From: Methanofastidiosum sp.
GTDB lineage: Archaea; Methanobacteriota_B; Thermococci; Methanofastidiosales; Methanofastidiosaceae
Reading direction: 5' to 3'
Assembly: GCA_020854815.1 (NCBI GenBank)
Contig: JAHKLW010000043.1
Span: 3,170 to 67,169, forward strand
Length of the DNA stretch: 64,000 nucleotides
In this document: positions 1 to 64,000 of the stretch, one piece after another
How the letters are laid out: the number at the start of each line of letters is the position of its first letter
How positions within the stretch are numbered: the stretch's first letter is position 1
Program-made: the position numbers and the translations under genes
The notes under the pieces: generated by a model
Database searches by the model: none
What the model saw: the letters and a program-made list of their open reading frames with translations, nothing else
What the model was told of the DNA's origin: nothing

Positions 1-1080
1 TAGTCTTTTAGCTATCAGGCCTTCAAGAAGATCCTCAGACTCAGCCTTTTTGGCGAGGCTGATCTCTTTCTTTTGACCTGCAGGAACTGTCTGTGGAGTT
101 CCCTTTCCACTTACCTTTGTAGCATCCTGGGCCAGAACTATTAACGTGGAAAACTCCTTGCTGTAAAGCTCGTCTATTCTGGCCTCAGGATCCACACACT
201 TACCGATCTTTGTTTCCGCCAAAACTATCTGCTTGACAAGTGGCTTTTTTTCGATGGCAATGTTTTTGTTCATCGCCTCCACTTCAGCTAATGCCTTGGC
301 GACCTCTTTGTTGTCTACCATTGTTTTTCCTCCTGCAATGCTCATGGGCATTGCATTTTCAATTACTTTGGATCTATACGGGAATCTAATTGCTGTGTTT
401 GGGTCCTGCGGCAAAAAGCATTTTTTATCTTTTTGGCACTTGGGAATGATTGCTATGTGGTCCGCTATGTCGATGTCCCCAATTGCTACCTTTGGGCTGC
501 TCCCTCCAATCATTGATAGATCCAGATTAGCATGCTTATCGTCTAAAAGAAAATCATACATCATTGCAGTCAAACTAGGCTCGTAGTACGATGCTACAAT
601 TGTTCCAACGTCAGGGCCTTCATGTGTTGACTCTGGTGTTGCAAGATCATGATCAACGTATCGTAACGGCTTGTTTCTAAAAAGTGGCGATATCCTCTCA
701 ACATCCTTTGCTGATAGGGTAACATAAGTTCCATCCTTCGCTTTGTATCTGCCTGGTGTAAGCCCTATTGCAGTGTGAATAGTCTTACCTGTCTTAGGGC
801 ATGGCCTTTCGGCTGCCAGAGTAAATTCAGTCAGGTAATACTGCGCATTCTCTACAAAGTTAGGCTCGTAAGGTGCCAGTACTACGGTGACGGTCTTATC
901 GGGTCCTGGATTTATATCACGGACATTGAAATCTTTTAGGGCCTCTTTGATCTTCTCGACCATGGCCTGATCTAGCTGCTCTATCGGCTCCTGGGACTGT
1001 TGCTCCGGCTGTTGCTGCTGTAGTTCTGGCTTTCCCTGCTCCTGGGCAATATCTGTCATCACGTTCTTTGAGGGTGTCAT
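1..1080 (-). CDS. Putative phage head (capsid/scaffold-like) protein, 3' part outside window; not in supplied ORF track
   Basis: Hand-translated every codon from ATG at 1080..1078 down to position 1 with no stop (about 360 aa, MTPSKNVMTDIAQEQGKPELQQQQ...). Q-rich N-terminus. It lies downstream of the terminase-portal-repeat protein genes in the minus-strand head module. Confidence 0.45.
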   Translation of the reverse strand, partial: MTPSKNVMTDIAQEQGKPELQQQQPEQQSQEPIEQLDQAMVEKIKEALKDFNVRDINPGPDKTVTVVLAPYEPNFVENAQYYLTEFTLAAERPCPKTGKTIHTAIGLTPGRYKAKDGTYVTLSAKDVERISPLFRNKPLRYVDHDLATPESTHEGPDVGTIVASYYEPSLTAMMYDFLLDDKHANLDLSMIGGSSPKVAIGDIDIADHIAIIPKCQKDKKCFLPQDPNTAIRFPYRSKVIENAMPMSIAGGKTMVDNKEVAKALAEVEAMNKNIAIEKKPLVKQIVLAETKIGKCVDPEARIDELYSKEFSTLIVLAQDATKVSGKGTPQTVPAGQKKEISLAKKAESEDLLEGLIAKRL

Positions 1081-1081
1081 T

Positions 1082-2326
1082 TTAGCCCTCCTTTGTCCTG
1101 ATGTACTCGATTGATGTTATTGCTCCTGCGGTCTCCCCAACTGTCCCAGCTGATACCTGTACCTGCACGGCTGCGATTCCGTATAGTTCTGGAATAACTA
1201 CTTCAATTAACTGGTCTGCATCGCTGTCAAGCTCTATGTAGTCCTCAGTCGCTGGTATTGTTGCATATGGGCATTTTACCCTGTTGTGGTCCATCAAGAA
1301 CAGATCCGTGTCGCCTACCTCTGTCTTTGCAAGGAATTTTAATCGTGCATTCTGGGAGCTATTGATCTCCACTTTTACATATAGGGCCAGAGAGTCCCAT
1401 CCCTGGACACCGATTGCATCCCCTATATCGTTGAATGTTGCAGTTAGAGTTGCATAATTCATTGTCATTGCCAAGGCTGTGTTTATTGGTGCTGCTTCAA
1501 ATGCCACTAGCTGGATTGATGCATTTCCTGTATGGGTTGTTACTGCAGTGCATGTCAGGTCTGTTACTGCATCTAGCTCTGCTATCAATTCAGAAAGAAG
1601 ATTTCTATCTGCATGTGTGAGATCATACGTTGCATCTGCCGGGGTGTACGTCAGAGTTTTGGCTGTGTTTATTGGTGCTGCTTCCAAGGTGTCAAGAAGT
1701 GCCGAGTCTGTATCTCCTGATATTTCTGTGGCTATTGTGCATGTCAGGTCGGCCTCTGCATGAAGTATTGCTATGATCTCTGTAAAGGTGTTTTTTGCCG
1801 CATTTGTAAGATCGTGTGTCTCATCTGCCGGGGTGTATGTTGCTGTGACTGCTTCAGCCACTAGATCTGTTTCCACCATTGCATCCAAAAGATTTGAATT
1901 GCTGGCCCCTGTTGCCCCTTCATCTATAGTGCATGTGATCCCTTCAACTGCATTGAGGACCGATACCATCTTTGTGATTGTATCCTTGTCACCGTCTGCA
2001 AATGCATAGTTTGTAGGGGTGCCGTCTATTGTTAGAATTACCTTTGTAGCATCTATTGTGATTGTTGCAGTTTCCTCTGCTGTCGGGGTGTAGCTTATCG
2101 AGAAAGCATGGACGTTGGCCCTTGCTATTGTCAGGGTGTCTGTTGCCTGGGCGACTGTGGCCGTTCCTGTACCTGTGTATGTTAGTGTGAATCCTTCAAC
2201 ATTTGCTCTGGCTATTGTCAGGGTGTTTGCTGCAAGTGCTGCAGTTGCTGTGCCTGTACCTGTGTATGTTAGAGTGAGTGCAGACACGTTTGCTATACTC
2301 AAACTTTGCTTACTATCTCTTACCAT
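1082..2326 (-). CDS. Thr/Ala-rich repeat protein (Ig-like beta repeats); putative head decoration or fibre protein
   Basis: 414 aa with internal protein repeats (LTYTGTGTATAALAANTLTIARANV x2; about 60-aa TYTPAD...EAAPINTA x2). Matching DNA tandem repeats are present. It sits in the head gene block. Confidence 0.45.
   Translation of the reverse strand: MVRDSKQSLSIANVSALTLTYTGTGTATAALAANTLTIARANVEGFTLTYTGTGTATVAQATDTLTIARANVHAFSISYTPTAEETATITIDATKVILTIDGTPTNYAFADGDKDTITKMVSVLNAVEGITCTIDEGATGASNSNLLDAMVETDLVAEAVTATYTPADETHDLTNAAKNTFTEIIAILHAEADLTCTIATEISGDTDSALLDTLEAAPINTAKTLTYTPADATYDLTHADRNLLSELIAELDAVTDLTCTAVTTHTGNASIQLVAFEAAPINTALAMTMNYATLTATFNDIGDAIGVQGWDSLALYVKVEINSSQNARLKFLAKTEVGDTDLFLMDHNRVKCPYATIPATEDYIELDSDADQLIEVVIPELYGIAAVQVQVSAGTVGETAGAITSIEYIRTKEG
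1476..1850. repeat. Intragenic tandem repeat, about 186-nt unit x2
   Basis: gctgtgtttattggtgctgcttc... recurs at about 1476 and about 1662; catctgccggggtgta recurs at about 1632 and about 1822. Confidence 0.6.
2117..2290. repeat. Intragenic tandem repeat, about 87-nt unit x2
   Basis: ggcccttgctattgtcagggtgt...cctgtacctgtgtatgttag recurs with few mismatches. Confidence 0.6.
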
Positions 2327-2331
2327 TTCTT

Positions 2332-2556
2332 TTATTCCCTCCTGTCAAAAAAACTAATTATTGCTGCTAGTGCGGCCATGAGCCCTATGCCAGAGCAGAG
2401 GCCTAAGAGAAATCCGCCAAGGAAATCCCCTAGCATGTTCCCCTCCTGTAAAATTTCCTGATGATTAATATTGGAATAAGCAGAATTAGGGCCAAGATCT
2501 TGACTAGAAAGCCTCTCATCTGATGCCCTCCGTTGATATGTTTCCTGCTTCCTCAA
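2332..2556 (-). CDS. Small membrane protein (provirus)
   Basis: 74 aa with a hydrophobic C-terminal half (GGFLLGLCSGIGLMAALAAIISFF). Confidence 0.3.
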   Translation of the reverse strand: MRKQETYQRRASDERLSSQDLGPNSAYSNINHQEILQEGNMLGDFLGGFLLGLCSGIGLMAALAAIISFFDRRE

Positions 2557-3727
2557 TCAGCCTTGCGACTACTTCCTGAGTGATCTGCTGGGATTCAGGG
2601 CCTAATGGAATCTTTTGGGTCATCTGGGTGTATCTGCCGACAGCATCTGCTATCTCCTGAAGTATGCGGACATTTGTCAGGGCATCCATCTGATTGACCC
2701 TATCAAAGGTGACCGTTGCTTTGACACCGAGATGCTTCAAATAGATGTATTCAATGAAAGTTTTCAGCTTGTCCTGATTGGGCTTTACTGCCTCATAGAT
2801 CATGAGCTTGATCCTTGCCTCTGTATCTGACTTGTAGGCATCTGCCATGAGGGCGGCCTTTGGGAAGGATAGATCGACAAATATCTGATCTGAGGCTGTG
2901 TCAATCAACTTGTCGACATTCATCTGAACATTTCCGGGGCCCTTGAACTCTACCTCCCAATCCATCGGCACCATGTAGAATGAATCATAGCTCTCATCCT
3001 GGCCCATCTCGTAGACATCGGCTTTCTCTTCATCTGAGGCAGTGTCAGGATATTTGAAAATTGCAAAAGGTTTCCAGAATCTCTTCATCAAGGTCTTTGA
3101 GCCTTTCTTAATTTCCAGGAGCTGCTCAACTGTATGGAAGGCCGGGAGAGCTGCAGAGATGCCATATAAATCGTCTGAAAAGAGCCTCTTCATTATGAAT
3201 ATCTCTATGTTGTTCTTGTCTAAAAACTGGTGATTTCCCTGCTGGGAGATCTCTTTTATCAGCTGCTTTTCATCATCCCAATCTACAATGAAGCTTCTAG
3301 GATCCCTGATCTTGAAGAGGTCCTCTCCTATTTCCACAACCGCACGGCCAAAGATCAGGGCATTTAGAACTAACATCTTTGCCTTGTCGGCCATCATGAC
3401 CTTTTGATTGAATAGATCTATCATGGTCTGCGAGGCCTCATCCTCTGCCCTAGCCTCAAATCCCTTGGCCGTTGCATCTGCAAGCATGTTGAAGGCGGTG
3501 TTCACCTGCCCGCACTTCATGTAGGCATTTAGCCCCAGCTGCATCATTCTCTCTGGGGCAAGGGGCAGGACCTGATCCTCTGCGGTCTTTTTTGTCTCTG
3601 TAAAGAAAGGCCTTGCAAAGGAGAATATCCTGGATACCCCCCTTGCTATAATGTTCTGTTGTTTTTTCTCAGGTGTCTTTCTGGAAAAAGGATTTCTCAT
3701 TGTATATCTATATGTTTGGAGATGCAT
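2516..3727 (-). CDS. Putative portal protein
   Basis: 403 aa. It is the first large gene after the large terminase in the minus-strand head module. Size and position fit a portal, but no motif-level proof. Confidence 0.4.
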   Translation of the reverse strand: MHLQTYRYTMRNPFSRKTPEKKQQNIIARGVSRIFSFARPFFTETKKTAEDQVLPLAPERMMQLGLNAYMKCGQVNTAFNMLADATAKGFEARAEDEASQTMIDLFNQKVMMADKAKMLVLNALIFGRAVVEIGEDLFKIRDPRSFIVDWDDEKQLIKEISQQGNHQFLDKNNIEIFIMKRLFSDDLYGISAALPAFHTVEQLLEIKKGSKTLMKRFWKPFAIFKYPDTASDEEKADVYEMGQDESYDSFYMVPMDWEVEFKGPGNVQMNVDKLIDTASDQIFVDLSFPKAALMADAYKSDTEARIKLMIYEAVKPNQDKLKTFIEYIYLKHLGVKATVTFDRVNQMDALTNVRILQEIADAVGRYTQMTQKIPLGPESQQITQEVVARLIEEAGNISTEGIR

Positions 3728-3747
3728 ATTAAGAAAGGTGTGAAATT

Positions 3748-3784
3748 ATTTAGGCCCTAAAAATGAAATTTAGGCCCTAAATTT
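3748..3784. repeat. Two direct copies of atttaggccctaaa (20-bp period) in the provirus AT-rich intergenic region
   Basis: Copies at 3748-3761 and 3768-3781, plus a third GGCCCTA at 3829-3835. This is the core of the provirus-wide TTAGGGCC motif. Confidence 0.6.
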
Positions 3785-4068
3785 GAACAAATGTCCAGTT
3801 TTATAAATCTGTCAAGAGGTCAAATCGAGGCCCTATTTTTAGGGGTAGGGGTTTGCGGGTTACAGCGGACATAAAAAAATTATATACCTAGTAGTAATAT
3901 ACTATAATTCTGGCCTTAAAAATAGAATTATTTATATTTTGTCAACACTAAATAAAACTCTAATTAACTTAAAAATTATCAATGGTATATGCAAAATGAA
4001 AATATAAATGAATACTAGGGGAGTAAGAAGCAATAATATAACTTTACCTATCCTCATAATATCTCCTA

Positions 4069-4197
4069 CTAATTTTTTAATCTGGCCAGTTCTACCTCTC
4101 GTCTTGGTATAAGGATGTGGCACTCGCTATAGTCCTCAGCGCTGCAGATCTCCTGCCAGTCGCACCCTATACAGTTACAAGGGGTATTATTTTCCAT
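4069..4197 (-). CDS. Small Cys-rich protein (42 aa), hypothetical
   Basis: MENNTPCNCIGCDWQEICSAEDYSECHILIPRREVELARLKN. Its start overlaps the stop of the upstream small ORF (ATGGAAAATAA). Below the ORF-track size cutoff. Confidence 0.25.
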   Translation of the reverse strand: MENNTPCNCIGCDWQEICSAEDYSECHILIPRREVELARLKN

Positions 4198-4339
4198 CTT
4201 TCTCCTCATCGTCTATGATCTGGACCCTTACTTTTCGGCCAATCCAATCTCTTGGTACGGTGACAGCTCCCCCGCCTCCGCTTTTTGTTACCGTGGCCTC
4301 AAGCCATCCTTTTTCCTTATCAAATCGTATTACCGCCAT
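4187..4339 (-). CDS. AbrB/MazE/SpoVT-like small DNA-binding protein (50 aa)
   Basis: MAVIRFDKEKGWLEATVTKSGGGGAVTVPRDWIGRKVRVQIIDDEEKDGK. The VTVPRDWIG...V.V segment resembles a swapped-hairpin AbrB/MazE fold. Below the ORF-track size cutoff. Confidence 0.35.
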   Translation of the reverse strand: MAVIRFDKEKGWLEATVTKSGGGGAVTVPRDWIGRKVRVQIIDDEEKDGK

Positions 4340-4443
4340 GATGTATATTCCTTTATTTATCTTTATATATCTTTCCGTGTTTAGACCGAAAGCTTTATAT
4401 ATAAGTAATAGTAAGGATTAATAAGGATAAATAAAGAGGTAAT

Positions 4444-4635
4444 ATGATGGATAAGCAAACTGCAATTAGAATGTTTGAAGCAAGAAAGACCTCTATTGAA
4501 GGGGCCATAAAAACTAGATCTGAAGGTAAGAACGACTTCTCCAACTGGAGGCTTGTGTCAGATGAGAAGCTTGAAGGAATACTCTTTGAGGTCAAGAACG
4601 TCCTCAATATACTAAATTTTGTGGAGGGGAATTAA
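4444..4635 (+). CDS. Hypothetical protein (provirus, plus-strand module)
   Basis: 63 aa. First of three translationally coupled plus-strand ORFs, with AT-rich upstream promoter-like sequence. Confidence 0.4.
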   Translation: MMDKQTAIRMFEARKTSIEGAIKTRSEGKNDFSNWRLVSDEKLEGILFEVKNVLNILNFVEGN

Positions 4636-4886
4636 TGAGCCTCTCCAAGGACGATTTGAGATCACTCAGGAGGTACCTCAAGAAGAACTGCCCAGGCCTT
4701 AAAATTACCACTGGCCGGGGTGGATGGCACAGGATGACCTACGTCAGGGGCTCTGGCGAGGGGCAGAAATTCACAGAAGAGGAAGTCCAATTCCTCACTA
4801 AGATAGGGCTTTTACCCTGCAGGAACTTCTCCAGCATTAATATGTTCCAGGCGGAAAAAATATTAGAGGAGGTGATTAGAGCATGA
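4635..4886 (+). CDS. Hypothetical protein (provirus)
   Basis: 83 aa. Overlaps the previous stop (ATGA coupling). Confidence 0.4.
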   Translation: MSLSKDDLRSLRRYLKKNCPGLKITTGRGGWHRMTYVRGSGEGQKFTEEEVQFLTKIGLLPCRNFSSINMFQAEKILEEVIRA

Positions 4887-5263
4887 GCATTGAAGAAGAT
4901 GCTATTAGGATAGTAAATGAGATGGTCAAGCAGATAGGAGATCTTGGAATACCTACACCCGATATGGTCCTTGACTGCTATACTAGAGTTTGGTCCACAA
5001 TGTACATCCAGAGCTCAAAGAACTGCTATGGCAATTCTGGCCCTAGAAATGAGGCCAAGCCAGTAACTCCAGGACCTGAAGATGACCCTATCGTTGCTGC
5101 ACTAAAGAGCATGGACGGATGGGGATATCCTGACAAGATTGCAAAGGCCCTGAATAGCACAGAGTCAGCCGTTGTCCCCCTGATAGAAAATGCACTTGCC
5201 AACGGTAAGATCTACCAGGCCAAGAAGGGCTACTATTCTTTGACTGACAAGCCTAAAAAGTAA
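4883..5263 (+). CDS. Hypothetical protein, possible wHTH C-terminus (provirus)
   Basis: 126 aa. Coupled to the previous ORF and convergent with the terminase gene. Confidence 0.4.
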   Translation: MSIEEDAIRIVNEMVKQIGDLGIPTPDMVLDCYTRVWSTMYIQSSKNCYGNSGPRNEAKPVTPGPEDDPIVAALKSMDGWGYPDKIAKALNSTESAVVPLIENALANGKIYQAKKGYYSLTDKPKK

Positions 5264-6740
5264 ATGCATTTTTATTTTTATATTTCCCTTTTATTATCCT
5301 GCTTCCTTTTATTTGAGGCTTTTTAAATCTCAGGACCCCCATGGCGATTAATAGTGTATCAACATGATCATCATGCTGGCCGACTAGATGGGTGAATCTC
5401 ACATTTCCTGCTGCAGTTACTTCCTTTGTGAAGTCTAAAAATTCTTTTTTTATCTTATCGTCAGTTGAATAGATCTTAATCCTTCCCTCATGGAAATACC
5501 TTGCAAGTGCTTCTACTGCGGTGTTCTTTGATATGGTCCTTCTCTTTACACCGTGTTCCACTCTCTGGTGCTCGGATATTCCAGCAGAGAGCATGCAGCC
5601 TTCGACATTGATATTTTTAGGGCCAAGGGCAGCGGTCAGGACCTCTATCTGATTCTCGCCAACTCCAATATCTGGGAAGATCGCATAAGGCTTTGGCCCT
5701 AATTTTAAGGCCAGCTCTATTGTCTTCTTTGTGACGTATGTATAGGGAGACTGGAAAGAGTGATATTGGACCACTGCAATGTTTTCAGGATCTGTCACGT
5801 CAATAATGGCTATTACCGATTTGTCTCCTGTCAAGAGGGATTTGCCCCAGTCTATGCAGTAGATATATTTTCTCTGCGGATCAGGAGGGACGTACTCTCC
5901 AGGAACAAAAGCCGCCTCAACTTCATCGTAGTCAAAGGGATTGTCTAGGCCTCCTTCAAAGGAGTTCTCATACTGCATTTGGAATATGATCGGGTTGTCA
6001 TCTTTTGCCGATTTGAGGAAGTCCTCCTGCTGTTTGTACTCCTGCTTTGTTATGTATTTTTTCTGCTGCTCTAATGCCTCCCAGCAGCTCACTTTATGGA
6101 CACTGTATTTCCCTGATGTCACGATGTTGTACCAGTCCGCACCCTTCCCGTACTTTCCCCAGGAAGAGGATGCAAGTATCAGTTTACCGCCAGTCTTTAG
6201 TAGTGTTGGCCTTAAAACTGAGGATATGATCGAATCCGCATTCTGTATCCTTCCGACCTCATCAACTAGGGCCAGATGTGTTGAATCCCCTACAGCCGAT
6301 TCCCCGTCTTCAGATAGGGCCATTGCTACCATGCCAGAGCCGTTTGAAAGGGATATCTCCGTCTTTGCCCATCTCAAATCCGTATCTCCGCCCTTTCTAG
6401 TCATTGGCTTTATCAGGTCATTCCAATATGGGGAGCTCCTCAAAAGCTTCTTTGTCCTGTCAAGGATCCTTACCCCATGTTTTAGCCTTACTCCAGTTGC
6501 TGTTATGAAAAAATAATCGTTCAATAACAGCTGCGATGCCGCCTTGACGGATAGTGTCATAGTCTTCCCGGTCTGCCTTGACTGGAGCCATGCCTGGAAC
6601 TGCGAATCATCCCTGATGAATTCCCTCTCATAGGGATATAAGAAAAGCTCCTTCCCTTCCCAGGTGAAAAAATCTGTTGCAAAGTCCTCTGGAAATTTTT
6701 TATAATACTCGTTAATCTTCTGGGAAAGTCCGGGTATCAT
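5253..6740 (-). CDS. terL: Terminase large subunit
   Basis: 495 aa. Walker A QSRQTGKT, Walker B-like LALVDE, nuclease-domain acidic motifs YCIDWG and HDDHVD. Confidence 0.85.
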   Translation of the reverse strand: MIPGLSQKINEYYKKFPEDFATDFFTWEGKELFLYPYEREFIRDDSQFQAWLQSRQTGKTMTLSVKAASQLLLNDYFFITATGVRLKHGVRILDRTKKLLRSSPYWNDLIKPMTRKGGDTDLRWAKTEISLSNGSGMVAMALSEDGESAVGDSTHLALVDEVGRIQNADSIISSVLRPTLLKTGGKLILASSSWGKYGKGADWYNIVTSGKYSVHKVSCWEALEQQKKYITKQEYKQQEDFLKSAKDDNPIIFQMQYENSFEGGLDNPFDYDEVEAAFVPGEYVPPDPQRKYIYCIDWGKSLLTGDKSVIAIIDVTDPENIAVVQYHSFQSPYTYVTKKTIELALKLGPKPYAIFPDIGVGENQIEVLTAALGPKNINVEGCMLSAGISEHQRVEHGVKRRTISKNTAVEALARYFHEGRIKIYSTDDKIKKEFLDFTKEVTAAGNVRFTHLVGQHDDHVDTLLIAMGVLRFKKPQIKGSRIIKGKYKNKNAFTF

Positions 6741-6748
6741 CCATGCAC

Positions 6749-7267
6749 TTACTCCAGTATGAATGACTTAAAATAGGTGAAGAATCCCGCCTGGATATCT
6801 TCCTCGGGGATATTTAAATTTTGGGCCAAAAGCTTACGGTACCAGTAGAGCTGCGAGCCTACGTTATAGTTCCTGTAATTCTTGAAGTCCCATATCTCAA
6901 TCTTTCCGGCATTGAATCTTATGATGTCTATGTGGCCAGAGACGTTGTCAAAGAAGGAGTATATCGGGACCTCTGCTGCTACCGTCAGATCGTCATGATC
7001 TATCATGTAGTTCTCCACCTGATCATGTGGGCTCCCAGGGTAGAGGCGGAAGGCTTCTTTGGCCATCTCCGGGAGCTCTGTATCAATCTCTATGTAGTGC
7101 TTGTACTTCGGCTCCCTCATCACTGAGGCCCTGCCCATGAAAGGGAAGAGTTCTTTATGCCACCTGTCGCCTTCCTCATAGACTTTTTTTAGGTAACTAT
7201 CCAGGCTATCTATAGTTTTTTTATTCACTTTGTGCTGGAAAAGGTAATACGGGGCCTTTACCCCCAT
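6749..7267 (-). CDS. Hypothetical protein between TerS-like and TerL
   Basis: 172 aa, no recognizable motif. Confidence 0.4.
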   Translation of the reverse strand: MGVKAPYYLFQHKVNKKTIDSLDSYLKKVYEEGDRWHKELFPFMGRASVMREPKYKHYIEIDTELPEMAKEAFRLYPGSPHDQVENYMIDHDDLTVAAEVPIYSFFDNVSGHIDIIRFNAGKIEIWDFKNYRNYNVGSQLYWYRKLLAQNLNIPEEDIQAGFFTYFKSFILE

Positions 7268-7293
7268 CTTTTTTGTAATGATCTCATCATCTG

Positions 7294-7827
7294 TTATTTG
7301 AAATCCCTCCTCTTCATTCTTAGGGCCACAATGGCCTCAATCTCCGTGATGCTTGCCGGGGGCTTTTCTCCGCCGTCCTGGTCCAGTTCATCTAATATCT
7401 GCATGATAGTCTTTGCTATTGCGGAAACATTGTCAAGGGGAACGTCAAGATATGTGAGGTACTGCATCCTTGCCATGAGCTTTATCAGGGTGTCCATCCT
7501 CACTTGAGTTGCCGCAGCTTCTGGATCCAATTCAAATTCTGGCAGGAGACTTTCGGCAATCTCCTTGTAGTACTTGCTCTTGTCCATCGAGTTCTGCAGT
7601 AACTTGCTATACTTGCCATGCTTTGTGTGGGTGAGTGCGACTTTCAATCTGCCCTGAGCAGTTTTAGGGCCAGTAGAAGATCCGCCGTGGAGCTTGCATC
7701 TCCCCTCACCCGGGTGATCAGTGCCCCACCCTGCAGGCCTCTTGCACGGCTTTTTCGATTGCTTTGCATTTGCCCCGCATGTAGGATAGGTAACTTCCTT
7801 TTCTTCCCCCGGCCCTAGTAGCAGCAT
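7294..7827 (-). CDS. Terminase small subunit-like protein (Zn-ribbon CxnC...GRCKLHGG motif)
   Basis: CGANAKQSKKPCKRPAGWGTDHPGEGRCKLHGGSSTGPKT matches the GWGTDH...GRCxxHGG signature of a widespread phage small-terminase family. Lies upstream of terL. Confidence 0.5.
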   Translation of the reverse strand: MLLLGPGEEKEVTYPTCGANAKQSKKPCKRPAGWGTDHPGEGRCKLHGGSSTGPKTAQGRLKVALTHTKHGKYSKLLQNSMDKSKYYKEIAESLLPEFELDPEAAATQVRMDTLIKLMARMQYLTYLDVPLDNVSAIAKTIMQILDELDQDGGEKPPASITEIEAIVALRMKRRDFK

Positions 7828-7866
7828 CTAGTTTTTCTCCTTTGAAAATAAAAAAAATAATAAGGC

Positions 7867-8187
7867 CTATGAGCAGGGCGGGCTTACAGTGCGGTCAACT
7901 TTAGGGCAGTTGACGGTGACAGTTCCAGTTATGACGTACTTGTAAATCTCCTGAGTCCTGTTCAGATTGTCGATGTACTCCGTTGCCTTAAGCCATCCAG
8001 CAGCCTTGAACTGCAGGAATACCTTTGATTCCTTGTAATTACTGTTGCTTGTATTCAGCCCAGCTGGCTCCCTTAGCTGGTACCAGAACTCGTTGCCCTC
8101 CCTATTCAGGGTATTGACTAGAACTCCCCTCACCCAGACCTTATTCTTTCTCAACTTGTCGAGATATTCTTTTGCCGATTCAAACAT
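7867..8187 (-). CDS. Hypothetical protein (provirus)
   Basis: 106 aa. Confidence 0.35.
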   Translation of the reverse strand: MFESAKEYLDKLRKNKVWVRGVLVNTLNREGNEFWYQLREPAGLNTSNSNYKESKVFLQFKAAGWLKATEYIDNLNRTQEIYKYVITGTVTVNCPKVDRTVSPPCS

Positions 8188-8200
8188 TGCAACACCTCGT

Positions 8201-8434
8201 TTACTCCTTTATCAGTTTGGCCTTGAGCATGGCAGCTCTTAGCTTCTTAGCCTCCGCCTCTACTTTGTCTAATTGGACCAATCCGAATAGAACTAAGATA
8301 GATATGACTGCTGACCCTATCGTTTGCAGTAGATCTGCATAGTTGCTGAAGCCTAACTGGCCCACGAGATTCACTAGAATTGCAAGGATTGCCAATAATT
8401 GTGTTTTATTCAGTGCCATAGCAAACACCTCCAT
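8201..8434 (-). CDS. Small two-TM membrane protein (holin-like?)
   Basis: 77 aa with two hydrophobic segments and a charged C-terminus. Confidence 0.3.
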   Translation of the reverse strand: MEVFAMALNKTQLLAILAILVNLVGQLGFSNYADLLQTIGSAVISILVLFGLVQLDKVEAEAKKLRAAMLKAKLIKE

Positions 8435-8630
8435 ATAGCTAAAGTGCTTATGGGCATATTAAGAAAGGTGTGAGAAAAAAAGAAAAATTATTTCTTGATT
8501 CTATCTCTGCAACGGCTACATAGATTTTCTGCTTGCCCGTGATAATTGTCTCCTTGCCGAACTGGCTCAGTCCAATAACACCCTCCTGGACATGCATAGT
8601 GATCAGAACATCCGCAAATTCTACATACTG

Positions 8631-8867
8631 TCAATTTATCAATCCCTGCAGCCAATTCTCAAATATTTTAACAGAATGTACAGCCCATACCCTATCCTGT
8701 TCTTTTTGTTCTTCTGTTAGATCAATATAATCTATCCATAATTGCTGCCATCGATTGAATCTTTCAAGGCTTATTTTCTCAGTTTCTGCTATGTTTTTAC
8801 TCCAGTTCATCCACTGCTTATGCTCCAAGTCTGATAGCCTTTCAATTAGTTCCTGTCTTGAATTCAT
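8631..8867 (-). CDS. Hypothetical protein (provirus)
   Basis: 78 aa, coupled to the upstream ORF. Confidence 0.35.
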   Translation of the reverse strand: MNSRQELIERLSDLEHKQWMNWSKNIAETEKISLERFNRWQQLWIDYIDLTEEQKEQDRVWAVHSVKIFENWLQGLIN

Positions 8868-9232
8868 TTCATCCCCCGTATGAATCTGATCACCTGTGAG
8901 TCTGAGAACTGCTTGAAGGCCTCGGGCATGGCTTTGACGACTTCCTTCATCTGTGCGATATCGACTTCCTTTTCACCCTTCTCTAGCTCCGTTAAAATTA
9001 GGGCCAGAGCTTCTGGAGAGATTGGCGGCTCGTCAACATTGATGTCCTTTTCCAGGAGGTCTAAGATCTTCTTTATCATCTCGTCATGGCTTTTGAGCTG
9101 CACTTTTATGTCGAAAAGCTCCGACTCAATTTTAGGGCCAGTGTCGATGGTGATGGTGGAGTACGGTACCTCAGGGTATTTTGAGAGCCGGGCATCGGGC
9201 CTGTTTTTAGGGCCAGTTTCAGTGGGCCTCAT
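8864..9232 (-). CDS. Hypothetical protein (provirus)
   Basis: 122 aa. Contains three copies of the TTAGGGCCAG motif. Confidence 0.4.
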   Translation of the reverse strand: MRPTETGPKNRPDARLSKYPEVPYSTITIDTGPKIESELFDIKVQLKSHDEMIKKILDLLEKDINVDEPPISPEALALILTELEKGEKEVDIAQMKEVVKAMPEAFKQFSDSQVIRFIRGMK

Positions 9233-9410
9233 GATGGTATCTTTTGCATTTGCTTTCTCAACTATACCTATTTTACCATCTCCTTTTTCACTGTCTTTAG
9301 AAGCTCCTCTACCCCGGCCTTATCTGGGCCCTCGCACTGGATGTTGATCTTTGTGCCTGTGAATGGATTGTTTTCCTTGTAGAATATCTTCCAGGGTGTT
9401 GCTTCTTCTG

Positions 9411-9764
9411 TCAAGTTGAGGCCTCCAAGATTGTCTTTTGCCCTTCTGGCAGCAGGAATTTAGCTATGTCTGCAAATGTTAATTCTGGAAAATCAGAAGA
9501 AAAAAATAGATTATCCCTAGTTACCTTGTCGCCCATCCTCTGGAGTATTCCATCATGCCCCTGCCAATCGCCTATAATCCTTTCAATGTCTTGGAGAACT
9601 CTTTCAAGATTTTCCTTCGTGATCTCTTTCATGTAGCCATTGTAATGACAATTCCCGTAATGCTTGCCAGCTGAATAGTTGAATCTCTCTTTCCCGGCAT
9701 ATGTTGTTTTTTCTATCGTGATGGTGTACTTTGTTCCTTTTGGAATCTTGTAGTCCCTGCTCAT
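9411..9764 (-). CDS. Hypothetical protein (provirus)
   Basis: 117 aa. Confidence 0.35.
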   Translation of the reverse strand: MSRDYKIPKGTKYTITIEKTTYAGKERFNYSAGKHYGNCHYNGYMKEITKENLERVLQDIERIIGDWQGHDGILQRMGDKVTRDNLFFSSDFPELTFADIAKFLLPEGQKTILEAST

Positions 9765-10057
9765 TTAATTTCCTCAAAGTAGTGCATCCATCCTTTCTCG
9801 TCAGGACTATACTTGCCATAAAGCTCTGTCCAGAACTTGACAAAATCCTCGGCTGTTTTGAATCCGCACCTCGGGTAAAGGAAGGCCTCTATCGTCTTTA
9901 AGTGGCACTCGAACACGTTGGTGAACTTGTAGGTCTTGCCGAATGCCTCGAATGTGTCTCCATTATCGCCCTTCTTTTCAGTCCTTATGGTTGCTACCTT
10001 TGTGCCTTTCTTAAGCGGGGCCTTGAATCTCTCGTTGAATTTGAGCTCTACTTTCAT
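9761..10057 (-). CDS. ASCH-domain-like protein
   Basis: 98 aa. LKKGTKVATIR fits the ASCH GxKxxExR motif. Confidence 0.4.
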   Translation of the reverse strand: MKVELKFNERFKAPLKKGTKVATIRTEKKGDNGDTFEAFGKTYKFTNVFECHLKTIEAFLYPRCGFKTAEDFVKFWTELYGKYSPDEKGWMHYFEEIK

Positions 10058-10332
10058 CCCGCTGCCACTTCCTTCTCCTTTGATGGAGTGTGGTCAAGCT
10101 TCTGCTGGAAATCTTCCTCGAGGGAGTCTTCCTTGTGGAGCTCTGCCATGATGCTCATTATCCTGTTCATGTATATCCTCTTGCAGTCCTCGCAAAGAGG
10201 CGAGCCTTTCACCTTGTCAACGTAGGCCACTGCCCCGTACTCCTTCGGCTTTGAAATCTCGAATGTGATCTTGGCTTCGTATGTCGCTAGATATCCACAT
10301 ATGACACATGGGTCCAACTCGTCATCAGTCAT
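10054..10332 (-). CDS. Zn-ribbon protein
   Basis: 92 aa, with CVICG...CEDCKR. Confidence 0.35.
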   Translation of the reverse strand: MTDDELDPCVICGYLATYEAKITFEISKPKEYGAVAYVDKVKGSPLCEDCKRIYMNRIMSIMAELHKEDSLEEDFQQKLDHTPSKEKEVAAG

Positions 10333-10448
10333 TCACTAGCCTCTTTGCCTCTTCCATGTGCCATTCTTTTCTTCCTGGCATGTTTTCTGATAAGGGATCT
10401 TCTGCAAGCTCCCTGTGTGCTTTTGCAGATTCAAGATCTGCTATTCTT

Positions 10449-10718
10449 TCACTTTCTGTTCTTTTTTCCATTTCTTTTTTCATCTCCTATTTTTTCTAAT
10501 TTCAGTACATGTATGCAGGGCCTCTTCCTGTTGTACGAATCAGGACATGAGCACCAGTAGTCCGGCCACCCTTCATCAGGCTTGAGATCTATCGATGCGA
10601 TATGCCCCTTCGTAGTTATGCCCCAGAGAAACGAGCCTGCCCTGCCTGTGGCCTTAAATTCAACTTCTGGAATCTTGGCCAGCTGCCCTTTTGTCGGCTC
10701 GTACTCGGATAGCTTCAT
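10449..10718 (-). CDS. SWIM zinc-finger protein
   Basis: 89 aa. WCSCPDSYNRKRPCIHV fits the CxCxnCxH SWIM pattern. Confidence 0.45.
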   Translation of the reverse strand: MKLSEYEPTKGQLAKIPEVEFKATGRAGSFLWGITTKGHIASIDLKPDEGWPDYWCSCPDSYNRKRPCIHVLKLEKIGDEKRNGKKNRK

Positions 10719-11077
10719 TTACCACCTCTAGTTAATTTTAGGGCCAGCTCACAGTCTGGATGTGCCCCGTGCTTCAATTCTGCAAATGTCTGGTAGAATA
10801 GTCCGCAGATTGGGCATGTTTCCTTAGGGGTAATTCTTGATTCGATTTTGAATATGAATCTCCTGTTTGATAATAGAATTGTTACAAGACTTAGACGGTA
10901 GTAATAGATTCCAAATAATCTATCATCCTGTCTTTCTTTCCTTCCAATATCGACATTAATAAAAAATGAGAATATCTTCAGAAAGAAGTAGCCACGTCTG
11001 ATGATCATGTCAAAATGCCTAATGGTCTTCATGGCCTGCCCCCGATGTTCTTCACTTTGAAATAGAAGCCCTTCCAC
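10715..11077 (-). CDS. Hypothetical protein with C-terminal Zn finger
   Basis: 120 aa, with CPICG...HPDC. Confidence 0.35.
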   Translation of the reverse strand: MEGLLFQSEEHRGQAMKTIRHFDMIIRRGYFFLKIFSFFINVDIGRKERQDDRLFGIYYYRLSLVTILLSNRRFIFKIESRITPKETCPICGLFYQTFAELKHGAHPDCELALKLTRGGK

Positions 11078-11523
11078 TGCGATAATGCCCTCTCAACTAT
11101 GCCCCTGAGCTGCTGCTCCTTGTCATATGTGGGCATCTGCTCTAAAGTTCTCAACGTGAGAGACACCTGAATTAGATCAGATATCAGGAGGTCCAACTGT
11201 TCTGGCCCTAACTTTATCATCTGTGTGATTTCCCTCTTGCCGTCAGAATCAATCTTTGGGAAAAGAGATATCGATATGAAGGCCTTGTTATTCATCGTGC
11301 CACGTTCAGGGAGTATTCCTGCAGAGGCTGTGACAAAGTATTTATCCAGAGGGTAGCCGTTCCTGATCTCAAGTTCTACCCCATTCTTTGAAGTTATGAG
11401 GGCCGTTTCCCTCCTGTCTCTCGATAATCCTTTTCTCGGTGTGTCAGGAATGCCAGCGAATAGCTTCTGCTGTGCCACGTCAAGGGGATCTTCTACCTTA
11501 TAGGTCAGAAAAATCCCTCCCAA
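11029..11523 (-). CDS. Hypothetical protein (provirus)
   Basis: 164 aa. Confidence 0.35.
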   Translation of the reverse strand: MGGIFLTYKVEDPLDVAQQKLFAGIPDTPRKGLSRDRRETALITSKNGVELEIRNGYPLDKYFVTASAGILPERGTMNNKAFISISLFPKIDSDGKREITQMIKLGPEQLDLLISDLIQVSLTLRTLEQMPTYDKEQQLRGIVERALSQWKGFYFKVKNIGGRP

Positions 11524-12478
11524 GCCTTGAATTCAAGAAGTCCATCTGTGCATGAAGCCCCTCTCCATAAGCCTCAATCTTTGACCTGTGGGCATCACAT
11601 GCAGTAAATCCATACATTATTGTAGTGGCCTTATTACTGCAGAAGGCGCATGTATAGCTACTGGCCTTAGAATTAAGATCTAATTTCTCCAGGTATGCTA
11701 GAATAGCTTTTAGATATAGCGGCATCCTGGCAAAGTCCATGGCGGCTTCCGGTGTCTCAAACTCTAGCTCAGTGCCTTCCTGATCTGAATCGTCCATGTG
11801 GCAGTCCTGGCCTTGTATGGTGAACTGGTCGAATTTTCCAAAGTTGAATTTAGGATCTTCAAGTACAAAGTGGGGCTTTCTATTGATCTTCCCAAAAGAA
11901 AGCTTTAGGCCAAGGAAACTGTTCTCTAGCTTCTGTGCATAGACGTTTGCAAGATTCAAAGCCTCGCTAAGTAGATCATAGGAGTTTGATTTCCTCTCAA
12001 TCTTGGGGTAAATTATCACACTTTTGGTAGTTTTTTCTATTGTTACAGCTGGCAGTTTTGTGTATTCCTTGGCCCAATTGTTCAAGTTTACCTCTTTGTC
12101 AAGGGTAAATGTGCTAGGAGCGGACAAGATATCATATCTTATGCCTATATTATGCATGGAAAATGAGGCTTTTGTGTTCTCATCCCCAGTGAGGGATTTA
12201 TTGGAACATTGGAACTTTGATGGAACTTTGTTCCCAGTATTGCTTAACACCCTGTATAGCTTAGGCCACTCCGATACCTGTTCGATTAATCCAGACTTTT
12301 CCAGCCTTTGAATTGCCCTAGATACTTTATTCCTTCTTATTCCCATGTTTCGGGCAATCTGTGCAGGATAAAGGCCAGAGTCCAGAAGTGATAAAATCCT
12401 CTCATCTACCAAAGTTCCATCTATTGTTCCACTCTCTGGAACTTTCTGCCCTGCACGATTGGAAGCTTTGCCCTGCAC
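11498..12478 (-). CDS. Winged-helix DNA-binding protein with C-terminal Cys cluster (regulator or replication-associated)
   Basis: 326 aa. wHTH-like LYPAQIARNMGIRRNKVSRAIQRLEKSGLIEQ, plus CAFCSNK...CDAH. Confidence 0.4.
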   Translation of the reverse strand: MQGKASNRAGQKVPESGTIDGTLVDERILSLLDSGLYPAQIARNMGIRRNKVSRAIQRLEKSGLIEQVSEWPKLYRVLSNTGNKVPSKFQCSNKSLTGDENTKASFSMHNIGIRYDILSAPSTFTLDKEVNLNNWAKEYTKLPAVTIEKTTKSVIIYPKIERKSNSYDLLSEALNLANVYAQKLENSFLGLKLSFGKINRKPHFVLEDPKFNFGKFDQFTIQGQDCHMDDSDQEGTELEFETPEAAMDFARMPLYLKAILAYLEKLDLNSKASSYTCAFCSNKATTIMYGFTACDAHRSKIEAYGEGLHAQMDFLNSRLGRDFSDL

Positions 12479-12480
12479 GA

Positions 12481-12906
12481 TTACGACCTCATGCTTTCCC
12501 TTACGGAGAGGTACTGCTCCCCTCTCTTGGTGACGTAGTATTTCCTCGCTTCATCACAGGAGACCAATCGGTCCATGAAGGCCTTGTCAAATGCGGAAAA
12601 TGAGGGGCACTCTGGATTCTTCTTTATGTCTATGATTGAAGTTGGCCCTAATTTTAGAAGCAGCTTTACGAGCCTGTACTCCTGGTCCGCCATGCTCTCC
12701 CACTGGTAGATGGGCTTATCGTTAGACTTCTGGCCAATCTCTACGTCCCGCCTCTTCATCATCTTCTTCAGCCATTCACATTGGGCTGTGGCTGGCATCT
12801 TCTCCCAGATCATCTCCCGAAGATCGTCATGGTCAAGGAAGTTTACGGCCTCTTCCATGGAGAGTGTGATCTTAATCTCCTCACATTTCCCTGGCAGAAA
12901 TATCAC
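12481..12906 (-). CDS. Hypothetical protein (provirus)
   Basis: 141 aa. Confidence 0.35.
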   Translation of the reverse strand: MIFLPGKCEEIKITLSMEEAVNFLDHDDLREMIWEKMPATAQCEWLKKMMKRRDVEIGQKSNDKPIYQWESMADQEYRLVKLLLKLGPTSIIDIKKNPECPSFSAFDKAFMDRLVSCDEARKYYVTKRGEQYLSVRESMRS

Positions 12907-14006
12907 CCGAATGTGAACTTTGTCTTAAGCGAATCCATAACTAGGCCTATCGGATTTGCAAGGGTGATAACGTCAGAGCCTGCAAACAATAGGGCCACAG
13001 GCCTTCCGTCCATATCCATTATGAGGCTTCCAGAATCTCCGCCGTCTGAGAAGGGGTAGGGATTACCTGATTCGATTACTATCTGGCTCTCAAATAGTAT
13101 GCTCCCGCAGTCGTACCATATCCTTGATGCTGCATTTATTCCCGTTATCTTTCCCTCGGTGTAGAATGTTGTCCTTCCCACCTTGTTGACCCTTAGGCCG
13201 ACCTTTGGATTTAGCAGCGGCGATTTAATCGGGAGATCTCCATACTGCCCTAGCTTGCTCTCTATGTCCTTGTTGATCTTTGCTAGGCAGCAATCTACAT
13301 AGTTCACCCCGTTAGGATCTATAAGCACTGCTTCATGCACTGTGGCAACTGCATCATCAGGGCTTACTCCATCGTCATAGTCCCCAGGCTGTATGACCGT
13401 ATCTCCTTTCTTTCCTTTGTTCTCGTTGTTTAAGACATGAAGATTTGAGAGAATGAATCTCTCTCCTGTTTCTATCTCAGGGGGATCTTCTGGATCTGGT
13501 GTTGGAGGTTCGGGGGTATCATCATTAAAAAAAAGCCTCATTAGCCAGTTCCATATCCTGCTTAAGATACTGCCACCTGAAAGAGATCTCTTTACAGCAC
13601 TTCTAATTCCAATGACTACAGCACCTAAAGTTCCGGCTGTGATGTCAATATGCCCTACTGAGATGCCTGCCTTAATCGGCCTCCATCTCTCCTGCTGCGG
13701 CTCTTTTGTTTGTGTCCTGATTGGGGGATTTGCATATATCCTTCCCACCTGAACTACGTCTGTAATCTTTCCGTCAAGCTTTCTAGGGAGCATGTCTATC
13801 TTCTGCTTTTTGAGCTCCTTTGGCGATAGCTTCTTTTCTACCCCGATTACTATGGCATGTACAGGTTTGCCGTTTTCATCGTAGACTGTCTTCTCTTCCT
13901 TCTTCTTGACACCCTCATAGATTATCTGGACGTTGGGATTAGTTTTCAGAATGTCAATATTGCTCAGATGATCCCCTCCTGGAAGTACCTGGAGTATGAG
14001 CTGCAC
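12903..14006 (-). CDS. Trypsin-like (S1 family) serine peptidase with Pro/Glu-rich linker
   Basis: 367 aa. GDSGS active-site Ser motif with upstream candidate His (TVHEA) and Asp (DCCLAK). PEPPTPDPEDPPE linker. Confidence 0.55.
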   Translation of the reverse strand: MQLILQVLPGGDHLSNIDILKTNPNVQIIYEGVKKKEEKTVYDENGKPVHAIVIGVEKKLSPKELKKQKIDMLPRKLDGKITDVVQVGRIYANPPIRTQTKEPQQERWRPIKAGISVGHIDITAGTLGAVVIGIRSAVKRSLSGGSILSRIWNWLMRLFFNDDTPEPPTPDPEDPPEIETGERFILSNLHVLNNENKGKKGDTVIQPGDYDDGVSPDDAVATVHEAVLIDPNGVNYVDCCLAKINKDIESKLGQYGDLPIKSPLLNPKVGLRVNKVGRTTFYTEGKITGINAASRIWYDCGSILFESQIVIESGNPYPFSDGGDSGSLIMDMDGRPVALLFAGSDVITLANPIGLVMDSLKTKFTFG

Positions 14007-14440
14007 TCAATTTTTCTTATTCTAAAAATAGGGCCAAAATTGTCAACTGCCTTGATGTATGTGAGATCTCCAAAAATAGAAAGGCCTTTTATCATCCTCT
14101 TCAGCTGGGCCATCTTGTAGCTTTTTGGCGGCAGGGCTGTCATTGCATCAGTTAAGTATGCTGCAGCTGCCAGCTGCTTGGCCTTGTTGATCATGTCCCT
14201 GATCTCTATCCTTTGAGGATTTATGTCGCCCTCTTTGTTCTGGAGGTCATTTTTCAAGTAGATGTGGTAGAAGATAGCATCGCTTGGAGGGAGCCTTACC
14301 TCGCTTAAGATATCGACAGTCTCACCCCTGGCATTCTTCAAGGGCATGACGTAGGCATTTGGGATTGTGATATCCTCGGCTATTTCTATGCTTGTGGAGA
14401 GTATGAGCCTGTTGTCATTTGTCCCAACTATATGTATCAA
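13964..14440 (-). CDS. Hypothetical protein near att/tRNA end
   Basis: 158 aa, no integrase motifs recognized. Confidence 0.35.
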   Translation of the reverse strand: MIHIVGTNDNRLILSTSIEIAEDITIPNAYVMPLKNARGETVDILSEVRLPPSDAIFYHIYLKNDLQNKEGDINPQRIEIRDMINKAKQLAAAAYLTDAMTALPPKSYKMAQLKRMIKGLSIFGDLTYIKAVDNFGPIFRIRKIECSSYSRYFQEGII

Positions 14441-14787
14441 GTGGAGGCCTCCTCTTTTGCATAGCAGAATAGGAGCATGCCATTGTGGTAATGGTATGGG
14501 ATGTATGTTGGCTGAAGACTTCCATCCTTTCTTCTTGATAGTATGGGCTTGACATTTTCCGCTATGGTGATTGGCACAGACACATATGTCCTCTTGGTAT
14601 TTGAGTAATGGACCGGGAGATTCTTAGCATCCATCTCCTCATCAAACGATAAGGCCACCCATTTCATGTTCTCGTCTATTAAAAATCGGACATAACGAGG
14701 CTTCAGCTGCTGCTCTTCTAGGGCCCTGTTGATGTACATTCTTCTCGGGTAGAGCAAGATCTTGCCCTCTCCTTTGGAGTGCTTCAT
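14437..14787 (-). CDS. Hypothetical protein adjacent to tRNA-Leu
   Basis: 116 aa, coupled (ATGA) to the downstream ORF. Confidence 0.35.
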   Translation of the reverse strand: MKHSKGEGKILLYPRRMYINRALEEQQLKPRYVRFLIDENMKWVALSFDEEMDAKNLPVHYSNTKRTYVSVPITIAENVKPILSRRKDGSLQPTYIPYHYHNGMLLFCYAKEEAST

Positions 14788-14939
14788 CTCCTTTAAGGTA
14801 GGCTCTACCTCTCTAAATTCAAACTTTCCAAAATCGATTTCTTCTTTGGCAAGATTTGTCCTGCCGGGTATTACAAGTTTTTTTTCTTCCGTTTAAGACA
14901 CCTTTGGGATTAGTCCCCAAAGAGTAAAGAAAAGACCAG

Positions 14940-15027
14940 TGGTGCGGGAGCTGGGATTTGAACCCAGGAAGACCTACATCACAGGGTCCTAAGCCCTGCA
15001 CCTTTGACCAGGCTCGGCAACCCCCGC
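14940..15027 (-). tRNA. tRNA-Leu (anticodon UAG), type II long variable arm, CCA encoded
   Basis: Reverse complement folds as a cloverleaf: acceptor GCGGGGG/CTCCCGC, anticodon stem CAGGG/CCCTG with loop CTTAGGA, 14-nt variable arm, T-arm CTGGGTTCAAATCCCAG. The GC jump occurs exactly at its 3' end. Confidence 0.85.
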
Positions 15028-15047
15028 ATGGTAATTAAATCCAAACC

Positions 15048-15062
15048 ATATATTTTGAAGTG
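15048..15062 (-). promoter_or_regulatory. Putative TATA box for tRNA-Leu
   Basis: aaaatatat on the minus strand, about 25-35 nt upstream of the tRNA 5' end. Confidence 0.3.
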
Positions 15063-15149
15063 CCTTATAAATGTAACGATGATACATACGTCAATTAAAT
15101 ACAGTGAAACTTTTATACTAATTTAATAATTATTTTTCAGGTGTGACAA

Positions 15150-15650
15150 ATGGAACATTTAATGGCCGATAAGGCAAAAGATATTTTAGGTATACTAAAG
15201 GTATTCTCTATCGATCCTCTTGAGGTTAAAAATTGTAGTTTCCCAGAGCATAAGGGAAGTGATATTGGTGACAGTAGTATTGGTTTTTTAGAACAGACTG
15301 AAGAAAAAAATATCTATTCCATAAATTCCGTTCACTATTGCAGAGAACATAGGGATATACCCCTCGCAGAAATTGAAAAAAAACTTAAAGAAAAAATTAA
15401 AGGTATTACTTCCAATAAAGGCTCTATACTGATAGCAAGAATTAAGATTGACCCAGATAGTTTCCCTGAAAAAGATATACTCGGCAAAAAGATTAGTATT
15501 GATAAAAGAACTCCAATTCTAATTAATAAAGGTAATTTAGGATTTTTAATGAATATCCCTGAAGAAGCAAAAGATATGACCTTAAAATCTGTTATCGATA
15601 AAATAATGAATCTAGAGATAGAATTCGATATTGAGTGGGAGGAATTCTAA
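15150..15650 (+). CDS. Hypothetical protein (host, low GC)
   Basis: 166 aa. AT-rich codon usage typical of the host side. Confidence 0.4.
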   Translation: MEHLMADKAKDILGILKVFSIDPLEVKNCSFPEHKGSDIGDSSIGFLEQTEEKNIYSINSVHYCREHRDIPLAEIEKKLKEKIKGITSNKGSILIARIKIDPDSFPEKDILGKKISIDKRTPILINKGNLGFLMNIPEEAKDMTLKSVIDKIMNLEIEFDIEWEEF

Positions 15651-17053
15651 ATTTGAAGAAAACAAAAATTGTATGCACAATAGGACCAAGTGTATCAAAT
15701 CATGAAATGATAAATAAACTCGTCAGTTCCGGGATGGACGTAGCAAGATTAAATTTTTCACATGGCACTCATTCTGAACATCTTAAAGTGATAGATCTAA
15801 TCAAAGAAGTATCAGAAGATACTAACAAGAAAATCGGGATTTTACTAGATACAAAAGGACCAGATATTAGAATTGGTGAATTTGATAATAATATCCATAT
15901 TTTTACAGACAAAGAATACATACTTTCTGTGAATAAAGGAAAAGATATTATCCCCTTACAAAATGACGTATCTCAATTTTTAAAACCTAATGATAAAGTC
16001 CTAGTTGATGATGGAACATTGATCTTTTCTGTACTTAGAATTGAAGATAAGGACATATACCTTAGAGCGCTAAATGAAGGAAATCTCAGGCAAAAGGTGA
16101 GCATAAACATCCCTGAAAATAGTTATTGTCCTTCAGCAGTCACGAACAATGACATTGTTGATATAAAATTTGGAATAAAACAAGATGTTGATTTTATAGC
16201 ACTGTCTTTTGCATCGACTAAAGAGGATATAATAAAAACTAGAGAGATACTAAAAGAAGAAAATGGGGAACAGTGGATAATCTCAAAGATAGAGTCTAAT
16301 TTTGGTATTAAAAATATAGATGACTTAATAGAATATTCTGAAGGTATAATGGTGGCAAGGGGCGATTTGGGTGTCGAGATTGATCTTTCTAAAATTCCAA
16401 GTGTTCAGAGATCTATAATTGAAAAATGTAATGTAAAAGGTAGGCCGGTAATTGTTGCAACTCAAATGTTAAACTCTATGATAGAAAATCCAAGGCCAAC
16501 AAGAGCAGAAGTTGAAGACATTGCCAGTGCGATATACAGTGGCGCTGACGCTGTTATGTTGTCTGGTGAAACAGCGATTGGAAAATATCCTCTAGAAAGT
16601 GTCGAAATGATGGTAAAGGTTGCAATAGAAACTGAAAAAGAGTTAAAATCAAGATCGGAATATGGCCCTTCCAAAAGGGTAACAGATGTTATTTCATCAC
16701 TTGTAGCTAAATCGGTATTGTTATCCAATGTCAAGGCAATCGTGACTTCAACTAGGTCAGGGTATACTGCATGTATGGTTTCCAGACACAAACTTTCAGT
16801 GCCCACATATGGTATGACAAATAATACTGCTACTGCAAGAAAGCTTTCTATTGTATGGGGGATAAATGAAGTCTATCTAGACCAAGAGAAAGGAGGAATC
16901 TCAGAAGCTGTGCTACATGCTGCCAAATTTTTAAAAAATGAAGGGTTAAAAGATAATGACCTTTTTGTTTTTACTGCAGGGATAAGTAACTCAAAGAAAC
17001 CAAGAACAAACTTGTTAGAAATAAGAGAAATAGGCGAAGTCCTATCTTCTTGA
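15635..17053 (+). CDS. pyk: Pyruvate kinase
   Basis: KIVCTIGP, ARLNFSHG, LLDTKGPDIR, MVARGDLGVEI and MLSGETA motifs. True start is possibly the TTG at about 15653. Confidence 0.9.
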   Translation: MGGILNLKKTKIVCTIGPSVSNHEMINKLVSSGMDVARLNFSHGTHSEHLKVIDLIKEVSEDTNKKIGILLDTKGPDIRIGEFDNNIHIFTDKEYILSVNKGKDIIPLQNDVSQFLKPNDKVLVDDGTLIFSVLRIEDKDIYLRALNEGNLRQKVSINIPENSYCPSAVTNNDIVDIKFGIKQDVDFIALSFASTKEDIIKTREILKEENGEQWIISKIESNFGIKNIDDLIEYSEGIMVARGDLGVEIDLSKIPSVQRSIIEKCNVKGRPVIVATQMLNSMIENPRPTRAEVEDIASAIYSGADAVMLSGETAIGKYPLESVEMMVKVAIETEKELKSRSEYGPSKRVTDVISSLVAKSVLLSNVKAIVTSTRSGYTACMVSRHKLSVPTYGMTNNTATARKLSIVWGINEVYLDQEKGGISEAVLHAAKFLKNEGLKDNDLFVFTAGISNSKKPRTNLLEIREIGEVLSS

Positions 17054-17986
17054 TAGTAGCATCAAAGAAAAAGTTGCAATTAAACCGAATAATGTCAAAA
17101 CTAGTACGGCTTCCTGTAGCATCGTATAAACTGATTTTTGAACTTTAGGGGATGAAGTTGTTTGTTCAGCTTTAACTTCAGTATTATTGACTTCAGTTGT
17201 TGGTATCTCAGTCGGAGTGCCATCCAATCTAACAACTTCAACTGTGTTAACTATCATTTTAATTGGAAATTTCAAATAGGTTGATTTATTATTTGCATCT
17301 TTTATTTCTAAATTTAGATAAATTGTGTAATCCCCTGGGACTTCAGGTAATTTAGTGACTAATATATCTTTTTTAGTTAAAGAAGTAATTGCTCCAACAT
17401 CCTCAGTATAATCAATATTAAACTTAGATTTATCGTATTCTATTAGTATAGAAGAACTTTTTACTGCTGCGCCCCTGTTCACTATAAAAAGGGGTAATGT
17501 ATATGGAACTTCTTTTATCTCAAAGCTTCTAACTCTTAAATCAATTATGGGTGTTCTAACGCCTTCTATTTTAAATGGAACTTCTAGTAGAAATCCCTCA
17601 GAAGTATAATCACACTGCACACCCGAACAGTATACCTGGTAAGAGTATTGTGTTGTTACTTTCAATGGATAAGTTCCAGTATCTATTGCTCTAACTGTGT
17701 ATTGAATCTTTTCAACTTTTTTTTGACCAGGTTGTAGTTCTCCATAAATAAACTTATTTTTAGCGAATTCGAAATATTCATCTTTTACATAAATATTAAT
17801 ATTTTTTAGAATGCTATTACTTGTGTTCTCAAATACTAATGTAAATTCTCCGCTATCTCCAGAGTAAAAAGATGGAGTTTTTTCAAAATAAACACTCATT
17901 TTCTCATTTGGTGCAGTTATGCCAGTGATTGAGAATAAGCCAAATCCTAAAAAACTTATAAATATTATGGCATAGAGTTTTCTCAT
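17042..17986 (-). CDS. Secreted/cell-surface protein with signal peptide, Thr-rich linker and C-terminal TM anchor
   Basis: N-terminal hydrophobic signal, TPTEIPTTEV...TTSSP linker, C-terminal LVLTLFGLIATFSLMLLSRR. Confidence 0.5.
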   Translation of the reverse strand: MRKLYAIIFISFLGFGLFSITGITAPNEKMSVYFEKTPSFYSGDSGEFTLVFENTSNSILKNINIYVKDEYFEFAKNKFIYGELQPGQKKVEKIQYTVRAIDTGTYPLKVTTQYSYQVYCSGVQCDYTSEGFLLEVPFKIEGVRTPIIDLRVRSFEIKEVPYTLPLFIVNRGAAVKSSSILIEYDKSKFNIDYTEDVGAITSLTKKDILVTKLPEVPGDYTIYLNLEIKDANNKSTYLKFPIKMIVNTVEVVRLDGTPTEIPTTEVNNTEVKAEQTTSSPKVQKSVYTMLQEAVLVLTLFGLIATFSLMLLSRR

Positions 17987-18039
17987 ATAATAAATAGTTA
18001 ACAGAACATTTTAAAAGCTTTATTCTTATAAGTTATAAA

Positions 18040-18459
18040 ATGAATCCTAATAAATTCGAATATTTCGATGTTACGGCAGATATTGGTGTTAAAGTATGGG
18101 GGTATAATCTTAATGAGATATTCGAAAATGCGGCTATTGCTGTTACAAAATTAATGTTAGATCCTCGTACAATAGAAAAAAAGATAGTAAAAGATTTATT
18201 TATACAAGGGAATGACCTACCTTCTCTATTAGTAAACTGGATTACTGAACTCCTCGTACTTAGAGATAGCGAAGGAATTATTTTTTCATCTTTTAACATA
18301 AACGTTTCAAACGATGGAAGATCGCTTAATGCAATAAGTTATGGAGATTATATCATCGGAAAAAATTTAGAAATGGACATAAAGGCCATCACTTATTCTT
18401 TATTCAAATTGGAAAAAATTGATAAACAATATTATTTACAATTTGTTCTGGATATCTAA
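18040..18459 (+). CDS. Archease
   Basis: FEYFDVTADIG...AAIAV N-terminal signature. Confidence 0.75.
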   Translation: MNPNKFEYFDVTADIGVKVWGYNLNEIFENAAIAVTKLMLDPRTIEKKIVKDLFIQGNDLPSLLVNWITELLVLRDSEGIIFSSFNINVSNDGRSLNAISYGDYIIGKNLEMDIKAITYSLFKLEKIDKQYYLQFVLDI

Positions 18460-18584
18460 TAGTATGTGATAAATAAACTAATAGTTTATACTAGTTTTAG
18501 GAAATATTACAGCGATTAAAGAAGTTTTTTTTATATAATAGAAAAACTTTTATATTTGAATAATCTATAATATATGGTGATATT

Positions 18585-19097
18585 ATGGCTGAATTAATAA
18601 AGAAGATATTGGTTCCAGTAGATGGATCTAAAATTTCGGAGAAAGCTCTAGAATATGCGTCTTGGGTGGCAGGCAAAACAGGGGCACAAGTTACTCTGTT
18701 ACACGTAGTAGACGCAGATAAATTAAAACTGACATATGAGGCAATGGATAAATTCTTGCCCGAGTGGAAAGATAAAGTTAAAGGTGACGACATAAAAAGA
18801 TACTCTCCATTCTTTGAGGAACAGCTTAGCTGTATGATGGAAGATCCGTTGTGTAAGAGAGGAAACAATGTATTGAAAGAAATGACAAAGTATGCAGAAA
18901 AAAATGGATTGAAGGTCAAGACAATTCTAAAGATGGGAAGAGTTGTAGATACAATAGTCCAGACAGCAGATGATGAACATACTGACCACATTATTATGGG
19001 AAAAACAGGCCTCACAGGTATAAAGAGATTGGCTATGGGTCATGTGGCAGAAGACGTGGCCAAATACGCAGGCGTCAGAGTCACTCTTGTTCCTTAA
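18585..19097 (+). CDS. Universal stress protein (UspA family)
   Basis: ILVPVDGS...LHVV...IIMGKTGLTGIKRLAMGHVAEDV. Confidence 0.8.
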   Translation: MAELIKKILVPVDGSKISEKALEYASWVAGKTGAQVTLLHVVDADKLKLTYEAMDKFLPEWKDKVKGDDIKRYSPFFEEQLSCMMEDPLCKRGNNVLKEMTKYAEKNGLKVKTILKMGRVVDTIVQTADDEHTDHIIMGKTGLTGIKRLAMGHVAEDVAKYAGVRVTLVP

Positions 19098-19194
19098 ATT
19101 ACAATAATTTTAGTTTTTTTATAAATTATTCTATTTTATAAAAATTGTATAATTTATTGTAGGTAGTATTATATAGACCAAAGTTTATTTATTA

Positions 19195-19956
19195 ATGATG
19201 ATAGATCCAATATTATTAGCTCCTGTGGCCGCTATATTGTTATTCATTTTAGCGGGTATCCGAGTGATAAAGCAATATGAAAGAGCCGTTAAATTTAGAT
19301 TAGGTAAATTTGTAGGTATACTAGGGCCAGGATTAAAATGGATAATTCCTGGTGTAGACAGAATAGAAAAAGTAGATTTAAGGGTGGTCACCGTAGATAT
19401 ACCTGCTCAGGAAGTCATATCTAAAGATAATGTTCCAATGAAGGTGAACGGAGTAGTCTTCTTTAAAGTTACAAATGCTGACAAGGCTATACTAGAAGTT
19501 GAACAGTATAAATTTGCGATATCTCAGCTTTCGCAATCTGCACTGAGGGATATGGCAGGAAAATCTGACCTAGATACAATTCTTGCCAAGAGGGAAGAAA
19601 TAGGTGAAAAGATAAGAGCAATTGTAGATATTGAGACTGACCCATGGGGAATAAAAGTAACAGATGTAAAAATAAAAGATATAGAACTTCCAGACAATAT
19701 GAAAAGGGCGATGGCACATCAAGCAGAAGCTGAAAGAGATAGAAGGGCAAGAATAATTCTTGCAGAAGCAGAAGAACAGGCTGCACAAAGATTGGCAAAT
19801 GCAGGTGACATAATAGACAAATCACCAGCTGCATTAAAGTTAAGATTGTATCAAACTTTAGCTGAAATAGCTTCTGAGAAAAACTCTACAATAGTATTTC
19901 CATTTCCTGAAGAAATGATGGAATTCCTACAAAAAAAGAGAGAACAGAAAAAATAA
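19195..19956 (+). CDS. SPFH/band-7 (stomatin/prohibitin-like) membrane protein
   Basis: N-terminal TM, YERAVKFRLGK, coiled-coil AEAERDRRARIILAEAEEQAA. Confidence 0.85.
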   Translation: MMIDPILLAPVAAILLFILAGIRVIKQYERAVKFRLGKFVGILGPGLKWIIPGVDRIEKVDLRVVTVDIPAQEVISKDNVPMKVNGVVFFKVTNADKAILEVEQYKFAISQLSQSALRDMAGKSDLDTILAKREEIGEKIRAIVDIETDPWGIKVTDVKIKDIELPDNMKRAMAHQAEAERDRRARIILAEAEEQAAQRLANAGDIIDKSPAALKLRLYQTLAEIASEKNSTIVFPFPEEMMEFLQKKREQKK

Positions 19957-19972
19957 TCTAATGTAGATTTCA

Positions 19973-20233
19973 ATGGAATTTGAAGTTGGAAAGAAATACC
20001 GGATTATCAAAGAAGGCAGTTCAATATCCTGGACAGAAACTAATTGCGTGCCAGAATTTAAGACAATCACTAAAGAATTGAAGTTAGGGGAAGTTGTAGA
20101 ATATAAAGGAAAAAAGGATTTTCCGGGATGCGATGTTTCATACGACATATTTGGAATAGGCCAGAATGAAGGTGTATTTTGGCCAAATCAATTTGGCGGA
20201 GCAAAGACGGAGTTCTTTAAGAAAATTATTTAA
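19973..20233 (+). CDS. Hypothetical protein
   Basis: 86 aa. Confidence 0.35.
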   Translation: MEFEVGKKYRIIKEGSSISWTETNCVPEFKTITKELKLGEVVEYKGKKDFPGCDVSYDIFGIGQNEGVFWPNQFGGAKTEFFKKII

Positions 20234-20318
20234 TTTATTTTTTATTTTTTGGTTTAGAAAAAGATTCATTTTTTTAAAGGCCAATATTTAAAAATAAGGA
20301 ATAGTAACAAAATTTCGA

Positions 20319-20906
20319 GTGACGATGAAATATTATAATAAAAACGAACTTCTAAAGAAAATTATATACAAGTTTGCAAGGAAAAGGGCAGAAATAATAT
20401 ATAATGCGCTTGAAGGATTTATAAGAAAAGAAGAGATAATCTTAGATGTTGGTTGCGGTAGTTGTAATATAATAGAAATTTTAAAAGAAAGGAATTACAA
20501 TGTTGTTCCCCTAGATATAGGCGATAATAGCATTATAGAAGGAATTAATCCAGTAGTATACGATGGAGAAAAAATGCCGTTTAAGGAAAATACTTTTGAT
20601 AAAAGTATGATATTGGCGGTACTACATCATACCAATCAACAAAAGATATTAATTAAGGAAGTAATGAGAGTAACGAAGAAAAGAATAATAATCATAGAAG
20701 ATGTATATACAAATAAAATCGATAAATTAGTAACAAAATTTGTAGACAGCTTAATAAATCTTGAATTTAATGGGATTCAGTCAAATAGAACTGATTCCGA
20801 ATGGAGAAATTTCTTTAATACAAATGGATTAAGAATCGTAAATGTCAAATTCCTGAAAAGATATCTAGTTTTTAAACCAGTAATTTATGAATTAGAAATA
20901 AAGTAG
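20319..20906 (+). CDS. Class I SAM-dependent methyltransferase
   Basis: ILDVGCGSCNI motif I. Confidence 0.6.
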   Translation: MTMKYYNKNELLKKIIYKFARKRAEIIYNALEGFIRKEEIILDVGCGSCNIIEILKERNYNVVPLDIGDNSIIEGINPVVYDGEKMPFKENTFDKSMILAVLHHTNQQKILIKEVMRVTKKRIIIIEDVYTNKIDKLVTKFVDSLINLEFNGIQSNRTDSEWRNFFNTNGLRIVNVKFLKRYLVFKPVIYELEIK

Positions 20907-20910
20907 ATTT

Positions 20911-21909
20911 TTAGATCTTAGCCCCAAGATACTCAAATATTTCTTTTTCAAAATCTTTTGATATACGCATAGTAAGTATATCCCCCTCTTCAATCTTAGT
21001 ATCAGCTCTTGGAGAGTTAAGATATTTATCCCCTCTTTTAACATAAAGAATATATGCTCCAAAAGTCTCACCAAGTTTTGTTTCTTTTATGGTAAGACCT
21101 TTTACTTTCGAATCTTTTTCTATTTTAACACTGATAAACTCTGTAGTAATGTCCCCTTCCTCTGTTACGGAATCCATGAAATCTATTATAAAAGGTCTTG
21201 TTAGAGATTCTGCCATTATACGGGCCCCTATGTCATCAGGCATTATCACTCTATTTGCCCCTATCTGATACAATTTTTCTCTTACTTTATCTGAAGACCC
21301 TCTGGCAACAATATGTAAATTAGGATTTAAAGATCTTGCAGTTATAACAATATAGACATTTTCAGCATCATCTAAGACTGTTGTTACAAGCCCTTTTGCC
21401 TTAGTTATCCCCGCTTCATTTAATATCTTCTCGTCTGTTGCGTCGCCTTCAATATAAGGTATGTTAGCAAGTTTAATTTTATCACAACTATCTTTATTTT
21501 TTTCGATAACTACGATATCAAATTTTTTTGATTCTTTTAATCTCTTAGCAATTCTTTCGCCGACATTTCCATATCCACAAATAATATAATGATTTTTCAT
21601 TTTTTTTAATGATGATTCCATTTTTCGCCACCCATAAATATTTTTTAATTCTCCCTCTACAATAAAATTGACAATAAATGTTAAAGTGTACAAGACTATT
21701 CCTATTCCGCCAAACATTATAAAGAGACTAAATATCTTGCTTAAACTAGAATTTGGATGAAGATCTCCGTAACCAACTGTTGAAATGGTAGAACTTGTTA
21801 AATAAAGAGAGTCTAAAAAAGATAATCCCTCGATATAATGAAATCCTATTGTTCCCAAAACAATTAAGAATATTGGTCCAATTAAAACAAAAATAAACTT
21901 TTTATTCAC
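20911..21909 (-). CDS. K+ channel with RCK/TrkA-N domain (MthK-like)
   Basis: TVGYGD selectivity filter, two TM segments, Rossmann HYIICGYGNVGERIAKRL. Confidence 0.8.
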   Translation of the reverse strand: MNKKFIFVLIGPIFLIVLGTIGFHYIEGLSFLDSLYLTSSTISTVGYGDLHPNSSLSKIFSLFIMFGGIGIVLYTLTFIVNFIVEGELKNIYGWRKMESSLKKMKNHYIICGYGNVGERIAKRLKESKKFDIVVIEKNKDSCDKIKLANIPYIEGDATDEKILNEAGITKAKGLVTTVLDDAENVYIVITARSLNPNLHIVARGSSDKVREKLYQIGANRVIMPDDIGARIMAESLTRPFIIDFMDSVTEEGDITTEFISVKIEKDSKVKGLTIKETKLGETFGAYILYVKRGDKYLNSPRADTKIEEGDILTMRISKDFEKEIFEYLGAKI

Positions 21910-21981
21910 GATATTATTGTTATATTCATATATTTAAATTTGTTATGACTAAGGGATAAGTTTTTAATTAAAAAAAAACAG

Positions 21982-22440
21982 TTGCATACTATGCCAAGAG
22001 CAAGAAAAAAAAGATGCATTTATTTGGATACAAATGCTCGTTATTTTAAGCCAAGGGGGGTCCCCCTTGAACAACTTGACATTATTAGACTTACATTTGA
22101 AGAGCTTGAGGCTATTAGGCTAAAAGATTTGATTGGATTAGAACAGACCGAAGCTTCTGAAAAAATGGGAATTTCACAGCCGACGTTTCATAGAATCCTA
22201 AAAGAAGCTAGAAACAAAGTTTCTGAAGCTTTAGTTAATTCTAAGGCTATTGAAATTTTTGGTGGCGACTATGAAATGGGAAATGATCAATTTAGATGTA
22301 TAAATTGTGGCCATTTCTGGGAGACGGATACTGACTCTAAAGAAGATGCCATAAGATGTCCAAAATGTAATGGAACAAATGTCAAAAACATTAATAGTTG
22401 CATCCACAACTGCGAAGGGATAAAATCCAATAAAATATAG
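21982..22440 (+). CDS. DUF134/UPF0251-family DNA-binding protein with C-terminal Zn ribbon
   Basis: HTH QTEASEKMGISQPTFHRIL and CINCG...CPKCNG. Confidence 0.55.
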   Translation: MHTMPRARKKRCIYLDTNARYFKPRGVPLEQLDIIRLTFEELEAIRLKDLIGLEQTEASEKMGISQPTFHRILKEARNKVSEALVNSKAIEIFGGDYEMGNDQFRCINCGHFWETDTDSKEDAIRCPKCNGTNVKNINSCIHNCEGIKSNKI

Positions 22441-22478
22441 AATAGAGTAAAACAAATTTTGAATTATAAGGTAAGTAT

Positions 22479-22847
22479 ATGAAAGTTGCAATACCTACAG
22501 ATTCAAAAGGTGGTCTTTCAGATACCGTTTTCAATCATTTTGGTATGGCTCCAACTTACACAGTTATTGAAATAAATGAAAACAAAGTTGGAAATTTAGA
22601 AGTAATAGATAATACTAGTGACCATTTTGGGGGTTCTGAAAGTCCTGTTGAATTACTTCTTAAAAGGAATGTGGGAATTGTAATTTGCTCTAATCTAGGA
22701 CCTCGTGCTATGGAAGTTCTAACTTGTCAAGGATTTGATCTCTTTTTTACAAAAAGAGAAAAAGTTCAGGACGTCATTAACAAATTTATTAAAGGGGAAT
22801 TAGAAAGATTTTCTGGCGAGAAAATCTCCTGTAGCGCCCATAAATAA
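22479..22847 (+). CDS. NifX/NafY-like dinitrogenase FeMo-cofactor-binding domain protein
   Basis: MKVAIPTD...FGMAP...IVICSNLGPRAMEVL pattern. Typical partner of DUF134. Confidence 0.65.
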   Translation: MKVAIPTDSKGGLSDTVFNHFGMAPTYTVIEINENKVGNLEVIDNTSDHFGGSESPVELLLKRNVGIVICSNLGPRAMEVLTCQGFDLFFTKREKVQDVINKFIKGELERFSGEKISCSAHK

Positions 22848-23444
22848 TTATTCGAATTTATGATTCCTTATCTTTTTAATCCAATAATTTGAATAAATAG
22901 CCCCTACGGGATTATGTGCTAGAACTCTATCTTTTACTATGAGTACAGTAGTTGGAGCTTTTGAATATTTAATAAATAATGAATCATGACCCACGCATAG
23001 CCCTACGACTATATTGAATTCAGTTTCTTCTTTTTCTAATAATCTAGCTTGGCCAACGGGATTACATGAAGATTCGCTTAGTTTTCCGGATAGAGTTTTA
23101 CTAACTCCAAATTCTCCCTTTCCGATACCACATGTTTTACATATGGCAAGGGAAACTTCAAATCCTTTTTCTTCAAGTAAATCCGTGAGAGTTTGAGATT
23201 CATTTTTTAAGCCGACACAAGATGCGATTCCAAGTTTTTTGTAATTCATTCTTTTAGAAAATTCAATTAATTCCAATACTCGAGGCATTTTCATATATGC
23301 ATCGACTTCAAGTTCAGTTGAAGTAATGTAAAAATTGAGATTTTCTTCTTTTCTTATTTCTTTTTCGGCATATTTTCTTATTTCTTTATCATAGCAGTTA
23401 ATGCCGTCCATACAGAACGAGTCTTCACAATCATTGCATCTCAT
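22848..23444 (-). CDS. DUF1847-like Cys-rich metal-binding protein
   Basis: CKTCGIGK...CNPVGQA...VVGLCVGHD pattern. Confidence 0.45.
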   Translation of the reverse strand: MRCNDCEDSFCMDGINCYDKEIRKYAEKEIRKEENLNFYITSTELEVDAYMKMPRVLELIEFSKRMNYKKLGIASCVGLKNESQTLTDLLEEKGFEVSLAICKTCGIGKGEFGVSKTLSGKLSESSCNPVGQARLLEKEETEFNIVVGLCVGHDSLFIKYSKAPTTVLIVKDRVLAHNPVGAIYSNYWIKKIRNHKFE

Positions 23445-23479
23445 AAAAAGAGATAAAGAAACTAATTTAAAAAAGTTAC

Positions 23480-24451
23480 TTATTTTATGCCCGTAATTAT
23501 GTCTGTTTTAAAATCGAATAGAGTCTTTGTTTTATTTTTATCGACCAAACTCATTGTGTTGTCATTTGTAACTTTTCCTATAACTCTAGCTTCAATTTTT
23601 TGCTGTTTAAAAAGATTTAGTATTTTGTCTGTATTCTCAGGAGTTGAAGTCAAAGTGAATCCATAGCCAGGGTATATTTTTAACCAGTCTATAAAATCCA
23701 TATTTTCTGGCCTTTGTATATCGTCAATATTGATAATTGCCCCTTTTCTTGAGGTTTCGAGAAGCATTCCAATTGTACCCAGTATTCCTGGATTAGAGAT
23801 ATCTTTAGCTGCAAACGAAAGTTCTTTTTCAGCTATTTCGTTCATTATACTAAGCTTTGATATGCACTCTTCAGAAGATTTTTTTAGGGTGGTGTCCCAG
23901 TTAAGAAAATTGTTATAGCGTCGACCGTCCATATCCATTGCTAGTATTATATCTTCTCCTTCTTTTGCAGAGAAGCTTGAAAGTATCTTTGATGTATTTC
24001 CCATTATTGAGACAGATACTGTTGTTGTTTCAGTATCTGGATGAAGGTGTCCCCCCACCATCGGAACTTTAAATTTGTCACAGCCTGTCTTAATTCCTTC
24101 AAGTAAATCCTTACAGTTATCAGTCTTTTTTAAAGACATAATATTGACCATAGCGATGGGTTTACCCCCCATTGCATAGATATCATTTACATTTACAAGT
24201 ACGGCACAATATCCTGCCCAGAAAAGATCATTTAAGAGATTTGCCCAAATTCCGTCTGCGGCAAAAAGAAGATAATTACCTTCAGCTTTTAAAACAGCGG
24301 CGTCGTCACCAAAATCAATAATAGTATTTCCATAATTAGAAAAGGGTTTGAATTGATTAATTAGATGCTTAATTGGATTTTTTCTTTTAACACCCTCGTA
24401 GTTTCGAATTTCCTGAACAATTCTGTTTAGGTCTGTCATACTTTTCAACAT
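23480..24451 (-). CDS. AIR synthase-related (PurM-like) protein, resembles methanogen marker protein 2 subfamily
   Basis: DFGDDAAV...ADG and MVGGHLHPD PurM-fold motifs. Confidence 0.6.
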
Positions 24452-24483
24452 GCGGTTAAAGACTAATTTATTTATAAAAGTTG

Positions 24484-25044
24484 TTATTTCAAAATGCTTT
24501 CCATAAATTTTCTAATCTCTGTAGGTGTAGAAGACTCGAGGCCATAAATTTGAGAAAATTTGGGTGTTGTTTTAAGGATCTTTGTTTTACCACAAGGCTC
24601 CGCATCTAATAGCCCTGCTTCAACTAAGATTTTGACATGTTCGTAACACTGACTTCCCCTATATTTGACTAAATCTGATTTTTTTAGAGGTTGTTTGTAT
24701 GCTATAATTGCCAAAGTTTTTAGAACTGCCCCTCTTATTTCTGATTTTGGGGCAAAATCAGCAGTTAATAAGGAATACTCATTTCTTACTTGCATAGTAT
24801 ATCTGTCCTCTAAAGCCCTAACTACTTCAAGAGAACTTCCTCTATCCTTATAGTCTTTAGAAAGATTTTCAATCAAACCCTCTACATATTCCCTATCTTT
24901 CACACCAAGTTTTTTTAACAGCTTAGATATGGGGACAGGTTCACCTGAAATGAAAAGAATTGCCTCAATAGAAGCCTTGTCCTTTGCTATGTCCATATAC
25001 TTCATATATTTCATATATTTAAATGGTTTGCAGGTTATGCCCAA
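24484..25044 (-). CDS. scpB: Segregation and condensation protein B
   Basis: ASIEAILFISGEPV and RGAVLKTLAIIAYKQP wHTH pair. Likely true start is MDIAKD at about 24996. Confidence 0.7.
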   Translation of the reverse strand: MGITCKPFKYMKYMKYMDIAKDKASIEAILFISGEPVPISKLLKKLGVKDREYVEGLIENLSKDYKDRGSSLEVVRALEDRYTMQVRNEYSLLTADFAPKSEIRGAVLKTLAIIAYKQPLKKSDLVKYRGSQCYEHVKILVEAGLLDAEPCGKTKILKTTPKFSQIYGLESSTPTEIRKFMESILK

Positions 25045-25103
25045 TAAATCGAAATATAAGAAACTTTTTTAATGTCCTAACCTTTGTTTAATTAGGTGTA
25101 GAG

Positions 25104-26378
25104 ATGGAATTAGAAGAAATTACTCATAAAACAACGAAGCTTATAGATTCAGATGGGGAAATTTTTGCGCAGAAAATAAAAGTTATTTCTTACGATATTG
25201 AAAAAAATAATGTAGAGATTGGCGAAGAAAAAGAGACTATAGGTATAGGCGTAAGAGTAGTTGAGGGGAAAAAACAGGGATTTTCGTTTACAAACAATAT
25301 AAATAACCTAGAAGAATGTGTTAAGACAGCATACAAAGTTCTGAAAGTATCTAGAGATAGGGAAGATTTTACTGGTCTGCCTACTCCAAAGGAAATAAAA
25401 AAGAGAAATCTTGTCGACAAATCTTTGTATTCCATAACTTCTGAAGATTTGATGACTTTCTCAATGGACATGATTAAAGGCTGTGAGGAAAAAGGAGGAA
25501 CACCATCATCTGGAAGCACGAATCTTACATTTCACGAAGAAAACATTTCGACATCGACCGGCATCTCATTAAGTCAGAAATATGTCACGCTTTTTGGTTA
25601 CATATCCGCTATTTACAAGAATGGTGATGTATCCACAGGATTTGATTATAATATTATGAGAAGTAAATTTGAGTTTGCCTCCATCGGAGAAAAGGCTGCG
25701 TTTAAAGCTAAAGAAACTAGCAATGCCAAAAAAATCCAATCTATGAACTGTGATGTCATTTTAGAACCTGAAGCAGTTTCTTCATTGCTTTCAAATACTT
25801 TTATTTCTCATCTTTTTGCTGAAAGTGTGGATAAGAATAGAAGTTTTTTAAAAGGAAAAATTGGGGAAAAAATAACTGACCTTACTATGATAGATGACGG
25901 CACTATTGATTATGGCGTGGCTTCTTCCGAATTTGATGGAGATGGAAATCCGACTAAACGAAATATTGTCTTAGAGAAAGGGGTGTTGAAAGAATATCTT
26001 TATGACGATTTTTATGCAAAAAAGTTTGGGGTTGAATCTACTGGAAACTCCGAAAGAGATTATAAATCTCTCCCTTCTATTAGCACTACTAACTTCATTA
26101 TCGAAGGCAATAGAATAGAAGGAATAAAAGAAGGATTTATCATTAATGAACTGAGGGGCGCTCATACTGCAAATCCAATTTCTGGAGATTTCTCCGTTGA
26201 AATTTCCAGTGGTTTTTACATAAAAAATGGGGAGAAAGTTCATCCAATAAAACATGGGATGATAGCGGGGAATGTATTTAATCTTTTGAGCAAAGTTAAA
26301 GGAGTTTACGGGGATATTAAAAATACAGGCGGGATGATTACTCCATCTATTGTTTCAGAAGCTAAGGTGATAGGATGA
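25104..26378 (+). CDS. TldD/PmbA family metallopeptidase
   Basis: 424 aa, with GDGNPT...GN and HTANPISGDFS C-terminal family motifs. Confidence 0.8.
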   Translation: MELEEITHKTTKLIDSDGEIFAQKIKVISYDIEKNNVEIGEEKETIGIGVRVVEGKKQGFSFTNNINNLEECVKTAYKVLKVSRDREDFTGLPTPKEIKKRNLVDKSLYSITSEDLMTFSMDMIKGCEEKGGTPSSGSTNLTFHEENISTSTGISLSQKYVTLFGYISAIYKNGDVSTGFDYNIMRSKFEFASIGEKAAFKAKETSNAKKIQSMNCDVILEPEAVSSLLSNTFISHLFAESVDKNRSFLKGKIGEKITDLTMIDDGTIDYGVASSEFDGDGNPTKRNIVLEKGVLKEYLYDDFYAKKFGVESTGNSERDYKSLPSISTTNFIIEGNRIEGIKEGFIINELRGAHTANPISGDFSVEISSGFYIKNGEKVHPIKHGMIAGNVFNLLSKVKGVYGDIKNTGGMITPSIVSEAKVIG

Positions 26379-26902
26379 TAGCTGTTGTAGGTATGCCCGG
26401 ATCAGGAAAAAGTGAATTTGTCAATGTAGCTCTAAGCTTAGGTTACAGATTCATATCTATGGGGGATATAGTACGAGAAGAAACTGTGAAGAGGGGTTAC
26501 CCACTTGAAGAAAGTGGAAAAGTAGCACAAATGCTTAGAGATAAAGAAGGGCTTGATGCAATAGCTGTTTTAACTTTAGATAAAATTAGAGAAACTCATT
26601 ACACCAAATTTTTAATTGAAGGCATAAGAGGTATAAAAGAAATTGAAAGATTTAGAAATGAAATTGATTTTACACTAGTTGGTATACATTCTTCACCGCA
26701 TATACGATTTGAAAGATTAAAAAACAGAGGGCGAGAAGATGACCCAAAAATCATTGAAGATTTTCATAAAAGAGATTTACGAGAGCTATCGTGGGGATTA
26801 GGTGAAGCTCTTGCACTATCAGATTTTATAATAGATAATAATGGCACCTTAGAAGAATATAGAGCCAATATTGATAAGGTGATAAAAAAATATGAGCTTT
26901 AA
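26375..26902 (+). CDS. P-loop nucleotide kinase, UPF0200 family (dephospho-CoA kinase/adenylate kinase-like)
   Basis: Walker A VVGMPGSGKSEF. Confidence 0.55.
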   Translation: MIAVVGMPGSGKSEFVNVALSLGYRFISMGDIVREETVKRGYPLEESGKVAQMLRDKEGLDAIAVLTLDKIRETHYTKFLIEGIRGIKEIERFRNEIDFTLVGIHSSPHIRFERLKNRGREDDPKIIEDFHKRDLRELSWGLGEALALSDFIIDNNGTLEEYRANIDKVIKKYEL

Positions 26903-27269
26903 ATTAAAAGTATTCGCCGAGGTAAAATCAACAGAAACCAATGAAAAGGTAAAAAGATCGATATTAAATATTTTTCCAGATATCAATATCGAAGAAAAAG
27001 AAAAAGAAATTATTGGTTATTCTGAAGATGATGGGGTTCTTTCAAGATTTATCGAATTAGTATATTCTGAAGCAATTAGGGATAGTGTGAATATGGTATT
27101 AAAGGAGGGTACACAAGGTGCGAAAATATCATTTTCTGTGAATAAGCAAGCTGCTTTTGCAGGTAGGGTAAATCTATCTCGAGTATCCCCACTGGGATCC
27201 ATTAAAGTAAAAATCTATGTGGATGATCCTTATGATTTCATCGATAAAATAGTTCCTAAAACACTTTGA
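26892..27269 (+). CDS. UPF0201-like protein (partner of UPF0200)
   Basis: 125 aa, coupled to the upstream kinase. Confidence 0.4.
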   Translation: MSFKLKVFAEVKSTETNEKVKRSILNIFPDINIEEKEKEIIGYSEDDGVLSRFIELVYSEAIRDSVNMVLKEGTQGAKISFSVNKQAAFAGRVNLSRVSPLGSIKVKIYVDDPYDFIDKIVPKTL

Positions 27270-27289
27270 TTTAAAGTATTATTTTTAAA

Positions 27290-28018
27290 TTATCTTTTAT
27301 GGTTCCACTCTTCTGTTTCATATTTCTTCTTAGATAATTCTTTTGCAAGGTTTAATTCGTCTCTAGAAATATTCTTCACTTTTGTTTTCCCAAATACTTC
27401 TTCAAATCCTTGTTTTAAACAATTAATTAAATCTTGTTTGTTCAACTTATATCCTTCATCCGATAGTGTTGTAACTCTTTTTTTTATTTCTATTTTTTTA
27501 TCTGAGATCTTAAGAACTTTTTCCATTAATCCTATGTTAGTGTTGTACATTAGGGTTCCATGCTGTAAAATAACTCCGGATTTTCTTGTTTGGGCAGATC
27601 CCGATATTTTTTTTGAATTGAATACAATATCATTAAGTGGCTTAAATTCGACCTTGATATTAAGTTTTTTTAAACCTTCAATAATGCCTCCATAAATAAA
27701 CTCAAATGAATCTAGGATATCTTCAGGTGCATTTTCTTCGGACATCACGACTGAATAGGTAATTTCGCCCAAAGAATCATGAAAGACATTTCCACCTCCA
27801 GTTATTCTTCGGACATAGTCGATATTGTTTTTTTTACAGAAATCTAAATCAATTGAAGATTCTAACCTCTGGAAGTAACCAATAGAAACACATGACGGTA
27901 GAAATGAATAAAATCTAAATGTATCTGGTATTTTATCATTAGCTCTTAACAATAATAAAGCTTCATCTAGGCCCATTGAAAGATACCCATTATCTTCCCT
28001 ATATCCTAAATATATCAC
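27290..28018 (-). CDS. lplA: Lipoate-protein ligase A, catalytic N-terminal domain
   Basis: BPL/LPL catalytic domain pattern RFYSF...VSIGYFQ...RRITGGG. Confidence 0.75.
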   Translation of the reverse strand: MIYLGYREDNGYLSMGLDEALLLLRANDKIPDTFRFYSFLPSCVSIGYFQRLESSIDLDFCKKNNIDYVRRITGGGNVFHDSLGEITYSVVMSEENAPEDILDSFEFIYGGIIEGLKKLNIKVEFKPLNDIVFNSKKISGSAQTRKSGVILQHGTLMYNTNIGLMEKVLKISDKKIEIKKRVTTLSDEGYKLNKQDLINCLKQGFEEVFGKTKVKNISRDELNLAKELSKKKYETEEWNHKR

Positions 28019-28167
28019 AGAGAAAATACTATCGAAAACTATTTATAGGTTTACATAAACATCATTTATGGGAAGGGAAATGGAGGAAAAATTTAGAATC
28101 CTCTCATATTTTTTCACCTCTAGTGCTAGATTTCCCTTCCCTCGTTAAGGGCTTTAGGAGGCATCTT

Positions 28168-28389
28168 ATGTATCAAAGAATTTTAAAACTGCTTGAGAAT
28201 GAAGAATCTCCTCTTTCTTCAGAGACGATCAGTGAAAAAACAAAAGAAAGTTTAATGAAAACAAAATCTCTTTTATTGCGATTGCAGGAAGAAGGAAAAG
28301 TTGAAAGTACAAAAAAAGATGACATTATAGTATGGCAGATAAAGAAAAAGGATGATGTTGAGAAGAAATTTGAAAAGATGGGAAGATAA
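28168..28389 (+). CDS. Small wHTH-like protein
   Basis: Internal start MYQRILKLLENEESPLSSETISEKT... chosen. The longer ORF-track version overlaps lplA. Confidence 0.3.
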   Translation: MYQRILKLLENEESPLSSETISEKTKESLMKTKSLLLRLQEEGKVESTKKDDIIVWQIKKKDDVEKKFEKMGR

Positions 28390-30596
28390 TGCCTTTTTCT
28401 CACCCCTTTATTAAAGGGGAGATATCACCTAGAACCTACCAAGAAACTATTTTTGTGAATAGTAAAGATAAAAATACCTTAGTTATTTTACCGACAGGCC
28501 TTGGGAAAACATATATCGGGATTTTACTTGCAGCCTATACTCTACACTCTTTAGAAAAGAAAGTTTTGGTCTTAGCACCAACAAAACCACTAGCCGAACA
28601 ACATTTGAAATCATTTTCAGATATATTAAATATTGAAAAAGAAAGTTTTTCTCTTCTGACTGGAACAGTGGCTCCCACTAGAAGAAATGAGCTTTATATA
28701 AAATCTTTAGTTGTGATTGCTACCCCCCAAGTAATAGAGAATGATATATTGGGTGGAAGAATAACTTTAGAAGATTATGGTCTTATTATTTTTGATGAAG
28801 CCCATCGTGCAAGTGGAGACTATGCTTATACCTACATAGCGGAAAAAGCTATATCAAAAAATATCAGAATTATGGGATTGACTGCTTCGCCTGCCTCAGA
28901 TAAAGAAAAGATGAAGGAAATCATTCATAATCTTGGAATAGAAAATATAGAAATTAGGAATGAAACCTCATCCGATGTCAAATCTTATGTTCAAGACATA
29001 AATATATCGTGGGTTTCAGTTAAACTTCCTGATGAATTTCTTGAAATAAAAAAGTTGCTTGAGATATTACTAAAAAAAGAGATTACAGCACTGAAAGATC
29101 TTGGATTTGTTTCATCCCAAGATGTTTCAAAAAAAGAGATATTGAGCACTGTAATCAAAATAAATAATAAAATTAAAGAAGTTCCACCACATGAAAAATC
29201 TGTTTACTATGGTGCTCTGAAATCACAAGCAAAAGCCCTAAAGGTATATCATGCCTTGGAATTATTGGAAACCCAAGGTATATCGCCATTAATATCCTAT
29301 TTCAAAAGAATGAGGGATGGTAAAAGCCGTTCTTCGTTAGAGTTGCTTTCTGAAAAAACTATTATGAAGATAATAACAATGGCCAATAATTTGAATCAAC
29401 AGGGAATTGAACATCCAAAACTTTCAAAATTATTTGAAATTGTTGTAAAAGAAGTTAATGATGGAAAAAATATAATAATATTTTCCCATTACAGAGACAC
29501 CACAATGAGGATTGTAAAAGAGTTAGATAGCTTTGAAGGTGTAAAAGTTGAAAGATTCGTTGGTCAAGCCTCAAAAAAAGGAGATATGGGTTTATCTCAG
29601 AAAAAACAGAAAGAGATAATTGAAAGATTTAGATTAGGAGAGTTTAATGTTCTTGTTGCAACTTCAGTTGCTGAAGAAGGTCTTGATATTCCTGAAGTGG
29701 ATATGGTTATACTGTTTGAGCCTGTGCCTTCCGAGATAAGGTCAATTCAGAGGAGAGGCCGAACTGCTAGGAGAAGAAGTGGGGAAGTTATAATTCTCAT
29801 GGCAGAAAATACTAGAGACGAAGGTTATTATTGGGCAAGTAAGAAGAAAGAAAAGCAAATGAAACTTACTGTAATGGAATTAAAAAGAGATTTTAGGAAA
29901 AGTGATGAAATGATTATGGCAGAAAAGGGTCAAAGTAAATTAAAAGATTTTGTCAACATGCCAGATATCATAGCAGATGATAGAGAAGACAAAAAGGTGT
30001 TAAAAATTTTATCAGAAAACGCTAATATCAAAATAAATCGTTTAGAAGTTGGGGACTACATACTCTCAAACAGAGTTGGAGTTGAAAGAAAATCTTCTAA
30101 TGATTTTGTTGAATCACTTATCAATGGAACTCTTTTCCCACAAATTTTATCGCTGGCCAATAATTTTGAAGTCCCAATATTGATAGTAGAAGGGGAAGAT
30201 GTTTATTCTATAAGGAATATGGATAAAAAATCTATCCGTGGCGCAATTATCTCGGCCATGGTAGATTTCAGAGTTAGACCTATTTTTACAAAAAATCCGG
30301 AAGAAACTGTCAATTTTCTCGTTGATATTTCATTAAGAGAACAGAAAGAAAAAGATAGGATGCCCATAATCAGAGGAGAAAAAAAAGTAATGAGCCTAAG
30401 GGAAAAACAGTTATTTATTGTAGAAGGTCTTCCTGAAGTATCTTCAATACTTTCCAGAAGGTTACTACAAAAGTTTGGCAGTGTGCTTGGAGTTTTTAAT
30501 GCTGATGAAATCGAACTTAAGGAAGTTGAAGGTGTTGGAGAAATAAAGGCAAAGAAGATACGAGAAATTGTAGATTCCTTGTATGAAGAAATCTAA
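28389..30596 (+). CDS. hef: Hef (helicase-associated endonuclease for fork-structured DNA), long form
   Basis: LPTGLGKT, DEAH (IIFDEAHRASG), helicase-C QRRGRTAR, ERCC4 nuclease ERKSSNDFVESLINGTLFPQ, C-terminal HhH2. Confidence 0.9.
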   Translation: MPFSHPFIKGEISPRTYQETIFVNSKDKNTLVILPTGLGKTYIGILLAAYTLHSLEKKVLVLAPTKPLAEQHLKSFSDILNIEKESFSLLTGTVAPTRRNELYIKSLVVIATPQVIENDILGGRITLEDYGLIIFDEAHRASGDYAYTYIAEKAISKNIRIMGLTASPASDKEKMKEIIHNLGIENIEIRNETSSDVKSYVQDINISWVSVKLPDEFLEIKKLLEILLKKEITALKDLGFVSSQDVSKKEILSTVIKINNKIKEVPPHEKSVYYGALKSQAKALKVYHALELLETQGISPLISYFKRMRDGKSRSSLELLSEKTIMKIITMANNLNQQGIEHPKLSKLFEIVVKEVNDGKNIIIFSHYRDTTMRIVKELDSFEGVKVERFVGQASKKGDMGLSQKKQKEIIERFRLGEFNVLVATSVAEEGLDIPEVDMVILFEPVPSEIRSIQRRGRTARRRSGEVIILMAENTRDEGYYWASKKKEKQMKLTVMELKRDFRKSDEMIMAEKGQSKLKDFVNMPDIIADDREDKKVLKILSENANIKINRLEVGDYILSNRVGVERKSSNDFVESLINGTLFPQILSLANNFEVPILIVEGEDVYSIRNMDKKSIRGAIISAMVDFRVRPIFTKNPEETVNFLVDISLREQKEKDRMPIIRGEKKVMSLREKQLFIVEGLPEVSSILSRRLLQKFGSVLGVFNADEIELKEVEGVGEIKAKKIREIVDSLYEEI

Positions 30597-30971
30597 TTTC
30601 TTTATTGCTAATCAATAATTAACCAAAAGATTTAAATATTAATAAGCAATAATATATATTAGCATTAATAGGTGATGAATTATGCGAGGAAATAACGATG
30701 TCGAAGCAAGAAAATTCTTTAAACAAGCAAAAAGAATGAAAGATAGGGCAGAAGTAAATATAAAAAAGAGAAACTTCGTTTTAGCTTCTATTGAAATAGG
30801 TGTTGCAAACAAACTTCTTGAAGAAGGAAGTAAGTTTCTCTAAATTTTATTTTTAATTTTGATATTCTCTCCTAATGTTATTGATCCTGTGCTACTTCTA
30901 TGAAGAAATTTAAATAAACATCCTATATTTATACCATAGTCTTATATATAAAATATATAAAATCTAAAACA

Positions 30972-31652
30972 ATGTTATCCGGCGATATACTCGGCCTAAT
31001 AATAGTCTATGGCTATGTGGCCGTTTTACTCTTTATCTCTGAAAAACTGTTGAGCAAATATAAAGTATTTAGCCGAAAATTCCTCCACATAATGGTTGGA
31101 AATGTAATGTTTATATTACCTATATTCGAAACAAAATTTGCGATGACTTTTCTTGCTGCTGCCCCGTTTATACCTCTAACATTTTTAATGAGCCCACATT
31201 CGCCTTTAAAAATCAAAGATAAAATATCATCTTCAGGACACGGACTTGGATTGGTATACTATGCTATTTCATGGACCGTTCTTGCATTTTTATTTTTTGA
31301 TCGGCCATGGATTATAGCTGTAGGTATAGCTGCTATGTCATATGGAGATGGAATGGCATCCTTAATCGGGACCAGATTTGGAAAAAGAAAATACCATTTC
31401 TTTGGAGAAACTAAGAGTATTGAAGGGTCAATAACAATGTATCTTACACTAGTTACTGTTATGTGGATTGTATTGAAATACTACAATAATATTTTTGTAA
31501 ATGTTAGTTTAGTACCGATCAATTACTTAATCCTATTATTTGTTCCACTTGTTGCAACTTTATTCGAAGCTGTTACACCCAAAGGACTGGATAATTTGAC
31601 TGCATGTTTTTCTGCAACAATTCTTTATTACATATTGATACTGGTGGGATAA
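30972..31652 (+). CDS. Polyprenol/dolichol kinase-like membrane protein (CdsA/Sec59 family)
   Basis: Multi-TM protein with SYGDGMASLIGTRFGKRKY motif. Confidence 0.5.
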   Translation: MLSGDILGLIIVYGYVAVLLFISEKLLSKYKVFSRKFLHIMVGNVMFILPIFETKFAMTFLAAAPFIPLTFLMSPHSPLKIKDKISSSGHGLGLVYYAISWTVLAFLFFDRPWIIAVGIAAMSYGDGMASLIGTRFGKRKYHFFGETKSIEGSITMYLTLVTVMWIVLKYYNNIFVNVSLVPINYLILLFVPLVATLFEAVTPKGLDNLTACFSATILYYILILVG

Positions 31653-32263
31653 TGAGATTTATTATAATTGATGGATTAGATGGTGCTGGCAAAGACACTC
31701 ATGCTAATTTAATTCGTAATCGATACGTAACTAGAGGTAATAATGTCATTTTAAGGTCACATCCAGAAAATGATAATACTTTTGGAATAAAAGCAAAAAA
31801 CTCACTTTTAGGTAAGGGAAAATTAAATTATATTAAAGCATCAATTTACTATGCTTTTGATGTTATAAGATCTGTAAGGAAGTATTATAAAAAAGGTGAT
31901 GATACATTGATTGTTGTACGTTACCTAATGGGTGTTGCCTATTTGCCATTGCCTTTGGCTAAATTATTCTACAAATTTTTTTCAACTATACTCCCCACTT
32001 CAGAGTATATGTTCTTTTTAGATGTTGAGCCACAAGAGTCTCTAAGAAGATTATCTAAAAGAAATGAAAAAGAAATGTTTGAGAATCTAAACGATCTTGT
32101 AAATGTAAGGGAGAAAGCATTGAAATTAGCAAATAATTGGAACATTATAAATACAGGACACACAATAAATGAAGTCCAAAAGGAAATAGAAAAAATACTA
32201 GATAGATTGGATAATGGAAAAGATACGAAAACAGAATATATCTCAAATCGAATCCAAAATTAA
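31652..32263 (+). CDS. tmk: Thymidylate kinase family protein
   Basis: P-loop DGLDGAGKDT and VVRYLMGVAY (DRY-like). Start set at MRFIIIDG, overlapping the upstream stop. Confidence 0.55.
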   Translation: MRFIIIDGLDGAGKDTHANLIRNRYVTRGNNVILRSHPENDNTFGIKAKNSLLGKGKLNYIKASIYYAFDVIRSVRKYYKKGDDTLIVVRYLMGVAYLPLPLAKLFYKFFSTILPTSEYMFFLDVEPQESLRRLSKRNEKEMFENLNDLVNVREKALKLANNWNIINTGHTINEVQKEIEKILDRLDNGKDTKTEYISNRIQN

Positions 32264-32283
32264 TAAAAAAATATTATAAGATA

Positions 32284-33396
32284 TTATAATTTTTCAAATC
32301 TCTTTTCAAGTTCTCTTAGAACTTTAGGAAGAGTTGTGTATTCCATATCTTCACATGGTAATCTGTGTGGTTCAAATGGCCCATGCCGTCTCATATAGTC
32401 AGCGACTCTTTGTGCTTTTCTTCTAGCTTCATCATATGCAGGATCGTCAAATAGATCAACTGGCCCAACTAGTTTTCCGTTTGCTATCTGAAATCCAAGG
32501 GCTATAACTCTTGGAGGCCCATCAAATCTAGTACATACTGCATTCTTTTGACTAACTGGCATTATTGGGCCGTTGTGAGACCCTCTCATCCAGCCGGCCA
32601 CTAAGTGGGGGAATGCGAAAGGCTCGAGTATTTCGCCAACTGCAGGAAGACCTGATTGCCCCCTTACCAGTGCCACAGGATCATCTTTTCCCACATAATC
32701 TCCAGCTATCTTGTAAAGCTTTTCAGTGCTGATGTTTGCAACTGCTTCGTCAGCAGGTAATTTTCCACCTTTTTTTGGATAAACTCTTTTTATTACATAT
32801 CTCGATTTGGCACCAATCAAAGCAAGCATTTTGTATAGCTCTTCTGGACAATCCATGAATACTCTCTTACTTTCTAAGATATCCCATATCTCGAATCTAA
32901 ATCCTGCTGCTGCACTTGGGTCTATTACTAACCCTATTGTGTTAAAAGGGTCTGCAAATATCTTATATATCGGTAAATTAAAGGCCCCAGGATCAGTCTT
33001 GTCCATCATAAATGCAATAACTGGCTCTGCTTTTCTTTCTTCAAATTCGAGTTCTGCAATTCCAGGACCCAACCCTCTAACATTTCCGCTAAATGCATCA
33101 GCTAATAGGTCTTGGCCTGCACCGTAAAGCTTCAATTCCCTAGCGACTTCTGTTGCTTTTTCAAAAGTATTCCACGCAAGATGATGAACTTCTTCAGAAT
33201 CAATACCTTTTCTATGTGTCATTAATAGTTCTAGATCGTCTCCACAATTTGTAACGTGGAAATCAATTAGAAGTTTACCTTTTTCTTTTTCTAATTCTTT
33301 TTGTGCTTTTTGAATTAAATCTGGATGAACCTTGGCATGGCCAGGCCATCCTCCAACATCTGCTTTAATAAGAGAAACAGTTATTTTTTCTCCCAT
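32284..33396 (-). CDS. fbp: Fructose-1,6-bisphosphate aldolase/phosphatase (class V FBPase)
   Basis: N-terminus ITVSLIKADVGGWPGH...HPDLI. Confidence 0.9.
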   Translation of the reverse strand: MGEKITVSLIKADVGGWPGHAKVHPDLIQKAQKELEKEKGKLLIDFHVTNCGDDLELLMTHRKGIDSEEVHHLAWNTFEKATEVARELKLYGAGQDLLADAFSGNVRGLGPGIAELEFEERKAEPVIAFMMDKTDPGAFNLPIYKIFADPFNTIGLVIDPSAAAGFRFEIWDILESKRVFMDCPEELYKMLALIGAKSRYVIKRVYPKKGGKLPADEAVANISTEKLYKIAGDYVGKDDPVALVRGQSGLPAVGEILEPFAFPHLVAGWMRGSHNGPIMPVSQKNAVCTRFDGPPRVIALGFQIANGKLVGPVDLFDDPAYDEARRKAQRVADYMRRHGPFEPHRLPCEDMEYTTLPKVLRELEKRFEKL

Positions 33397-34005
33397 TTAA
33401 TCCTCCTCGTCTTTTGATTTGAAATCATCAATTGAGAATGGAGGTTCTTCACCGTCTTTTATCTGACCTTTAGCTTTCATCATTTCTCTGGCAATAAGGT
33501 AGTAAACAAGCGCTAAGGCTTTTTTACCTTTGTTATTTGTTGGTACAACTAAATCAACGTTTGACAGATAATTTTCAGAGTCGCATAGTGCAACTACAGG
33601 TATTTTTGCAAGGCCGGCTTCCCTTAGTATCTGATAATCTGCTCTTGGATCTGTCAAGATTACTACTTCAGGCTCCATAAAATCTTCACAGTTTGGATTT
33701 GTTAGAGATCCTGGAATAAATCTCTTTGTAATTGTTTTTGCGCCTATTTTCTGACCAAAAGCTAATACTGGTTTAAATCCATAGATTCTTGAAGAAACTA
33801 CTAGAATTTTCTCTGGCTCAAATTTAGCAAGAAACTTCCCAACTTTTTCAATCTTCTTATTTGTTTCGTTTATATCAAGGATATATAGACCATCTTGTCT
33901 TATCCTAAATATGTACCTTTCCATGTCCCTTGTTTTTTGAGTTGTCCCAATATGTATTCCTGATGCAAGGTACAAATCAAGAGGTACAAGCATTTCATCA
34001 CTCAT
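33397..34005 (-). CDS. rps2: 30S ribosomal protein S2
   Basis: LASGIHIGT...DGLYILDI...VLAFGQKIG pattern. Confidence 0.9.
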   Translation of the reverse strand: MSDEMLVPLDLYLASGIHIGTTQKTRDMERYIFRIRQDGLYILDINETNKKIEKVGKFLAKFEPEKILVVSSRIYGFKPVLAFGQKIGAKTITKRFIPGSLTNPNCEDFMEPEVVILTDPRADYQILREAGLAKIPVVALCDSENYLSNVDLVVPTNNKGKKALALVYYLIAREMMKAKGQIKDGEEPPFSIDDFKSKDEED

Positions 34006-34604
34006 TAAATCTCCTCTCCCAAATATTCTTTAATTCTTATTAGTTCATTTATTATTTGGATATTATCTTCCATTAATTCCAAATATCTAAGATTAAATGC
34101 TAGAGATATATGACATATCCCTTCATCAACTGCAGAGATTATGCAGTTCTTATCATCTTTTGATGCAGCATAAATATTAGATATTGTATCTAGCTCAATT
34201 TTTTTTGGTTTTTGATTGTTTTTTAACTCTTTTAGATCGAAGTTAAATATTTTTCCCCCTATATTCAATAGAGGCATTTGCCCCTCGTATATGCCTCCAA
34301 GATATCTAAAAAGAGGTAACGAATAAAAAGAAGATGCTGCTTTGGCAGATGCCAAAGATAAAGCGAATCTTATTTGAGTATAGGGCGTTATTTCGCAAAG
34401 CAACTCATCTAGTGATTTTTGTTCAATTGCATCCAATCCTATGAGTTCCGGTAAAACAACTTCTTCTATCTCAGAGATTTCTTCTTCAAAAGGCACAGAG
34501 GCTCTCCCAAAACTTGAAGAGGTATATACATCTATTTCTACTATACTCTTCTCTTTATTGCTGTTGTAAACCTTCCTTGCCCTTATATCCTCTATTACGG
34601 TCAA
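34005..34604 (-). CDS. Enolase N-terminal-domain-only protein (truncated, non-catalytic enolase paralog or remnant)
   Basis: IEDIRARKVYNSNKEKSIVEIDVYT..FGRASVP resembles I..V.AREILDSRGNPTVEV.V....GRA.VPSGAS. ALSLASAKAASSFYSLPLFRYLGG resembles enolase LAVAKAAA..LGIPLYRYLGG. Only 199 aa, and rps2 starts at its stop. Confidence 0.6.
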   Translation of the reverse strand: MTVIEDIRARKVYNSNKEKSIVEIDVYTSSSFGRASVPFEEEISEIEEVVLPELIGLDAIEQKSLDELLCEITPYTQIRFALSLASAKAASSFYSLPLFRYLGGIYEGQMPLLNIGGKIFNFDLKELKNNQKPKKIELDTISNIYAASKDDKNCIISAVDEGICHISLAFNLRYLELMEDNIQIINELIRIKEYLGEEI

Positions 34605-34630
34605 TATTTCCTCTCCTTCTCCATTTCCTA

Positions 34631-34708
34631 TGGTGGGGCCGTCGGGATTTGAACCCGAGTTTCCACCACCCCAAGGTGAGAGGCTAGTCCAAGCTACCCC
34701 ACGGCCCC
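34631..34708 (-). tRNA. tRNA-Pro (anticodon GGG), CCA encoded
   Basis: Reverse complement GGGGCCG...anticodon loop TTGGGGT...T-arm TCGGGTTCAAATCCCGA...CGGCCCC ACCA. Long D-loop. Confidence 0.8.
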
Positions 34709-34743
34709 ATGTGAAATCGACTATAAACTATTAAAATATAAAA

Positions 34744-34938
34744 TTATATTTTATAGTCGAGCAGTTCATCTATAAGATCAACATGGGTAAGAAGCATTCT
34801 TCTGCAGCAATATCTGGTTAGTCCCATGTCGTCCAATATTTTTTCTGTTTTTTCCCCTTTGCTTACTCTAGCTAGATAAGGCTCATAAAGATGTCCAATC
34901 ACTTTTCCACAGGTAAAGCATCTTACAGGGATAATCAA
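34744..34938 (-). CDS. rpoN: DNA-directed RNA polymerase subunit N (Rpb10)
   Basis: [12 protein letters not shown]...RYCCRRM. Confidence 0.85.
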
Positions 34939-34942
34939 AAGA

Positions 34943-35347
34943 TCACCTGTAAGATTTCTGTCTTCTTGCTCTTGGTCCTTTAGAAGACTTACTTGGCTTG
35001 TGCTCTTCAGTTCTCCTTGAATCTCCCCTTAATAGGATTCTGTCGTATCCTAGATAAGCTTCTTTCAAAGAGTTATCCTGAGTGAATTCGACAAGACCTC
35101 TTGCGATTGCTATTCTGCATGCATCAGCTTGCCCCATAATTCCTCCACCTCGGACATCAATGTCAATATCAACTGTATTTGCTGTATCTCCTGCAAGGAG
35201 AATTGGTTCAAACATTTTGATTCTTACCAATTCAGGTTCAACTATGGGAAGCGGTTTGCTATTAATTCTGACTCTCCCCTTCCCTTCTTTTACAGTTGCC
35301 CTTGCAACAGCTTTTTTTCTTTTACCTACTGATTGAATAATTTTCAT
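34943..35347 (-). CDS. rps9: 30S ribosomal protein S9
   Basis: [19 protein letters not shown] and C-terminal RRQKSYR. Confidence 0.9.
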
Positions 35348-35769
35348 ACACGCCCCCCAAGGAAGGATGATATTTCTTTTACTCTAAAATATTTCTTAGT
35401 TCTTAATTTTGAAACATCAGCTTCGTTGAATCTAACGAATTCTTTTCCAGTTAAATCTTCAGGTATACCAACATATACCTTTAGTTTCTTGTATGCCTGT
35501 CTTCCTTTGTCTTTTTTCCAAGGTAACATTCCCCTTACTGCCCTTCTGACTATTCTGTCAGATCTTTTTGGGAAAAATGAACCTCTCAAAGGATTTGCGA
35601 TATCTTTGAATTGTGCTCTTTTCTTGTAAAGGTCAAAGAAATAATCCCTATTCCCCGTAATTATAACTTCTTCAGCATTGACTATATAAATTTCTTCCCC
35701 TTCTAAAAGTTTTTTAGCAGCAACTGATGCCATTCTGCCCAGAATCTGATCTTTTCCATCGATTATCAT
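35344..35769 (-). CDS. rpl13: 50S ribosomal protein L13
   Basis: [32 protein letters not shown]. Confidence 0.9.
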
Positions 35770-35773
35770 GAGA

Positions 35774-36142
35774 TCACTCCATTATCCTTACACCGCTACC
35801 TCTCGGATTCTCTTTGTAAAGGTCATAAAGAGTTATTGCTCTTCCATTTTTGTTTATCTTTTCCATGGCGGATTTAGAAAACTTGAATGCAGAAATTGTA
35901 ACTTTATGATCTAGTTCTCCACTGCCCAATACTTTTCCGGGAACAACTACTGTGTCTCCATCTTGTGAATATCTATTGATTTTTGATAAATTCACTTGGG
36001 GTAAATGCCTTGTAGGCCTTTTGAACCTCTTAGAAAGGTCAATCCACAAGGGAGTTTTTTCAGAATATCCTTTGTCTATAAAAAAATCTATAAGACTTAA
36101 TATATTTGGATTTGTTTTATTCAATTTTTTCATTAGTTTCAC
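35774..36142 (-). CDS. rpl18e: 50S ribosomal protein L18e
   Basis: Size and sequence pattern, and conserved position upstream of L13/S9/RpoN. Confidence 0.8.
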   Translation of the reverse strand: MKLMKKLNKTNPNILSLIDFFIDKGYSEKTPLWIDLSKRFKRPTRHLPQVNLSKINRYSQDGDTVVVPGKVLGSGELDHKVTISAFKFSKSAMEKINKNGRAITLYDLYKENPRGSGVRIME

Positions 36143-36267
36143 CTCTCAAACTCTTGCGCTTTCGCTCGCCTGAGATTAACATTGATATTTTAATACCCTA
36201 TTTAAACGTTTCGATGAATTTTTAAATAGAGGAAATATTTTGAAAAAGAAGAAAAATAAATTATTAT

Positions 36268-37422
36268 TTATCTTTTCCAGATTGGATTTAGAATAGAAGG
36301 AAGTTCAGTATCGTATCCAAGATCTTTTAAAGCCATTTGAAGACAGGCCATAGTAACTATTATTTCCTTTTCCGAAACACTTCCCATGTGTCCAATTCTA
36401 ATTATCTTCCCTTTAAGATGGTCTTGTCCACCAGCTATTATCACGCCGTACTTTTCTCTCATTGTTTTAACGAGTTCTTGTCCATCAATTCCTTCTGGAA
36501 CTTTAATAGATGTGACTGTGTTTGAACATGTCTTTTCTTCCTGGGGAAATAATTTAAGGCCTATGGATTTTGCAGCTTCTCTTGTTGCCTTAGCCATTTT
36601 TTCATGTTTTTTGATCCAGTTGTCAAATCCGCATTCATCTATTATATCCAATGCTTCTTTTAATCCGTAAGCCATCGATACAGGTTGAGTGTATGGAGCC
36701 TTGTATTTGTTATTTTTATATTTCTTCAGGTTAAGATAGTAGCATGTTTCGTCAGTTTTTTCAATTATATCCCAAGCCTTCTGGCTAACGGAGATAAATG
36801 ACATCCCTGGGGGGAGTCCGATACACTTCTGGCTACCCGATGCACATAGATCAACTCCCCAATTATCAACTTCAATATTGTCTCCACCAAGTGATGAAAT
36901 AGTATCTACAACTAATAGAGCATTACTACCCTTTACAATCTTTCCAATGTCTGCTACTGGGTTTCTAACTCCTGTGGAGGTTTCATTGTGTACCATTGTT
37001 ACTGCCTTGATGGCCGGGTCTTTTTCTAATGCTTTTTTAACATCTTCTGTCTTTATAGGCATTCCCCAGTCATATTTTAATTCAATTACAGCTCCCTTGT
37101 AAGCCTTGACAATGTCTCTAAATCGCTCTCCAAACTTACCTGATGTAATACATAAGACCTTGTCTCCTGGTTGAACAATGTTAGCTATTGCAGCGTCCAT
37201 TGCAGCTGTACCAGAACCGGCAATTATAAAAACATCATTTTTAGTTTTAAAGATTTTTTTCATTCTTTCGGATTGCTCCATAAAGAGCTTGTTAAATTCA
37301 TCGCTTCTATGGGGCATGATTTTCATTGACATGGCCCTAAATACCCTAGGGTGAACTGGTATCGGACCAGGTATCATTAGTAAAAAATCCTCATTCATAT
37401 AACCACGACACTGTTTTAACAA
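36268..37422 (-). CDS. Class V PLP-dependent aminotransferase (serine-pyruvate/alanine-glyoxylate family)
   Basis: LLMIPGP N-terminus and PLP-lysine SGSQKCIGLPPG. Likely start at MNEDF, about 37398. Confidence 0.8.
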   Translation of the reverse strand: MLKQCRGYMNEDFLLMIPGPIPVHPRVFRAMSMKIMPHRSDEFNKLFMEQSERMKKIFKTKNDVFIIAGSGTAAMDAAIANIVQPGDKVLCITSGKFGERFRDIVKAYKGAVIELKYDWGMPIKTEDVKKALEKDPAIKAVTMVHNETSTGVRNPVADIGKIVKGSNALLVVDTISSLGGDNIEVDNWGVDLCASGSQKCIGLPPGMSFISVSQKAWDIIEKTDETCYYLNLKKYKNNKYKAPYTQPVSMAYGLKEALDIIDECGFDNWIKKHEKMAKATREAAKSIGLKLFPQEEKTCSNTVTSIKVPEGIDGQELVKTMREKYGVIIAGGQDHLKGKIIRIGHMGSVSEKEIIVTMACLQMALKDLGYDTELPSILNPIWKR

Positions 37423-37506
37423 AAATAAACATATATAAGATTATCTTATCTAACTGTAAATTAAAAGTGTTAGAATAGAATAAATCTCAAGAAGATTAAA
37501 ACAAAA

Positions 37507-37704
37507 TTACATTATTTCTTTGTGTGTCATTAGTCTTGTTGTGTAACCTGCGATTCTATTCAAAAGTTTATGTGTAGGTACATCGAGTAAGTCTTTAATT
37601 ACTAATTTGTTCTCTTCAAAATCTTTTGTAAGTTCGCCTCTGTGTTTTTCAACTAACTGTCTTGAAATTCTTTTTATAAATGATGGTCTGATTCTTCCCA
37701 ACAT
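37507..37704 (-). CDS. rps17e: 30S ribosomal protein S17e
   Basis: MLGRIRPSFIKRISRQLVEKH...NRIAGYTTRLM. Confidence 0.85.
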   Translation of the reverse strand: MLGRIRPSFIKRISRQLVEKHRGELTKDFEENKLVIKDLLDVPTHKLLNRIAGYTTRLMTHKEIM

Positions 37705-37762
37705 TACACCTCCATTTTAAAAGAAATGGTATAGTGGGCTTTTTAAAATTATCGTCAGATTA

Positions 37763-38578
37763 TTGATTTTTTTCAATTTTAGGCCTTATTGTCTGTATTA
37801 TTGCAGAAATTATTTAAAGATTAACTATCGAAATAAATCCATGCTTGACATTATTAAGAGTCGAATTGATCCAAATCTTACAATTGGAATAGGAGCTTAT
37901 GATGACCCAGAAAAAGTTCAAGATGCGGTAAACAGTATCGATTTTTGTAATGTAAAAATTTTCAATACATCTGCCAAGATCATCGCTTCCCTACAAAAAG
38001 GCGAAATAGACGCTATTGTCCGAGGTACGCTTCAAAGTTCAGATTTCATAAAAGAAGTAAAAAATAGTTTTAAAATTGATAAGATTTATAGAATTGGCCT
38101 TTTAGGAACCTATGACAAAAAATATTTCTTTTTTGCGCCTCTTGGCGTTGATGAGGGTGAAAACCTAAAAGAAAAAGAAATGCTAGTTGAATATGCTAAG
38201 GATTTGTTAAAAAGATTCAAAATTGAGCCAAAAATATCAGTCCTTTCTGGTGGACGAAAAAAAGATATAGGAAGATCTGAAAGGGTTGATAATACGATAC
38301 TTGAAGCAGAAGCTTTGGCAGAGAAGTATGGCGTAAAACATTCTGAAATTTTAATTGAAAATGCAATAAAATATTCGAATTTTATACTTGCGCCGGATGG
38401 AATATCAGGCAATTTAATTTACAGGACTTTAATTCATCTTGGCGGAGGCACTTCCCATGGAGCACTCTATTATCCTCTAGCTATTAAAGGCACAGTCATT
38501 GTTGATACTTCAAGAGCTGGCCCCAAAGAAGAGTATATTTCATCAATCGCTCTTGCAAATGCTATTAAAAATTATTAA
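37763..38578 (+). CDS. Phosphate acetyl/butyryltransferase (PTA/PTB) family protein, resembles methanogen marker protein 4 type
   Basis: ILAPDGISGNLIYRTLIHLGGG...LAIKGTVIVDTSRAGP matches the PTA_PTB C-terminal pattern. Confidence 0.55.
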   Translation: MIFFNFRPYCLYYCRNYLKINYRNKSMLDIIKSRIDPNLTIGIGAYDDPEKVQDAVNSIDFCNVKIFNTSAKIIASLQKGEIDAIVRGTLQSSDFIKEVKNSFKIDKIYRIGLLGTYDKKYFFFAPLGVDEGENLKEKEMLVEYAKDLLKRFKIEPKISVLSGGRKKDIGRSERVDNTILEAEALAEKYGVKHSEILIENAIKYSNFILAPDGISGNLIYRTLIHLGGGTSHGALYYPLAIKGTVIVDTSRAGPKEEYISSIALANAIKNY

Positions 38579-39363
38579 TCAAAAAAATCAATTATTTTTT
38601 CTAAATTAACTACATTCTTCCAAGATACCAGTTCATTATGGTTTGTTGCGTCAAGATGGATTGGAGTTAATGATACCTTGTTCTGCTTTATTGCTGAATA
38701 ATCTGTACCTTCTTCAACAAATCCTCCAGGGGGTTTACCAAAGACTTTAAAATACATCTTGCCTTCCTTTTTGTTTGTTTCAAATGGCTCATCATAGTAA
38801 ACTCTTCTCCCAAGTCTCGTCACTTCAACTCCTTTTAGTTCATTAAATGGAACAGAAGGTACGTTTATGTTTAGAAGCGTGTCAGTAGGCAATTTCTTAA
38901 AATTCCAAGAATCAAAAAGTATTTCCAAGAATTTTGTTGCAGTGTCAAACATTGGGTTATAATAATCTGATGAAGAAATAGCTAGCGAAGGTATTCCATT
39001 TATTATTCCTTCTCTGGCAGCAGAAACTGTTCCAGAGTAATATATATCATAGGATATGTTCTCTCCATGATTTATCCCTGAAAGTATCAGATCAATTTTT
39101 TCTCTCATGAAATGTCTTATAGCAAGAGCTACACAGTCGACAGGAGTTCCAGAAACGAGATAATCTGTTCTTTGTTTATCTGGTAAATAAAGACTCTCAA
39201 CTTCAATTTTTTTAAATATAGAATAACTATGGCCGATTCCACTACAATTTTCTTTTGGAGCTATGACAACAACTTCGCCTAAAGACTCAGCAACCTCTGT
39301 GAGTCTCTTTATTCCTTCTCTTCCATACCCGTCATCATTAGTTACTAGTATTCTCATTTGCAC
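38575..39363 (-). CDS. surE: 5'/3'-nucleotidase SurE
   Basis: MRILVTNDDG N-terminal signature. Confidence 0.9.
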   Translation of the reverse strand: MQMRILVTNDDGYGREGIKRLTEVAESLGEVVVIAPKENCSGIGHSYSIFKKIEVESLYLPDKQRTDYLVSGTPVDCVALAIRHFMREKIDLILSGINHGENISYDIYYSGTVSAAREGIINGIPSLAISSSDYYNPMFDTATKFLEILFDSWNFKKLPTDTLLNINVPSVPFNELKGVEVTRLGRRVYYDEPFETNKKEGKMYFKVFGKPPGGFVEEGTDYSAIKQNKVSLTPIHLDATNHNELVSWKNVVNLEKIIDFFD

Positions 39364-39391
39364 TAAAGAGGCAGTAAGATACTTTTAAAGG

Positions 39392-40519
39392 TTATTCCTT
39401 AATTATTTCTAGTATTGCTTCTTTAGGAACTCTTAGGTGGATAAGATTTTGCTTTCCACGCCCTCTTGACTGAGCCCTTTGAATGTCGACTATCTTAAGA
39501 TTTTCAAGTTTTGATGTTGCCTTTCTAAAGAGTTCGTATGACATCTCTTCTTCTAAGATATGGAAGAAATCACTTGCTTTTGTGAATTTACCAGAGTTTT
39601 CAGCTAAAACTTTCAGGACTTTTTTGTCTGTTTTTGATAGTCCATCGAAGACATTTTTGACATGCAGAGAAGAGCTGATACGTTCTATTGCTTTTTCAAC
39701 ATCATCGATAATTATTTTTTTTCGTCCATCGAGTTCTGCCAACATTGCAGCGTCCTTTATTCCTCTTATCCCAAGTCTTAAGTCGCCTTTCTCAAAAGTT
39801 ATTTCTGCAATTTTGTCTAAGACTTCCGCTCCCATCACTCCAGGATAAAGTCCAATTTCAGAACGGTATTCAAGAATATCATGTATTGTATCTTGAGAAT
39901 AAGATTTAAAGTGAACTTCATTTGGCATGAACACAGTCCTAATTTTTTCTGAAACTTTAAATGAAAACGCATTGTCTGTTATAATACCGATAATTCCTGT
40001 TTTAACTCCAGGATATATCTCATGCGCCCTTAGAATTTTATAAAGAATATTTTCTGCAATATTAACATGAAATAAAAAATCCACATCGTCCAATGCTACT
40101 AGTAATGTTTTATTTTTTTTCTGTAGTTCTCCCATTGTATATTCATAAAGAGTCGTTAATGGTTTTCCGGTTTCTACGGGGGGATATCCAAAAAGTCCTC
40201 TGAAAATCTGAGACATTATTGAGAATTCTCGGTAATGAAATTGACAATTTATGTAGACTGGAACAACATTATTTGAAACTTCAGTTATTTCTTTAAAGAG
40301 TAATTTGATTGAAGTGGTCTTTCCTGTGCCTGTTGGCCCTAAAACGATAGTATTTGTTGGAAAATCTCCTTTTATTAAAGGTTTTACGTTGTGAGAGATT
40401 GCTTCAAGTTCATTGTCCCTATGTTTGAAAACCTCCGGTATGTAACTAAGATCAAAGACTTCGGGATTTCTGAAAAGCGATTCATCCCACATCAAAATAT
40501 CCTTTATTTTGCTTGACAT
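39392..40519 (-). CDS. cdc6: Orc1/Cdc6 replication initiator
   Basis: AAA+ Walker A VLGPTGTGKTT and C-terminal winged helix. Confidence 0.9.
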   Translation of the reverse strand: MSSKIKDILMWDESLFRNPEVFDLSYIPEVFKHRDNELEAISHNVKPLIKGDFPTNTIVLGPTGTGKTTSIKLLFKEITEVSNNVVPVYINCQFHYREFSIMSQIFRGLFGYPPVETGKPLTTLYEYTMGELQKKNKTLLVALDDVDFLFHVNIAENILYKILRAHEIYPGVKTGIIGIITDNAFSFKVSEKIRTVFMPNEVHFKSYSQDTIHDILEYRSEIGLYPGVMGAEVLDKIAEITFEKGDLRLGIRGIKDAAMLAELDGRKKIIIDDVEKAIERISSSLHVKNVFDGLSKTDKKVLKVLAENSGKFTKASDFFHILEEEMSYELFRKATSKLENLKIVDIQRAQSRGRGKQNLIHLRVPKEAILEIIKE

Positions 40520-41231
40520 AACTAAATAAAAAAATTATTTTAAGTTTTTATACTTTAGCTACTTCCATGAATATGTTTGATAAGACAAAGTTCTTATCAT
40601 TTCTTTCAGAGTTCGCATGTTCTATTGCCTTTTCGATTAATAAAGGAAAAGGAACTTTTTTTGAGTTTTTGTATTCCTGCATATAATCACCAATTAGTAT
40701 ATCACCGGCGGCAATATAAACTAAGCCTTAGTGAGATATTTGATTTTTTATTAATTTAAAGTTCCATTGTTCCCTCAAATCATTTAAATAGTAATTAATA
40801 TCCTTATTATTAAATTTTAAGAAATAATATATTCTAGAATAACCAATAGAAAGATATATAATCCCAAATAGAATAATTAATCATATGAGATCTGAAGAAA
40901 GAAAGAAACTTATGTTAGTTGTTATGACGATTATAGTATGTGGAATGTTATTAATGTCTTCTCTACAGATATTCTTCTTTTTTAGATAGTACTTTATTAT
41001 TTGATATCGGATTCATATAAAGTTCTCAACATAATAGCAAAAAAATACTGCTGCCAAGCTAAGAACAAATATAGTATATCCAAATATCAAATCTGCTATT
41101 TCTTCTCCTTTCAAAGAATCCCCATTATACTAGGATTGATAGTAAATAAAGTTTACTGCAAAAAAGAATATAAAATAAAAAATATGTCAGACCGCCCATC
41201 TCTCATCATCAGTCAGACGCTGTCGGTTTCC

Positions 41232-42455
41232 TCATCCATACATACCAATTAACGAATTATTTTGATATTCCGGTGATGTAATTCTTGATACTGAGCATTT
41301 AAAGTCTTCGGGAGTGACGTAATCTCTATCTTCCCTGATTGCGGCCATTCCTGCTTCAGTGCACAGTGACCTAATCTCTGCACCTGAAAGTCCATTTACT
41401 AGATCAATAATTTCGGAGTAATCAAGATTCTTAATGTTCATATTCCTAGAATGAATCTTAAATATGTCAAGGCAAGCCTCTTTTGTGGGTGGCGGTATTT
41501 CAATCAATCTGTCAAATCTGCCAGGCCGTAAGAGTGCAGGATCTAACATATCCACTCTGTTCGTAGCACCAATAATTTTAACATGCCCCCTTGGATCAAA
41601 ACCGTCAAGCTCAGCTAGAAGTTGCATCATTGTCCTTGCAACTTCTCGATCTCCGCTTATACCAGTATCAACACGCCTTGCCCCTATAGCGTCTATCTCA
41701 TCAATAAATAGAATTGAAGGAGCTTTTTCCCTTGATAGATTGAAAACTTCCCTTACCATCCGAGCTCCTTCCCCTATATATTTTCTAACAAACTCAGAGC
41801 CAACAACTCTTATGAATGTGGAATCAGTTTCATTTGCAACTGCCTTGACAATTAACGTTTTACCGTTTCCAGGTGGTCCGTGTAACAAAACTCCGTGTGG
41901 TGGCTCTATACCGACTTTATCGAAAAGTTCCGGTTTCTTTAGAGGTAATTCCACAGTTTCTTTTATCTTATTTATTTGATCAGTTAATCCACCAATATGA
42001 GAATAGGTTACACATGTTTTATCCAAAACTTCCATTCCACATACTTCTGGATCTTTTGTTGATGGTAGAACTTCCATTATAGAAAGATTTCTTTGATTAC
42101 ACGCCACTAGTGCACCAGGAATGAGATCATTAATATTAACATTAGAACAAGCACCAACAACAAATTTTGGTCCACTTGAACTCTTAATGATGATTTTGGA
42201 TGGATCTATTGCCTCAACTATAACTCCTGTTATCAGCGGGGGTGCATTTAATCTGTCCAACTCTTTTTTGAGGTTCTCATTTTCTTTTTCTAATCTAATT
42301 TTCTCAGTTATAAAGCTTCGATTTTGTATTTCAAGAATTTTTAATCTTTCTAGTATCTTATCATTATACTGGGCATCATTTTCATAAACATCTTCTTCGT
42401 CAAGTCTTTTTGTCCTATACTTAATACTACTGTCCACTATTAGCACCCCAAACAT
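41232..42455 (-). CDS. pan: Proteasome-activating nucleotidase PAN
   Basis: N-terminal coiled coil, Walker A GPPGNGKT, Walker B FIDEIDA, AAA second region. Confidence 0.9.
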   Translation of the reverse strand: MFGVLIVDSSIKYRTKRLDEEDVYENDAQYNDKILERLKILEIQNRSFITEKIRLEKENENLKKELDRLNAPPLITGVIVEAIDPSKIIIKSSSGPKFVVGACSNVNINDLIPGALVACNQRNLSIMEVLPSTKDPEVCGMEVLDKTCVTYSHIGGLTDQINKIKETVELPLKKPELFDKVGIEPPHGVLLHGPPGNGKTLIVKAVANETDSTFIRVVGSEFVRKYIGEGARMVREVFNLSREKAPSILFIDEIDAIGARRVDTGISGDREVARTMMQLLAELDGFDPRGHVKIIGATNRVDMLDPALLRPGRFDRLIEIPPPTKEACLDIFKIHSRNMNIKNLDYSEIIDLVNGLSGAEIRSLCTEAGMAAIREDRDYVTPEDFKCSVSRITSPEYQNNSLIGMYG

Positions 42456-42613
42456 GATGTATTAGATTTCACATCTTTATAAATGTTTCTACATTGAGTA
42501 TCATTATTATGAGAAATATTTAAAAAAAATCTTACAATGATGATTATCATTTTTAAGAATAATTCAAAGTTCAAAACCCTTATAAACATTTAATTTGAAC
42601 AACTGTTGATAAG

Positions 42614-43108
42614 ATGATATGCGAAATATGTGGAAAGACCATACAAGGAAAAATCTTCAATGTAAGAGTTGAAGGTGCCAGTGTAAAGGTTTGTGATAAA
42701 TGTTCGAGATTTGGAACAGACCGCCAGAGTTGGTCAAAATTTGGCAAAGGCCCTGCGAGTTCAGATGGATTAGTGCTACCATCAAGACCAAAATTTAGTG
42801 GCGGGCCAGTGAAAACGAGAGAAGAATATAGTCTAGTAGATGACTACCATCTAGTTATAAAGGATGCTCGAGAAGCCAAGGGATGGTCTCAGAAAGATCT
42901 TGCTAGGAAAATGAATGAAAAAGAATCTATAATCCATCATATTGAAACAGAAGGTTTCGCGCTTTCTAATGAACTTATCCAGAAACTTGAAAGAGTACTG
43001 AATATTAAACTCAAAGATAAATCAGATGAAGGCATTGAAATATCCAAATATAAACAAAATTTAAAGGAAACAACAATAGGCGATATAATCAAGATAAAGA
43101 AGAAGTGA
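42614..43108 (+). CDS. mbf1: Archaeal multiprotein bridging factor 1 (aMBF1)
   Basis: N-terminal Zn ribbon CEICG...CDKC plus C-terminal XRE-type HTH KGWSQKDLARKMNEKESIIHHIE. Confidence 0.8.
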   Translation: MICEICGKTIQGKIFNVRVEGASVKVCDKCSRFGTDRQSWSKFGKGPASSDGLVLPSRPKFSGGPVKTREEYSLVDDYHLVIKDAREAKGWSQKDLARKMNEKESIIHHIETEGFALSNELIQKLERVLNIKLKDKSDEGIEISKYKQNLKETTIGDIIKIKKK

Positions 43109-44234
43109 GGCATCTAATGAAAACTGTCGCATATTCGCCTTTATAGAGAAAGAATTTGAATCTTGCTCCTTCTTCTTCAATGCTGAAAGAAAGATCTTTG
43201 TATCCTCCCAAGATATTCCTATACGCACCGTTAGATGCTAAAAATGGTGCTTCTTTTACACGAAAACTTTCTTTCGATATTCCTTCACTTCCTATTAATT
43301 CCATTGACAACTTTCCCAGAAGAGACTTAGGAATCAAAGAGCTGTAACCAATTAAAGGTGCTATAACATTTATTTCTCCTTTTTTTATACCTTCTTTTAC
43401 CCGCACAAGATTGGATTTATTTACCTGTGTCCTATAGTAGTTGCCCTGTTTTTGCATTGATACAAGATCACCCACCTCAACTTCATTTAGTGGAACTTCT
43501 TTTATTCTTTCGAGAACAACTTGATTGAATATTTTTGCCTGATAAGCATGAACAAAAAGAGAAGAAACTGAGGGAGGTAAAACAATAAAAACTTTGGCGT
43601 AATCTGGTGCTTTTGACAAATATTCCAAGATTTGTTTTTCATTTCTTAATTTTGGATATAATTCAAGTGCTTCTGCATACTTTCCGTCTTTAATTAAATC
43701 AGCTGCCTCTCCACTAAGATTATCCTTTAATAACAAAGTTTCAACTGCCTCTTTGAATTGGCCTTTCAATATAAGTCTCCCAACTTCCTCGTTGCCCCCA
43801 AATCGCTGCCCCCCAAAAAGGTTTGGAAATCCAGATTGTCCTTCTATTTTCTGTATATTGAATTGTATTTTTTCATCAGAATTATTTGGAATGTTCCTCA
43901 CAAGAATGTTAAATTTGTTTCCTACTAGATCACCGATATCAATCTTCTGCCCTTTTGAAAAATCGAATAATTCTGCGTCTTTTAATTCTATACTCTTTAG
44001 AATATCTTCATAGATTCTTTCAATAGAAAAACTCTGGATAGTTACTGCATGCCTATCTTTGAGTCCTGCGTACCCAAATTTACTAAAAGGTATTCCTGTC
44101 TTTCTCGCTATTTCATGAATGACATCAAGCGTGTCTCTATTTATTTTTTTTACCTTGAAAACAAGATATTTGCCTCTTGTGAGATTTATGACTTCCTCTA
44201 CTTGAAAATCTTCGGGATATTTTTTTATTTCCAT
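43089..44234 (-). CDS. truD: tRNA pseudouridine synthase TruD (Pus7 family)
   Basis: PEDFQVEE N-terminus and FGYAGLKDRHAVTIQ catalytic-Asp motif. Confidence 0.8.
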   Translation of the reverse strand: MEIKKYPEDFQVEEVINLTRGKYLVFKVKKINRDTLDVIHEIARKTGIPFSKFGYAGLKDRHAVTIQSFSIERIYEDILKSIELKDAELFDFSKGQKIDIGDLVGNKFNILVRNIPNNSDEKIQFNIQKIEGQSGFPNLFGGQRFGGNEEVGRLILKGQFKEAVETLLLKDNLSGEAADLIKDGKYAEALELYPKLRNEKQILEYLSKAPDYAKVFIVLPPSVSSLFVHAYQAKIFNQVVLERIKEVPLNEVEVGDLVSMQKQGNYYRTQVNKSNLVRVKEGIKKGEINVIAPLIGYSSLIPKSLLGKLSMELIGSEGISKESFRVKEAPFLASNGAYRNILGGYKDLSFSIEEEGARFKFFLYKGEYATVFIRCLTSSLS

Positions 44235-44243
44235 GAAATCGCT

Positions 44244-44897
44244 CTATGTCACGCGAGTACTTAATTCGGTTAAAGTAAAGAAATCCCCTATTCCGGTCCA
44301 CCGGATCCTCAAAGGTCCACCATATAAACCAGGTGTCTGTGTCCTAAGAATTACATCAAATCTTAAATTTTCCCTAGGGATCATTGAATCAATTGTAATC
44401 TCATTGCTGATCAGTCTTACCCTTGCATCCGATACTCTCACTACTTGGAATCCCCTCATATACGACTCAGGTAATGAAATTCTAATATTCTGAGCATTTT
44501 CATTAGATGTATTTGTAAGACTAAAAGATACTGTTACATTTTCACTCGGATGAAAAGTTGAAGATGTCCATTGTACTTCAGTTGCTACCCACACTACAGG
44601 TATGTCCCAAGATTGAAGTTGAAGCTGTAACACTTCATTTTTCTTTAATAGATCCTGAATCTGGAAAGTATAATTTCTGACAACTGAATCATACTGTGAT
44701 TTTTCTGTTTCAAGGACAAGAAGTTTATTCTCAAGAATTGTCTGCTGCCCCTGAAGCTTTGTTATCTCTTGATTTAGAGTGTTTACTCTCTGACTAAGTA
44801 CGGTATTTTGATTGTTCAGAAGGCTTATATTGTATACCGATATTACAAGCCCTACTGCCAAAATAAATGTTGCGACTACAAATACTTCTTTCTGCAT
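44244..44897 (-). CDS. Membrane-anchored coiled-coil protein
   Basis: N-terminal TM VVATFILAVGLVISVY, heptad-rich segment, C-terminal beta-rich domain. Confidence 0.4.
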   Translation of the reverse strand: MQKEVFVVATFILAVGLVISVYNISLLNNQNTVLSQRVNTLNQEITKLQGQQTILENKLLVLETEKSQYDSVVRNYTFQIQDLLKKNEVLQLQLQSWDIPVVWVATEVQWTSSTFHPSENVTVSFSLTNTSNENAQNIRISLPESYMRGFQVVRVSDARVRLISNEITIDSMIPRENLRFDVILRTQTPGLYGGPLRIRWTGIGDFFTLTELSTRVT

Positions 44898-44906
44898 AAA
44901 TCCTCC

Positions 44907-45749
44907 TTAACTTATTATATCCACGGCAAAATCCATAATGATTCTACCAAAGCTTTCTGGTAGAATGTCTATTAGGATGAGTGTCATGTTTTTATTATAT
45001 ACTTTTATTTTATCTTCTCTATATAGTTCTAGTATTTTATAAGATATATCTCTTCTTGTTTGTTTATCATATTCGGCCAAATTGAGCATATTTAAGGATA
45101 TTTCCCCTATTATCTTGCTCTTAACTCTCCAAAGACTTGTTTCGGGAACATCTTTGATAGCTGTCGGATCAACTATTGGGAAGGCTTTCCCCTGGACAAT
45201 CTGTTTAGCCATTATTCCAGTAACATTACCTTTTGCAGTGATATCCTTCTGCTGCCCCAATATCGTAATCTGTTGAGTAAAATCAATAGGAACATATCCA
45301 ACTACATCGACTAATTCCTTTAACGTATCAGAATCTATAACAACTACCCTTGTAATATCAATTTCAGATTGCCCTTTTGAAATTTGCTTTGCGTGGCTCA
45401 CCCCAGTTCGTATATCAGATGCTTTTATCAAAGAGTTGTTAATGTTTATCCCCAAAGAACTTAGAGCAGGATTTGTTGATAATGGATCTATATCCACACT
45501 GCTTCCATTTGGCCTCAAATTAGAGAAAATAATGACAGAAGAAACTTCTAGCGTTCCAGGATTACCTTTCTCTTCGTCTATGAAAAGGAATAGAGTATTA
45601 TCATTTCCCAATCTATAAACGTCATAAAATACCCCGGCAAATAGAAGTGCCACTAATAGGACGAAAATTATGGGCCATTTCCAACCTACTGATTTTTTCT
45701 TTGAATCTTTTTTTTGATTTTTGGCTTTTGTATCATTATTTTTTGCCAT
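44907..45749 (-). CDS. Membrane-anchored extracytoplasmic protein, unknown family
   Basis: Lys-rich N-terminus, then TM WPIIFVLLVALLFAGVF. 280 aa. Confidence 0.4.
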   Translation of the reverse strand: MAKNNDTKAKNQKKDSKKKSVGWKWPIIFVLLVALLFAGVFYDVYRLGNDNTLFLFIDEEKGNPGTLEVSSVIIFSNLRPNGSSVDIDPLSTNPALSSLGININNSLIKASDIRTGVSHAKQISKGQSEIDITRVVVIDSDTLKELVDVVGYVPIDFTQQITILGQQKDITAKGNVTGIMAKQIVQGKAFPIVDPTAIKDVPETSLWRVKSKIIGEISLNMLNLAEYDKQTRRDISYKILELYREDKIKVYNKNMTLILIDILPESFGRIIMDFAVDIIS

Positions 45750-45822
45750 ATTTTCTCACCAATAAGTTCCTATCTACTATTTATTCCTAAAAATATTTAA
45801 AATTACCTATCAAGATAGCATT

Positions 45823-46761
45823 ATGAAGATACTTTGCCCCAACTGTAGGGCCACAATACTCTTCAAAGGTGATGAAAAATATCTACTTTGCTCAAACTGT
45901 AGAATTAAAATAAAGATGCCTACAAAGAAGGATTACCCAAATATAACGCCAAATCTTATTGAAAAATGTTCTATATGTGAAAAGGTAATAAAATCTTCCA
46001 AAAACAAAAGAAGATGCCCTGTTTGTGGACAAAAAGTATGCTCTTCATGTTGGAATTATTCAAGACTTGTTTGTAAGAGGTGTCTTGAAGAAGGTATAAC
46101 TTCCAAGCCGCTTTACACACTTAAAGAGAAGAATTCAAGGCCAAAACTATTCTTAAGAGAAGAGTTCCTTGAAGATATAAAAGAAGGAGAGATAGCATCG
46201 ATACCTATCAAGGTAAAAAACCTAGGAGATGAAGATGCTTTAAATGTTAAGGTAGAGGTAAGATCTTCTCCAAATATTAAAACAATTGAATCAGCCGACA
46301 TAGGAAAAATAGAAATGGAAAAGGAAAAGCGATGCATATTGAGATTTACTCCAAAGTATAGCGGTAAGGGTAGTATTGAGATTCTTTTATCATATGAGGA
46401 TTATGGCAAAAACAAGTTTTTTGAAAGTGTTAAATCAGAGTTTGATATCAAAGAGAAAAAGAAACGAGAAGAGAAAAGATGGGATTACCAGAAATGGAAC
46501 TATGACTCCAAAAAAGAAAAACGGAGAGAAGAGCCAATCAAAAAAGATAGCGATTCTCTTGAAGTGCTATTAAAACAGTTTGGATGCGCTCCCGATGCAT
46601 CAATTGAAGATATTAAAAAGAGGAAGAAAGTGCTAAACATGATGTACCATCCTGATTTCAATGTGAATAAGCCAGATCAAGTCAAGAAAGAAATGGAAGA
46701 TATGTTAAAGGAAATAAATGAAATCTATCAAAAAATCTTGAATAAAAAAGGAGAAAAATAA
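45823..46761 (+). CDS. J-domain protein with N-terminal multi-Zn-ribbon and central beta-sandwich (CARDB-like) region
   Basis: Four CxxC pairs in the N-terminus. IPIKVKNLGDEDALNVKVEV-type middle domain. C-terminal J domain with HPD (LNMMYHPDFN...EINEIYQKI). Confidence 0.6.
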   Translation: MKILCPNCRATILFKGDEKYLLCSNCRIKIKMPTKKDYPNITPNLIEKCSICEKVIKSSKNKRRCPVCGQKVCSSCWNYSRLVCKRCLEEGITSKPLYTLKEKNSRPKLFLREEFLEDIKEGEIASIPIKVKNLGDEDALNVKVEVRSSPNIKTIESADIGKIEMEKEKRCILRFTPKYSGKGSIEILLSYEDYGKNKFFESVKSEFDIKEKKKREEKRWDYQKWNYDSKKEKRREEPIKKDSDSLEVLLKQFGCAPDASIEDIKKRKKVLNMMYHPDFNVNKPDQVKKEMEDMLKEINEIYQKILNKKGEK

Positions 46762-46876
46762 TCAACTTATAGTTTTACTAAAATTATTTAGATTACAATT
46801 TTACGAGAATTTTTATATTGCTCTTTTATAATTGATAATAAAAATCTATTTAATTCTATATAAAAATCAACTAAAT

Positions 46877-47473
46877 ATGGCCCACAAATTCGATGTAAAA
46901 GAAATGCATAGATTGGATTCCCCTGAAAGAAGAAAAATATTACCTCCTGAAGAAAATCTAATTAAAGCTGGCCTAAAAACTAAGGATATCATTATAGATA
47001 TTGGATGTGGGATAGGTTATTTCTCTATACCTGCTTCAATAATTATAGGGAATGAAGGTAAAGTATTTTCTCTTGATACCTCTAGCGAAATGTTAGAAGA
47101 ACTTGAAAGAAGGGTATATGAAAAAAAGATAAAAAATATAACACCAATTCTTTCAGAATCTTACAAATTTCCATTAGAATCTAATATTGGAACATTTGCT
47201 TTAATGTCAAATGTCCTTCATGAAGTTGATGACAAACTTAGCTTTCTAAAAGAAACAAATAGAGTTTTATCTAACCGAGGAACCCTCTGTATAATCGAAT
47301 GGCAGAAAAAAGAAACTGAAAGAGGCCCACCATTAGAAGATAAACTCAATGCATCAGAAATAAAAGATTTATTAGAAAAAACAAATTTCAAACTAAGTAA
47401 TAGCTTTCCAATAGGTGAGAATTTTTCTGCTTATATATCTAAGAAAGGATCAGATGAACTTCAAAAGATTTAA
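46877..47473 (+). CDS. Class I SAM-dependent methyltransferase
   Basis: IIDIGCGIGYFS motif I. Start chosen at MAHKFD. Confidence 0.6.
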   Translation: MAHKFDVKEMHRLDSPERRKILPPEENLIKAGLKTKDIIIDIGCGIGYFSIPASIIIGNEGKVFSLDTSSEMLEELERRVYEKKIKNITPILSESYKFPLESNIGTFALMSNVLHEVDDKLSFLKETNRVLSNRGTLCIIEWQKKETERGPPLEDKLNASEIKDLLEKTNFKLSNSFPIGENFSAYISKKGSDELQKI

Positions 47474-47908
47474 ACCTATCTCATCACTAAACTTTCTTTC
47501 AACTTCCCCTTCAATTGCGTCAATTATAACTTCAACTGTTGCGCTAACAAATGCTGAATTTAAATGTCCTGCAAATGACTTATGCTCTTCATTTCCAAGA
47601 TTTACGTGAAGGTGTAAATAGACTTCTCCGTTCATAGTTGTAATGTTCCCATAAAGTGGGGCAATTTCATGATTTCCAACTAATTCTTTAGAAAAATACT
47701 TTTTTGATTGGGCTTCAAAAAGTCCAATTGTAACTTTGTTTGTAGCTCCAAGTCCAGTTATTGTTCCTAGTTTGATATTATTCTTGATACAAAATTTCTT
47801 TAGGATTTCTACTACTTCTTCTCCTTTATCGATTCTAATTATATATTTGTTGCCAAATTTCCTGTATTCCATATTATTGAATAAAATTAGAAGTATAAAA
47901 ATCTTCAC
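47450..47908 (-). CDS. PPC-domain (DUF296) DNA-binding protein
   Basis: GEEVVEIL...TITGLGA...GEVYLHLHV pattern. Confidence 0.55.
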   Translation of the reverse strand: MKIFILLILFNNMEYRKFGNKYIIRIDKGEEVVEILKKFCIKNNIKLGTITGLGATNKVTIGLFEAQSKKYFSKELVGNHEIAPLYGNITTMNGEVYLHLHVNLGNEEHKSFAGHLNSAFVSATVEVIIDAIEGEVERKFSDEIGLNLLKFI

Positions 47909-48477
47909 TTGCCTTTTCTTAAAGATCTAAAGGTTCCCATAAATCGCTTTTTCTTTAAGGGGATTCCTACAAATTCTTCTTTGCTTACGGATTTGACATC
48001 TTCAATTGAAACAAAGGAATTTGGCGCATACTTATCGATAGCTTCGTATATAGGCTCAAGTTTCTTTCTTTTTATGACAGTAAATAATATCTTTACTTCA
48101 CCTTTTTTGCCATATGCATCAACAATTGTGACACCACATTTTTCTTTTCTTAAGAAATCAATGATCTTATCGGTATTCTCTTTAGTAATTATTCTTGCAA
48201 TTACATGTCCAACGGCAAGCCTCTCTTCTATTACTATTCCAACATAATTTCCCGCTGCAAAGCCAGCAGCGTATGCCAAATAATGTATTATGCTATTGAC
48301 ATTCTGCATGACTTGGCCAATAACATTAATCCAGATAAATACTTCAAAAAACCCAACAATAGGTGCAAGTTTCTTAAGATTCTTTGATACAAATATGATT
48401 CTCATAGTGCCAAGACTAACATCTAGCACTCTTGCAAGAAAGATTAGTAGGGGTAATAGCCAGAACATCATATCCAT
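47905..48477 (-). CDS. UPF0316/DUF2179 family membrane protein
   Basis: N-terminal TM segments plus C-terminal DUF2179-like domain (GVTIVDAYGKKGE). Confidence 0.5.
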   Translation of the reverse strand: MDMMFWLLPLLIFLARVLDVSLGTMRIIFVSKNLKKLAPIVGFFEVFIWINVIGQVMQNVNSIIHYLAYAAGFAAGNYVGIVIEERLAVGHVIARIITKENTDKIIDFLRKEKCGVTIVDAYGKKGEVKILFTVIKRKKLEPIYEAIDKYAPNSFVSIEDVKSVSKEEFVGIPLKKKRFMGTFRSLRKGK

Positions 48478-48627
48478 CTAAACGCCTTTGAATACAGCAT
48501 TTTCAATTAGTTTATAAGGATTTACTTACTAATCTAAATACTATACATAAAAGCTACTTATAAGTCATTAATATTTCTTCTAAGTCGAAATATTTTTAAG
48601 CAAGAATTTATTAATCTTGTTGATATC

Positions 48628-49266
48628 ATGCCCAAAGTATTTCCAGATTACAGAGAAGAAGCTAAGAACAGAATAGTAAAAGAATCTGTAAAGTTCTTTT
48701 CTGAAAAAGGATACCACAAAACTAAGATGGCAGAAATCGCCGAAGGTCTTGGTGTCAGTAAAGGAGCAATATACCAGTATTTTAACAGTAAGGAAGAACT
48801 GTTTTTAGAGGTAATCAAATATTACGTTGAATACACTCAGAAAGAGTTAGTATCGTTCCTAGATTTAAAGGAGCCTCAAAATATATCCACGGATGAATTT
48901 TTTGATATTATGTTTAACATTGAGCAATCGCAATCAGTTGAGAATCTTAATCTTTTAGACAGATTATTCCCGCCTCTTGATTTTAATCTAGCTATCTCTG
49001 AGCTAATGACCAGTAACCCTTCTCTGAAGAAAGAAATGACAAAGTACTATAAAGATTCAATTAAATTAATGGCTGATTACTTTGAAGACTATAAAAAAAG
49101 AGGAGTTATCAAAAAAAACTTGGATACATTCTCCCTATCTATGGGGATAGCATCTCTCCAAGATGGGCTCATGGCTGCAATACAAATGGGGATAGAAATA
49201 TCAGAAATAAGAAAAACCTGGAAAGAAATCACTGAAATGATGTTAAAAAGTGCTTTGGTAGATTAG
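48628..49266 (+). CDS. TetR family transcriptional regulator
   Basis: HTH KMAEIAEGLGVSKGAIYQYFNSKEELF. Confidence 0.8.
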   Translation: MPKVFPDYREEAKNRIVKESVKFFSEKGYHKTKMAEIAEGLGVSKGAIYQYFNSKEELFLEVIKYYVEYTQKELVSFLDLKEPQNISTDEFFDIMFNIEQSQSVENLNLLDRLFPPLDFNLAISELMTSNPSLKKEMTKYYKDSIKLMADYFEDYKKRGVIKKNLDTFSLSMGIASLQDGLMAAIQMGIEISEIRKTWKEITEMMLKSALVD

Positions 49267-49274
49267 TATTTAAT

Positions 49275-49496
49275 TCAACGCTTCTTCCATGCAATAGAGA
49301 TTAATATAACTGCAACTAGAAACTGTACAAGAGACAACATTGATACAACTCCTTTTATAATTCCAATTTCAAAAAATCCCATTAAAACAACGACCACCTC
49401 TATAATTGAAATTACAAAGAGTATTATTGCTAATCCAAATATAAATTTGGATATGTCTTTTTTCTTTGTTATGATATCTTCAATTGGATGGATCAT
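49275..49496 (-). CDS. Small two-TM membrane protein
   Basis: 73 aa, hydrophobic. Confidence 0.3.
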   Translation of the reverse strand: MIHPIEDIITKKKDISKFIFGLAIILFVISIIEVVVVLMGFFEIGIIKGVVSMLSLVQFLVAVILISIAWKKR

Positions 49497-49649
49497 ATCA
49501 TCTTCAAGATTAATCTTTTCTTTGCTTTTTGTCTTAGAAACATGATTAATATTCTTTTTTATCTTTAATAAATTTTCTTATTGGAATAGATTCCAATAGG
49601 TTTAAATTTAGATTAATTCTATGAATTAAAAATACCAAATGTTTGACAA

Positions 49650-50468
49650 ATGATATATATGGAGAATATTCCCTTTTCAGTCAGAATGCTTTCAAAACTA
49701 TTTCCACTCAGATTCTTCTTTGCAAAATTTACTAAGTTACCTTTGATTGGAAACGTAATGGATAAAATGTTTTTTGAGAATGATAGACTCTTCTATATCC
49801 CAAAAGATAAAGTAATCACGATCAATCAGAAAATCGATGAAGATGACTCAATTTTAATTCCCTCTGAGATTTTAAATTATTATATAGATAGATCAAAGCA
49901 TCACGTCATAATGAATTTCTGTATATGTAGAAAGTCGAAGAAATGTGAACATTACCCCCAAGACTTTGGTTGTCTGTTCCTTGGTGAGGCTGCATTAAAT
50001 ATAGACCCAAAACTTGGAAAACTGGTAACGAAAAATGAAGCAAAAGAATACGTAAAAAAATGTCGTGAAGCTGGACTTGTTCATTTAATTGGTCGAAATA
50101 AGCTAGATTCCGTATGGTTAAAGGCTAAGCCTCCAGAGAAGTTGCTTACAATATGCAACTGTTGTGAGTGCTGTTGTCTTTGGATGATGTTACCGAATCT
50201 CTCTAACGAAATCGGCTCTAAGGTAAAAAAGCTATCAGACCTTGAAATCCACGTATCTGAAAAATGTACAGGATGCAAAAAATGTGTTGAAGTTTGTTTT
50301 GTCAAGGCCATAGAAGTTCACGATACAAAGGCCCAAATAAACGATAATTGTAGAGGGTGTGGGCGATGCGTCGATGTGTGCAAATTTAATGCTATTACAA
50401 TTTATCTTGCTAAAAACTCTTTAGAAGACTCTATTAGTAATATCTCTGATACTATAGAGTTATCCTAA
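49650..50468 (+). CDS. Cys-rich Fe-S protein with two C-terminal 4Fe-4S ferredoxin motifs
   Basis: CTGCKKCVEVC and CRGCGRCVDVC, plus a CNCCECCC cluster. Confidence 0.5.
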   Translation: MIYMENIPFSVRMLSKLFPLRFFFAKFTKLPLIGNVMDKMFFENDRLFYIPKDKVITINQKIDEDDSILIPSEILNYYIDRSKHHVIMNFCICRKSKKCEHYPQDFGCLFLGEAALNIDPKLGKLVTKNEAKEYVKKCREAGLVHLIGRNKLDSVWLKAKPPEKLLTICNCCECCCLWMMLPNLSNEIGSKVKKLSDLEIHVSEKCTGCKKCVEVCFVKAIEVHDTKAQINDNCRGCGRCVDVCKFNAITIYLAKNSLEDSISNISDTIELS

Positions 50469-50524
50469 AAACATAATAAGTCAAACTAAATCTTTATATA
50501 GAAAATAGCTACATATCGTTAATT

Positions 50525-51853
50525 ATGTATGTAATAGTCGTAGGTGGTGGCCTTACTGGTTTCAATATTGCAAAGCTTCTTGTTGAAGAAGGTATTGGCG
50601 TCGTTGTTATAGAAAAGGATCTTGTAAGGTGTCAAGAAATTTCAAAAAAGATAGACGCTCTTGTTATACAAGGCAACGGCTCAAATCCTAAAGTTCTTGT
50701 TGAAGCTGGCGCAAAAGATGCTGATCTTTTGGTAGCAGTTACTAATTCTTCTGAAGTTAATTTAATATCATGCATAACGGGAAAAAATCTTGGAGCTAGA
50801 AAAACAGTTGCAAAGATTGCAATCGAATATAATTTCACAGAAGATATTGATCTGACTAAAGTCGGAGTAGACTATTCCTTCTCACCAGGTACCATTATCG
50901 CTTATGATGTTGAAAGAATTCTAGAACTTCCAAGTGCTCTTGCAATTCAGGCTTTAGCTGAAGGAAAAGTAACAATGGCAGAATTCTTAGTCAAAAGTGA
51001 CTCTAAATACATAGGTAGGGCCTTAAAAGAAAAAATATTTCCAGATGAAACAATAATAGGTGCCGTTCTTAAAGATGAAGATACGATAATACCTACAGGA
51101 GATTATACTTTTGAAGAAGGTGACAAAACTTTCATTTTGGGTAAACCAAAACTAGTTGAGAAAGTTATAGAAAGATGTAGTGACTGCCAAAGAATCAGAA
51201 AAGTAATGATAGTTGGTGCAAGTAATACTGCCGTTCAACTTGCAAAAATGCTTGAAAGAAGTATGTCAGTGAAACTTATTGATAGTGATGCAAAAAGATG
51301 TGAAGAAATATCCAAAATCTTGCAGAAAACTTTAGTGATAAAGGGGGACATAATGGATCTTTCCCTATTGAAAGATGAAGGAATTGGAGATGTAGATGCT
51401 TTCATTTCATTAACTAAATATGACCAATTAAATTTATTTTCATGCTTGATAGGCAAATATTTGGGAGCTTCAAAAACAATTGCAAGAGTTGAAAATATTG
51501 AATTGATTAAATTCTTTGAGGATATGGGAGTTGATATAGCCTTAAGCCCAAAAATATCTACAGCCGAACACGTTATGAGATTTATTAGAATGGGCGGCCT
51601 TAAATCACTTATAATACTTCCAACTGGTGAAGCTGAAATTATTGAACTATCCCCTACGAACAGCGCCAAAATTCTTGGGAAACCTTTAAGAGATATAAAT
51701 CTTCCAGAAGAGATCCTATTCTTGATTATCGTAAGGGGTGATAAGCTCATCATACCAAGAGGGGACGATATTATTCAAATAGACGACAAAGTCATAATAT
51801 CTGCAAAAGTAGAGAAAATTAAAAAGGTAAAGGAATTATTTGGACAATATTAA
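50525..51853 (+). CDS. trkA: Trk system NAD-binding subunit TrkA (two RCK domains)
   Basis: VIVVGGGLTGFNIAKLL and a second Rossmann motif VMIVGASNTAVQLAKML. Confidence 0.85.
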   Translation: MYVIVVGGGLTGFNIAKLLVEEGIGVVVIEKDLVRCQEISKKIDALVIQGNGSNPKVLVEAGAKDADLLVAVTNSSEVNLISCITGKNLGARKTVAKIAIEYNFTEDIDLTKVGVDYSFSPGTIIAYDVERILELPSALAIQALAEGKVTMAEFLVKSDSKYIGRALKEKIFPDETIIGAVLKDEDTIIPTGDYTFEEGDKTFILGKPKLVEKVIERCSDCQRIRKVMIVGASNTAVQLAKMLERSMSVKLIDSDAKRCEEISKILQKTLVIKGDIMDLSLLKDEGIGDVDAFISLTKYDQLNLFSCLIGKYLGASKTIARVENIELIKFFEDMGVDIALSPKISTAEHVMRFIRMGGLKSLIILPTGEAEIIELSPTNSAKILGKPLRDINLPEEILFLIIVRGDKLIIPRGDDIIQIDDKVIISAKVEKIKKVKELFGQY

Positions 51854-52252
51854 TTATTTCTTATTTTTATATGCTATGCAGGATATTTCTATGTCCGAGT
51901 TTTTTGGTAATTTTGATACCTCTACCGTAACTCTAGCTGGTTTTATAGTTGAGGTAAGTCTTTTCTCATAAATCTTATTAAATTTGTCAAAATTTCCAAT
52001 ATCTTTAAGATATACTTCTGATTTAACAATATCTTCAAGTGAAAGATTTTCTTCTTTTAGAATAGCTTCAATGTTGTCAAGTACAACTTCTGTTGCTTTT
52101 TCAATATTGTCTAGAATAAGTTCTCCGGATTTCTGAATCGGGATTTGGCCTGAAACAAATACAAAATCCCCTGCAAGTACCCCTTGCGAATATGGCCCAA
52201 CTGGAGATGGGGCATTGGTAGTTTTTAGTACTTTTTTCATATAAAACACCAT
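51854..52252 (-). CDS. ridA: RidA/YjgF family protein
   Basis: APSPVGPYSQG...FVSGQIP. Confidence 0.8.
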   Translation of the reverse strand: MVFYMKKVLKTTNAPSPVGPYSQGVLAGDFVFVSGQIPIQKSGELILDNIEKATEVVLDNIEAILKEENLSLEDIVKSEVYLKDIGNFDKFNKIYEKRLTSTIKPARVTVEVSKLPKNSDIEISCIAYKNKK

Positions 52253-52407
52253 GACCTAAATTAATCAATAATATGTGAATAACTATATTAAATTATTCTA
52301 TTGAAAAATAGTATGAAAGTATTAGTAAATAATATTGAGCGTGAAGGGCCTAGGCTTATTTTAAATAATTTTATAAATACTATAAATACTAAGATATACT
52401 AGATTAA

Positions 52408-53841
52408 ATGAGATTAAATCCAGTTTTGCATATACTAGGACAACTTCTCCAGATGGTTGGAATCTCAATGATAATTCCCCTACTGTGGGGAATATACTAT
52501 CACGAAGCTGAATCTTACATATTTTTAATTTGTTTTTTAATTACATTATTAACTGGTTCTTCTTTAAAATTAATTTTCAAAGAGGAGGATATTAGACTGA
52601 TTGAAGGATTTGGAGTCGTTTCTTTTTGCTGGATAATAATTCCTATTTTTGGCGCTCTTCCATTTTATCTCTCGGGAGAATTAAGTTTTATTGATGCATA
52701 TTTTGAAGCAATATCTGGATTTACAACAACAGGCGCTTCTGTTATTAACAATATAGAAATATTGCCAAAATGCATTTTATTTTGGAGATCTTTTACCCAC
52801 TGGTTAGGGGGTATAGGAATAGTTGTTCTTGCTTTGATAATACTACCCGCCCTTTCAGTTGGAGGCAGACAGATTTTTTTACCTGAACCGTCTGGACCAA
52901 AATTAGACAAATTAAAACCTCAAGTTAGAGAAGTTGGAAAAATTATATATGGAATATATATTTTGTTCACAGGCATCCAAATTGTTCTATTGACAATTGC
53001 GGGTATGACTCTTTTTGATGCATCTTGCCACTCTTTTGCAGCACTTGCAACTGGGGGCTTCTCAACTAAGAATGCAAGTATTGGATTTTATAATAGCTCA
53101 TTAATTGAAGGGATAATAATTCTGTTTATGTTTCTTGGTGCAACAAGTTTCTCTCTGCACTATGCGGCGTTAAAAGGAAAGATAAATTACTTAAAAGATA
53201 ATGAATTTATTTTATATTTCTCTATTTTGGCTTTTTCTATCCTCATCGTAACATTAGACATTACTTACCAACTACATGAAAATATTTTATTGGCTTTTAG
53301 ACATGCCATATTTAATGTAATAAGTATATCTAGCACTACAGGGTATGCAACGACGGATTTTAATTTATGGCCTGATCTCTCAAAATTGATACTGATTATA
53401 CTAATGCTAATAGGTGGGTGTGCCGGTGGAACGGCAGGTGCTATGAAAGTCTTAAGAGTACTTTTATTAATTAAAATAGGATTAAGAGAACTCTATAAAA
53501 TTATACATCCCAATGCAATCTTCCAGATTAAATTTAATGGTAAAATAATATCTGAAGATATTCTTCATGGCGTAGGAGGATTTTATTTTTTCTACATGGT
53601 CACTTTTGGCTTATGTAGTTTAATCATGCTTGGCTTTGGCAATGATTTTCTAACTTCTATTTCTTCCGTTGCTGCCACTTTAGGGGGGGTAGGGCCGGGA
53701 TTTAGCCTTGTTGGGCCGATGGCTACATATAGTTTTTTACATCCAATTGCTAAACTTGTTCTGTGCTTCTGTATGTTAGCGGGAAGGCTTGAGTTATTTA
53801 CATTGTTCGTATTATTTGTTCCAAGTTACTGGAGAGAGTAA
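52408..53841 (+). CDS. trkH: Trk/Ktr K+ transporter membrane subunit TrkH
   Basis: 477 aa polytopic protein with repeated GFTTTG/TGGFST selectivity-like motifs. Confidence 0.85.
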   Translation: MRLNPVLHILGQLLQMVGISMIIPLLWGIYYHEAESYIFLICFLITLLTGSSLKLIFKEEDIRLIEGFGVVSFCWIIIPIFGALPFYLSGELSFIDAYFEAISGFTTTGASVINNIEILPKCILFWRSFTHWLGGIGIVVLALIILPALSVGGRQIFLPEPSGPKLDKLKPQVREVGKIIYGIYILFTGIQIVLLTIAGMTLFDASCHSFAALATGGFSTKNASIGFYNSSLIEGIIILFMFLGATSFSLHYAALKGKINYLKDNEFILYFSILAFSILIVTLDITYQLHENILLAFRHAIFNVISISSTTGYATTDFNLWPDLSKLILIILMLIGGCAGGTAGAMKVLRVLLLIKIGLRELYKIIHPNAIFQIKFNGKIISEDILHGVGGFYFFYMVTFGLCSLIMLGFGNDFLTSISSVAATLGGVGPGFSLVGPMATYSFLHPIAKLVLCFCMLAGRLELFTLFVLFVPSYWRE

Positions 53842-53901
53842 ATTTAATAAGCTAATCAAAGAAATAGGGATAAGGTATTTTCGATTTCATGAGGGCTATC
53901 G

Positions 53902-55338
53902 ATGCGAACTAGAACTGTTCTAAAGATTATAGGAAGATTACTAATGATGATAGCTGTTTCGATGATATTCCCCGTAATATGGGCATTTTATTATGGAGAA
54001 GAAGAATTGCTCGTATTTATTGTTTCGATAGCGATAACATTTTTATTTGGATACGTTTTAAGTGAAATCAAAGAAAAAGGCGAAGGGCTAAGACTAATTG
54101 AAGGTTTAGGTGTTGTATCCTTAGGATGGGCTGCAATTTCAGCCTTTGGAGCCCTTCCTTTTTATCTATCGGGAACATTAGGATACCTTGATGCATACTT
54201 TGAAACAATGTCTGGTTTCACGACAACTGGTGCAACAGTTATTGTTAATATTGACATATTACCAAAATCAATTCTCTTTTGGAGGGCAATGACACAGTGG
54301 ATTGGAGGCATGGGGATCATTGTTCTTGCAGTGGCAATTCTCCCCGCACTTTCTATTGGAGGAATGCAAATGTTTAATGCAGAATCTCCAGGCCCAAAAC
54401 TTGACAAATTGAAACCACAAATAAGAGAAACTGCAAAGATATTATATGGGGTCTATCTTATTTTTACGGGTGCAGAAATCCTTCTTTTAATTGCAGGAGG
54501 TATGGGATTTTTTGATGCTTCTTGTCACACTTTTTGTACTCTCGCAACTGGAGGATTTTCAACAAGGAATGCAAGCGTTGCATATTATAACAGTCCTTTT
54601 ATTGAAGGAGTTATAGTAATATTTATGTTTTTATCTGGTGCCAACTTTATGCTTCATTATTCTGCATTAAGGGGAAAGCTAGATTACTTCAAAAACAAAG
54701 AATTTTTATTTTATACTTTAATTCTAATATCTTCAATTCTTATAATGACTGCAGATTTAAGATACAGCGTCTTTAATAATTTGAGTGATGCTTTTAGGTA
54801 CTCTTCTTTCCAAGCTACTAGTATAATGACCACTACCGGATTTACAACAAATAATTTTGATGCTTATCCGGCTCTTTCAAGGGTATTATTGATTGTTCTG
54901 ATGTTCGTTGGGGGCTGTGCGGCTTCAACAGGTGGAGGAATTAAAAATATTAGAGTCCTAATAATATTAAAATATTTTTACAGAGAGATTTATCAATTTA
55001 TCCATCCAAATGCAATTTTATCTATTAAAGTTGGAGAGGATACAATTCCCGAGGATGTTCTTAAAGGTATTATAGCCTTTTTTATAGGATATATGATAAT
55101 TTTTATTCTTTCAACGATAATTGTCACTGCATATGGAATTGATATAATAACGGCCATAGCGAGTGTTGCTGCGACTCTAGGTAATGTTGGCCCAGGTCTA
55201 GGGCTTGTCGGACCTATATATACATACGCATTATTGCCTAATTTAATAAAAATAGTACTTACCTTCTGTATGTGGGTCGGAAGGCTTGAAATATTCACAG
55301 TAATGGTTCTTTTTGTACCTGATTTTTGGAAAGAATGA
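53902..55338 (+). CDS. trkH: TrkH paralog (tandem)
   Basis: 478 aa, clearly paralogous to the upstream TrkH (same motif order). Confidence 0.85.
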   Translation: MRTRTVLKIIGRLLMMIAVSMIFPVIWAFYYGEEELLVFIVSIAITFLFGYVLSEIKEKGEGLRLIEGLGVVSLGWAAISAFGALPFYLSGTLGYLDAYFETMSGFTTTGATVIVNIDILPKSILFWRAMTQWIGGMGIIVLAVAILPALSIGGMQMFNAESPGPKLDKLKPQIRETAKILYGVYLIFTGAEILLLIAGGMGFFDASCHTFCTLATGGFSTRNASVAYYNSPFIEGVIVIFMFLSGANFMLHYSALRGKLDYFKNKEFLFYTLILISSILIMTADLRYSVFNNLSDAFRYSSFQATSIMTTTGFTTNNFDAYPALSRVLLIVLMFVGGCAASTGGGIKNIRVLIILKYFYREIYQFIHPNAILSIKVGEDTIPEDVLKGIIAFFIGYMIIFILSTIIVTAYGIDIITAIASVAATLGNVGPGLGLVGPIYTYALLPNLIKIVLTFCMWVGRLEIFTVMVLFVPDFWKE

Positions 55339-55342
55339 AAAA

Positions 55343-56449
55343 TTAAATTAATTCATTCTCAACAAGATTTATTGCTTCATCAATTTTTTTCTTTAAAGCA
55401 ATTGGCAATCCTTTGATTTCAATATCCAAGAAACCTCGAACAATAGCTGCTGTTGCTTCATCGCGAGTAAATCCTCTTGACATTAAATAAAATATTTCTT
55501 CTTCAGCTATTTTTCCAATTGCTGCTTCATGACTTAAGTCCACATTTGGATGTTTTGCTTCTAATTCAGGAATTGCAATTATACTCCCTTGTTCGGATAA
55601 CATCATACCCATGCACTCTAGGTGGCCCTTTGCATCAGGAGATTCTCCAATTATGTCCCCCCTAGAGTAAATAGTGCCACCCTTGCTGATAGCTCTAGAA
55701 AGTATTTCGGCACTGGAACCTTTTCCTTTGATTATAACACGGCTTCCAGTATCAATTATTGAATCTTCCATGGCCACCATTACACTACTCATTATTGCTG
55801 TGGAATTCTCACCATTTAGATGTACAGTGGGATACATTTGGACTATCTTTACGGGATTCATAATAATGTAGTTACTTATGTAAGTTCCACCATCTTCGAC
55901 TATAGCGGCACTTCTTGGTCTAACTTCAATGTTATTTTCCCAATTATGAATCATTGTGAAGGACAGTTTTGCATTCTTTTTAACATAAAATTCAGATATA
56001 CCAAGATGCATACCTGTTGTAAGTCCAGGGTGTGAGGCACACCCAGATATTATATTGAGTTCGGACCCTTCTTCAGCGACAATTATATTATGGACTTTCT
56101 GTTTCTTGGGAGATTTTAGGTATAGACAAGCTTCAACAGGAAAATCTACCTTAGTACCCGGGAGTGATCTGATAAAGTATCCATTTACATCTTCAACGTC
56201 AACTTCTTTTGTATATTCATCCTTATCTTTAGAAACTACTTTCCAGAAATAATCATGAAGCCAATCATACTTTTCGAGAGCTTGTTTGATTCCAATCATC
56301 TCTATGCCTGACGCAAAACTGGAAGATGTTTCAACATTTTGGTCTACTTGGAGAAATATTGCAGATCTCTTATCCTTATCCATTTCTATTCCGACTTTTT
56401 CAAGCTTATCTTTTACATCCTTCTCGAGTTTTGGAATCCTTTCAGGCAT
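55343..56449 (-). CDS. Fe-S cluster assembly SufB/SufD family protein
   Basis: 368 aa SufBD-type protein downstream of sufC. Start may be at MDKDK, about 56383. Confidence 0.7.
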   Translation of the reverse strand: MPERIPKLEKDVKDKLEKVGIEMDKDKRSAIFLQVDQNVETSSSFASGIEMIGIKQALEKYDWLHDYFWKVVSKDKDEYTKEVDVEDVNGYFIRSLPGTKVDFPVEACLYLKSPKKQKVHNIIVAEEGSELNIISGCASHPGLTTGMHLGISEFYVKKNAKLSFTMIHNWENNIEVRPRSAAIVEDGGTYISNYIIMNPVKIVQMYPTVHLNGENSTAIMSSVMVAMEDSIIDTGSRVIIKGKGSSAEILSRAISKGGTIYSRGDIIGESPDAKGHLECMGMMLSEQGSIIAIPELEAKHPNVDLSHEAAIGKIAEEEIFYLMSRGFTRDEATAAIVRGFLDIEIKGLPIALKKKIDEAINLVENELI

Positions 56450-57177
56450 TTTTCAACACACCCCTCGTAACCTTTCTTACTTATTTCTTCGAGCATATCA
56501 TAAGGATCGCCCATGCATGCGACCATGCCCTTGTAAAGAATTAGCCCATAGTCTGCATCAACATAATCTAGAATATGTCCCTGATGAGTAATAATAAGTC
56601 CAGATTTTTTCCTATCGTCTTTACTCTTTTTTCTGTGGAGTAGTTCGCCCATTGCATTTCCAATCAAAGCGATGTTTTCTAAATCGACCCCACTGTCTGG
56701 TTCGTCAAATAATACTAAGTCTGGATTTAAAGTCAATAGTTGAAGTATTTCAGAACGCTTTACTTCCCCTCCAGAAAACCCAACGTTTAAACTCCTATTC
56801 AAGAATTTTTCCATATTTAGCATTTGAGCATATTCATAGATCTTATTCTGGTCTGTACCACTCTGCTTTGCACAGTTAAGTAACATATCAATTAACTTAA
56901 CGCCACTTACCTTGGGGGGGTTCTGAAAACTAATGCCCATGCCCATTTTAACTCTCTGGTCAGTTGTTAGGTCATTAATATCCTGGCCTTTAAACATGAC
57001 CCTGCCATAAGTTATTTGAAATGCAGGATTTCCAATTAAGGTCATTAAAAGAGATGTCTTTCCATTGCCATTTGGTCCAAAAAGAACATAAGTCTGACCT
57101 TCCTTTATGTACAGATTCACATGATCAAGGATAGGATTGCCTTCTACCTCGGCTCCAAGATTTACAACTCTCAACAT
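56413..57177 (-). CDS. sufC: Fe-S cluster assembly ATPase SufC
   Basis: Walker A GPNGNGKTS, ABC signature FSGGEVKR, Walker B LVLFDEPDSG. Confidence 0.85.
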   Translation of the reverse strand: MLRVVNLGAEVEGNPILDHVNLYIKEGQTYVLFGPNGNGKTSLLMTLIGNPAFQITYGRVMFKGQDINDLTTDQRVKMGMGISFQNPPKVSGVKLIDMLLNCAKQSGTDQNKIYEYAQMLNMEKFLNRSLNVGFSGGEVKRSEILQLLTLNPDLVLFDEPDSGVDLENIALIGNAMGELLHRKKSKDDRKKSGLIITHQGHILDYVDADYGLILYKGMVACMGDPYDMLEEISKKGYEGCVEKCLKGFQNSRRM

Positions 57178-57275
57178 AGTTATCCCTGAAAGTTAAATAT
57201 GCAAAGGCTATTTATTTGTTGCTATTAATAATAATAAGGAAAAGTATTATATCACCTTAAATAAAGAATAATACA

Positions 57276-58358
57276 ATGACAAGGATAATAATGCATGTCG
57301 ATCTTGACTCTTTTTATGCTTCTCTAGAAGAAAACAGAAATATTTCTATAAGAGGTAAACCCGTTGTCATATGCGTTTATTCTGGTAGGACTGAAGATAG
57401 TGGTGCTGTTAGTACTTCAAATTACAGAGCCAGAGAATTAGGGATAAAAGCAGGAATGCCGATTATACTCGCAAAGAGGATTGCAAAAGGGAAAGATGTA
57501 ATATTTCTACCCGTTGATATGACTTATTACAGAGAAACATCCGAAAGAATAATGGATTTATTGGAAGATGAATCAGATATAATGGAACAGGTAAGTATTG
57601 ACGAAGCTTATTTAGATGTTACAGAAATGACAAAAGAAAGTTGGGATAGGGCAGTTGAAATAGCAAAAAAGATAAAAGTAAAAATAATCTTTCAAGAAGG
57701 ATTGACTGCATCAGTAGGCATATCTTCTAATAAGTTTGTTGCCAAGATGGCCTCAGATTCTCAAAAACCAAATGGATTAACTATTGTTAAAGAAGGGGAA
57801 ATAATATCATTTTTAGAAAAACTAAATGTCTCAAAATTACATGGGATTGGAGAAAAGACAACTAGTTCCTTAAATGAGCTGGGCATTCAAACTGCAAGTG
57901 ACCTTGCATCATATGATTTAAAAGAACTTGAGGAAATATTTGGTAAAAATAAGGCCAAATTACTTCACGATAAATCATTAGGTGTAGATGAGTCTCCCGT
58001 TAAACCTAGGGACAAGAAGCAACTTTCAAGAATAGGAACTTTAAAAGAAGATACAAAAGACAAAAATTTAATTTTGGAAAAGATAGTTGATTTATCAAAG
58101 GACATTGAACAGCGAATAATAAAAAACAATGTCTCATTTAGGACTGTATCCCTAATAACTATAGATACTGAATTAAAAACTCAAACAAAAAGTGAAACAA
58201 TACCAGAAACGAAGGATACTCAAAAAGTTGTTTCCGTTTCTAAACATCTTCTTGAAAAATACCTTGAGGAAAACGTTGATAAAAAACTTAGAAGGATTGG
58301 AATAAGAATTTCAAACCTAGAATTTTCTAAAAACCAGAAAACTCTTGATGAATTCTAG
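57276..58358 (+). CDS. dbh: Y-family DNA polymerase (Dbh/Dpo4/DinB-like)
   Basis: IIMHVDLDSFYASLE and SIDEAYLDV catalytic motifs. Confidence 0.85.
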   Translation: MTRIIMHVDLDSFYASLEENRNISIRGKPVVICVYSGRTEDSGAVSTSNYRARELGIKAGMPIILAKRIAKGKDVIFLPVDMTYYRETSERIMDLLEDESDIMEQVSIDEAYLDVTEMTKESWDRAVEIAKKIKVKIIFQEGLTASVGISSNKFVAKMASDSQKPNGLTIVKEGEIISFLEKLNVSKLHGIGEKTTSSLNELGIQTASDLASYDLKELEEIFGKNKAKLLHDKSLGVDESPVKPRDKKQLSRIGTLKEDTKDKNLILEKIVDLSKDIEQRIIKNNVSFRTVSLITIDTELKTQTKSETIPETKDTQKVVSVSKHLLEKYLEENVDKKLRRIGIRISNLEFSKNQKTLDEF

Positions 58359-58897
58359 TAATATATTCTATCACTGCTAACTCTCCCTTTTGAGAATACT
58401 ATATATTCATTTTCTAACAATTTCTTTTTCATCTCTAAACCTCCTTGAAATCCTCCAAGGCTACCATCAGATCTTATTGCCCGATGACAGGGTATAATCA
58501 AAGGAAATGGATTATTAGCAAGTGCATTTCCTACTGCTCTAGCACCTTTTGGAACACCTATTGATTTAGCTATTCTAGAATAAGTACTGACAAATCCTCG
58601 CGGAATATTATACTCTGCAATTAGTACTTTTTTCTCAAAATCGGTACAGATATCAAAATCTAAAATATCGAGATTAAATTTTATTTTTTCTCCTGAGATG
58701 AATCTATTTATTTGGGATGATAATTCTTCTAAAGAATTTGATTTTTTTGCATTGTGGTAGTCTTTTTTTATTGTTTGCATTAATAGAGTTTTATCCGTAG
58801 GAAGGAAGATTTTAATTACTTTTCGCTTATTATTCTCTTTCCAAACAATGCCAAATGTACCTAAGCAAGACCTTTTCAGGCAATAGAAATGCTGCAT
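58355..58897 (-). CDS. ogt: Methylated-DNA-protein-cysteine methyltransferase
   Basis: PCHRAI active-site motif. Confidence 0.85.
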   Translation of the reverse strand: MQHFYCLKRSCLGTFGIVWKENNKRKVIKIFLPTDKTLLMQTIKKDYHNAKKSNSLEELSSQINRFISGEKIKFNLDILDFDICTDFEKKVLIAEYNIPRGFVSTYSRIAKSIGVPKGARAVGNALANNPFPLIIPCHRAIRSDGSLGGFQGGLEMKKKLLENEYIVFSKGRVSSDRIYY

Positions 58898-58912
58898 AAA
58901 ATCTTTTTAGTA

Positions 58913-59194
58913 TTATTTAATTAAATCTCCTACTTCTTTTTTACCTTTTTCCATCTCTTGTGCTTGTTGCTTATCCAACATCAGCAACATGGCCTGAAAC
59001 TCCCCAACGTGTGTCTTTTCTTCTTTTGCTATATCTAAGAAAAGTATTTTTATATTTTTATCAGTAGTCATAGCTGCAAGTTGCTCATATAGACTTACTG
59101 CGTCCAATTCAGCTATTATCCCCACTCTTAAAATTTCTTTATCTATCTCTCCTTTTCGTATCTTGTCAAGATTTATTGGTATTTTTGAAAGCAT
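58913..59194 (-). CDS. Small ferritin-like/rubrerythrin-like protein (ExxH motif), hypothetical
   Basis: 93 aa helical protein with AELDAVSLYEQ and EEKTHVGEF. Occupies the slot immediately downstream of rad50. Confidence 0.35.
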   Translation of the reverse strand: MLSKIPINLDKIRKGEIDKEILRVGIIAELDAVSLYEQLAAMTTDKNIKILFLDIAKEEKTHVGEFQAMLLMLDKQQAQEMEKGKKEVGDLIK

Positions 59195-59243
59195 TTATCC
59201 ACCAAAAATTGATATATGTCTAACTTTATATTGCTTTTGAAAA

Positions 59244-61799
59244 TCAAATCCCTATTGTAGTTCTAGAAAGAGAACCTTGATTTTCAACTCTAGATACCCC
59301 GTCTCTTTTTGTAACCTTTAATACATGATCAACGTAGCTTTCAATCTCTGGCTCATGAGAAACTATGATTACTTGATTCATATCAAGCATGTCGAGGACA
59401 TCCCTTACTCTATCAAGTTGTTTTCTTGAAAAACCGTCTGTTGGTTCATCAAGGATTATAAGATCCTGTGTTTTTATTTCGTCGACAAGATTATTTATTA
59501 TTCTATTTAAGGCCAGCCTATATGCAAGCGCAACAGAGGTTCTTTCTCCGCCTGAGAGAGATTCATAGTCTGCATCAAAACCTTCTTGTCTTAAAACTGG
59601 TGTGAAATCCTCATCTATTGTGACTTGTATTTCATCGCCTTCCAATAAATTCTCAAGCCACTTGGAAAAATAAGATTCAAACTGAATTCTAAGTGATTCC
59701 ATAAACTCTTTTTCCATTGTTTCCATTAGACTAATGAAATAAGTGTCAAGCCAATTAGTCATTTTTTCTAATTTTTCTTTTACTCGTAGATATTTTTTCT
59801 TTTCTTCAATCTCTTTGCTCACTCTAATAAAATCATTTCCAAGAAGTTCAAATTCTTTTGATTTTTCTGCTTCTTCTCTTTCTTTTTTGATTTTTTCATC
59901 AGATATTATTTTTAATTCTTGGGAAATTGCTTGTTTTTCAGAATCTATGCCTGAGAACTCTTTTTGTTTTTCTTTTAGAATATGTATATTTCCAAATAAG
60001 GTATTCTTTTTATCATTTAATGTTTTCATTTCTTGCTTAAAATTCAATGCCTCTTTGTAGTTATTTAAAAGCATTAGGTATGAATCCTTATTTTTTTCAA
60101 GTTCATTTATCTCAGATTCGACTGGGGCGAGTTTTTGTATTTCATCTAGTATTTGTTTCTGTTCAAGAGATCTATCCTTAAGTTCTTCATTTAATTTTTT
60201 GAATTGAGATTTTGTGTCATTCAATTCTTTTGTTAGAACTTTAAAAGAATCAGTTTCTTTGATTAACTGTTCGAGTTTTAGTATCTTCTCTTTTTCAAAA
60301 GAAATCAAATTTGTGGATTTATTTTCTAAATCTTTTTCAATTTGTTTTAACTTAGTTTCAACTTTTTTAATAAGTTCATTTGTTTCGTTTAAATTGACTC
60401 CAAGGACATTTTTTTCCTTCTCAATTCTTTTGATCTCGTTCTGTCTATGACCTTTAGATATACTCTGTTTACATAGAGGGCATAAAGCAATCCCTTCAAG
60501 ATTGCTCAATGACTCTAAATCATTTTCAAGAGATCTAATATCTCCACTAATAATGGAACTTTTATCTTTGTATTCTAGAATTTTTGTATTGTATCTTTCC
60601 TTAGATTTCAGTAGCCCATCTATTTCTTTGTTAATTCCTTCTTTCCTCTGATATATTCCCTCTATATTCTTTTGAAGCTCCGATATTTCGGCTTTTATTG
60701 TCTCTGTAGTTCTATCGTAATTAGCATTTAAAGATGAAAGTGCTTCTCCCTTTGATTTAATATCATTAGATAATTTTGATAGCGTCTCATTTTTATTTGA
60801 TAAATCAACTTCAATCTTTCCTGCTTTAACTTTATAATCGTTGAGAAGGTCTCTTTTTTCCTTGGATTCTGAAAGATTATCAAAAATAACTTTAATATTA
60901 TTTTCAATGAATAAAATTTCTTTTTTTATATCTAGATCGTATTTGCCATCTAATATTTGATTAATTTTCGTATCAAGAGCCGATATATTTTGCTCATAGG
61001 TGTTTAGCTCCCCTTCTTTAATAGCGATCTCCTTTGAGAGTTCCTGGAATTTTTTATAATTATATTCTATTTCTTCTGATTTCTGTGTTAATTCCAGTTC
61101 TTTTATCTTAAATCTCTCTAAACACTTTTTTATTTCATACACTTCCTTAGTTAATTCTTCCTTTTTGCCGGAAATGCTTTTCAGTTCCTCATTTTTTTCA
61201 TTTAAACCTTTGGAAAGAAGTTCATAACTTGATGCACTTCGTTTAAGATCGAGTCTTAAATTGTTAGAATTATCTTTTATTATCTTATATCTATCAACTC
61301 CAAAAATCCTTCTTAGGATCTCCATTCTATCTTCTCTTTTGGATACTAGGATCTGTTTCATCTCCTCCTGTGGAGTGTAAACAGTATAACGGTAGATTGG
61401 GTTCTTTTGTTTTGTAAACAATTCTTTAGGATACCCCAATAATGAGAGTATTTCTGCTTTGAGTTCGGTGGGAGTCATGTCTCTCCTATTACCCTCGATT
61501 GAGATATAGCCTGTAGTCTGGGATATTGTTTCTCCTTTTTTTTGTAGACTTCTCCCGACTATTACTTCTTTGCCTTCTAATTCAAATTCTAACCTTACCA
61601 TTGCTTCTCGTTCACCTCTCCTGAGGAGAGAAGAAGCCATTATGTCTCCCAATCCAAATAATGAAAATTCTATTGCAAGTAATATTGTCGATTTACCAAA
61701 TCCAATGTCCCCCGATAATAAAAATGAGCCTTCTGGAAAATCAATCTTTTGATGTTGATAACTTCGTATGTTAAGCATTTCAAGTGCGAGTAACTTCAT
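59244..61799 (-). CDS. rad50: DNA double-strand break repair ATPase Rad50
   Basis: Walker A GDIGFGKST, long coiled coil with CPLC zinc hook, signature LSGGERTSVALAYRLAL, Walker B LIILDEPTDG. Confidence 0.9.
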   Translation of the reverse strand: MKLLALEMLNIRSYQHQKIDFPEGSFLLSGDIGFGKSTILLAIEFSLFGLGDIMASSLLRRGEREAMVRLEFELEGKEVIVGRSLQKKGETISQTTGYISIEGNRRDMTPTELKAEILSLLGYPKELFTKQKNPIYRYTVYTPQEEMKQILVSKREDRMEILRRIFGVDRYKIIKDNSNNLRLDLKRSASSYELLSKGLNEKNEELKSISGKKEELTKEVYEIKKCLERFKIKELELTQKSEEIEYNYKKFQELSKEIAIKEGELNTYEQNISALDTKINQILDGKYDLDIKKEILFIENNIKVIFDNLSESKEKRDLLNDYKVKAGKIEVDLSNKNETLSKLSNDIKSKGEALSSLNANYDRTTETIKAEISELQKNIEGIYQRKEGINKEIDGLLKSKERYNTKILEYKDKSSIISGDIRSLENDLESLSNLEGIALCPLCKQSISKGHRQNEIKRIEKEKNVLGVNLNETNELIKKVETKLKQIEKDLENKSTNLISFEKEKILKLEQLIKETDSFKVLTKELNDTKSQFKKLNEELKDRSLEQKQILDEIQKLAPVESEINELEKNKDSYLMLLNNYKEALNFKQEMKTLNDKKNTLFGNIHILKEKQKEFSGIDSEKQAISQELKIISDEKIKKEREEAEKSKEFELLGNDFIRVSKEIEEKKKYLRVKEKLEKMTNWLDTYFISLMETMEKEFMESLRIQFESYFSKWLENLLEGDEIQVTIDEDFTPVLRQEGFDADYESLSGGERTSVALAYRLALNRIINNLVDEIKTQDLIILDEPTDGFSRKQLDRVRDVLDMLDMNQVIIVSHEPEIESYVDHVLKVTKRDGVSRVENQGSLSRTTIGI

Positions 61800-63036
61800 C
61801 TAAATCCTCCAGAAGTTTATTTTTTGAAAGATAATCAATTGATTCACTTAAAATACCTTTTGTGTAATCATCTTTCTTTTCACCTTCTTTTTTCTCTCTT
61901 GATAAAATAGTCATGAAGGTCTTTAGAAAAGAAACTGTTTCCGTCTTGCAATCCTTGAGTTTGACTTGATCTTTGTGGCGAATTATTACGTCTTCTTCAA
62001 GTTTTTCTTTGGTAAATGAAGAATTTTTTATTTCTTTAAACTCATTAGTTTTGACATCTCTAGTGTCCCTTTTTATTAGAAGTGCCCCTTTATTTTCTAA
62101 ATACAAATTAATCTTCTTGAAATTAATATCCGATAATTTTCCTTCAATTTTTCCCTTGAACTTTACAATGACTATACAACCTTTAATATCATTTTTATCA
62201 GCTACATGTCTAACCTTCTCTTCAATATTAATTGGGTGGATTCCTTCCAAATTAATATCTAAAAGAATTACTTGAGCGACTCTTATAGTTATATATCTTT
62301 TGTTTATATTTCCATTATCATAGTTAACTAAGTAAAATCCCCCTCCCTTAAATGAGAGGAGCTCATCAATGTTATTGGGAAATAATGCGCCAGGAAATAC
62401 AACGTTCTTATAATCTCCCACGTTAAATTCTCCCCTTTCATGGATATGCCCACCAGCATAATAAAAAAATCCTTTAGGTAGTAAAGATATGGGCATTGAT
62501 TCCATTTGGTAAAGACCCTCAGGTTTTAATTCTTCAATAGCAGAGTGAAATAAAAATATTTTCTGACATTGTTCTTTTTCAAGTTCTTCCCTATCAAGTA
62601 CATTATAAGTAGTCTTTTCTAAACTACCTCTTAAGCCAGATATTCCATAAATTTTAGTTTTTGTCTTTTCATCGAAAATCCCATTTAACTTTAACTTTCC
62701 ATCAGTTTCTGTTCCAGAAGTGACTCTTTTAAGGAGTCCAGCTTCTTGAAAAACTTTTAATATTGTTCTTCCTGTTGGTGAAAAATCATGAGATCCTTCA
62801 ATAACGTATACAGGTATTTCTTTAACTCTAAGTTCATACAATTTTTTTGCTGCTTTTGCCATTACTTCAATTGTAGGATTAGATGAATCAAAGAGATCAC
62901 CAGAAACTAAGATAAAGTCAACATTCTCTTGGATAGAAATATCAATAGCTTTTTCAAAAGTTTTAATTCCTATTTCTCTTAAAGTGTCTTCTCTCCAACC
63001 ACCTAAATGGAGATCAGCCATATGCGAAAATTTCAC
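61780..63036 (-). CDS. mre11: DNA double-strand break repair nuclease Mre11
   Basis: Phosphoesterase motifs MADLHLG, VSGDLFD, GSHD, GGHIHE. Confidence 0.9.
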   Translation of the reverse strand: MKFSHMADLHLGGWREDTLREIGIKTFEKAIDISIQENVDFILVSGDLFDSSNPTIEVMAKAAKKLYELRVKEIPVYVIEGSHDFSPTGRTILKVFQEAGLLKRVTSGTETDGKLKLNGIFDEKTKTKIYGISGLRGSLEKTTYNVLDREELEKEQCQKIFLFHSAIEELKPEGLYQMESMPISLLPKGFFYYAGGHIHERGEFNVGDYKNVVFPGALFPNNIDELLSFKGGGFYLVNYDNGNINKRYITIRVAQVILLDINLEGIHPINIEEKVRHVADKNDIKGCIVIVKFKGKIEGKLSDINFKKINLYLENKGALLIKRDTRDVKTNEFKEIKNSSFTKEKLEEDVIIRHKDQVKLKDCKTETVSFLKTFMTILSREKKEGEKKDDYTKGILSESIDYLSKNKLLEDLDEVTRT

Positions 63037-64000
63037 TCTAAGTCGACCCCTCTAACTGTAGTTTTTTCTTTTACAGATGCGCTCTTGTCTTTGAAAAAAT
63101 CATCGAAAAGAGGTATCTTCAATGGTATTGCTAATTTAGAAAATGTAGAAGTCAAGAGTGCTTCACCTATATCAAGACTCGCAATGTTTCTTGATTCCTC
63201 GGAAATATCTTGAGGAGAGCTTTCTATTAATGCACTTCTCTCGTTAGACATCTCGGTTCCCATAATTATTTTTGTGTTCATATTTGCAAGTATTTCTTTT
63301 GGTATGAGACTTGGGAGTTGAGTTATGGCTACAAGTCCTACTCTGAATTTCCTCCCTTCTCTTGCAATCGTTCCAAAAATATTTACTCCCTTATCTAATA
63401 CTTCTTTTCCAAGTACCCTTGGCGCCTCTTCAATTATTATGCTAACACAAGGCTTATTTTCAAGAAATCCTTTTGAACTCAAATCACGATATCTTGAAAA
63501 AATACCCTCTGCAAATATGCCTCCTATCAAAAGTTCAACTTCGCCGCCAAGTTTTGAAGTATCGATAATAACTGTTTTTCCGTTTTCAAGATAATCTACT
63601 ACATTCTTTATTGTAGTTACTCCACTATTATTTGAAAATAAACTACTTCTAAAAGAGATTTTACCACCTTCTGAAGAGATACCAAATATATTATTAAATT
63701 TTCTTTTAAGTACATCAAGTGTAACTGCAGAAACTCCGTCTTCTCTTTCGGCGAGCACAATATTTTCAATCCATTTGCCTCTATCTTTGTTGTAGAATAG
63801 ATAAATACACTCTACTTGAGCTTCTGTTAAAGATACTATTCCTGTTAGGTGCCATGGTTTTATTGTTTTTAAATCAAGAATGAGTGTACTTGTGCCAGGT
63901 GGGGGATTGGTCGAATAATAAATAATTTTATTTCTGGCGTTAGGATGATCCTTCAACCCTTTTTTTGTTCTTCCATAGTATTCGTCGTGGGGGTCTATAA
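63033..64000 (-). CDS. herA: HerA helicase (C-terminal part; N-terminus beyond window end)
   Basis: Frame stays open upstream of the listed TTG start to position 64000 (..IDPHDEYYGRTKKG..), with the HerA-type DPHxEY motif. IIIEEAPRV and VAITQLPSLIP match the HerA/FtsK-like ATPase. Coupled to mre11. Confidence 0.8.
   Translation of the reverse strand, partial: IDPHDEYYGRTKKGLKDHPNARNKIIYYSTNPPPGTSTLILDLKTIKPWHLTGIVSLTEAQVECIYLFYNKDRGKWIENIVLAEREDGVSAVTLDVLKRKFNNIFGISSEGGKISFRSSLFSNNSGVTTIKNVVDYLENGKTVIIDTSKLGGEVELLIGGIFAEGIFSRYRDLSSKGFLENKPCVSIIIEEAPRVLGKEVLDKGVNIFGTIAREGRKFRVGLVAITQLPSLIPKEILANMNTKIIMGTEMSNERSALIESSPQDISEESRNIASLDIGEALLTSTFSKLAIPLKIPLFDDFFKDKSASVKEKTTVRGVDLE

Follow-up and report, generated by a model that had tools for sequence, protein, structure and literature searches.

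A GC-rich provirus, probably of terminase-and-portal type, in the tRNA-Leu(UAG) gene of Candidatus Methanofastidiosum

The 64,000-nucleotide stretch of DNA analysed here (hereafter the window) changes in composition at a minus-strand tRNA-Leu gene with the anticodon UAG (14940-15027), on which ARAGORN and Rfam (RF00005, 50.1 bits) agree with the sequence-only reading. GC content is 0.4466 (44.7%) in positions 1-14939 and 0.3303 (33.0%) in 15028-64000. When followed in 100-nt windows, the drop was located at about 15000-15100, at the tRNA, and tetranucleotide distance changes at the same point. The proposed abrupt switch at tRNA-Leu was therefore confirmed as a step within ~100 nt of the gene and not a gradual change, but the overall gap between element and host is about 11.6 points, i.e. 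~12 and not the 15-20 that had been estimated. At third codon positions the gap is 26 points (GC3 of 0.52 for the element and 0.26 for the host), and every element gene, down to the lowest GC3 of 0.39, lies above the host-gene maximum of 0.36. The Methanofastidiosia, methyl-reducing methanogens not yet in culture, occur commonly in digesters and in sediments rich in hydrocarbons. Judging from its genes, the host is Candidatus Methanofastidiosum: the host side of the window carries methanogenesis marker 2, Hef and Rad50, its pyruvate kinase is 83-91% identical to that of Methanofastidiosum MAGs with the tRNA-Leu-pyk synteny kept, and the element's large terminase has an identical GenBank counterpart in a Ca. 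Methanofastidiosum sp. MAG.

Apart from one plus-strand trio, all element genes described below lie on the minus strand. The large terminase (TerL, 5253-6740), with an ATPase and an RNaseH-like nuclease domain, matched phrog_2 (E=5e-19) and, weakly, Pfam Terminase_6N/6C; its Walker A GKT, Walker B DE and nuclease Asp residues are invariant in the family alignment, in agreement with the motifs first read from the sequence, and it is identical to MCC7572843.1, annotated in GenBank as "hypothetical protein". The small-terminase-like protein (7294-7827), which had likewise been called, is 95-97% identical to its relatives at the amino acid level and was corroborated by phrog_9231 (E=4.9e-8) and by an N-terminal HGGxSTG domain scoring above the NCBIfam cut-off (NF041373, 41.1 bits against 29). 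Between the two lies a PD-(D/E)XK-type nuclease or exonuclease-like protein (6749-7267), with weak matches to phrog_3953 (1.2e-5) and, below cut-off, to PDDEXK_1 (0.0037). The putative portal of 393 aa (2516-3697, with a start possible up to 3727) matched PF04860 (2e-5), phrog_113 (2e-6) and TIGR01537 (1e-5); the matches are consistent across its homologues (PF04860 in seven of eight, PF06074 in five of eight) and its position and size fit a portal, but all scores lie below the curated cut-offs (24 bits against 39 for PF04860), and the AF2 model, with a pLDDT of 40, was too poor for a fold test.

Directly downstream of the portal, a Thr/Ala-rich protein of 414 aa (1082-2326; syntenic orthologues of 413-428 aa) contains internal 29-aa tandem repeats, with a DNA repeat at 2112-2294, and by its position may be head-associated; its AF2 single-sequence model was unusable (pLDDT 42). 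The open frame at 1-1080, placed in the structural module by alignment with its L087, L097 and L081 orthologues, lacks ~3-4 C-terminal residues at the window edge and has homologues of 349-369 aa. Its N-terminus is rich in Q, P and E and its C-terminus is coiled-coil-like; it has no match in Pfam, PHROG or PDB, and by its position only it is a candidate for a scaffold or protease role. A 50-aa DUF2080-like ORF (4187-4339) was recognised from the syntenic 49-50-aa ORFs of relatives, which match PF09853 (1.7e-6). The three plus-strand ORFs at 4444-5263 (63, 83 and 126 aa), seen from the start as the exception to leftward transcription, are kept as a divergent trio in all relatives.

The region closer to the tRNA had been described as an early-type region of small Zn and HTH proteins, a description that Pfam thresholds bear out for one protein only. 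This 326-aa protein (11498-12478) has an N-terminal winged helix-turn-helix (wHTH, TrmB/MarR-like) that passed the Pfam thresholds for TrmB (28.3 bits, cut-off 25.6) and HTH_20 (27.7 bits, cut-off 27), matched phrog_2440 (2.6e-9) and gave weak matches to replication-initiator PHROGs; it is a candidate regulator or replication initiator. The ~10 small ORFs of 77-164 aa at 7867-11523, in contrast, are mostly ORFans; several have CxxC pairs, and the SWIM finger in ORF 10449-10718 is sub-threshold. A 141-aa ORF conserved in relatives (12481-12906) is followed by a trypsin-fold, S64/Nal1-like serine protease (12903-14006; phrog_20754, 9.3e-45; Peptidase_S64, 33.6 bits, cut-off 23.6), which sits in the early region, outside the head module. 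The two att-proximal ORFs (13964-14787) are of 158 and 116 aa, the latter absent from the relative L081.

Of a virus genome of ~28-30 kb, positions 1-14939 contain the half nearest the tRNA; the unit length is ~28.3 kb in a composite of L087 and L093 and 29.7 kb from the integrase-to-integrase spacing on scaffold Draft_10000612. Read leftwards from the tRNA, the genome opens with early or regulatory genes (the 158-aa ORF, the serine protease, the wHTH protein and small ORFans) and continues with the small terminase, nuclease, large terminase, divergent trio, portal and head genes. Beyond the window one would expect the remaining structural genes, a DUF2341 fibre-like protein and a 1150-1220-aa protein, and then a radical-SAM/SPASM peptide maturase, an exonuclease and the integrase. 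Gene order and the far junctions of relatives support the earlier expectation that the window start cuts off the far att site and the remainder of the structural module; a search within the window found no second att repeat. Downstream of the head genes, relatives encode a DUF2341 protein of 570-591 aa, an ORFan of 1150-1220 aa and, in L097, an LTD-domain protein, none of which was assignable as a tail gene by profile searches.

Taken as a whole, the element is very probably a temperate Candidatus Methanofastidiosum virus of terminase-and-portal type (Duplodnaviria/Caudoviricetes-like), integrated in the chromosomal tRNA-Leu(UAG). The earlier designation as a tailed-virus-like provirus stands as far as the terminase, the portal and the integration site are concerned. 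PHROGs, Pfam, NCBIfam and PDB sequence profiles recognised no major capsid or tail protein, nor did they match the 313-aa capsid candidate outside the window; since these proteins went unrecognised, the virion type, including the word "tailed", follows from the terminase and portal only. Temperate head-tail viruses or proviruses of methanogens include psiM100 of Methanothermobacter wolfeii, which the element resembles in being a methanogen provirus with a packaging module of terminase and probable portal, an integrase and a compact genome of ~30 kb. The same likeness holds for MSTV1 of Methanobrevibacter smithii (PMC11375127). Unlike these known methanogen head-tail viruses, the present element has a GC content well above that of its host and structural proteins without a PHROG match. 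TerL has the two-domain architecture and catalytic motifs of T4-like (phrog_2) terminases, but its best tblastn matches among 50,697 phage records, to Thermus, Halogranum and Campylobacter phages, are only 23-28% identical, and no methanogen virus was among the matches. The nearest cultured TerL proteins are those of Thermus phage phiFa, Halogranum tailed virus 1, Campylobacter CP220-like phages and Erwinia/Aeromonas jumbo phages. Membership in the described families of methanogen or cultured archaeal tailed viruses was rejected, TerL being at most 28% identical to any of the 50,697 phage records. IMG/VR scans found no relative, and an exhaustive scan of 1.84 billion representative proteins returned only seven proteins at E<=1e-30 and 21 at E<=1e-10 for TerL, indicating a very small, isolated clade. 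The searchable literature holds no description of a Methanofastidiosia virus. The lineage is a previously unannotated one that keeps its GC content much higher than that of its host.

Whether such an element is a functional temperate virus, or instead a defective or domesticated prophage remnant, a GTA-like or a satellite element, has to be weighed against what half a genome offers. Replication polymerase, primase and helicase were not recognisable by Pfam or PHROG in the visible half, which together with the unrecognised capsid and tail genes could speak for a remnant. All visible ORFs are, however, full length when compared with their orthologues and free of frameshifts. TerL has kept 84-93% amino acid identity, against ~65% at the third positions of identical codons, and synonymous sites are ~35% diverged with proteins conserved; the lineage is under strong purifying selection. 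Relatives with a complete syntenic gene set, integrase included, were found in many unrelated metagenomes, and most related genomes lack the element, which one would not expect of a domesticated element that had become fixed. We consider a remnant improbable.

The GC excess had been taken to imply recent acquisition or a different usual host, in which case it would be the un-ameliorated foreign signature of a newcomer or of a virus normally at home in an archaeon of higher GC. Viruses usually have a GC content equal to or below that of their host, and the present one exceeds it by 11.6 points overall and 26 at GC3; moreover, the element is not present at the tRNA-Leu site of 13 related genomes. 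Against this, at least six diverged relatives, 70-93% identical to the element at the nucleotide level, all have 43-44% GC, and those with a visible host junction all lie in a Methanofastidiosum tRNA-Leu, in at least two host species groups (the window/L006 type and the L011 type). The synonymous divergence of ~35% with conserved proteins argues that the composition has been held for long, element and host have codon habits in common (Arg almost only AGR, Ile-ATA at 47% in both), and a sister TerL lineage is at ~38% GC, not higher. A recent or foreign origin is therefore quite unlikely, and the relatives, host tRNA and host-like codon usage speak against that part of the sequence-only reading. 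High GC is instead a stable property of an old virus lineage tied to Methanofastidiosum, with no trace of recent transfer.

Evidence for integration at the tRNA-Leu comes from the window and from relatives. The att core at the window junction, the segment common to element and host (minus strand, 14940-15006), is ~60-66 nt long. Integration at this gene had been correctly called, but the far junctions of relatives show that the core is not the 3' end alone: it starts at tRNA position 22/27, in the anticodon stem, and runs to the 3' end, so that two-thirds of the tRNA, on its 3' side, come from the element. Beside the core lies an element arm (minus strand, 14868-14939), conserved by alignment in the window, L081 and L086, with a conserved 8-9-bp hairpin (CTTTGGGG...CCCAAAG) and an A-run; the fold, at -15.9 kcal/mol (z -1.4), is not exceptional. 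Homology with host relatives stops at 14940-14942, the tRNA 3' end, in all 13 genomes compared. Empty sites were found in L004 and L009, where the tRNA is directly bordered by a conserved native gene of 2.1 kb, and the sequence of L011 runs collinear with that beyond the far end of the L093 provirus (98.9%). A separate observation is that in L010 an unrelated element, with a 31%-identical integrase, occupies the same tRNA-Leu.

On the near side, L081, from an ENA hydrocarbon metagenome, has the whole tRNA and 41 nt of the host promoter region joined to the same element arm, and L086 begins within the tRNA and has the same junction. On the far side, an integrase and a displaced tRNA segment, the latter beginning at position 27, lie ~90 nt apart in L093, L094 and L095, and beyond the segment comes DNA that matches the native flank of L011 at 98.9% identity; in L099 and L100 a segment displaced from position 22 is followed by an L006-like flank (84% over 412 nt); no contig examined had both junctions. 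An assembly or binning chimera, in which a tRNA-like sequence common to both led to the misjoining of a GC-rich viral contig and a Methanofastidiosum contig, would account for the abrupt step exactly at a conserved tRNA, for the six of 13 related MAG contigs that end within ~350 nt of the tRNA (five on the element-facing side, L007 on the pyk side) and for one JGI scaffold that links element copies across an N, but is highly improbable, as the same arm/tRNA junction recurs in independent assemblies of other samples (L081, L086), the reciprocal far junctions carry displaced tRNA and native flank, and the virus would still target tRNA-Leu(UAG) whether this contig were misjoined or not. These reciprocal junctions point to real, site-specific integration into the tRNA gene by a tyrosine recombinase, with the element supplying the tRNA 3' part.

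The relatives' integrase (L093, L098-L105) matched Pfam PF00589 (1.9e-29) and NF040815 XerA (7.8e-46). Like the archaeal XerA family, its best NCBIfam match, it has the Phage_integrase catalytic domain, but its 157 bits against an equivalog cut-off of 220 indicate that it is not the chromosomal XerA. The ORF of 282 aa is intact and ends ~90 nt short of the att core (L093, L099), for which reason SSV-type integration, with the int gene split by att, was rejected; neither the ORF list nor a profile search gave an integrase fragment adjoining the tRNA in the window. The XerA-like enzyme, seen at the far genome end in relatives and presumed there for the window copy, would recombine the host gene with a viral attP that duplicates the tRNA from position 22/27 to its 3' end. 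The tRNA would stay intact with its 3' two-thirds virus-derived, and the native 3' segment would be displaced and kept as a direct repeat at the far junction, beside an intact integrase gene. In the window copy, integrase and far att site are expected ~13-15 kb left of position 1, the latter as a direct repeat of ...CAAAGGTGCAGGGCTTAGGACCCTGTGATGTAGGTCTTCCTGGGTTCAAATCCCAGCTCCCGCAC with Methanofastidiosum flank behind it. tRNA-targeting elements that keep the integrase gene intact are known as P4/lambda style in bacteria and as pNOB8-type in archaea, the opposite of SSV-type. As in these, attP carries the tRNA 3' part, direct repeats flank the element and the integrase is intact beside att; the present system differs in an integrase distal from the intact tRNA and in a long core reaching back to the anticodon stem.

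The lineage also carries a 14-nt motif, TGGCCyTAAAAtT (more fully yTGGCCyTAAAAtTr), enriched 10-15-fold and present at ~1.3 copies per kb on both strands, mostly within genes. Two tandem near-palindromic copies (ATTTAGGCCCTAAA) upstream of the portal gene, at 3748-3787, are a candidate operator or protein-binding site. A speculative and, to our mind, rather doubtful extension is that the lineage is the first one recognised among viruses of the class Methanofastidiosia, at family level or above, that it actively keeps its excess of ~12 points in GC (26 in GC3) and that it uses the motif as a virus-specific DNA "self" signal. Such a signal would be analogous to uptake sequences or Chi-like motifs, and the wHTH or small-terminase protein could bind it for silencing, replication or packaging.

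Both the enriched motif and the structural proteins, hardly any of which can be recognised, offer starting points for structural and functional study. Composition-based binning and provirus tools would tend to split or drop such proviruses, a bias that fits the many MAG contigs breaking at tRNA-Leu. The tRNA-Leu(UAG) gene is a hotspot for mobile genetic elements and can be used to mine further ones. For Methanofastidiosum, the locus and its relatives provide a virus lineage anchored to its host, with att sites and an integrase defined, and they clearly run counter to the rule that takes a large excess of GC as a mark of recent transfer.

The change in base composition coincides with a minus-strand tRNA-Leu gene with the anticodon UAG (14940-15027), which was identified by both ARAGORN and Rfam. 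The GC content is 0.4466 for positions 1-14939 against 0.3303 for 15028-64000, and in 100-nt windows the drop was placed between about 15000 and 15100. The tetranucleotide distance shifts at the same position. The step-like change described in the sequence-only reading was borne out, while its size (45-50% against 28-32% GC) had been slightly overstated. The contrast is much larger at third codon positions, with a GC3 of 0.52 in the element and 0.26 in the host, and the lowest GC3 among the ORFs of the block (0.39) is above the maximum of 33 host ORFs (0.36).

Genes for methanogenesis marker 2, Hef, Rad50, TrkAH and a pyruvate kinase lie in the low-GC part. The pyruvate kinase adjoining the tRNA has 83-91% identity to those of Candidatus Methanofastidiosum MAGs, in which the order tRNA-Leu(UAG)-pyk is kept. 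In comparisons with 13 related MAG contigs (L001-L013), DNA homology to the window started in every case at the 3' end of the tRNA (14940-14942) and extended rightwards, and none was found left of 14940 with any of the 13. In L004 and L009 the tRNA directly adjoins a conserved neighbour gene, about 2.1 kb long, and these are therefore empty sites. In L005, L011 and L013 the same gene is shifted 1-5 kb from the tRNA by smaller inserts of that length, and in L001 and L010 it was not found within 9.3 kb. L010 carries two tyrosine integrases at the tRNA site (4497-9151), of which one shares 31% identity with that of the provirus, and L001 has an element with primase-polymerase/D5-helicase and HNH genes at the same tRNA (3268-9079); tRNA-Leu(UAG) is therefore an integration hotspot. 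The possibility that the occupants of the site in other Methanofastidiosum MAGs are the same element was ruled out, since they are different elements without protein homology to it. The L010 element arm at the tRNA is similar to that of the window.

Relatives of the element were found in a large protein collection, with 85-93% identity for the large terminase (TerL) and 88-93% for the portal, on metagenome contigs of 43-44% GC that have the same gene order as the window. The first 41 nt of one of them, L081 from an ENA hydrocarbon metagenome, belong to the promoter region of the Methanofastidiosum tRNA; the whole tRNA-Leu follows, and then the element arm seen in the window. The start of L086 lies within the tRNA. 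The far side could be followed in a composite of L087 and L093 (JGI contig Ga0255346_1000297, 85.9 kb), where the genes beyond the left edge of the window encode, in order, proteins of 414, 349, 139, 313, 112, 247, 132, 85 and 200 aa, then a 591-aa DUF2341 protein, a 1223-aa ORFan, a radical-SAM/SPASM maturase, an RNaseH-like exonuclease and a 282-aa tyrosine integrase (PF00589, 1.9e-29; nearest to archaeal XerA). About 90 nt past the integrase stop the composite reads ...ggcccaatc, then GTGCAGGGCTTAGGACCCTGT, then ctcgtagg...cccccgcac and ttttttt. The displaced segment runs from tRNA-Leu position 27 to the 3' end, in the variant of the L010/L011 host species, and is followed by 2.46 kb that are 98.9% identical to the native flank of L011. 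In L099 and L100, which have the window-type host, the displaced tRNA segment begins at position 22 and an L006-like native flank follows.

The reciprocal junctions and the empty sites combined bear the sequence signature of site-specific integration. The proposal of a provirus at the tRNA was supported and sharpened by the empty sites, the L081 and L086 junctions and the far junctions. Two-thirds of the tRNA, up to its 3' end, are carried by the attP of the element, and insertion thereby leaves the tRNA gene intact. Integration of the SSV type splits the integrase gene, whereas in the relatives of the element this gene is unsplit, so the integration is not of that type. By homology the whole provirus measures about 28.3-29.7 kb. 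A second copy of the tRNA 3' segment was found neither in the window nor in the relatives' left flanks, which agrees with the earlier placing of the far att site outside the window. The integrase and second att site of the window copy are expected some 13-15 kb to the left of position 1, where the far repeat should read ...CAAAGGTGCAGGGCTTAGGACCCTGTGATGTAGGTCTTCCTGGGTTCAAATCCCAGCTCCCGCAC and be followed by a low-GC Methanofastidiosum flank. The TerL of the window is 100% identical to GenBank MCC7572843.1 (KO464_05590), annotated as 'hypothetical protein' in a Candidatus Methanofastidiosum sp. MAG, on a contig of 78,684 bp; a public record therefore already contains the provirus, without annotation. 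Of this contig no more than 14.7 kb extend beyond the window. The missing half is of just about this size, and the contig may therefore stop at the far att site or close to it.

In another relative (JGI 3300001567 Draft_10000612, 60.4 kb) two copies of the element, 99.9% identical and about 29.7 kb apart, are joined by a single N that has the integrase-side arm on one side and the tRNA 5' part on the other (L098, 10922). Either a tandem lysogen or a scaffolding artefact at the att repeat could account for this arrangement. The scaffold's order of integrase and then early genes was rejected as a clean attP or circular junction, as the join is an N and is followed by the tRNA 5' part, which is host-only.

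The genes described below are on the minus strand, save for one trio. The large terminase (5253-6740) matched phrog_2 (E=5e-19) and, weakly, Pfam Terminase_6N/6C, and its Walker A GKT, Walker B DE and nuclease aspartates are invariant across the family. A small-terminase-like gene (7294-7827) matched a small-terminase PHROG (4.9e-8) and has an HGGxSTG domain above the NCBIfam cut-off. For the candidate portal (2516-3697) the matches to PF04860, phrog_113 and TIGR01537 were consistent but all sub-threshold, and among eight portal homologues seven matched PF04860 and five Portal_Mu. Structural proteins downstream of the portal had no matches in PHROG, Pfam, NCBIfam or PDB profiles, and PDB profile searches with the portal and the 313-aa and 349-aa proteins gave nothing significant. 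AF2 models were too poor and the alignments too shallow, with a pLDDT of 42 for the 414-aa protein (single sequence) and 40 for the portal (8-sequence alignment). The terminase-portal pair is our basis for inferring how the capsid is folded and that a tail is present. Profile searches further assigned an S64/Nal1-like serine protease (12903-14006; phrog_20754, 9e-45), a TrmB/MarR-type winged helix protein (11498-12478) and, weakly, a PD-(D/E)XK-like protein (6749-7267). No significant family match came up for the ten small ORFs at 7.9-11.5 kb, for the trio on the plus strand (4444-5263), for the 414-aa repeat protein or for the edge ORF at 1-1080. The 414-aa protein, Thr/Ala-rich and encoded downstream of the portal (1082-2326), has 87-nt (29-aa) tandem repeats at 2112-2294 as well as 186-189-nt repeats, and it is the most variable structural protein among relatives (66-80% aa identity).

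The high GC of the element had been taken to imply recent acquisition or a different usual host, and here the evidence points the opposite way. Relatives hold 43-44% GC despite 7-30% nucleotide difference from the window, and every host junction that can be seen is with tRNA-Leu of Methanofastidiosum, in two or more host species groups. Amino acid identity is 84-93% for TerL and 95-97% for the small terminase, while in identical codons the identity at third positions is only about 65%; the lineage is thus old and under purifying selection and has not drifted towards the host GC3 of 0.26. Both G- and C-ending codons are raised in the element; element and host alike use nearly exclusively AGR for Arg, and ATA makes up 47% of Ile codons in both. 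A host jump signalled by a GC-rich sister lineage was ruled out, as the sister TerL lineage (42-44% identity) has about 38% GC. From these observations, the excess of GC is a property that the virus lineage maintains. QueE-like DNA modification behind the GC was likewise discarded, the radical-SAM gene being of the SPASM peptide-maturase type. Among Leu codons CTG and CTC are far commoner in the element than in the host (CTG 18% vs 4%), and CTA/CTG would be read by the tRNA-Leu(UAG) whose 3' part the element supplies; this may be coincidence.

Two further features were noted in relatives. In four oil-sands/hydrocarbon contigs (L081-L084) the whole structural module, which extends from the portal as far as the DUF2341 fibre gene and a 252-aa gene, is turned round with respect to TerL and the packaging genes (L081 12735-20911, compared with L087, L097 and window 1-4058; breakpoint near window 4058). 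An actively invertible module was rejected, since the inverted and colinear forms are different lineages with 70-93% identity; the inverted form is in a separate sub-lineage, so it appears to be a lineage-specific rearrangement and not a demonstrated switch. The radical-SAM/SPASM peptide maturase (L093 13600-14664, L098 8085-9080), which lies between the 1150-1220-aa ORFan and the integrase, is PapB/SCIFF-like (E=1e-59, below the equivalog cut-off), and a RiPP-type maturase is unusual in an archaeal provirus.

The top over-represented 8-mer of the 15-kb block is TGGCCCTA, which occurs 17 times where a third-order Markov model predicts 1.2. Its extended 14-nt consensus, yTGGCCyTAAAAtTr, has 19 copies between 936 and 12652 (e.g. 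3753, 3773, 5695/5705, 7664, 9132, 9207 and 11204), on both strands, mostly within ORFs and in varied frames. Two copies in tandem stand upstream of the portal gene, and TerL contains an inverted pair. The motif is enriched 10-15-fold in every relative (L081, L086, L087+L093, L092, L097 and L098), and the enrichment was not found in host DNA or in the sister TerL lineage. Most sites are positionally conserved, although overall identity in the core against the flanks, 0.87 versus 0.85, does not decide the matter. A by-product of GGCC restriction-site avoidance was ruled out, as GGCC is not depleted.

The lineage is isolated. TerL had at most 28% identity to any of 50,697 phage records, IMG/VR scans with TerL and its alignment gave no relatives, and an exhaustive HMMER scan of 1.84 billion cluster representatives returned only 7 proteins at E<=1e-30 and 21 at E<=1e-10. 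Full-text literature searches gave no described Methanofastidiosia virus or provirus, only a bulk host prediction in digesters; the main methanogen-virus compendium, outside that coverage, might list one. The element is of a known kind, namely a temperate terminase/portal-type archaeal virus with predicted tyrosine-recombinase integration into a tRNA gene. Its host class is without described viruses, and the element has an unusual, stably maintained GC excess and a dispersed motif. Six of the 13 MAG contigs (L002, L003, L006, L007, L008 and L012) end within about 350 nt of the tRNA-Leu, five on the element-facing side and L007 on the pyk side, a pattern that would fit breaks in assembly or binning at a variable insertion site of deviant composition. 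MAGs probably under-represent proviruses of the kind seen in the window.

Follow-up and report, generated by a model that had tools for sequence, protein, structure and literature searches.

A short word repeated across a tailed provirus of Methanofastidiosum, a possible genome-wide set of sites for a virus-encoded DNA-binding protein

Why should one short word recur throughout the unrelated genes of a provirus, and be nearly lacking in the DNA of its host? The question is raised by a window of 64,000 nucleotides from Methanofastidiosum sp., meaning here the whole stretch of DNA analysed, of which positions 1-14940 are the 14.9 kb proviral part. The word has a length of 14-15 bases, YAAWWT-TARGGCCA, and is present about once per 600 bases in this tailed provirus of Candidatus Methanofastidiosum; its logo is Y A a W W T T A R G G C C A r, with non-random flanks reaching up to 6 bases beyond the core. 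An unbiased scan of 1-14940 returns the core, TAGGGCCA, as the top over-represented 8-mer, with 17 copies against about 0.34 expected from base composition, a stronger enrichment than that claimed in the first-pass annotation of this DNA. All 13 copies listed there exist (Table 1), and the reading frames and the peptides TGPK, LGPE, LALK, and FGPI were correctly given, but the coordinates were shifted by 0-7 bases (8998-9007, not 8994-9004, and 14028-14037, not 14021-14032). The copy near 14030 fits the 8-base core alone.

Table 1. Copies of the word, candidate readers, and the end of the dense region, in window coordinates.
Position	Strand	Feature	Remarks
937..943	+	TAGGGCC, then T	
1382..1389	+	TAGGGCCA, antisense in 414-aa structural gene	sense strand LAL; kept in L006, L007
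2487..2494	+	TAGGGCCA directly downstream of portal gene	LGPN; kept in L005, L006, L007
3747..3787	-	tandem pair, 20 bp apart, TAGGGCC at 3753-3759 and 3773-3779	about 55-80 bp upstream of portal start 3700
3829..3835	-	TAGGGCC, then T	conserved non-coding region upstream of portal gene
3911..3918	-	TAAGGCCA variant, intergenic	adjoins TATA-like boxes (TTATATAC, 3880-3887, +)
4883..5263	+	second candidate reader, 126 aa, C-terminal winged-helix-like region	phrog_2440, E 7e-4
5038..5045	-	TAGGGCCA within 126-aa winged-helix gene	SGPR
5618..5625	+	TAGGGCCA in TerL	LGPK
5694..5713	.	20-bp dyad TGGCCCTA-ATTT-TAAGGCCA in TerL; TAGGGCCA at 5694-5701 (-), TAAGGCCA at 5706-5713 (+)	codes ELALKLGPK
6207..6214	-	TAAGGCCA variant in TerL	LRP via AGG codon; VKP in distant relatives
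6267..6274	+	TAGGGCCA in TerL	LAL; common only to window and L001
6315..6322	+	TAGGGCCA in TerL	MAL; present in all relatives
7294..7827	-	third candidate reader, TerS-like HGGxSTG-domain protein	phrog_9231, E 5e-8; NF041373, 41 bits
7321..7328	+	TAGGGCCA, 3' end of TerS-like gene	VAL
7665..7672	+	TAGGGCCA in TerS-like gene	TGPK of HGGxSTG motif
7811..7817	-	TAGGGCC, then G, near TerS-like gene start	LGP
8999..9006	+	TAGGGCCA in 122-aa gene	LAL
9133..9140	+	TAGGGCCA in 122-aa gene	TGPK; found only in this provirus, therefore probably a recent gain
9208..9215	+	TAGGGCCA in 122-aa gene	TGPK
10649..10656	-	TAAGGCCA variant in SWIM zinc-finger gene	
10739..10746	+	TAGGGCCA	LAL; TAAGGCCA variant at same place in L007
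11203..11210	-	TAGGGCCA, sense orientation	LGP
11498..12478	-	candidate reader, 326 aa	predicted winged helix of TrmB/MarR/ArsR type at N-terminus; beta-rich domain, fold unknown
11626..11669	-	two TAAGGCCA variants, 36 bp apart, in winged-helix gene	11626-11633, 11662-11669
12643..12650	-	TAGGGCCA, sense	LGP; degenerate second half-site 4 bases away (12642-12668)
12990..12997	+	TAGGGCCA in protease-like gene	VAL; common only to window and L007
14029..14036	+	TAGGGCCA	FGPI; present in all aligned relatives
14650..14657	+	TAAGGCCA variant, last proviral gene	
14940..15027	-		word density and G+C content both fall here

There are 6 exact copies of TTAGGGCCAG, every one in 7664-11211, against 0.05 in dinucleotide shuffles, and 21 in the window with at most one mismatch, 16 of them in 1-14940, against 2.9 expected; TARGGCCA has 31 copies in the entire window against 3.5 in shuffles. 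With its tolerated variant TAAGGCCA, the core has 24 copies in the provirus and 7 in the 49 kb of host DNA. The scarcity claimed for the host holds as a density, which is more than 10-fold lower (0.14 per kb in the host part of the window, and 3 copies in 77 kb of Methanofastidiosum genomes), but there are four host copies of TAGGGCCA (19322, 37332, 40334, and 45846), not one or two. Its density in the virus is some 10-40 times that in the host. Nor is it equally frequent per GGGCC, which is preceded by TA in 23 of 47 occurrences in the provirus and 6 of 30 in the host part.

Selection is on the DNA itself and not on the protein, as had been proposed, because codon shuffles do not reproduce the word, the permissible positions are nearly saturated, and conservation is far above background. 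Codon-preserving shuffles of the provirus contain 1.22 +/- 1.06 copies of TAGGGCCA (maximum 5) where 17 are observed; these shuffles and the comparison per GGGCC are the two tests set beforehand to refute the motif, and it withstands both. In the complete 30.5 kb genome of a relative, which has 49 copies (about 1.6 per kb), such shuffles give 4.0 copies where 36 are observed outside the structural block, and 0.77 for the 6 within it. The enrichment over codon shuffles is equal, 8-9 fold, in the late structural genes and elsewhere, an evenness more in keeping with a global mark than with control of particular genes. Where the protein permits the word in antisense, 14 of 20 positions carry it, and the TerL residues of distant relatives differ exactly at the word sites. 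Selection on the word reaches synonymous and even amino-acid-changing positions.

In relatives that share about 80% nucleotide identity, every genome has kept the same 10 of 16 sites intact, compared with a background of 11% (P 1.2e-6), and this conservation of the 8-mer includes third codon positions. Orthologous sites tolerate either G or A at position 3. In every member of one clade, tailed viruses of Methanofastidiosum, the word ranks first or nearly first among 8-mers; it is absent from more distant relatives, in which GGCC is entirely absent. It is clade-specific, as well as nearly absent from the host. The virus is temperate, since it adjoins tRNA-Leu and its relatives have an integrase. 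The idea of a target carried over from another host is not supported: every relative with the word comes from this one host genus, and L007, at least, is integrated at the same tRNA-Leu as the window provirus. No description of anything similar in an archaeal virus was found in the literature.

There is a geometry to the copies. Dyads of the form GGCCYTA-N4-TARGGCC are present at three independent, non-orthologous loci, and the spacer of all close inverted pairs is 4 bases long (3 loci against 0.024 expected, with none of 20000 random placements reaching 3). At 2 loci, direct pairs are exactly 20 bp apart (P 0.001), and the tandem pair 5' of the portal gene is in a very conserved non-coding region in 7 of 7 genomes. 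Copies also adjoin TATA-like boxes in 3880-3926. The full site appears to be TGGCCYTA-N4-TARGGCCA, whose AT-rich core, YTAAWWTTAR, is palindromic; one full half and the core are present in most copies.

Because of this dyad and tandem geometry, the role with most support among those proposed in the first-pass annotation is that of a site to which a viral DNA-binding protein binds. The favoured reading, to which a probability of roughly 0.4 is given, is that a dimeric protein encoded by the virus binds these sites genome-wide, probably to control transcription globally. The word would be the strong half of a dyad-type site which a clade of temperate tailed Ca. Methanofastidiosum viruses has spread over the whole genome. 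A dimeric virus protein may occupy the sites cooperatively at the 20 bp tandem pair before the portal and late operon, and the same protein, inside genes, may bind singly or as dyads. The use would be genome-wide control of proviral transcription, combining promoter control with roadblocks or silencing along genes. Against a regulator, some 85% of the copies fall inside genes, their strand follows no rule with respect to transcription in the complete genome (25 antisense, 17 sense, 7 intergenic), and there is no fixed distance to gene starts, with a faint excess at -100 to -50 (8 against 3.8, P 0.03 uncorrected). In addition, the most conserved protein is by its predicted family TerS-like, and not a classical regulator.

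The first candidate for the reader would be the winged-helix protein encoded at 11498-12478. One encoded winged-helix protein has a confident model that resembles winged-helix domains of the ArsR/MarR/PadR type, with an invariant predicted recognition helix. The second candidate, the 126-aa protein, is encoded in the sole gene cluster on the opposite strand, and the 66%-identical match to it in L099, a genome without the word, counts against this protein as the reader.

In its logic, such genome-wide control could resemble the 'stoperators' of mycobacteriophage L5 and their repressor. In L5 (Cluster A) more than 20 copies of an asymmetric 13-15 bp word lie across the genome, the word is clade-specific and also found at promoters, and a single repressor, gp71, is thought to silence the prophage (PMC9283540). 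The likeness is that of a temperate tailed virus with a dispersed, asymmetric, clade-specific word that has promoter copies too. However, the L5 sites are at promoters and in short intergenic gaps and are strictly directed by transcription, unlike the largely intragenic copies here, and they are bound by a two-domain monomer, whereas the geometry here suggests a dimer. The density is also roughly 3 times that of L5, with permissible coding positions nearly saturated, and the host, an archaeon, transcribes its genes with a TBP/TFB-type machinery. No repressor of the L5 type was returned when the two winged-helix proteins were searched by sequence against the whole PDB.

The 17 bp asymmetric operators of P1 C1 and the 12 OB sites of RK2 KorB (TTTAGCSGCTAAA) are likewise dispersed, with 12-20 sites per 60-94 kb. 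These systems are alike in having one regulator and many scattered sites on a mobile genome, some promoter-proximal and others remote from promoters or intragenic, and each of the two portal-upstream copies here is TTTAGGGCCTAAA, a 13 bp palindrome shaped like the KorB OB. They have far fewer sites, however, and no ParB-like or C1-like protein was detected among the viral proteins. The palindromic OB-like form is, in addition, peculiar to this provirus, the relatives having TTTTTARGGCCA(G/A) and carrying TTCATTTTTARGGCCA twice at the tandem pair.

A packaging signal, also proposed at first, keeps a minor place as an unlikely alternative. The TerS-like protein or another virus factor would read the word, wherever it lies on viral DNA, as a mark of 'self' that tells viral from host DNA, so that the viral DNA is either encapsidated or spared while that of the host is broken down. 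The difference in density between virus and host would suit this, as would a genome-wide, near-saturating enrichment; indeed, near-saturated permissible positions are more typical of 'the more the better' signals, such as Chi and uptake sequences, than of operators. The TerS-like protein is the most conserved of the region, with 97% amino-acid identity across the clade (TerL 87%, portal 92%), as expected of a reader locked to about 50 sites, although other causes could explain this; its gene has only 69% identical codons at conserved residues, an ordinary synonymous divergence. There are 3-4 copies in and just before this gene and 3-4 more about 1 kb upstream, and a gene for a PD-(D/E)XK nuclease lies between the TerS-like and TerL genes. 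However, we know of no tailed virus with dispersed packaging signals, pac and cos being single loci, and the fixed-spacer dyad and the portal tandem pair look like dimer operators and not like sites for a ring-shaped TerS.

It is improbable that the copies are virus-specific promoter elements or TBP/TFB decoys, with the 8 bp AT core TAAWWTTA as the TBP site and the flanking GGCCY in place of the TFB-recognition element, so that the sites drive transcription or soak up TBP/TFB. The logo does have the size and the layout of an archaeal BRE and TATA box, a specific element of 6-7 bp on one side of an 8 bp AT-rich quasi-palindrome with TA steps at both ends. Of the window copies, 14 against 3 point with the genes when read from GGCCC to TAAWWTTA, a few are 15-50 bp before start codons (7861, 10739, and 14029), and a weak excess is seen 50-100 bp upstream of starts. 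The 14:3 bias is, however, largely set by coding constraints, the orientation in the complete genome is 25:17, and spacing to starts is inconsistent. The consensus of the archaeal BRE is purine-rich, unlike the GGCC-rich flank here, and host promoters in the window, including those of tRNAs, look canonical, with TTTATATA-like boxes and A-rich upstream bases. Most copies are deep within genes and not tied to them in position or orientation, six being in TerL, with no gene downstream, and no TFB-like protein was found among the viral proteins.

Less probable again is a signal of DNA metabolism, whether a Chi-like nuclease regulator, a site at which DNA is specifically nicked or primed, or a point preferred for recombination when modules are exchanged. 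Genome-saturating words that scanning machines read include Chi, DNA uptake sequences, KOPS, and cyanobacterial HIP1, and the present one is like them in being an 8-12 bp word at about 1 per kb, in all frames against codon expectation, conserved, and of the 'more the better' kind. Its high density and spread over all frames also recall nick consensus words. The virus encodes a RecB/Cas4-like nuclease, and the junctions of an approximately 11.5 kb inversion of the structural block (L001-type genomes) are no more than about 30 bases from copies, which hints at the recombination hotspot suggested earlier. While those words mark the host chromosome, and phages secondarily, the word here marks only the virus; its lack in the host makes a host enzyme an unlikely reader. 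Chi and KOPS are strand-polarised and HIP1 is a perfect palindrome, whereas the word here is without the strand bias typical of signals read on a single strand, and its dyads and tandems point to double-strand recognition by a dimer. The junction copies in L097 are in direct orientation, and so cannot alone explain the inversion.

There is little to recommend a word linked to restriction-modification, similar to the cyanobacterial highly iterated palindromes and kept through a methyltransferase or a repair system whose targets contain GGCC. The core does contain GGCC, which the distant relatives lack, and there are strong restriction-type biases in the genome, in which GGTT/AACC is depleted 7-10 fold and CGCG is absent. 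But restriction pressure leaves fewer sites, not more, GGCC itself exceeds its trinucleotide-based expectation only 1.27-fold, the word is asymmetric and 8-15 bp long, and no methyltransferase was found in the window or the complete relative. Nor do the tetranucleotides one deamination step away from GGCC rank with the most depleted ones. Finally, a by-product of codon or amino acid usage (Gly-Pro, Leu-Ala-Leu), or of protein repeats of shared ancestry, can practically be discounted: few peptides are coded (xGPK, LGP, [LMV]AL), one copy coding part of the conserved HGGxSTG motif, but the codon-preserving shuffles fall far short, the non-random flanks lie outside the core, the copies span three frame/strand combinations, unrelated genes, and non-coding DNA, and distant homologues have other residues at these positions.

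The G+C content of the window is 43-47% from position 1 to ~14940 and 29-37% across the rest, with the break coinciding with a tRNA-Leu gene. The proteins encoded in the G+C-rich part, almost all of them on the minus strand, include a portal protein, a large terminase (TerL) and the others tabulated below, so what the window contains is the right-hand portion of a tailed provirus, the remainder lying beyond the window's left edge. Integration adjoining the tRNA-Leu, which is also the integration site of the related provirus L007, and the presence of an integrase in relatives are signs of a temperate lifestyle; tRNA is the only Rfam family found in the window. The pyruvate kinase of the host is 83-91% identical to its Candidatus Methanofastidiosum counterparts and a 100%-identical copy of the 326-aa winged-helix protein of the provirus is recorded in a Methanofastidiosum MAG. 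Viruses are usually equal to or below their host in G+C, yet this provirus (45%) is 12 percentage points richer than its host (32%), and all of its relatives are likewise richer.

An unbiased k-mer scan of the provirus ranks TAGGGCCA first among the 8-mers, with 17 copies vs 0.34 expected, and the 9-mer and 10-mer rankings are headed by extensions of it. The variant TAAGGCCA is likewise enriched, and the two together, TARGGCCA, occur 24 times in the 14.9 kb provirus vs 7 times in the 49 kb of host DNA; other Methanofastidiosum genomes have 3 TAGGGCCA in 77 kb. There are 6 exact copies of TTAGGGCCAG vs 0.05 in shuffles, and 21 copies with one mismatch, 16 of them within the provirus. This enrichment, ~14-50 fold, is the opposite of the depletion expected under restriction-site avoidance. 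The motif and the peptides it encodes are generally as described in the first-pass annotation, although the coordinates given there are a few bases off, and where one or two good host copies had been claimed the host DNA holds four core copies.

It had also been argued that selection acts on the DNA itself, and this is borne out when synonymous codons are permuted within each gene, which leaves 1.22 copies (maximum 5, 500 trials) vs the 17 observed. Taking as permissible all sites where synonymous codon choice would allow the 8-mer given the protein sequence, it is carried at 14 of 20 antisense positions and 3 of 12 sense positions, and most of the unused positions hold the word in the opposite orientation or the TAAGGCCA variant. 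Every reading frame has copies of the word, in excess of what codon usage predicts, and the density is near one per kb. TerL homologues at 43% identity have different residues exactly where the word sits (VKP vs LRP in the window, with an AGG codon; WNPK vs LGPK; LPEGD vs ALSE), so the word has shaped the protein sequences and not the reverse. The case illustrates the reach of a DNA-level signal in shaping viral protein sequences.

Searches with the large terminase and structural proteins found relatives exclusively in methanogenic digester and hydrocarbon-degrading metagenomes, with no close relatives found in GenBank phages, IMG/VR, or GTDB genomes. The word is present in all relatives down to 61% identity of a 414-aa structural protein, these word-carrying genomes having 44% G+C, and is missing from those that share no more than 48% identity (L099, L102, L010-L015). 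In L100 TAGGGCCA is the top 8-mer, while in L101 this place is taken by TAAGGCCA, with TAGGGCCA within the top seven. L001 and L096 together yield a complete genome of 30.5 kb in which TAGGGCCA occurs 26 times and TAAGGCCA 23 times, 49 copies in all. Of 16 copies in the window, 10 have stayed intact in all the relatives aligned at ~80% nucleotide identity; for background 8-mers the proportion is 11% (P 1.2e-6). Turnover is seen as well, one copy being unique to the window and two common to the window and a single relative, and at orthologous sites position 3 swaps G/A. The word is a practical metagenome marker for members of this virus clade.

The logo of the site, Y-A-a-W-W-T-T-A-R-G-G-C-C-A-r, is asymmetric and 14-15 bp long, with an AT-rich palindromic core (YTAAWWTTAR) and GGCCA on one side. 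Its two-sided form is a 20-bp dyad, TGGCCYTA-N4-TARGGCCA (TGGCCCTAATTTTAAGGCCA), which is present within TerL in all genomes, and the complete relative has two further dyads in one radical-SAM gene. Every close inverted pair has a 4-base spacer (3 vs 0.024 expected; 0 of 20000 random placements reached 3), and direct pairs spaced exactly 20 bp are seen at two loci (P 0.001). Tandem TTCATTTTTARGGCCA repeats, 20 bp apart, are present ~55-80 bp upstream of the portal start in a very conserved non-coding stretch in all seven aligned genomes. The fixed spacing of the dyads and the tandem spacing of two helical turns resemble the sites of a dimeric, cooperatively binding protein; the geometry, as read from the sequence, suggests a dimer as the binder, and such spacing is not expected of signals read on single strands. 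The word is considered, with a probability of roughly 0.7, to be a selected, clade-specific, double-strand protein-binding site.

The ~250 bp of non-coding sequence upstream of the portal gene are almost invariant in seven genomes of ~80% overall identity, CGATTTGACCTCTTGACAGATTTAT being an example. The densest cluster of the word observed is in the radical-SAM/SPASM gene (~1 kb) adjoining the integrase in L096 (1985-2977), where there are seven copies including the two full dyads.

Using curated or database gene calls for the strand assignments, 25 of the 49 copies in the complete genome are antisense, 17 sense, and 7 intergenic, and 19 of the 24 TARGGCCA copies in the window are intragenic. 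The 14:3 bias of the window, which might have been taken for a strand rule, falls to 25:17 in the complete genome, and coding constraints (20 vs 12 permissible positions) account for most of it. Copies are spread across the whole genome, and a signal specific to the early region is rejected since the fold-enrichment over codon shuffles in the complete relative is the same in capsid/tail genes (6 vs 0.77) and elsewhere (36 vs 4.0), the lower density in the former being due to fewer permissible positions.

Use of the word for genome-wide transcriptional control of the provirus is possible, at somewhat less than even odds, by analogy with the stoperators of mycobacteriophage L5 (PMC9283540). L5-type stoperators are also asymmetric sites, of 13-14 bp, with more than 20 copies over a temperate phage genome. 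They are, however, located in promoters and short intergenic spaces, whereas only the 7 intergenic copies of the complete genome could be so placed; their orientation strictly follows transcription, unlike the antisense and sense mixture seen here; and they are bound by a monomeric repressor (HTH and stoperator domain), where the site geometry here would favour a dimer. Failing intergenic location and strict orientation, two defining features, the word should not be filed as a stoperator. Further parallels to a logic of genome-wide control would be the P1 C1 operators and the RK2 KorB sites. To our knowledge almost nothing is known of the control of lysogeny, transcription or packaging in tailed viruses of methanogens.

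An unlikely reading is that the word is a genome-wide viral 'self' mark, by which a virus-encoded reader, using ~50 sites in each 30-kb genome, would separate viral from host DNA, with silencing, packaging or protection as the purpose. Selection would then have filled nearly every permitting codon context and altered residues even in essential proteins, the large terminase among them. Chi, uptake-sequence and KOPS words share the occurrence in all frames, the excess over codon expectation and the density of the word, but they are over-represented in the chromosome of the host that reads them, and this word is rare in the host. If true, the self mark would set two precedents among saturating signals of the Chi or uptake-sequence kind, as the first to belong to a virus and not to its host and as the first from archaea. 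The literature searched yielded no account of a comparable word for archaeal viruses, and the word itself gave chance matches only. We know of no cultured representative of Ca. Methanofastidiosum, and no described virus of it was found. A single short word covering ~50 sites per genome provides a direct experimental handle.

A pac or cos signal would occupy one place close to the terminase genes and be read by TerS, whereas the word is dispersed genome-wide. Simple promoters are rejected because orientation is mixed and the spacing to gene starts varies, a weak excess at -100 to -50 being the one hint of a preference. An archaeal BRE/TATA promoter would be ~25 bp upstream of the transcription start, co-oriented with the gene, and one per transcription unit, whereas most copies are deep within genes and have (C/T)TGGCC(C/T) as the flank instead of a purine-rich BRE with a TTTAWATA-like box. 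Canonical boxes of the TTTATATA type are found at the tRNA promoters of the host part of the window. Host origin-recognition boxes can be dismissed, as the repeats near cdc6 do not resemble the word.

Among the candidate readers of the word is the TerS-like protein, the most conserved of all proteins in the region, with 97% amino-acid identity and ordinary synonymous divergence, portal and TerL being at 92% and 87%. Small terminases are normally the fastest to diverge, so this is unusual, and a packaging or self-recognition role for this putative reader is kept alive by its conservation. The 326-aa protein has a good predicted structure, yet only its winged helix matched solved structures; its beta-rich domain, with conserved His, Pro-His, Asp, Ser, and Glu residues, had no such match. 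The protein falls in a broader, uncharacterised family, with 43 cluster representatives at E below 1e-10. There is no detectable relationship between the 126-aa and 326-aa winged-helix proteins, and a PDB-wide sequence search with both listed no L5-type repressor (HTH and stoperator domain). When compared with the Rep-Arvir rolling-circle initiator (PMC13107129), the 326-aa protein was rejected as one of these, as the domain order differs and there is no Pfam catalytic-domain match.

Features of the provirus and its boundary, with points bearing on candidate readers of the word
Feature	Coordinates	Strand	Remarks
Portal protein	2516-3727		real start probably 3700 (MRNPF), not 3727, since relatives have a 1-base indel between the candidate ATGs
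Non-coding stretch upstream of portal gene	3690-3930		
DUF2080 protein, 50 aa	4187-4339	-	Pfam 25 bits, NCBIfam 34 bits, both above cut-off; called in relatives too; as reader, too variable (52-94% identity across the clade)
Overlapping 68-aa ORF	4215-4421	+	probably spurious, the real gene there being that of the DUF2080 protein
Winged-helix protein, 126 aa	4883-5263		as reader, for: in sole opposite-strand gene cluster; against: 66% match in L099, which is without the word
Large terminase (TerL)	5253-6740		
PD-(D/E)XK nuclease	6749-7267		
TerS-like protein	7294-7827		HGGxSTG-domain (NF041373)
Winged-helix protein, 326 aa	11498-12478		
S64-like protease	12903-14006		
tRNA-Leu	14940-15027	-	

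L001-type genomes have the portal-to-tail-fibre block (~11.5 kb) flipped with respect to the terminase/early block, as seen in four independent assemblies when L001/L096 (contig k127_34340) are compared with window positions 1-4100, L007, and L097. Copies of the word are found no more than ~30 bases from either junction, but in L097 these copies are in direct orientation, and the idea that the word mediates the inversion is rejected for that reason.

Hardly any GGTT/AACC tetranucleotides occur in the provirus (1-14940) or in any member of the clade (L001, L005, L006, L007, L097, L100, and L101). There are 7 in the window genes vs 60 in codon-preserving shuffles, and 22 vs ~120 in the complete relative, the ratio to the trinucleotide-based expectation being 0.08-0.17, and 0.60 in the host; L099 (48% identity) has no such depletion. 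Such a shortage would fit avoidance of a restriction-type defence, the asymmetric 4-base target of which is unusual. The idea that deamination or repair connects the enrichment of GGCC with the depletion of GGTT is rejected, since no depletion is seen among the one-step neighbours of GGCC. CGCG is avoided too, with no site or at most one in the clade genomes checked. In the distant relatives L010-L015 and L102 (43% identical TerL or structural protein) there are no GGCC or GATC at all, although the base composition of L010-L015 alone predicts ~29 GGCC, and CTAG, CGCG, and GCGC are almost nil. This is textbook multi-site restriction avoidance, the opposite of the GGCC-rich clade to which the provirus of the window belongs.

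Follow-up and report, generated by a model that had tools for sequence, protein, structure and literature searches.

The 199-aa protein encoded directly upstream of rps2 in Methanofastidiosum sp., here called mini-enolase, is in our assessment probably orthologous to the in situ enolase paralog of the archaeal ribosomal superoperon (NF006223/PRK08350, arCOG01170) and minimised to a non-catalytic, putative protein-binding module. Deletion of loop L1 and of the whole catalytic barrel core from the in situ paralog would have produced the 199-aa form, leaving the N-terminal capping domain, barrel strand β1 and the last three β-α units. A fast-evolving, presumably non-glycolytic enolase paralog of this kind has been described in the ribosomal superoperon of Thermococci and Methanococci; an in situ paralog is accompanied by a second, canonical enolase elsewhere in the same genome and is inferred to have been left with just an ancillary role in connection with ribosome biogenesis (Makarova, Wolf and Koonin 2015, PMC4390880). 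The accelerated evolution and the loss of catalytic residues that characterise such a paralog are both found in mini-enolase.

The genes and signals concerned all lie on the minus strand of the window, by which we mean the whole 64-kb stretch of DNA that was analysed:

34943..36142, minus strand: rps9, rpl13 and rpl18e, the upstream part of the conserved ribosomal block (ORFs, tblastn synteny and Pfam labels of orthologous loci)
34744..34938, minus strand: rpoN (RNA polymerase subunit N/Rpo10, 64 aa), the upstream neighbour (Pfam RNA_pol_N, E 3e-32)
34728..34743, minus strand: TATA-like TTTTATATTTTAATAG, about 30 nt upstream of tRNA-Pro (from sequence)
34631..34708, minus strand: tRNA-Pro(GGG), between rpoN and the mini-enolase gene (ARAGORN)
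34610..34616, minus strand: Shine-Dalgarno GGAGAGG of mini-enolase, 5 nt 5' of the TTG start (from sequence)
34005..34604, minus strand: mini-enolase ORF, 199 aa, 22.6 kDa, pI 4.65 (ORF list and sequence; Pfam Enolase_N; NCBIfam NF006223)
34281..34604, minus strand: N-terminal (capping) domain, aa 1–108, three strands and four helices (hhalign, alignments, AF2)
34206..34280, minus strand: barrel strand β1 and linker, aa 109–133 (alignments)
34008..34205, minus strand: barrel remnant β6-α6-β7-α7-β8-α8, aa 134–199 (hhalign, HMMER, AF2)
33397..34005, minus strand: rps2 (ribosomal protein S2, 202 aa; Pfam Ribosomal_S2, E 7e-22)
32284..33396, minus strand: fructose-1,6-bisphosphate aldolase/phosphatase (370 aa; Pfam FBPase_3, E 8e-185)

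The mini-enolase frame starts with TTG at 34602–34604, the first start codon after an upstream in-frame stop, and ends with TAA at 34005–34007. Homologues measure 191–199 aa, and annotations of up to 221 aa result from misplaced starts. The 199-aa ORF that the first-pass annotation had placed at 34005–34604 is thereby confirmed as intact, as is its statement that rps2 begins at the stop codon: the TAA of mini-enolase and the ATG of rps2 share one base (TAATG). This overlap leaves no room downstream for the frameshifted continuation that the annotation had likewise ruled out, and it suggests translational coupling between mini-enolase and rps2. A split gene with its barrel core encoded elsewhere was rejected, one continuous frame holding both enolase ends.

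At the window and its orthologous loci the order is L18e-L13-S9-rpoN-tRNA-Pro-[199 aa]-S2, and tRNA-Pro is likewise placed in L001, L002, L085, L086 and L089–L092. The slot directly upstream of rps2 and downstream of rpoN/rpoK recurs in the window, L001, L002, L089–L092 and the Thermococcales-type locus L085, which bears out the conserved enolase slot claimed earlier, here between rpoN, followed by tRNA-Pro, and rps2. The GGAGAGG Shine-Dalgarno is kept in four Methanofastidiosum loci (window, L089, L090 and L092). Directly after the rps2 stop begins the fructose-1,6-bisphosphate aldolase/phosphatase gene, an adjacency also found in L089, L090 and L092. Since tRNA-Pro lies only 26 nt from the TTG, mini-enolase has no space for a promoter of its own. 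The TATA-like element is kept in the four Methanofastidiosum loci and absent in L001 and L002; it is a possible archaeal promoter for a unit of tRNA-Pro, mini-enolase, S2 and the aldolase/phosphatase.

Profile searches uphold the Enolase_N similarity that had been read from two motifs, GRASVP (aa 33–38) and ASAKAAS..LPLFRYLGG (aa 85–104). The likeness is well above chance: Pfam Enolase_N (PF03952) matches at 42.7 bits (cutoff 35, E 7.6e-11), with its best stretch confined to profile positions 64–131, and the N-domain aligns with the canonical enolase profile at an hhalign probability of 99.5% (E 5e-23). In the alignments, active-site loop L1 of this domain is short of about 25 aa (the SGASTG..EA..RD..GKGV segment), and another 7 aa are missing ahead of helix 3. 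It is followed by strand β1, MPLLNIGG, the counterpart of LPVPMMNIINGG, and by a poorly conserved linker that stands in for about 190 aa of barrel core. Overall, mini-enolase shares 29–37% identity with canonical enolases over aligned columns.

The remaining residues, aa 134–199, carry the landmarks LDT(I/L)S, V(D/E)(E/D)GxCH and INELIRIKEYLG, and the last helix is the conserved NELIRIxExLG; neither the SHRSGETED loop nor the IKTG lysine is left. A Pfam search returned no Enolase_C (PF00113) match in mini-enolase at E<=1. The 74-aa tail alone, aligned with the canonical enolase profile, nevertheless matches positions 370–411 (hhalign 93.8%, E 1.8e-7), and the third HMMER domain of mini-enolase matches enolase 348–415. 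Together with end-to-end collinear alignments, the tail match identifies the event as an internal deletion of the catalytic core: as read from these alignments, mini-enolase is the product of two internal deletions (about 25 aa of loop L1 and about 190 aa of barrel core) and not of a C-terminal truncation. The proposal that the protein was an enolase reduced to its N-terminal domain is therefore incorrect, because the C-terminal part of the barrel (β6-α8) is the source of aa ~134–199. The accompanying claim that it carries no TIM-barrel half holds for the catalytic core and fails for the last three β-α units, which are kept. For residues 113–162, a MAFFT alignment without intermediates had proposed β1-β2 and the GDEGG loop; we rejected it for a β6-β7 assignment on the basis of hhalign to the Thermococcales-type protein P0036, the Thermococcales-bridged alignment and the predicted (β-α)x3 pattern. 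The homology of this segment depends on the Thermococcales bridge sequences, and the segment alone gave no significant hhalign match to canonical enolase.

With the barrel core, the active site is gone. Ten of the twelve catalytic, metal and substrate positions of enolase are deleted in the alignment, and K396 is replaced by Glu. All three Mg2+ ligands (D246, E295 and D320, yeast numbering) fall inside the deleted segment. Of the nine positions S39, H159, E168, E211, K345, H373, R374, S375 and K396, seven are deleted. The equivalent of K345 is K134 in the window protein, and R or I in two distant mini-lineages, P0033 and P0034. On TIGR01060 eno, mini-enolase scores 46 bits and does not reach the equivalog cutoff of 300. 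Canonical enolase (TIGR01060; M. jannaschii, PDB 2PA6) matches mini-enolase in the N-domain, the first barrel strand and α7-β8-α8, whereas mini-enolase lacks its barrel core, Mg2+ ligands, catalytic Lys/Glu pair and substrate-binding loop. Judged from the residues it retains, mini-enolase cannot bind Mg2+ or 2-PG/PEP, nor can it catalyse the enolase reaction, in agreement with the first-pass view of an enolase-derived, non-catalytic protein.

The best NCBIfam match of mini-enolase is NF006223/PRK08350, at 74 bits, and P0033 and P0034 also score higher on this model than on eno. The NF006223 equivalog cutoff is 624, and the 199-aa protein, devoid of the barrel core, falls far below it. By these scores mini-enolase is a reduced derivative of the NF006223 type and not a member of the model as defined; given 74 bits against 624, the case for orthology rests on position and on collinear profile alignment. 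A true member is the 341-aa P0036 (641 bits), whose homologues are the 'enolase-related protein' of Thermococcus and Pyrococcus and whose locus reads L18e-L13-S9-(rpoN)-tRNA-Pro-rpoK-[341 aa]-S2. Residues 1–197 of mini-enolase are collinear with residues 1–332 of P0036 (hhalign 98.9%, E 1.4e-17, 195 columns).

This Thermococcales enolase-related protein (341 aa; NF006223/PRK08350; arCOG01170), found for example in T. kodakarensis KOD1 and T. onnurineus (P0453, P0409), is the closest relative. Like mini-enolase, it is acidic, has lost catalytic and metal residues and is encoded immediately ahead of rps2, with rpoN and tRNA-Pro preceding it. The two proteins are collinear from end to end with 36–41% identity over aligned columns. 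They have DExxxH and INELIRIxEDLG in common, and the tail motif reads LGTLTDLY in Thermococcales versus LDTISNIY in the window protein. However, the Thermococcales protein still has about 130 residues of degenerate barrel, 11 residues in the loop-L1 region and a 9-aa SHRSGETED vestige that the window protein lacks. A further difference is rpoK, which separates tRNA-Pro from the gene in Thermococcales but not in the window. In the literature collection searched, there was no report on enolase in Methanofastidiosa, and none on 'enolase-like' in Thermococcales or 'enolase-related protein' in Thermococcus.

Degenerate or short enolases are also found elsewhere. Halobacteriota MAGs encode 362-aa proteins (P0035, P0038) between rpoN/tRNA-Pro/rpoK and rps2 that, like mini-enolase, carry the loop-L1 and 7-aa deletions in the N-domain and have lost H373/R374/S375. 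P0035 scores as high as the Thermococcales protein against the mini family profile and shares the loop deletions, so that mini-enolase need not descend specifically from a Thermococcales-type ancestor. The Halobacteriota proteins and a 314-aa Methanocaldococcus protein (P0047, WP_048202519) keep most of the barrel and part of the metal ligands, and fit the eno model better than NF006223. Only one contig of the Methanocaldococcus form was seen, too short to reveal its slot. Mini-enolases of 211–271 aa in bacterial contexts (P0041, P0042, P0049, P0059, P0071, P0086, P0162 and others) resemble ours in combining the N-domain with the last β-α units around an excised core. Their sequences are nearer to canonical enolase; they lie in non-ribosomal, bacterial-looking neighbourhoods and evidently arose by independent deletions. 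Further truncated candidates (P0037, P0045, P0046, P0050 and P0152) were dropped, as their junk-like tails suggest frameshifted normal enolases. The best full-length match, the catalytically intact P0039 (418 aa), has no S2 match nearby on its 5-kb contig and so does not speak for a full-length ancestor having occupied the slot.

AlphaFold2, run with a combined alignment to which Thermococcales homologues had been added, predicts a compact fold (pLDDT 90.3, pTM 0.89). In the N-domain, pLDDT is mostly 90–98 and drops to 70 for residues 11–20; aa 134–199 adopt a (β-α)x3 secondary structure. The C-terminal part of a first model, based on 14 family sequences only, was discarded (pLDDT <50 for residues 160–199). 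The predicted model superposes on both ends of whole enolases, with a query-normalised TM of 0.77–0.78 over approximately 390–410 columns. The mini family and the Thermococcales proteins show no variation at R10, E23, R190 and E193, residues that canonical enolases share and that align with yeast R8, E20, R414 and E417, which we take to form the inter-subunit salt bridges of yeast enolase (R8–E417 and E20–R414). The S. aureus enolase dimer is made by β1-β3, α5 and α12 (PMC4667285). Two of the three dimer elements are kept in mini-enolase, namely the N-terminal β1-β3 sheet and the C-terminal helix, and α5 is deleted. Given these elements and the invariant salt-bridge residues, mini-enolase probably still dimerises.

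A dimer of this type may serve in binding rather than in catalysis, mini-enolase acting as a small, acidic, non-enzymatic protein-binding module. The E. coli RNA-degradosome enolase offers a precedent for enolase as a non-catalytic protein-binding scaffold: the RNase E microdomain sits in the inter-protomer groove of the dimer, off the active site (PMC2935283). This enolase has also been invoked for a ribosome-linked role of the archaeal in situ enolases (Makarova et al., PMC4390880). By analogy, the enolase-type inter-protomer surface of a mini-enolase dimer would bind a translation or RNA-processing partner. The E. coli enzyme is full-length and active, unlike mini-enolase, and the likeness concerns the way of working, not the family. 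To our knowledge, RNase E of the E. coli type is absent from Archaea, and we know of no partner of the archaeal in situ enolases. The acidic pI of 4.65 and a net charge of –12 point to a protein, not RNA, as the partner. If the organism has enolase activity in glycolysis or gluconeogenesis, another gene would have to supply it.

More than 16 independent Methanofastidiosum assemblies carry the short gene at one and the same locus, as do two lineages that are only 41–46% identical, and gene order is the same in the four loci inspected. The 199-aa architecture recurs in 16 protein clusters, drawn from assemblies of NCBI, ENA, JGI and Logan and located on contigs of up to 1.44 Mb, and 51 columns are invariant across members down to 42% identity. 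With dS at about 0.8–1.3, near saturation, dN/dS values are approximate: they amount to 0.07–0.10 for the whole of mini-enolase, 0.05–0.08 for the N-domain, 0.06–0.15 for the C-terminal remnant and 0.12–0.44 for aa 109–133 (β1 and linker), the least constrained segment, compared with 0.08–0.13 for the neighbouring L13 and 0.01–0.03 for S2. The mini-enolase gene is intact and under strong purifying selection. Of the two fates offered by the first-pass annotation, retention as a non-catalytic protein fits the intact frame, the low dN/dS and a locus kept across lineages; recent decay does not, as dN/dS resembles that of L13 and the short form persists at 41–46% identity. Although over half of the ancestral protein has been lost, catalytic residues included, a pseudogene or functionless decaying fragment is very improbable: start, Shine-Dalgarno and stop overlap are conserved, the frame is intact in all loci, both halves evolve under low dN/dS, the locus is maintained in the distant lineages and the compact fold is predicted with confidence. 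The same annotation had allowed for a sequencing or assembly error, by which a normal enolase gene would be missing a segment. Apart from the short length itself, nothing points that way, and comparison of related loci across the independent assemblies leaves this explanation with practically no probability: the clusters from four sources share the architecture, the inspected loci agree in gene order, and two deletions and many substitutions, not one gap, separate mini-enolase from enolase.

Two further explanations accept the protein as functional and differ on its origin or action. A full-length, active in situ enolase may have been reduced independently and recently within Methanofastidiosia, the Thermococcales resemblance then reflecting convergent relaxation. 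The degenerate in situ enolases of Halobacteriota MAGs (362 aa), the related 314-aa protein of Methanocaldococcus and the mini-enolases of like architecture in bacterial contexts make it plain that reduction is recurrent; moreover, P0035 scores as well as P0036 on the family profile, and Methanofastidiosia stand outside Thermococci in NCBI taxonomy. We nonetheless regard separate reduction as distinctly unlikely, since the window protein and both distant mini-lineages prefer NF006223 to eno, the opposite of the preference shown by the Halobacteriota and bacterial forms, and since the collinear alignment at 36–41% identity and the tRNA-Pro/S2 context tie the window protein to Thermococcales. 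Alternatively, the mini-protein could heterodimerise with canonical enolase as a regulatory decoy, inhibiting the enzyme or tethering it to the translation machinery and thereby coupling lower glycolysis/gluconeogenesis to ribosome synthesis. This would agree with the N-terminal sheet, C-terminal helix and four salt-bridge residues that the mini-protein and canonical enolases have in common, and with a gene that shares one unit with rps2 and the gluconeogenic aldolase/phosphatase. It is a purely sequence-derived idea, though, which we consider unlikely: dimer element α5 is missing, no report was found of the 341-aa Thermococcales homolog binding the canonical enzyme, and a canonical enolase was not located in the window or among the collection matches listed. 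In the window, tblastn with enolase fragments detected the mini-enolase locus and no other enolase, as had been stated before. A genome-collection scan with patterns from the family alignment (LPL[FY][RQ]YLGG and INELIRIK) returned canonical enolases of other phyla, with no Methanofastidiosales among the matches listed. Within the best 120 protein-collection matches to M. jannaschii enolase, a query sequence rebuilt from the PDB alignment, those named belong to Methanococcales, Thermococcales and Thermoprotei/Thermofilum, and the clusters of ten candidates without a name led to Thermofilum/Thermoprotei names only.

Mini-enolase as a minimised in situ paralog remains the reading that we favour; judging from the sequence comparisons, no smaller form of this previously described non-glycolytic enolase copy has yet been seen. 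As that paralog has its own NCBIfam model (NF006223/PRK08350), the novelty is lower. Two more far-reaching claims may be made, and we think it doubtful that either holds: the 199 aa could represent a minimal enolase module with an ancient, catalysis-independent superoperon function, a dimeric adaptor stably partnered with the archaeal ribosome-biogenesis or RNA-processing machinery, or Methanofastidiosales could be without any canonical enolase. In the latter case, gluconeogenesis would need an unknown PEP <-> 2-phosphoglycerate route, despite the fructose-1,6-bisphosphate aldolase/phosphatase in the same operon. As a point of annotation, metabolic reconstructions of Methanofastidiosa should not take this gene for an enolase.

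Enolase has been part of the archaeal ribosomal gene cluster for a very long time. Comparative genomics suggests that, in genomes where glycolysis passed to a second copy, the one in the cluster is left with a ribosome-linked job alone (PMC4390880). Mini-enolase would amount to a natural deletion experiment on that copy, in which the catalytic needs were discarded under strong selection while most of the dimerisation surfaces of canonical enolases stayed among the parts kept. A small, easily expressed module may thus be all that needs to be searched for the hidden function.

The mini-enolase, an enolase-derived protein of 199 aa, is encoded by an intact reading frame whose TTG is the first start codon past an in-frame stop. 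This TTG and its Shine-Dalgarno motif GGAGAGG, both also present at three further Methanofastidiosum loci, likely mark the true start; the public gene calls for the family protein P0010 and for P0004, P0007 and P0009 begin 7–22 codons further upstream, within tRNA-Pro, giving 206–221 aa. The gene that follows encodes ribosomal protein S2 (Pfam E 7e-22), and, as the first-pass annotation had stated, it begins at the mini-enolase stop: the TAA shares one base with the rps2 ATG (TAATG). The mini-enolase is preceded on the same strand by tRNA-Pro(GGG), rpoN (E 3e-32), rps9, rpl13 and rpl18e. Only 26 nt separate tRNA-Pro from the TTG, too little for the mini-enolase to have its own promoter. The TATA-like sequence ahead of the tRNA, kept in four Methanofastidiosum loci and absent from the divergent loci L001 and L002, may serve as a promoter within the superoperon.

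Features of the locus
34005-34604, minus strand: mini-enolase ORF, intact, 199 aa
34610-34616, minus strand: Shine-Dalgarno GGAGAGG, 5 nt upstream of the mini-enolase TTG
34631-34708, minus strand: tRNA-Pro(GGG), upstream of the mini-enolase
34728-34743, minus strand: TATA-like TTTTATATTTTAATAG, about 30 nt upstream of tRNA-Pro, directly after the rpoN stop
32284-33396, minus strand: fructose-1,6-bisphosphate (FBP) aldolase/phosphatase (E 8e-185), beginning directly after the rps2 stop
L089 (Methanofastidiosum locus) 10001-10063: upstream extension of the P0010 gene call, overlapping tRNA-Pro
L086 (Halobacteriota MAG locus) 4783-5000: uncalled rpoK ORF between tRNA-Pro(CGG) and a 362-aa degenerate enolase, missed by the gene caller

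The gluconeogenic FBP aldolase/phosphatase is thus joined to the unit of tRNA-Pro, mini-enolase and S2. Its adjacency to rps2 is kept in L089, L090 and L092; L086 has Memo, mevalonate kinase and isopentenyl phosphate kinase in that place, as in other archaea. In its usual place rpoK (Rpo6) separates rpoN/tRNA-Pro from the enolase slot; it does so in the Thermococcales-type locus L085 and, uncalled, in L086, and is absent from that position in all mini-enolase loci (window 34605-34743; L001, L002, L089-L092), where the tRNA-to-ORF gap measures 16–32 nt; tblastn with a Thermococcales-type RpoK query found none in the 64-kb window. Within the genus (window 36268-37704; L089, L090, L092) the S13-S4-S11-rpoD block does not stand upstream of rpl18e, its place being taken by a class-V aminotransferase and S17e and, in L090 and L091, also a transglutaminase-like gene. 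The divergent L002 keeps S4-S11-rpoD-tRNA-Leu-L18e contiguous. The G+C content of the window is 35.8%, and the nearest homologues of the mini-enolase carry the names Candidatus Methanofastidiosum or Methanofastidiosa.

The short gene is widely conserved. Assemblies from NCBI, ENA, JGI and Logan, with contigs of up to 1.44 Mb, yielded 16 clusters at 90% identity (81–89% identical, 199–221 aa), which refutes a sequencing or assembly artefact: independent assemblies show the same short gene, with no missing segment that would restore a full-length enolase. Searched exhaustively with HMMER, 1.84 billion representatives gave three 50%-identity clusters of the family (P0010, P0033 and P0034). Its two divergent lineages, 41–46% identical and 191–197 aa long, retain the order L18e-L13-S9-rpoN-tRNA-Pro-[gene]-S2 unchanged.

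Pairwise Nei-Gojobori dN/dS among four Methanofastidiosum loci (dS 0.8–1.3, so values are approximate)
Mini-enolase, whole gene: 0.07–0.10
Mini-enolase N-domain: 0.05–0.08
Mini-enolase linker, residues 113-135: 0.12–0.44
Mini-enolase C-terminal remnant: 0.06–0.15
L13: 0.08–0.13
FBP aldolase/phosphatase: 0.03–0.06
S2: 0.01–0.03

Approximate as these values are, their direction for the mini-enolase is unambiguous. Of the two fates that had been proposed, a recently decayed gene is refuted by the intact ORF, the whole-gene ratio and the same slot in such distant lineages, and a retained non-catalytic protein is supported by that ratio and by the loss of catalytic positions. We mapped 12 positions (yeast numbering S39, H159, E168, E211, D246, E295, D320, K345, H373, R374, S375 and K396), whose roles we take from established enolase enzymology. 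Ten are deleted and Glu stands in place of K396; at the position of K345 the window protein has Lys, and the two distant family members have Arg or Ile. On the NCBI enolase equivalog the protein scores 46 bits, where the cutoff is 300. Judged by its sequence, the mini-enolase cannot be an enzyme.

The first-pass annotation had described an enolase reduced to its N-terminal domain. The similarity holds (Pfam Enolase_N 42.7 bits, threshold 35, E 7.6e-11; no Pfam match to Enolase_C), and the family profile matches the canonical enolase profile over residues 1-112 (99.5% probability, E 5e-23). The restriction to that domain does not, as the alignments indicate that the last 87 residues are enolase-derived rather than novel. 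A weak additional HMMER domain against PDB enolases pairs residues 139-197 with enolase 348-415, and in tblastn runs with two unrelated enolases the tail likewise falls on the C-terminal end of enolase. When only the final 74 residues are made into a profile, 160-197 align with 370-411 (α7-β8-α8; 93.8%, E 1.8e-7). Most tellingly, the family profile and P0036, a 341-aa Thermococcales enolase-related protein, form one collinear alignment of 195 columns (1-197 with 1-332; 98.9%, E 1.4e-17) with a single large central gap, a pattern that recurs when 12 Thermococcales proteins are aligned together with the family. Relative to canonical enolase, the mobile loop L1 at the active site (SGASTG...GKGV) is shorter by about 25 aa, a 7-aa segment ahead of helix 3 and about 190 aa of the barrel, from just past strand β1 to strand β6, are deleted, and the SHRSGETED loop is gone; the N-domain, β1 and the units β6-α6-β7-α7-β8-α8 are kept. 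The β6-β7 assignment draws on the P0036 profile alignment, the Thermococcales-bridged alignment and predicted secondary structure; residues 113-162 have no significant match of their own to canonical enolase, and MAFFT without the bridge puts them on another part of the barrel. On this evidence the mini-enolase arose by internal deletion, not truncation, and the original observation was real but mis-described.

AlphaFold2 on 14 family sequences alone left the C-terminal third uncertain. With Thermococcales homologues added, all five models agree (mean pLDDT 90.3, pTM 0.89), for a monomer and in dependence on the homologues in the alignment. The predicted fold opens with the N-domain (three strands, four helices), continues with a pair of short strands and closes with three strand-helix units, the last of which ends in a long helix (182-198). 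Foldseek ranked enolases top in the PDB; several of its alignments run the full length of the enolase chain (~390–410 columns, query-normalised TM-score 0.77–0.78), so that in the model both ends are placed as in enolase.

The best NCBIfam model for the mini-enolase is NF006223/PRK08350 ("hypothetical protein"; 74 bits versus 46 for enolase), which P0033 and P0034 likewise prefer. P0036 is a genuine member (641 bits, cutoff 624), with 341–346-aa homologues in Thermococcus and Pyrococcus labelled "enolase-related protein", "enolase-like protein" or "hypothetical protein", and it occupies the same slot: S13-S4-S11-rpoD-L18e-L13-S9-(rpoN)-tRNA-Pro-rpoK-[341 aa]-S2. A non-glycolytic in-situ paralog is a known phenomenon, described by Makarova, Wolf and Koonin in 2015: two enolase paralogs are present in all Thermococci and Methanococci and in a few further archaea. 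The fast-evolving superoperon copy next to Rpo6 and S2 was inferred to retain no more than an ancillary role tied to ribosome biogenesis, while the other, located elsewhere, keeps glycolysis (PMC4390880). The novelty lies in how far the reduction goes here, the barrel core having been physically removed, and in its presence in Methanofastidiosia; no paper in the searchable literature treats Methanofastidiosa and enolase together. The slot holds full-length enolases in Bathyarchaeota and Methanoregula genomes and the 362-aa degenerate form in Halobacteriota MAGs, so reduction of the in-situ copy is recurrent. A reduction in Methanofastidiosia independent of the Thermococcales one is an unlikely alternative. 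The mini-enolase is a new, minimal form of this known but functionally uncharacterised paralog family.

Other mini-enolases of 211–271 aa form a scattered set (P0041, P0042, P0048, P0049, P0059, P0071, P0086, P0102, P0114 and P0162) with the same architecture, an N-domain and the last β-α units with the barrel core excised. Unlike the ribosomal slot of the window, three inspected loci (L094-L096) are non-ribosomal and bacterial-looking, with neighbours including MetRS/TatD/radical-SAM genes; UDG, class II FBP aldolase and UvrA; and thioredoxin genes. The three proteins tested (P0041, P0049 and P0086) score nearer canonical enolase than PRK08350. These uncharacterised proteins seem to have arisen by internal deletions within enolase that occurred independently and repeatedly.

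In yeast enolase, the pairs R8-E417 and E20-R414 form salt bridges between the subunits; the residues aligned with these four, R10, E23, R190 and E193, do not vary across the mini family and the Thermococcales proteins. Of the dimer elements of S. aureus enolase (β1-β3, α5 and the C-terminal helix α12; PMC4667285), the mini-enolase keeps β1-β3 and α12; by this comparison the retained pieces, the first and last dimer elements, are not random. Enolase is recruited to the RNA degradosome of E. coli by a microdomain of RNase E, which sits in the groove between the protomers of the enolase dimer, clear of the active site (PMC2935283). The mini-enolase is acidic (pI 4.65, net charge -12), which makes direct RNA binding unlikely. 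Our best guess is that it would act as a small dimeric adaptor, made in step with S2, that would bind a translation or RNA-processing protein. Pairing with a canonical enolase as a heterodimer has a slim chance of being the arrangement.

Such a partner is absent from the window, where tblastn with enolase fragments found no second enolase, in agreement with the first reading. The gluconeogenic FBP aldolase/phosphatase next door leads us to expect a canonical enolase elsewhere in the genome; its absence from the organism would be remarkable. The mini-enolase overturns nothing, but it is the smallest natural construct for asking why enolase belongs in the archaeal ribosomal gene cluster.
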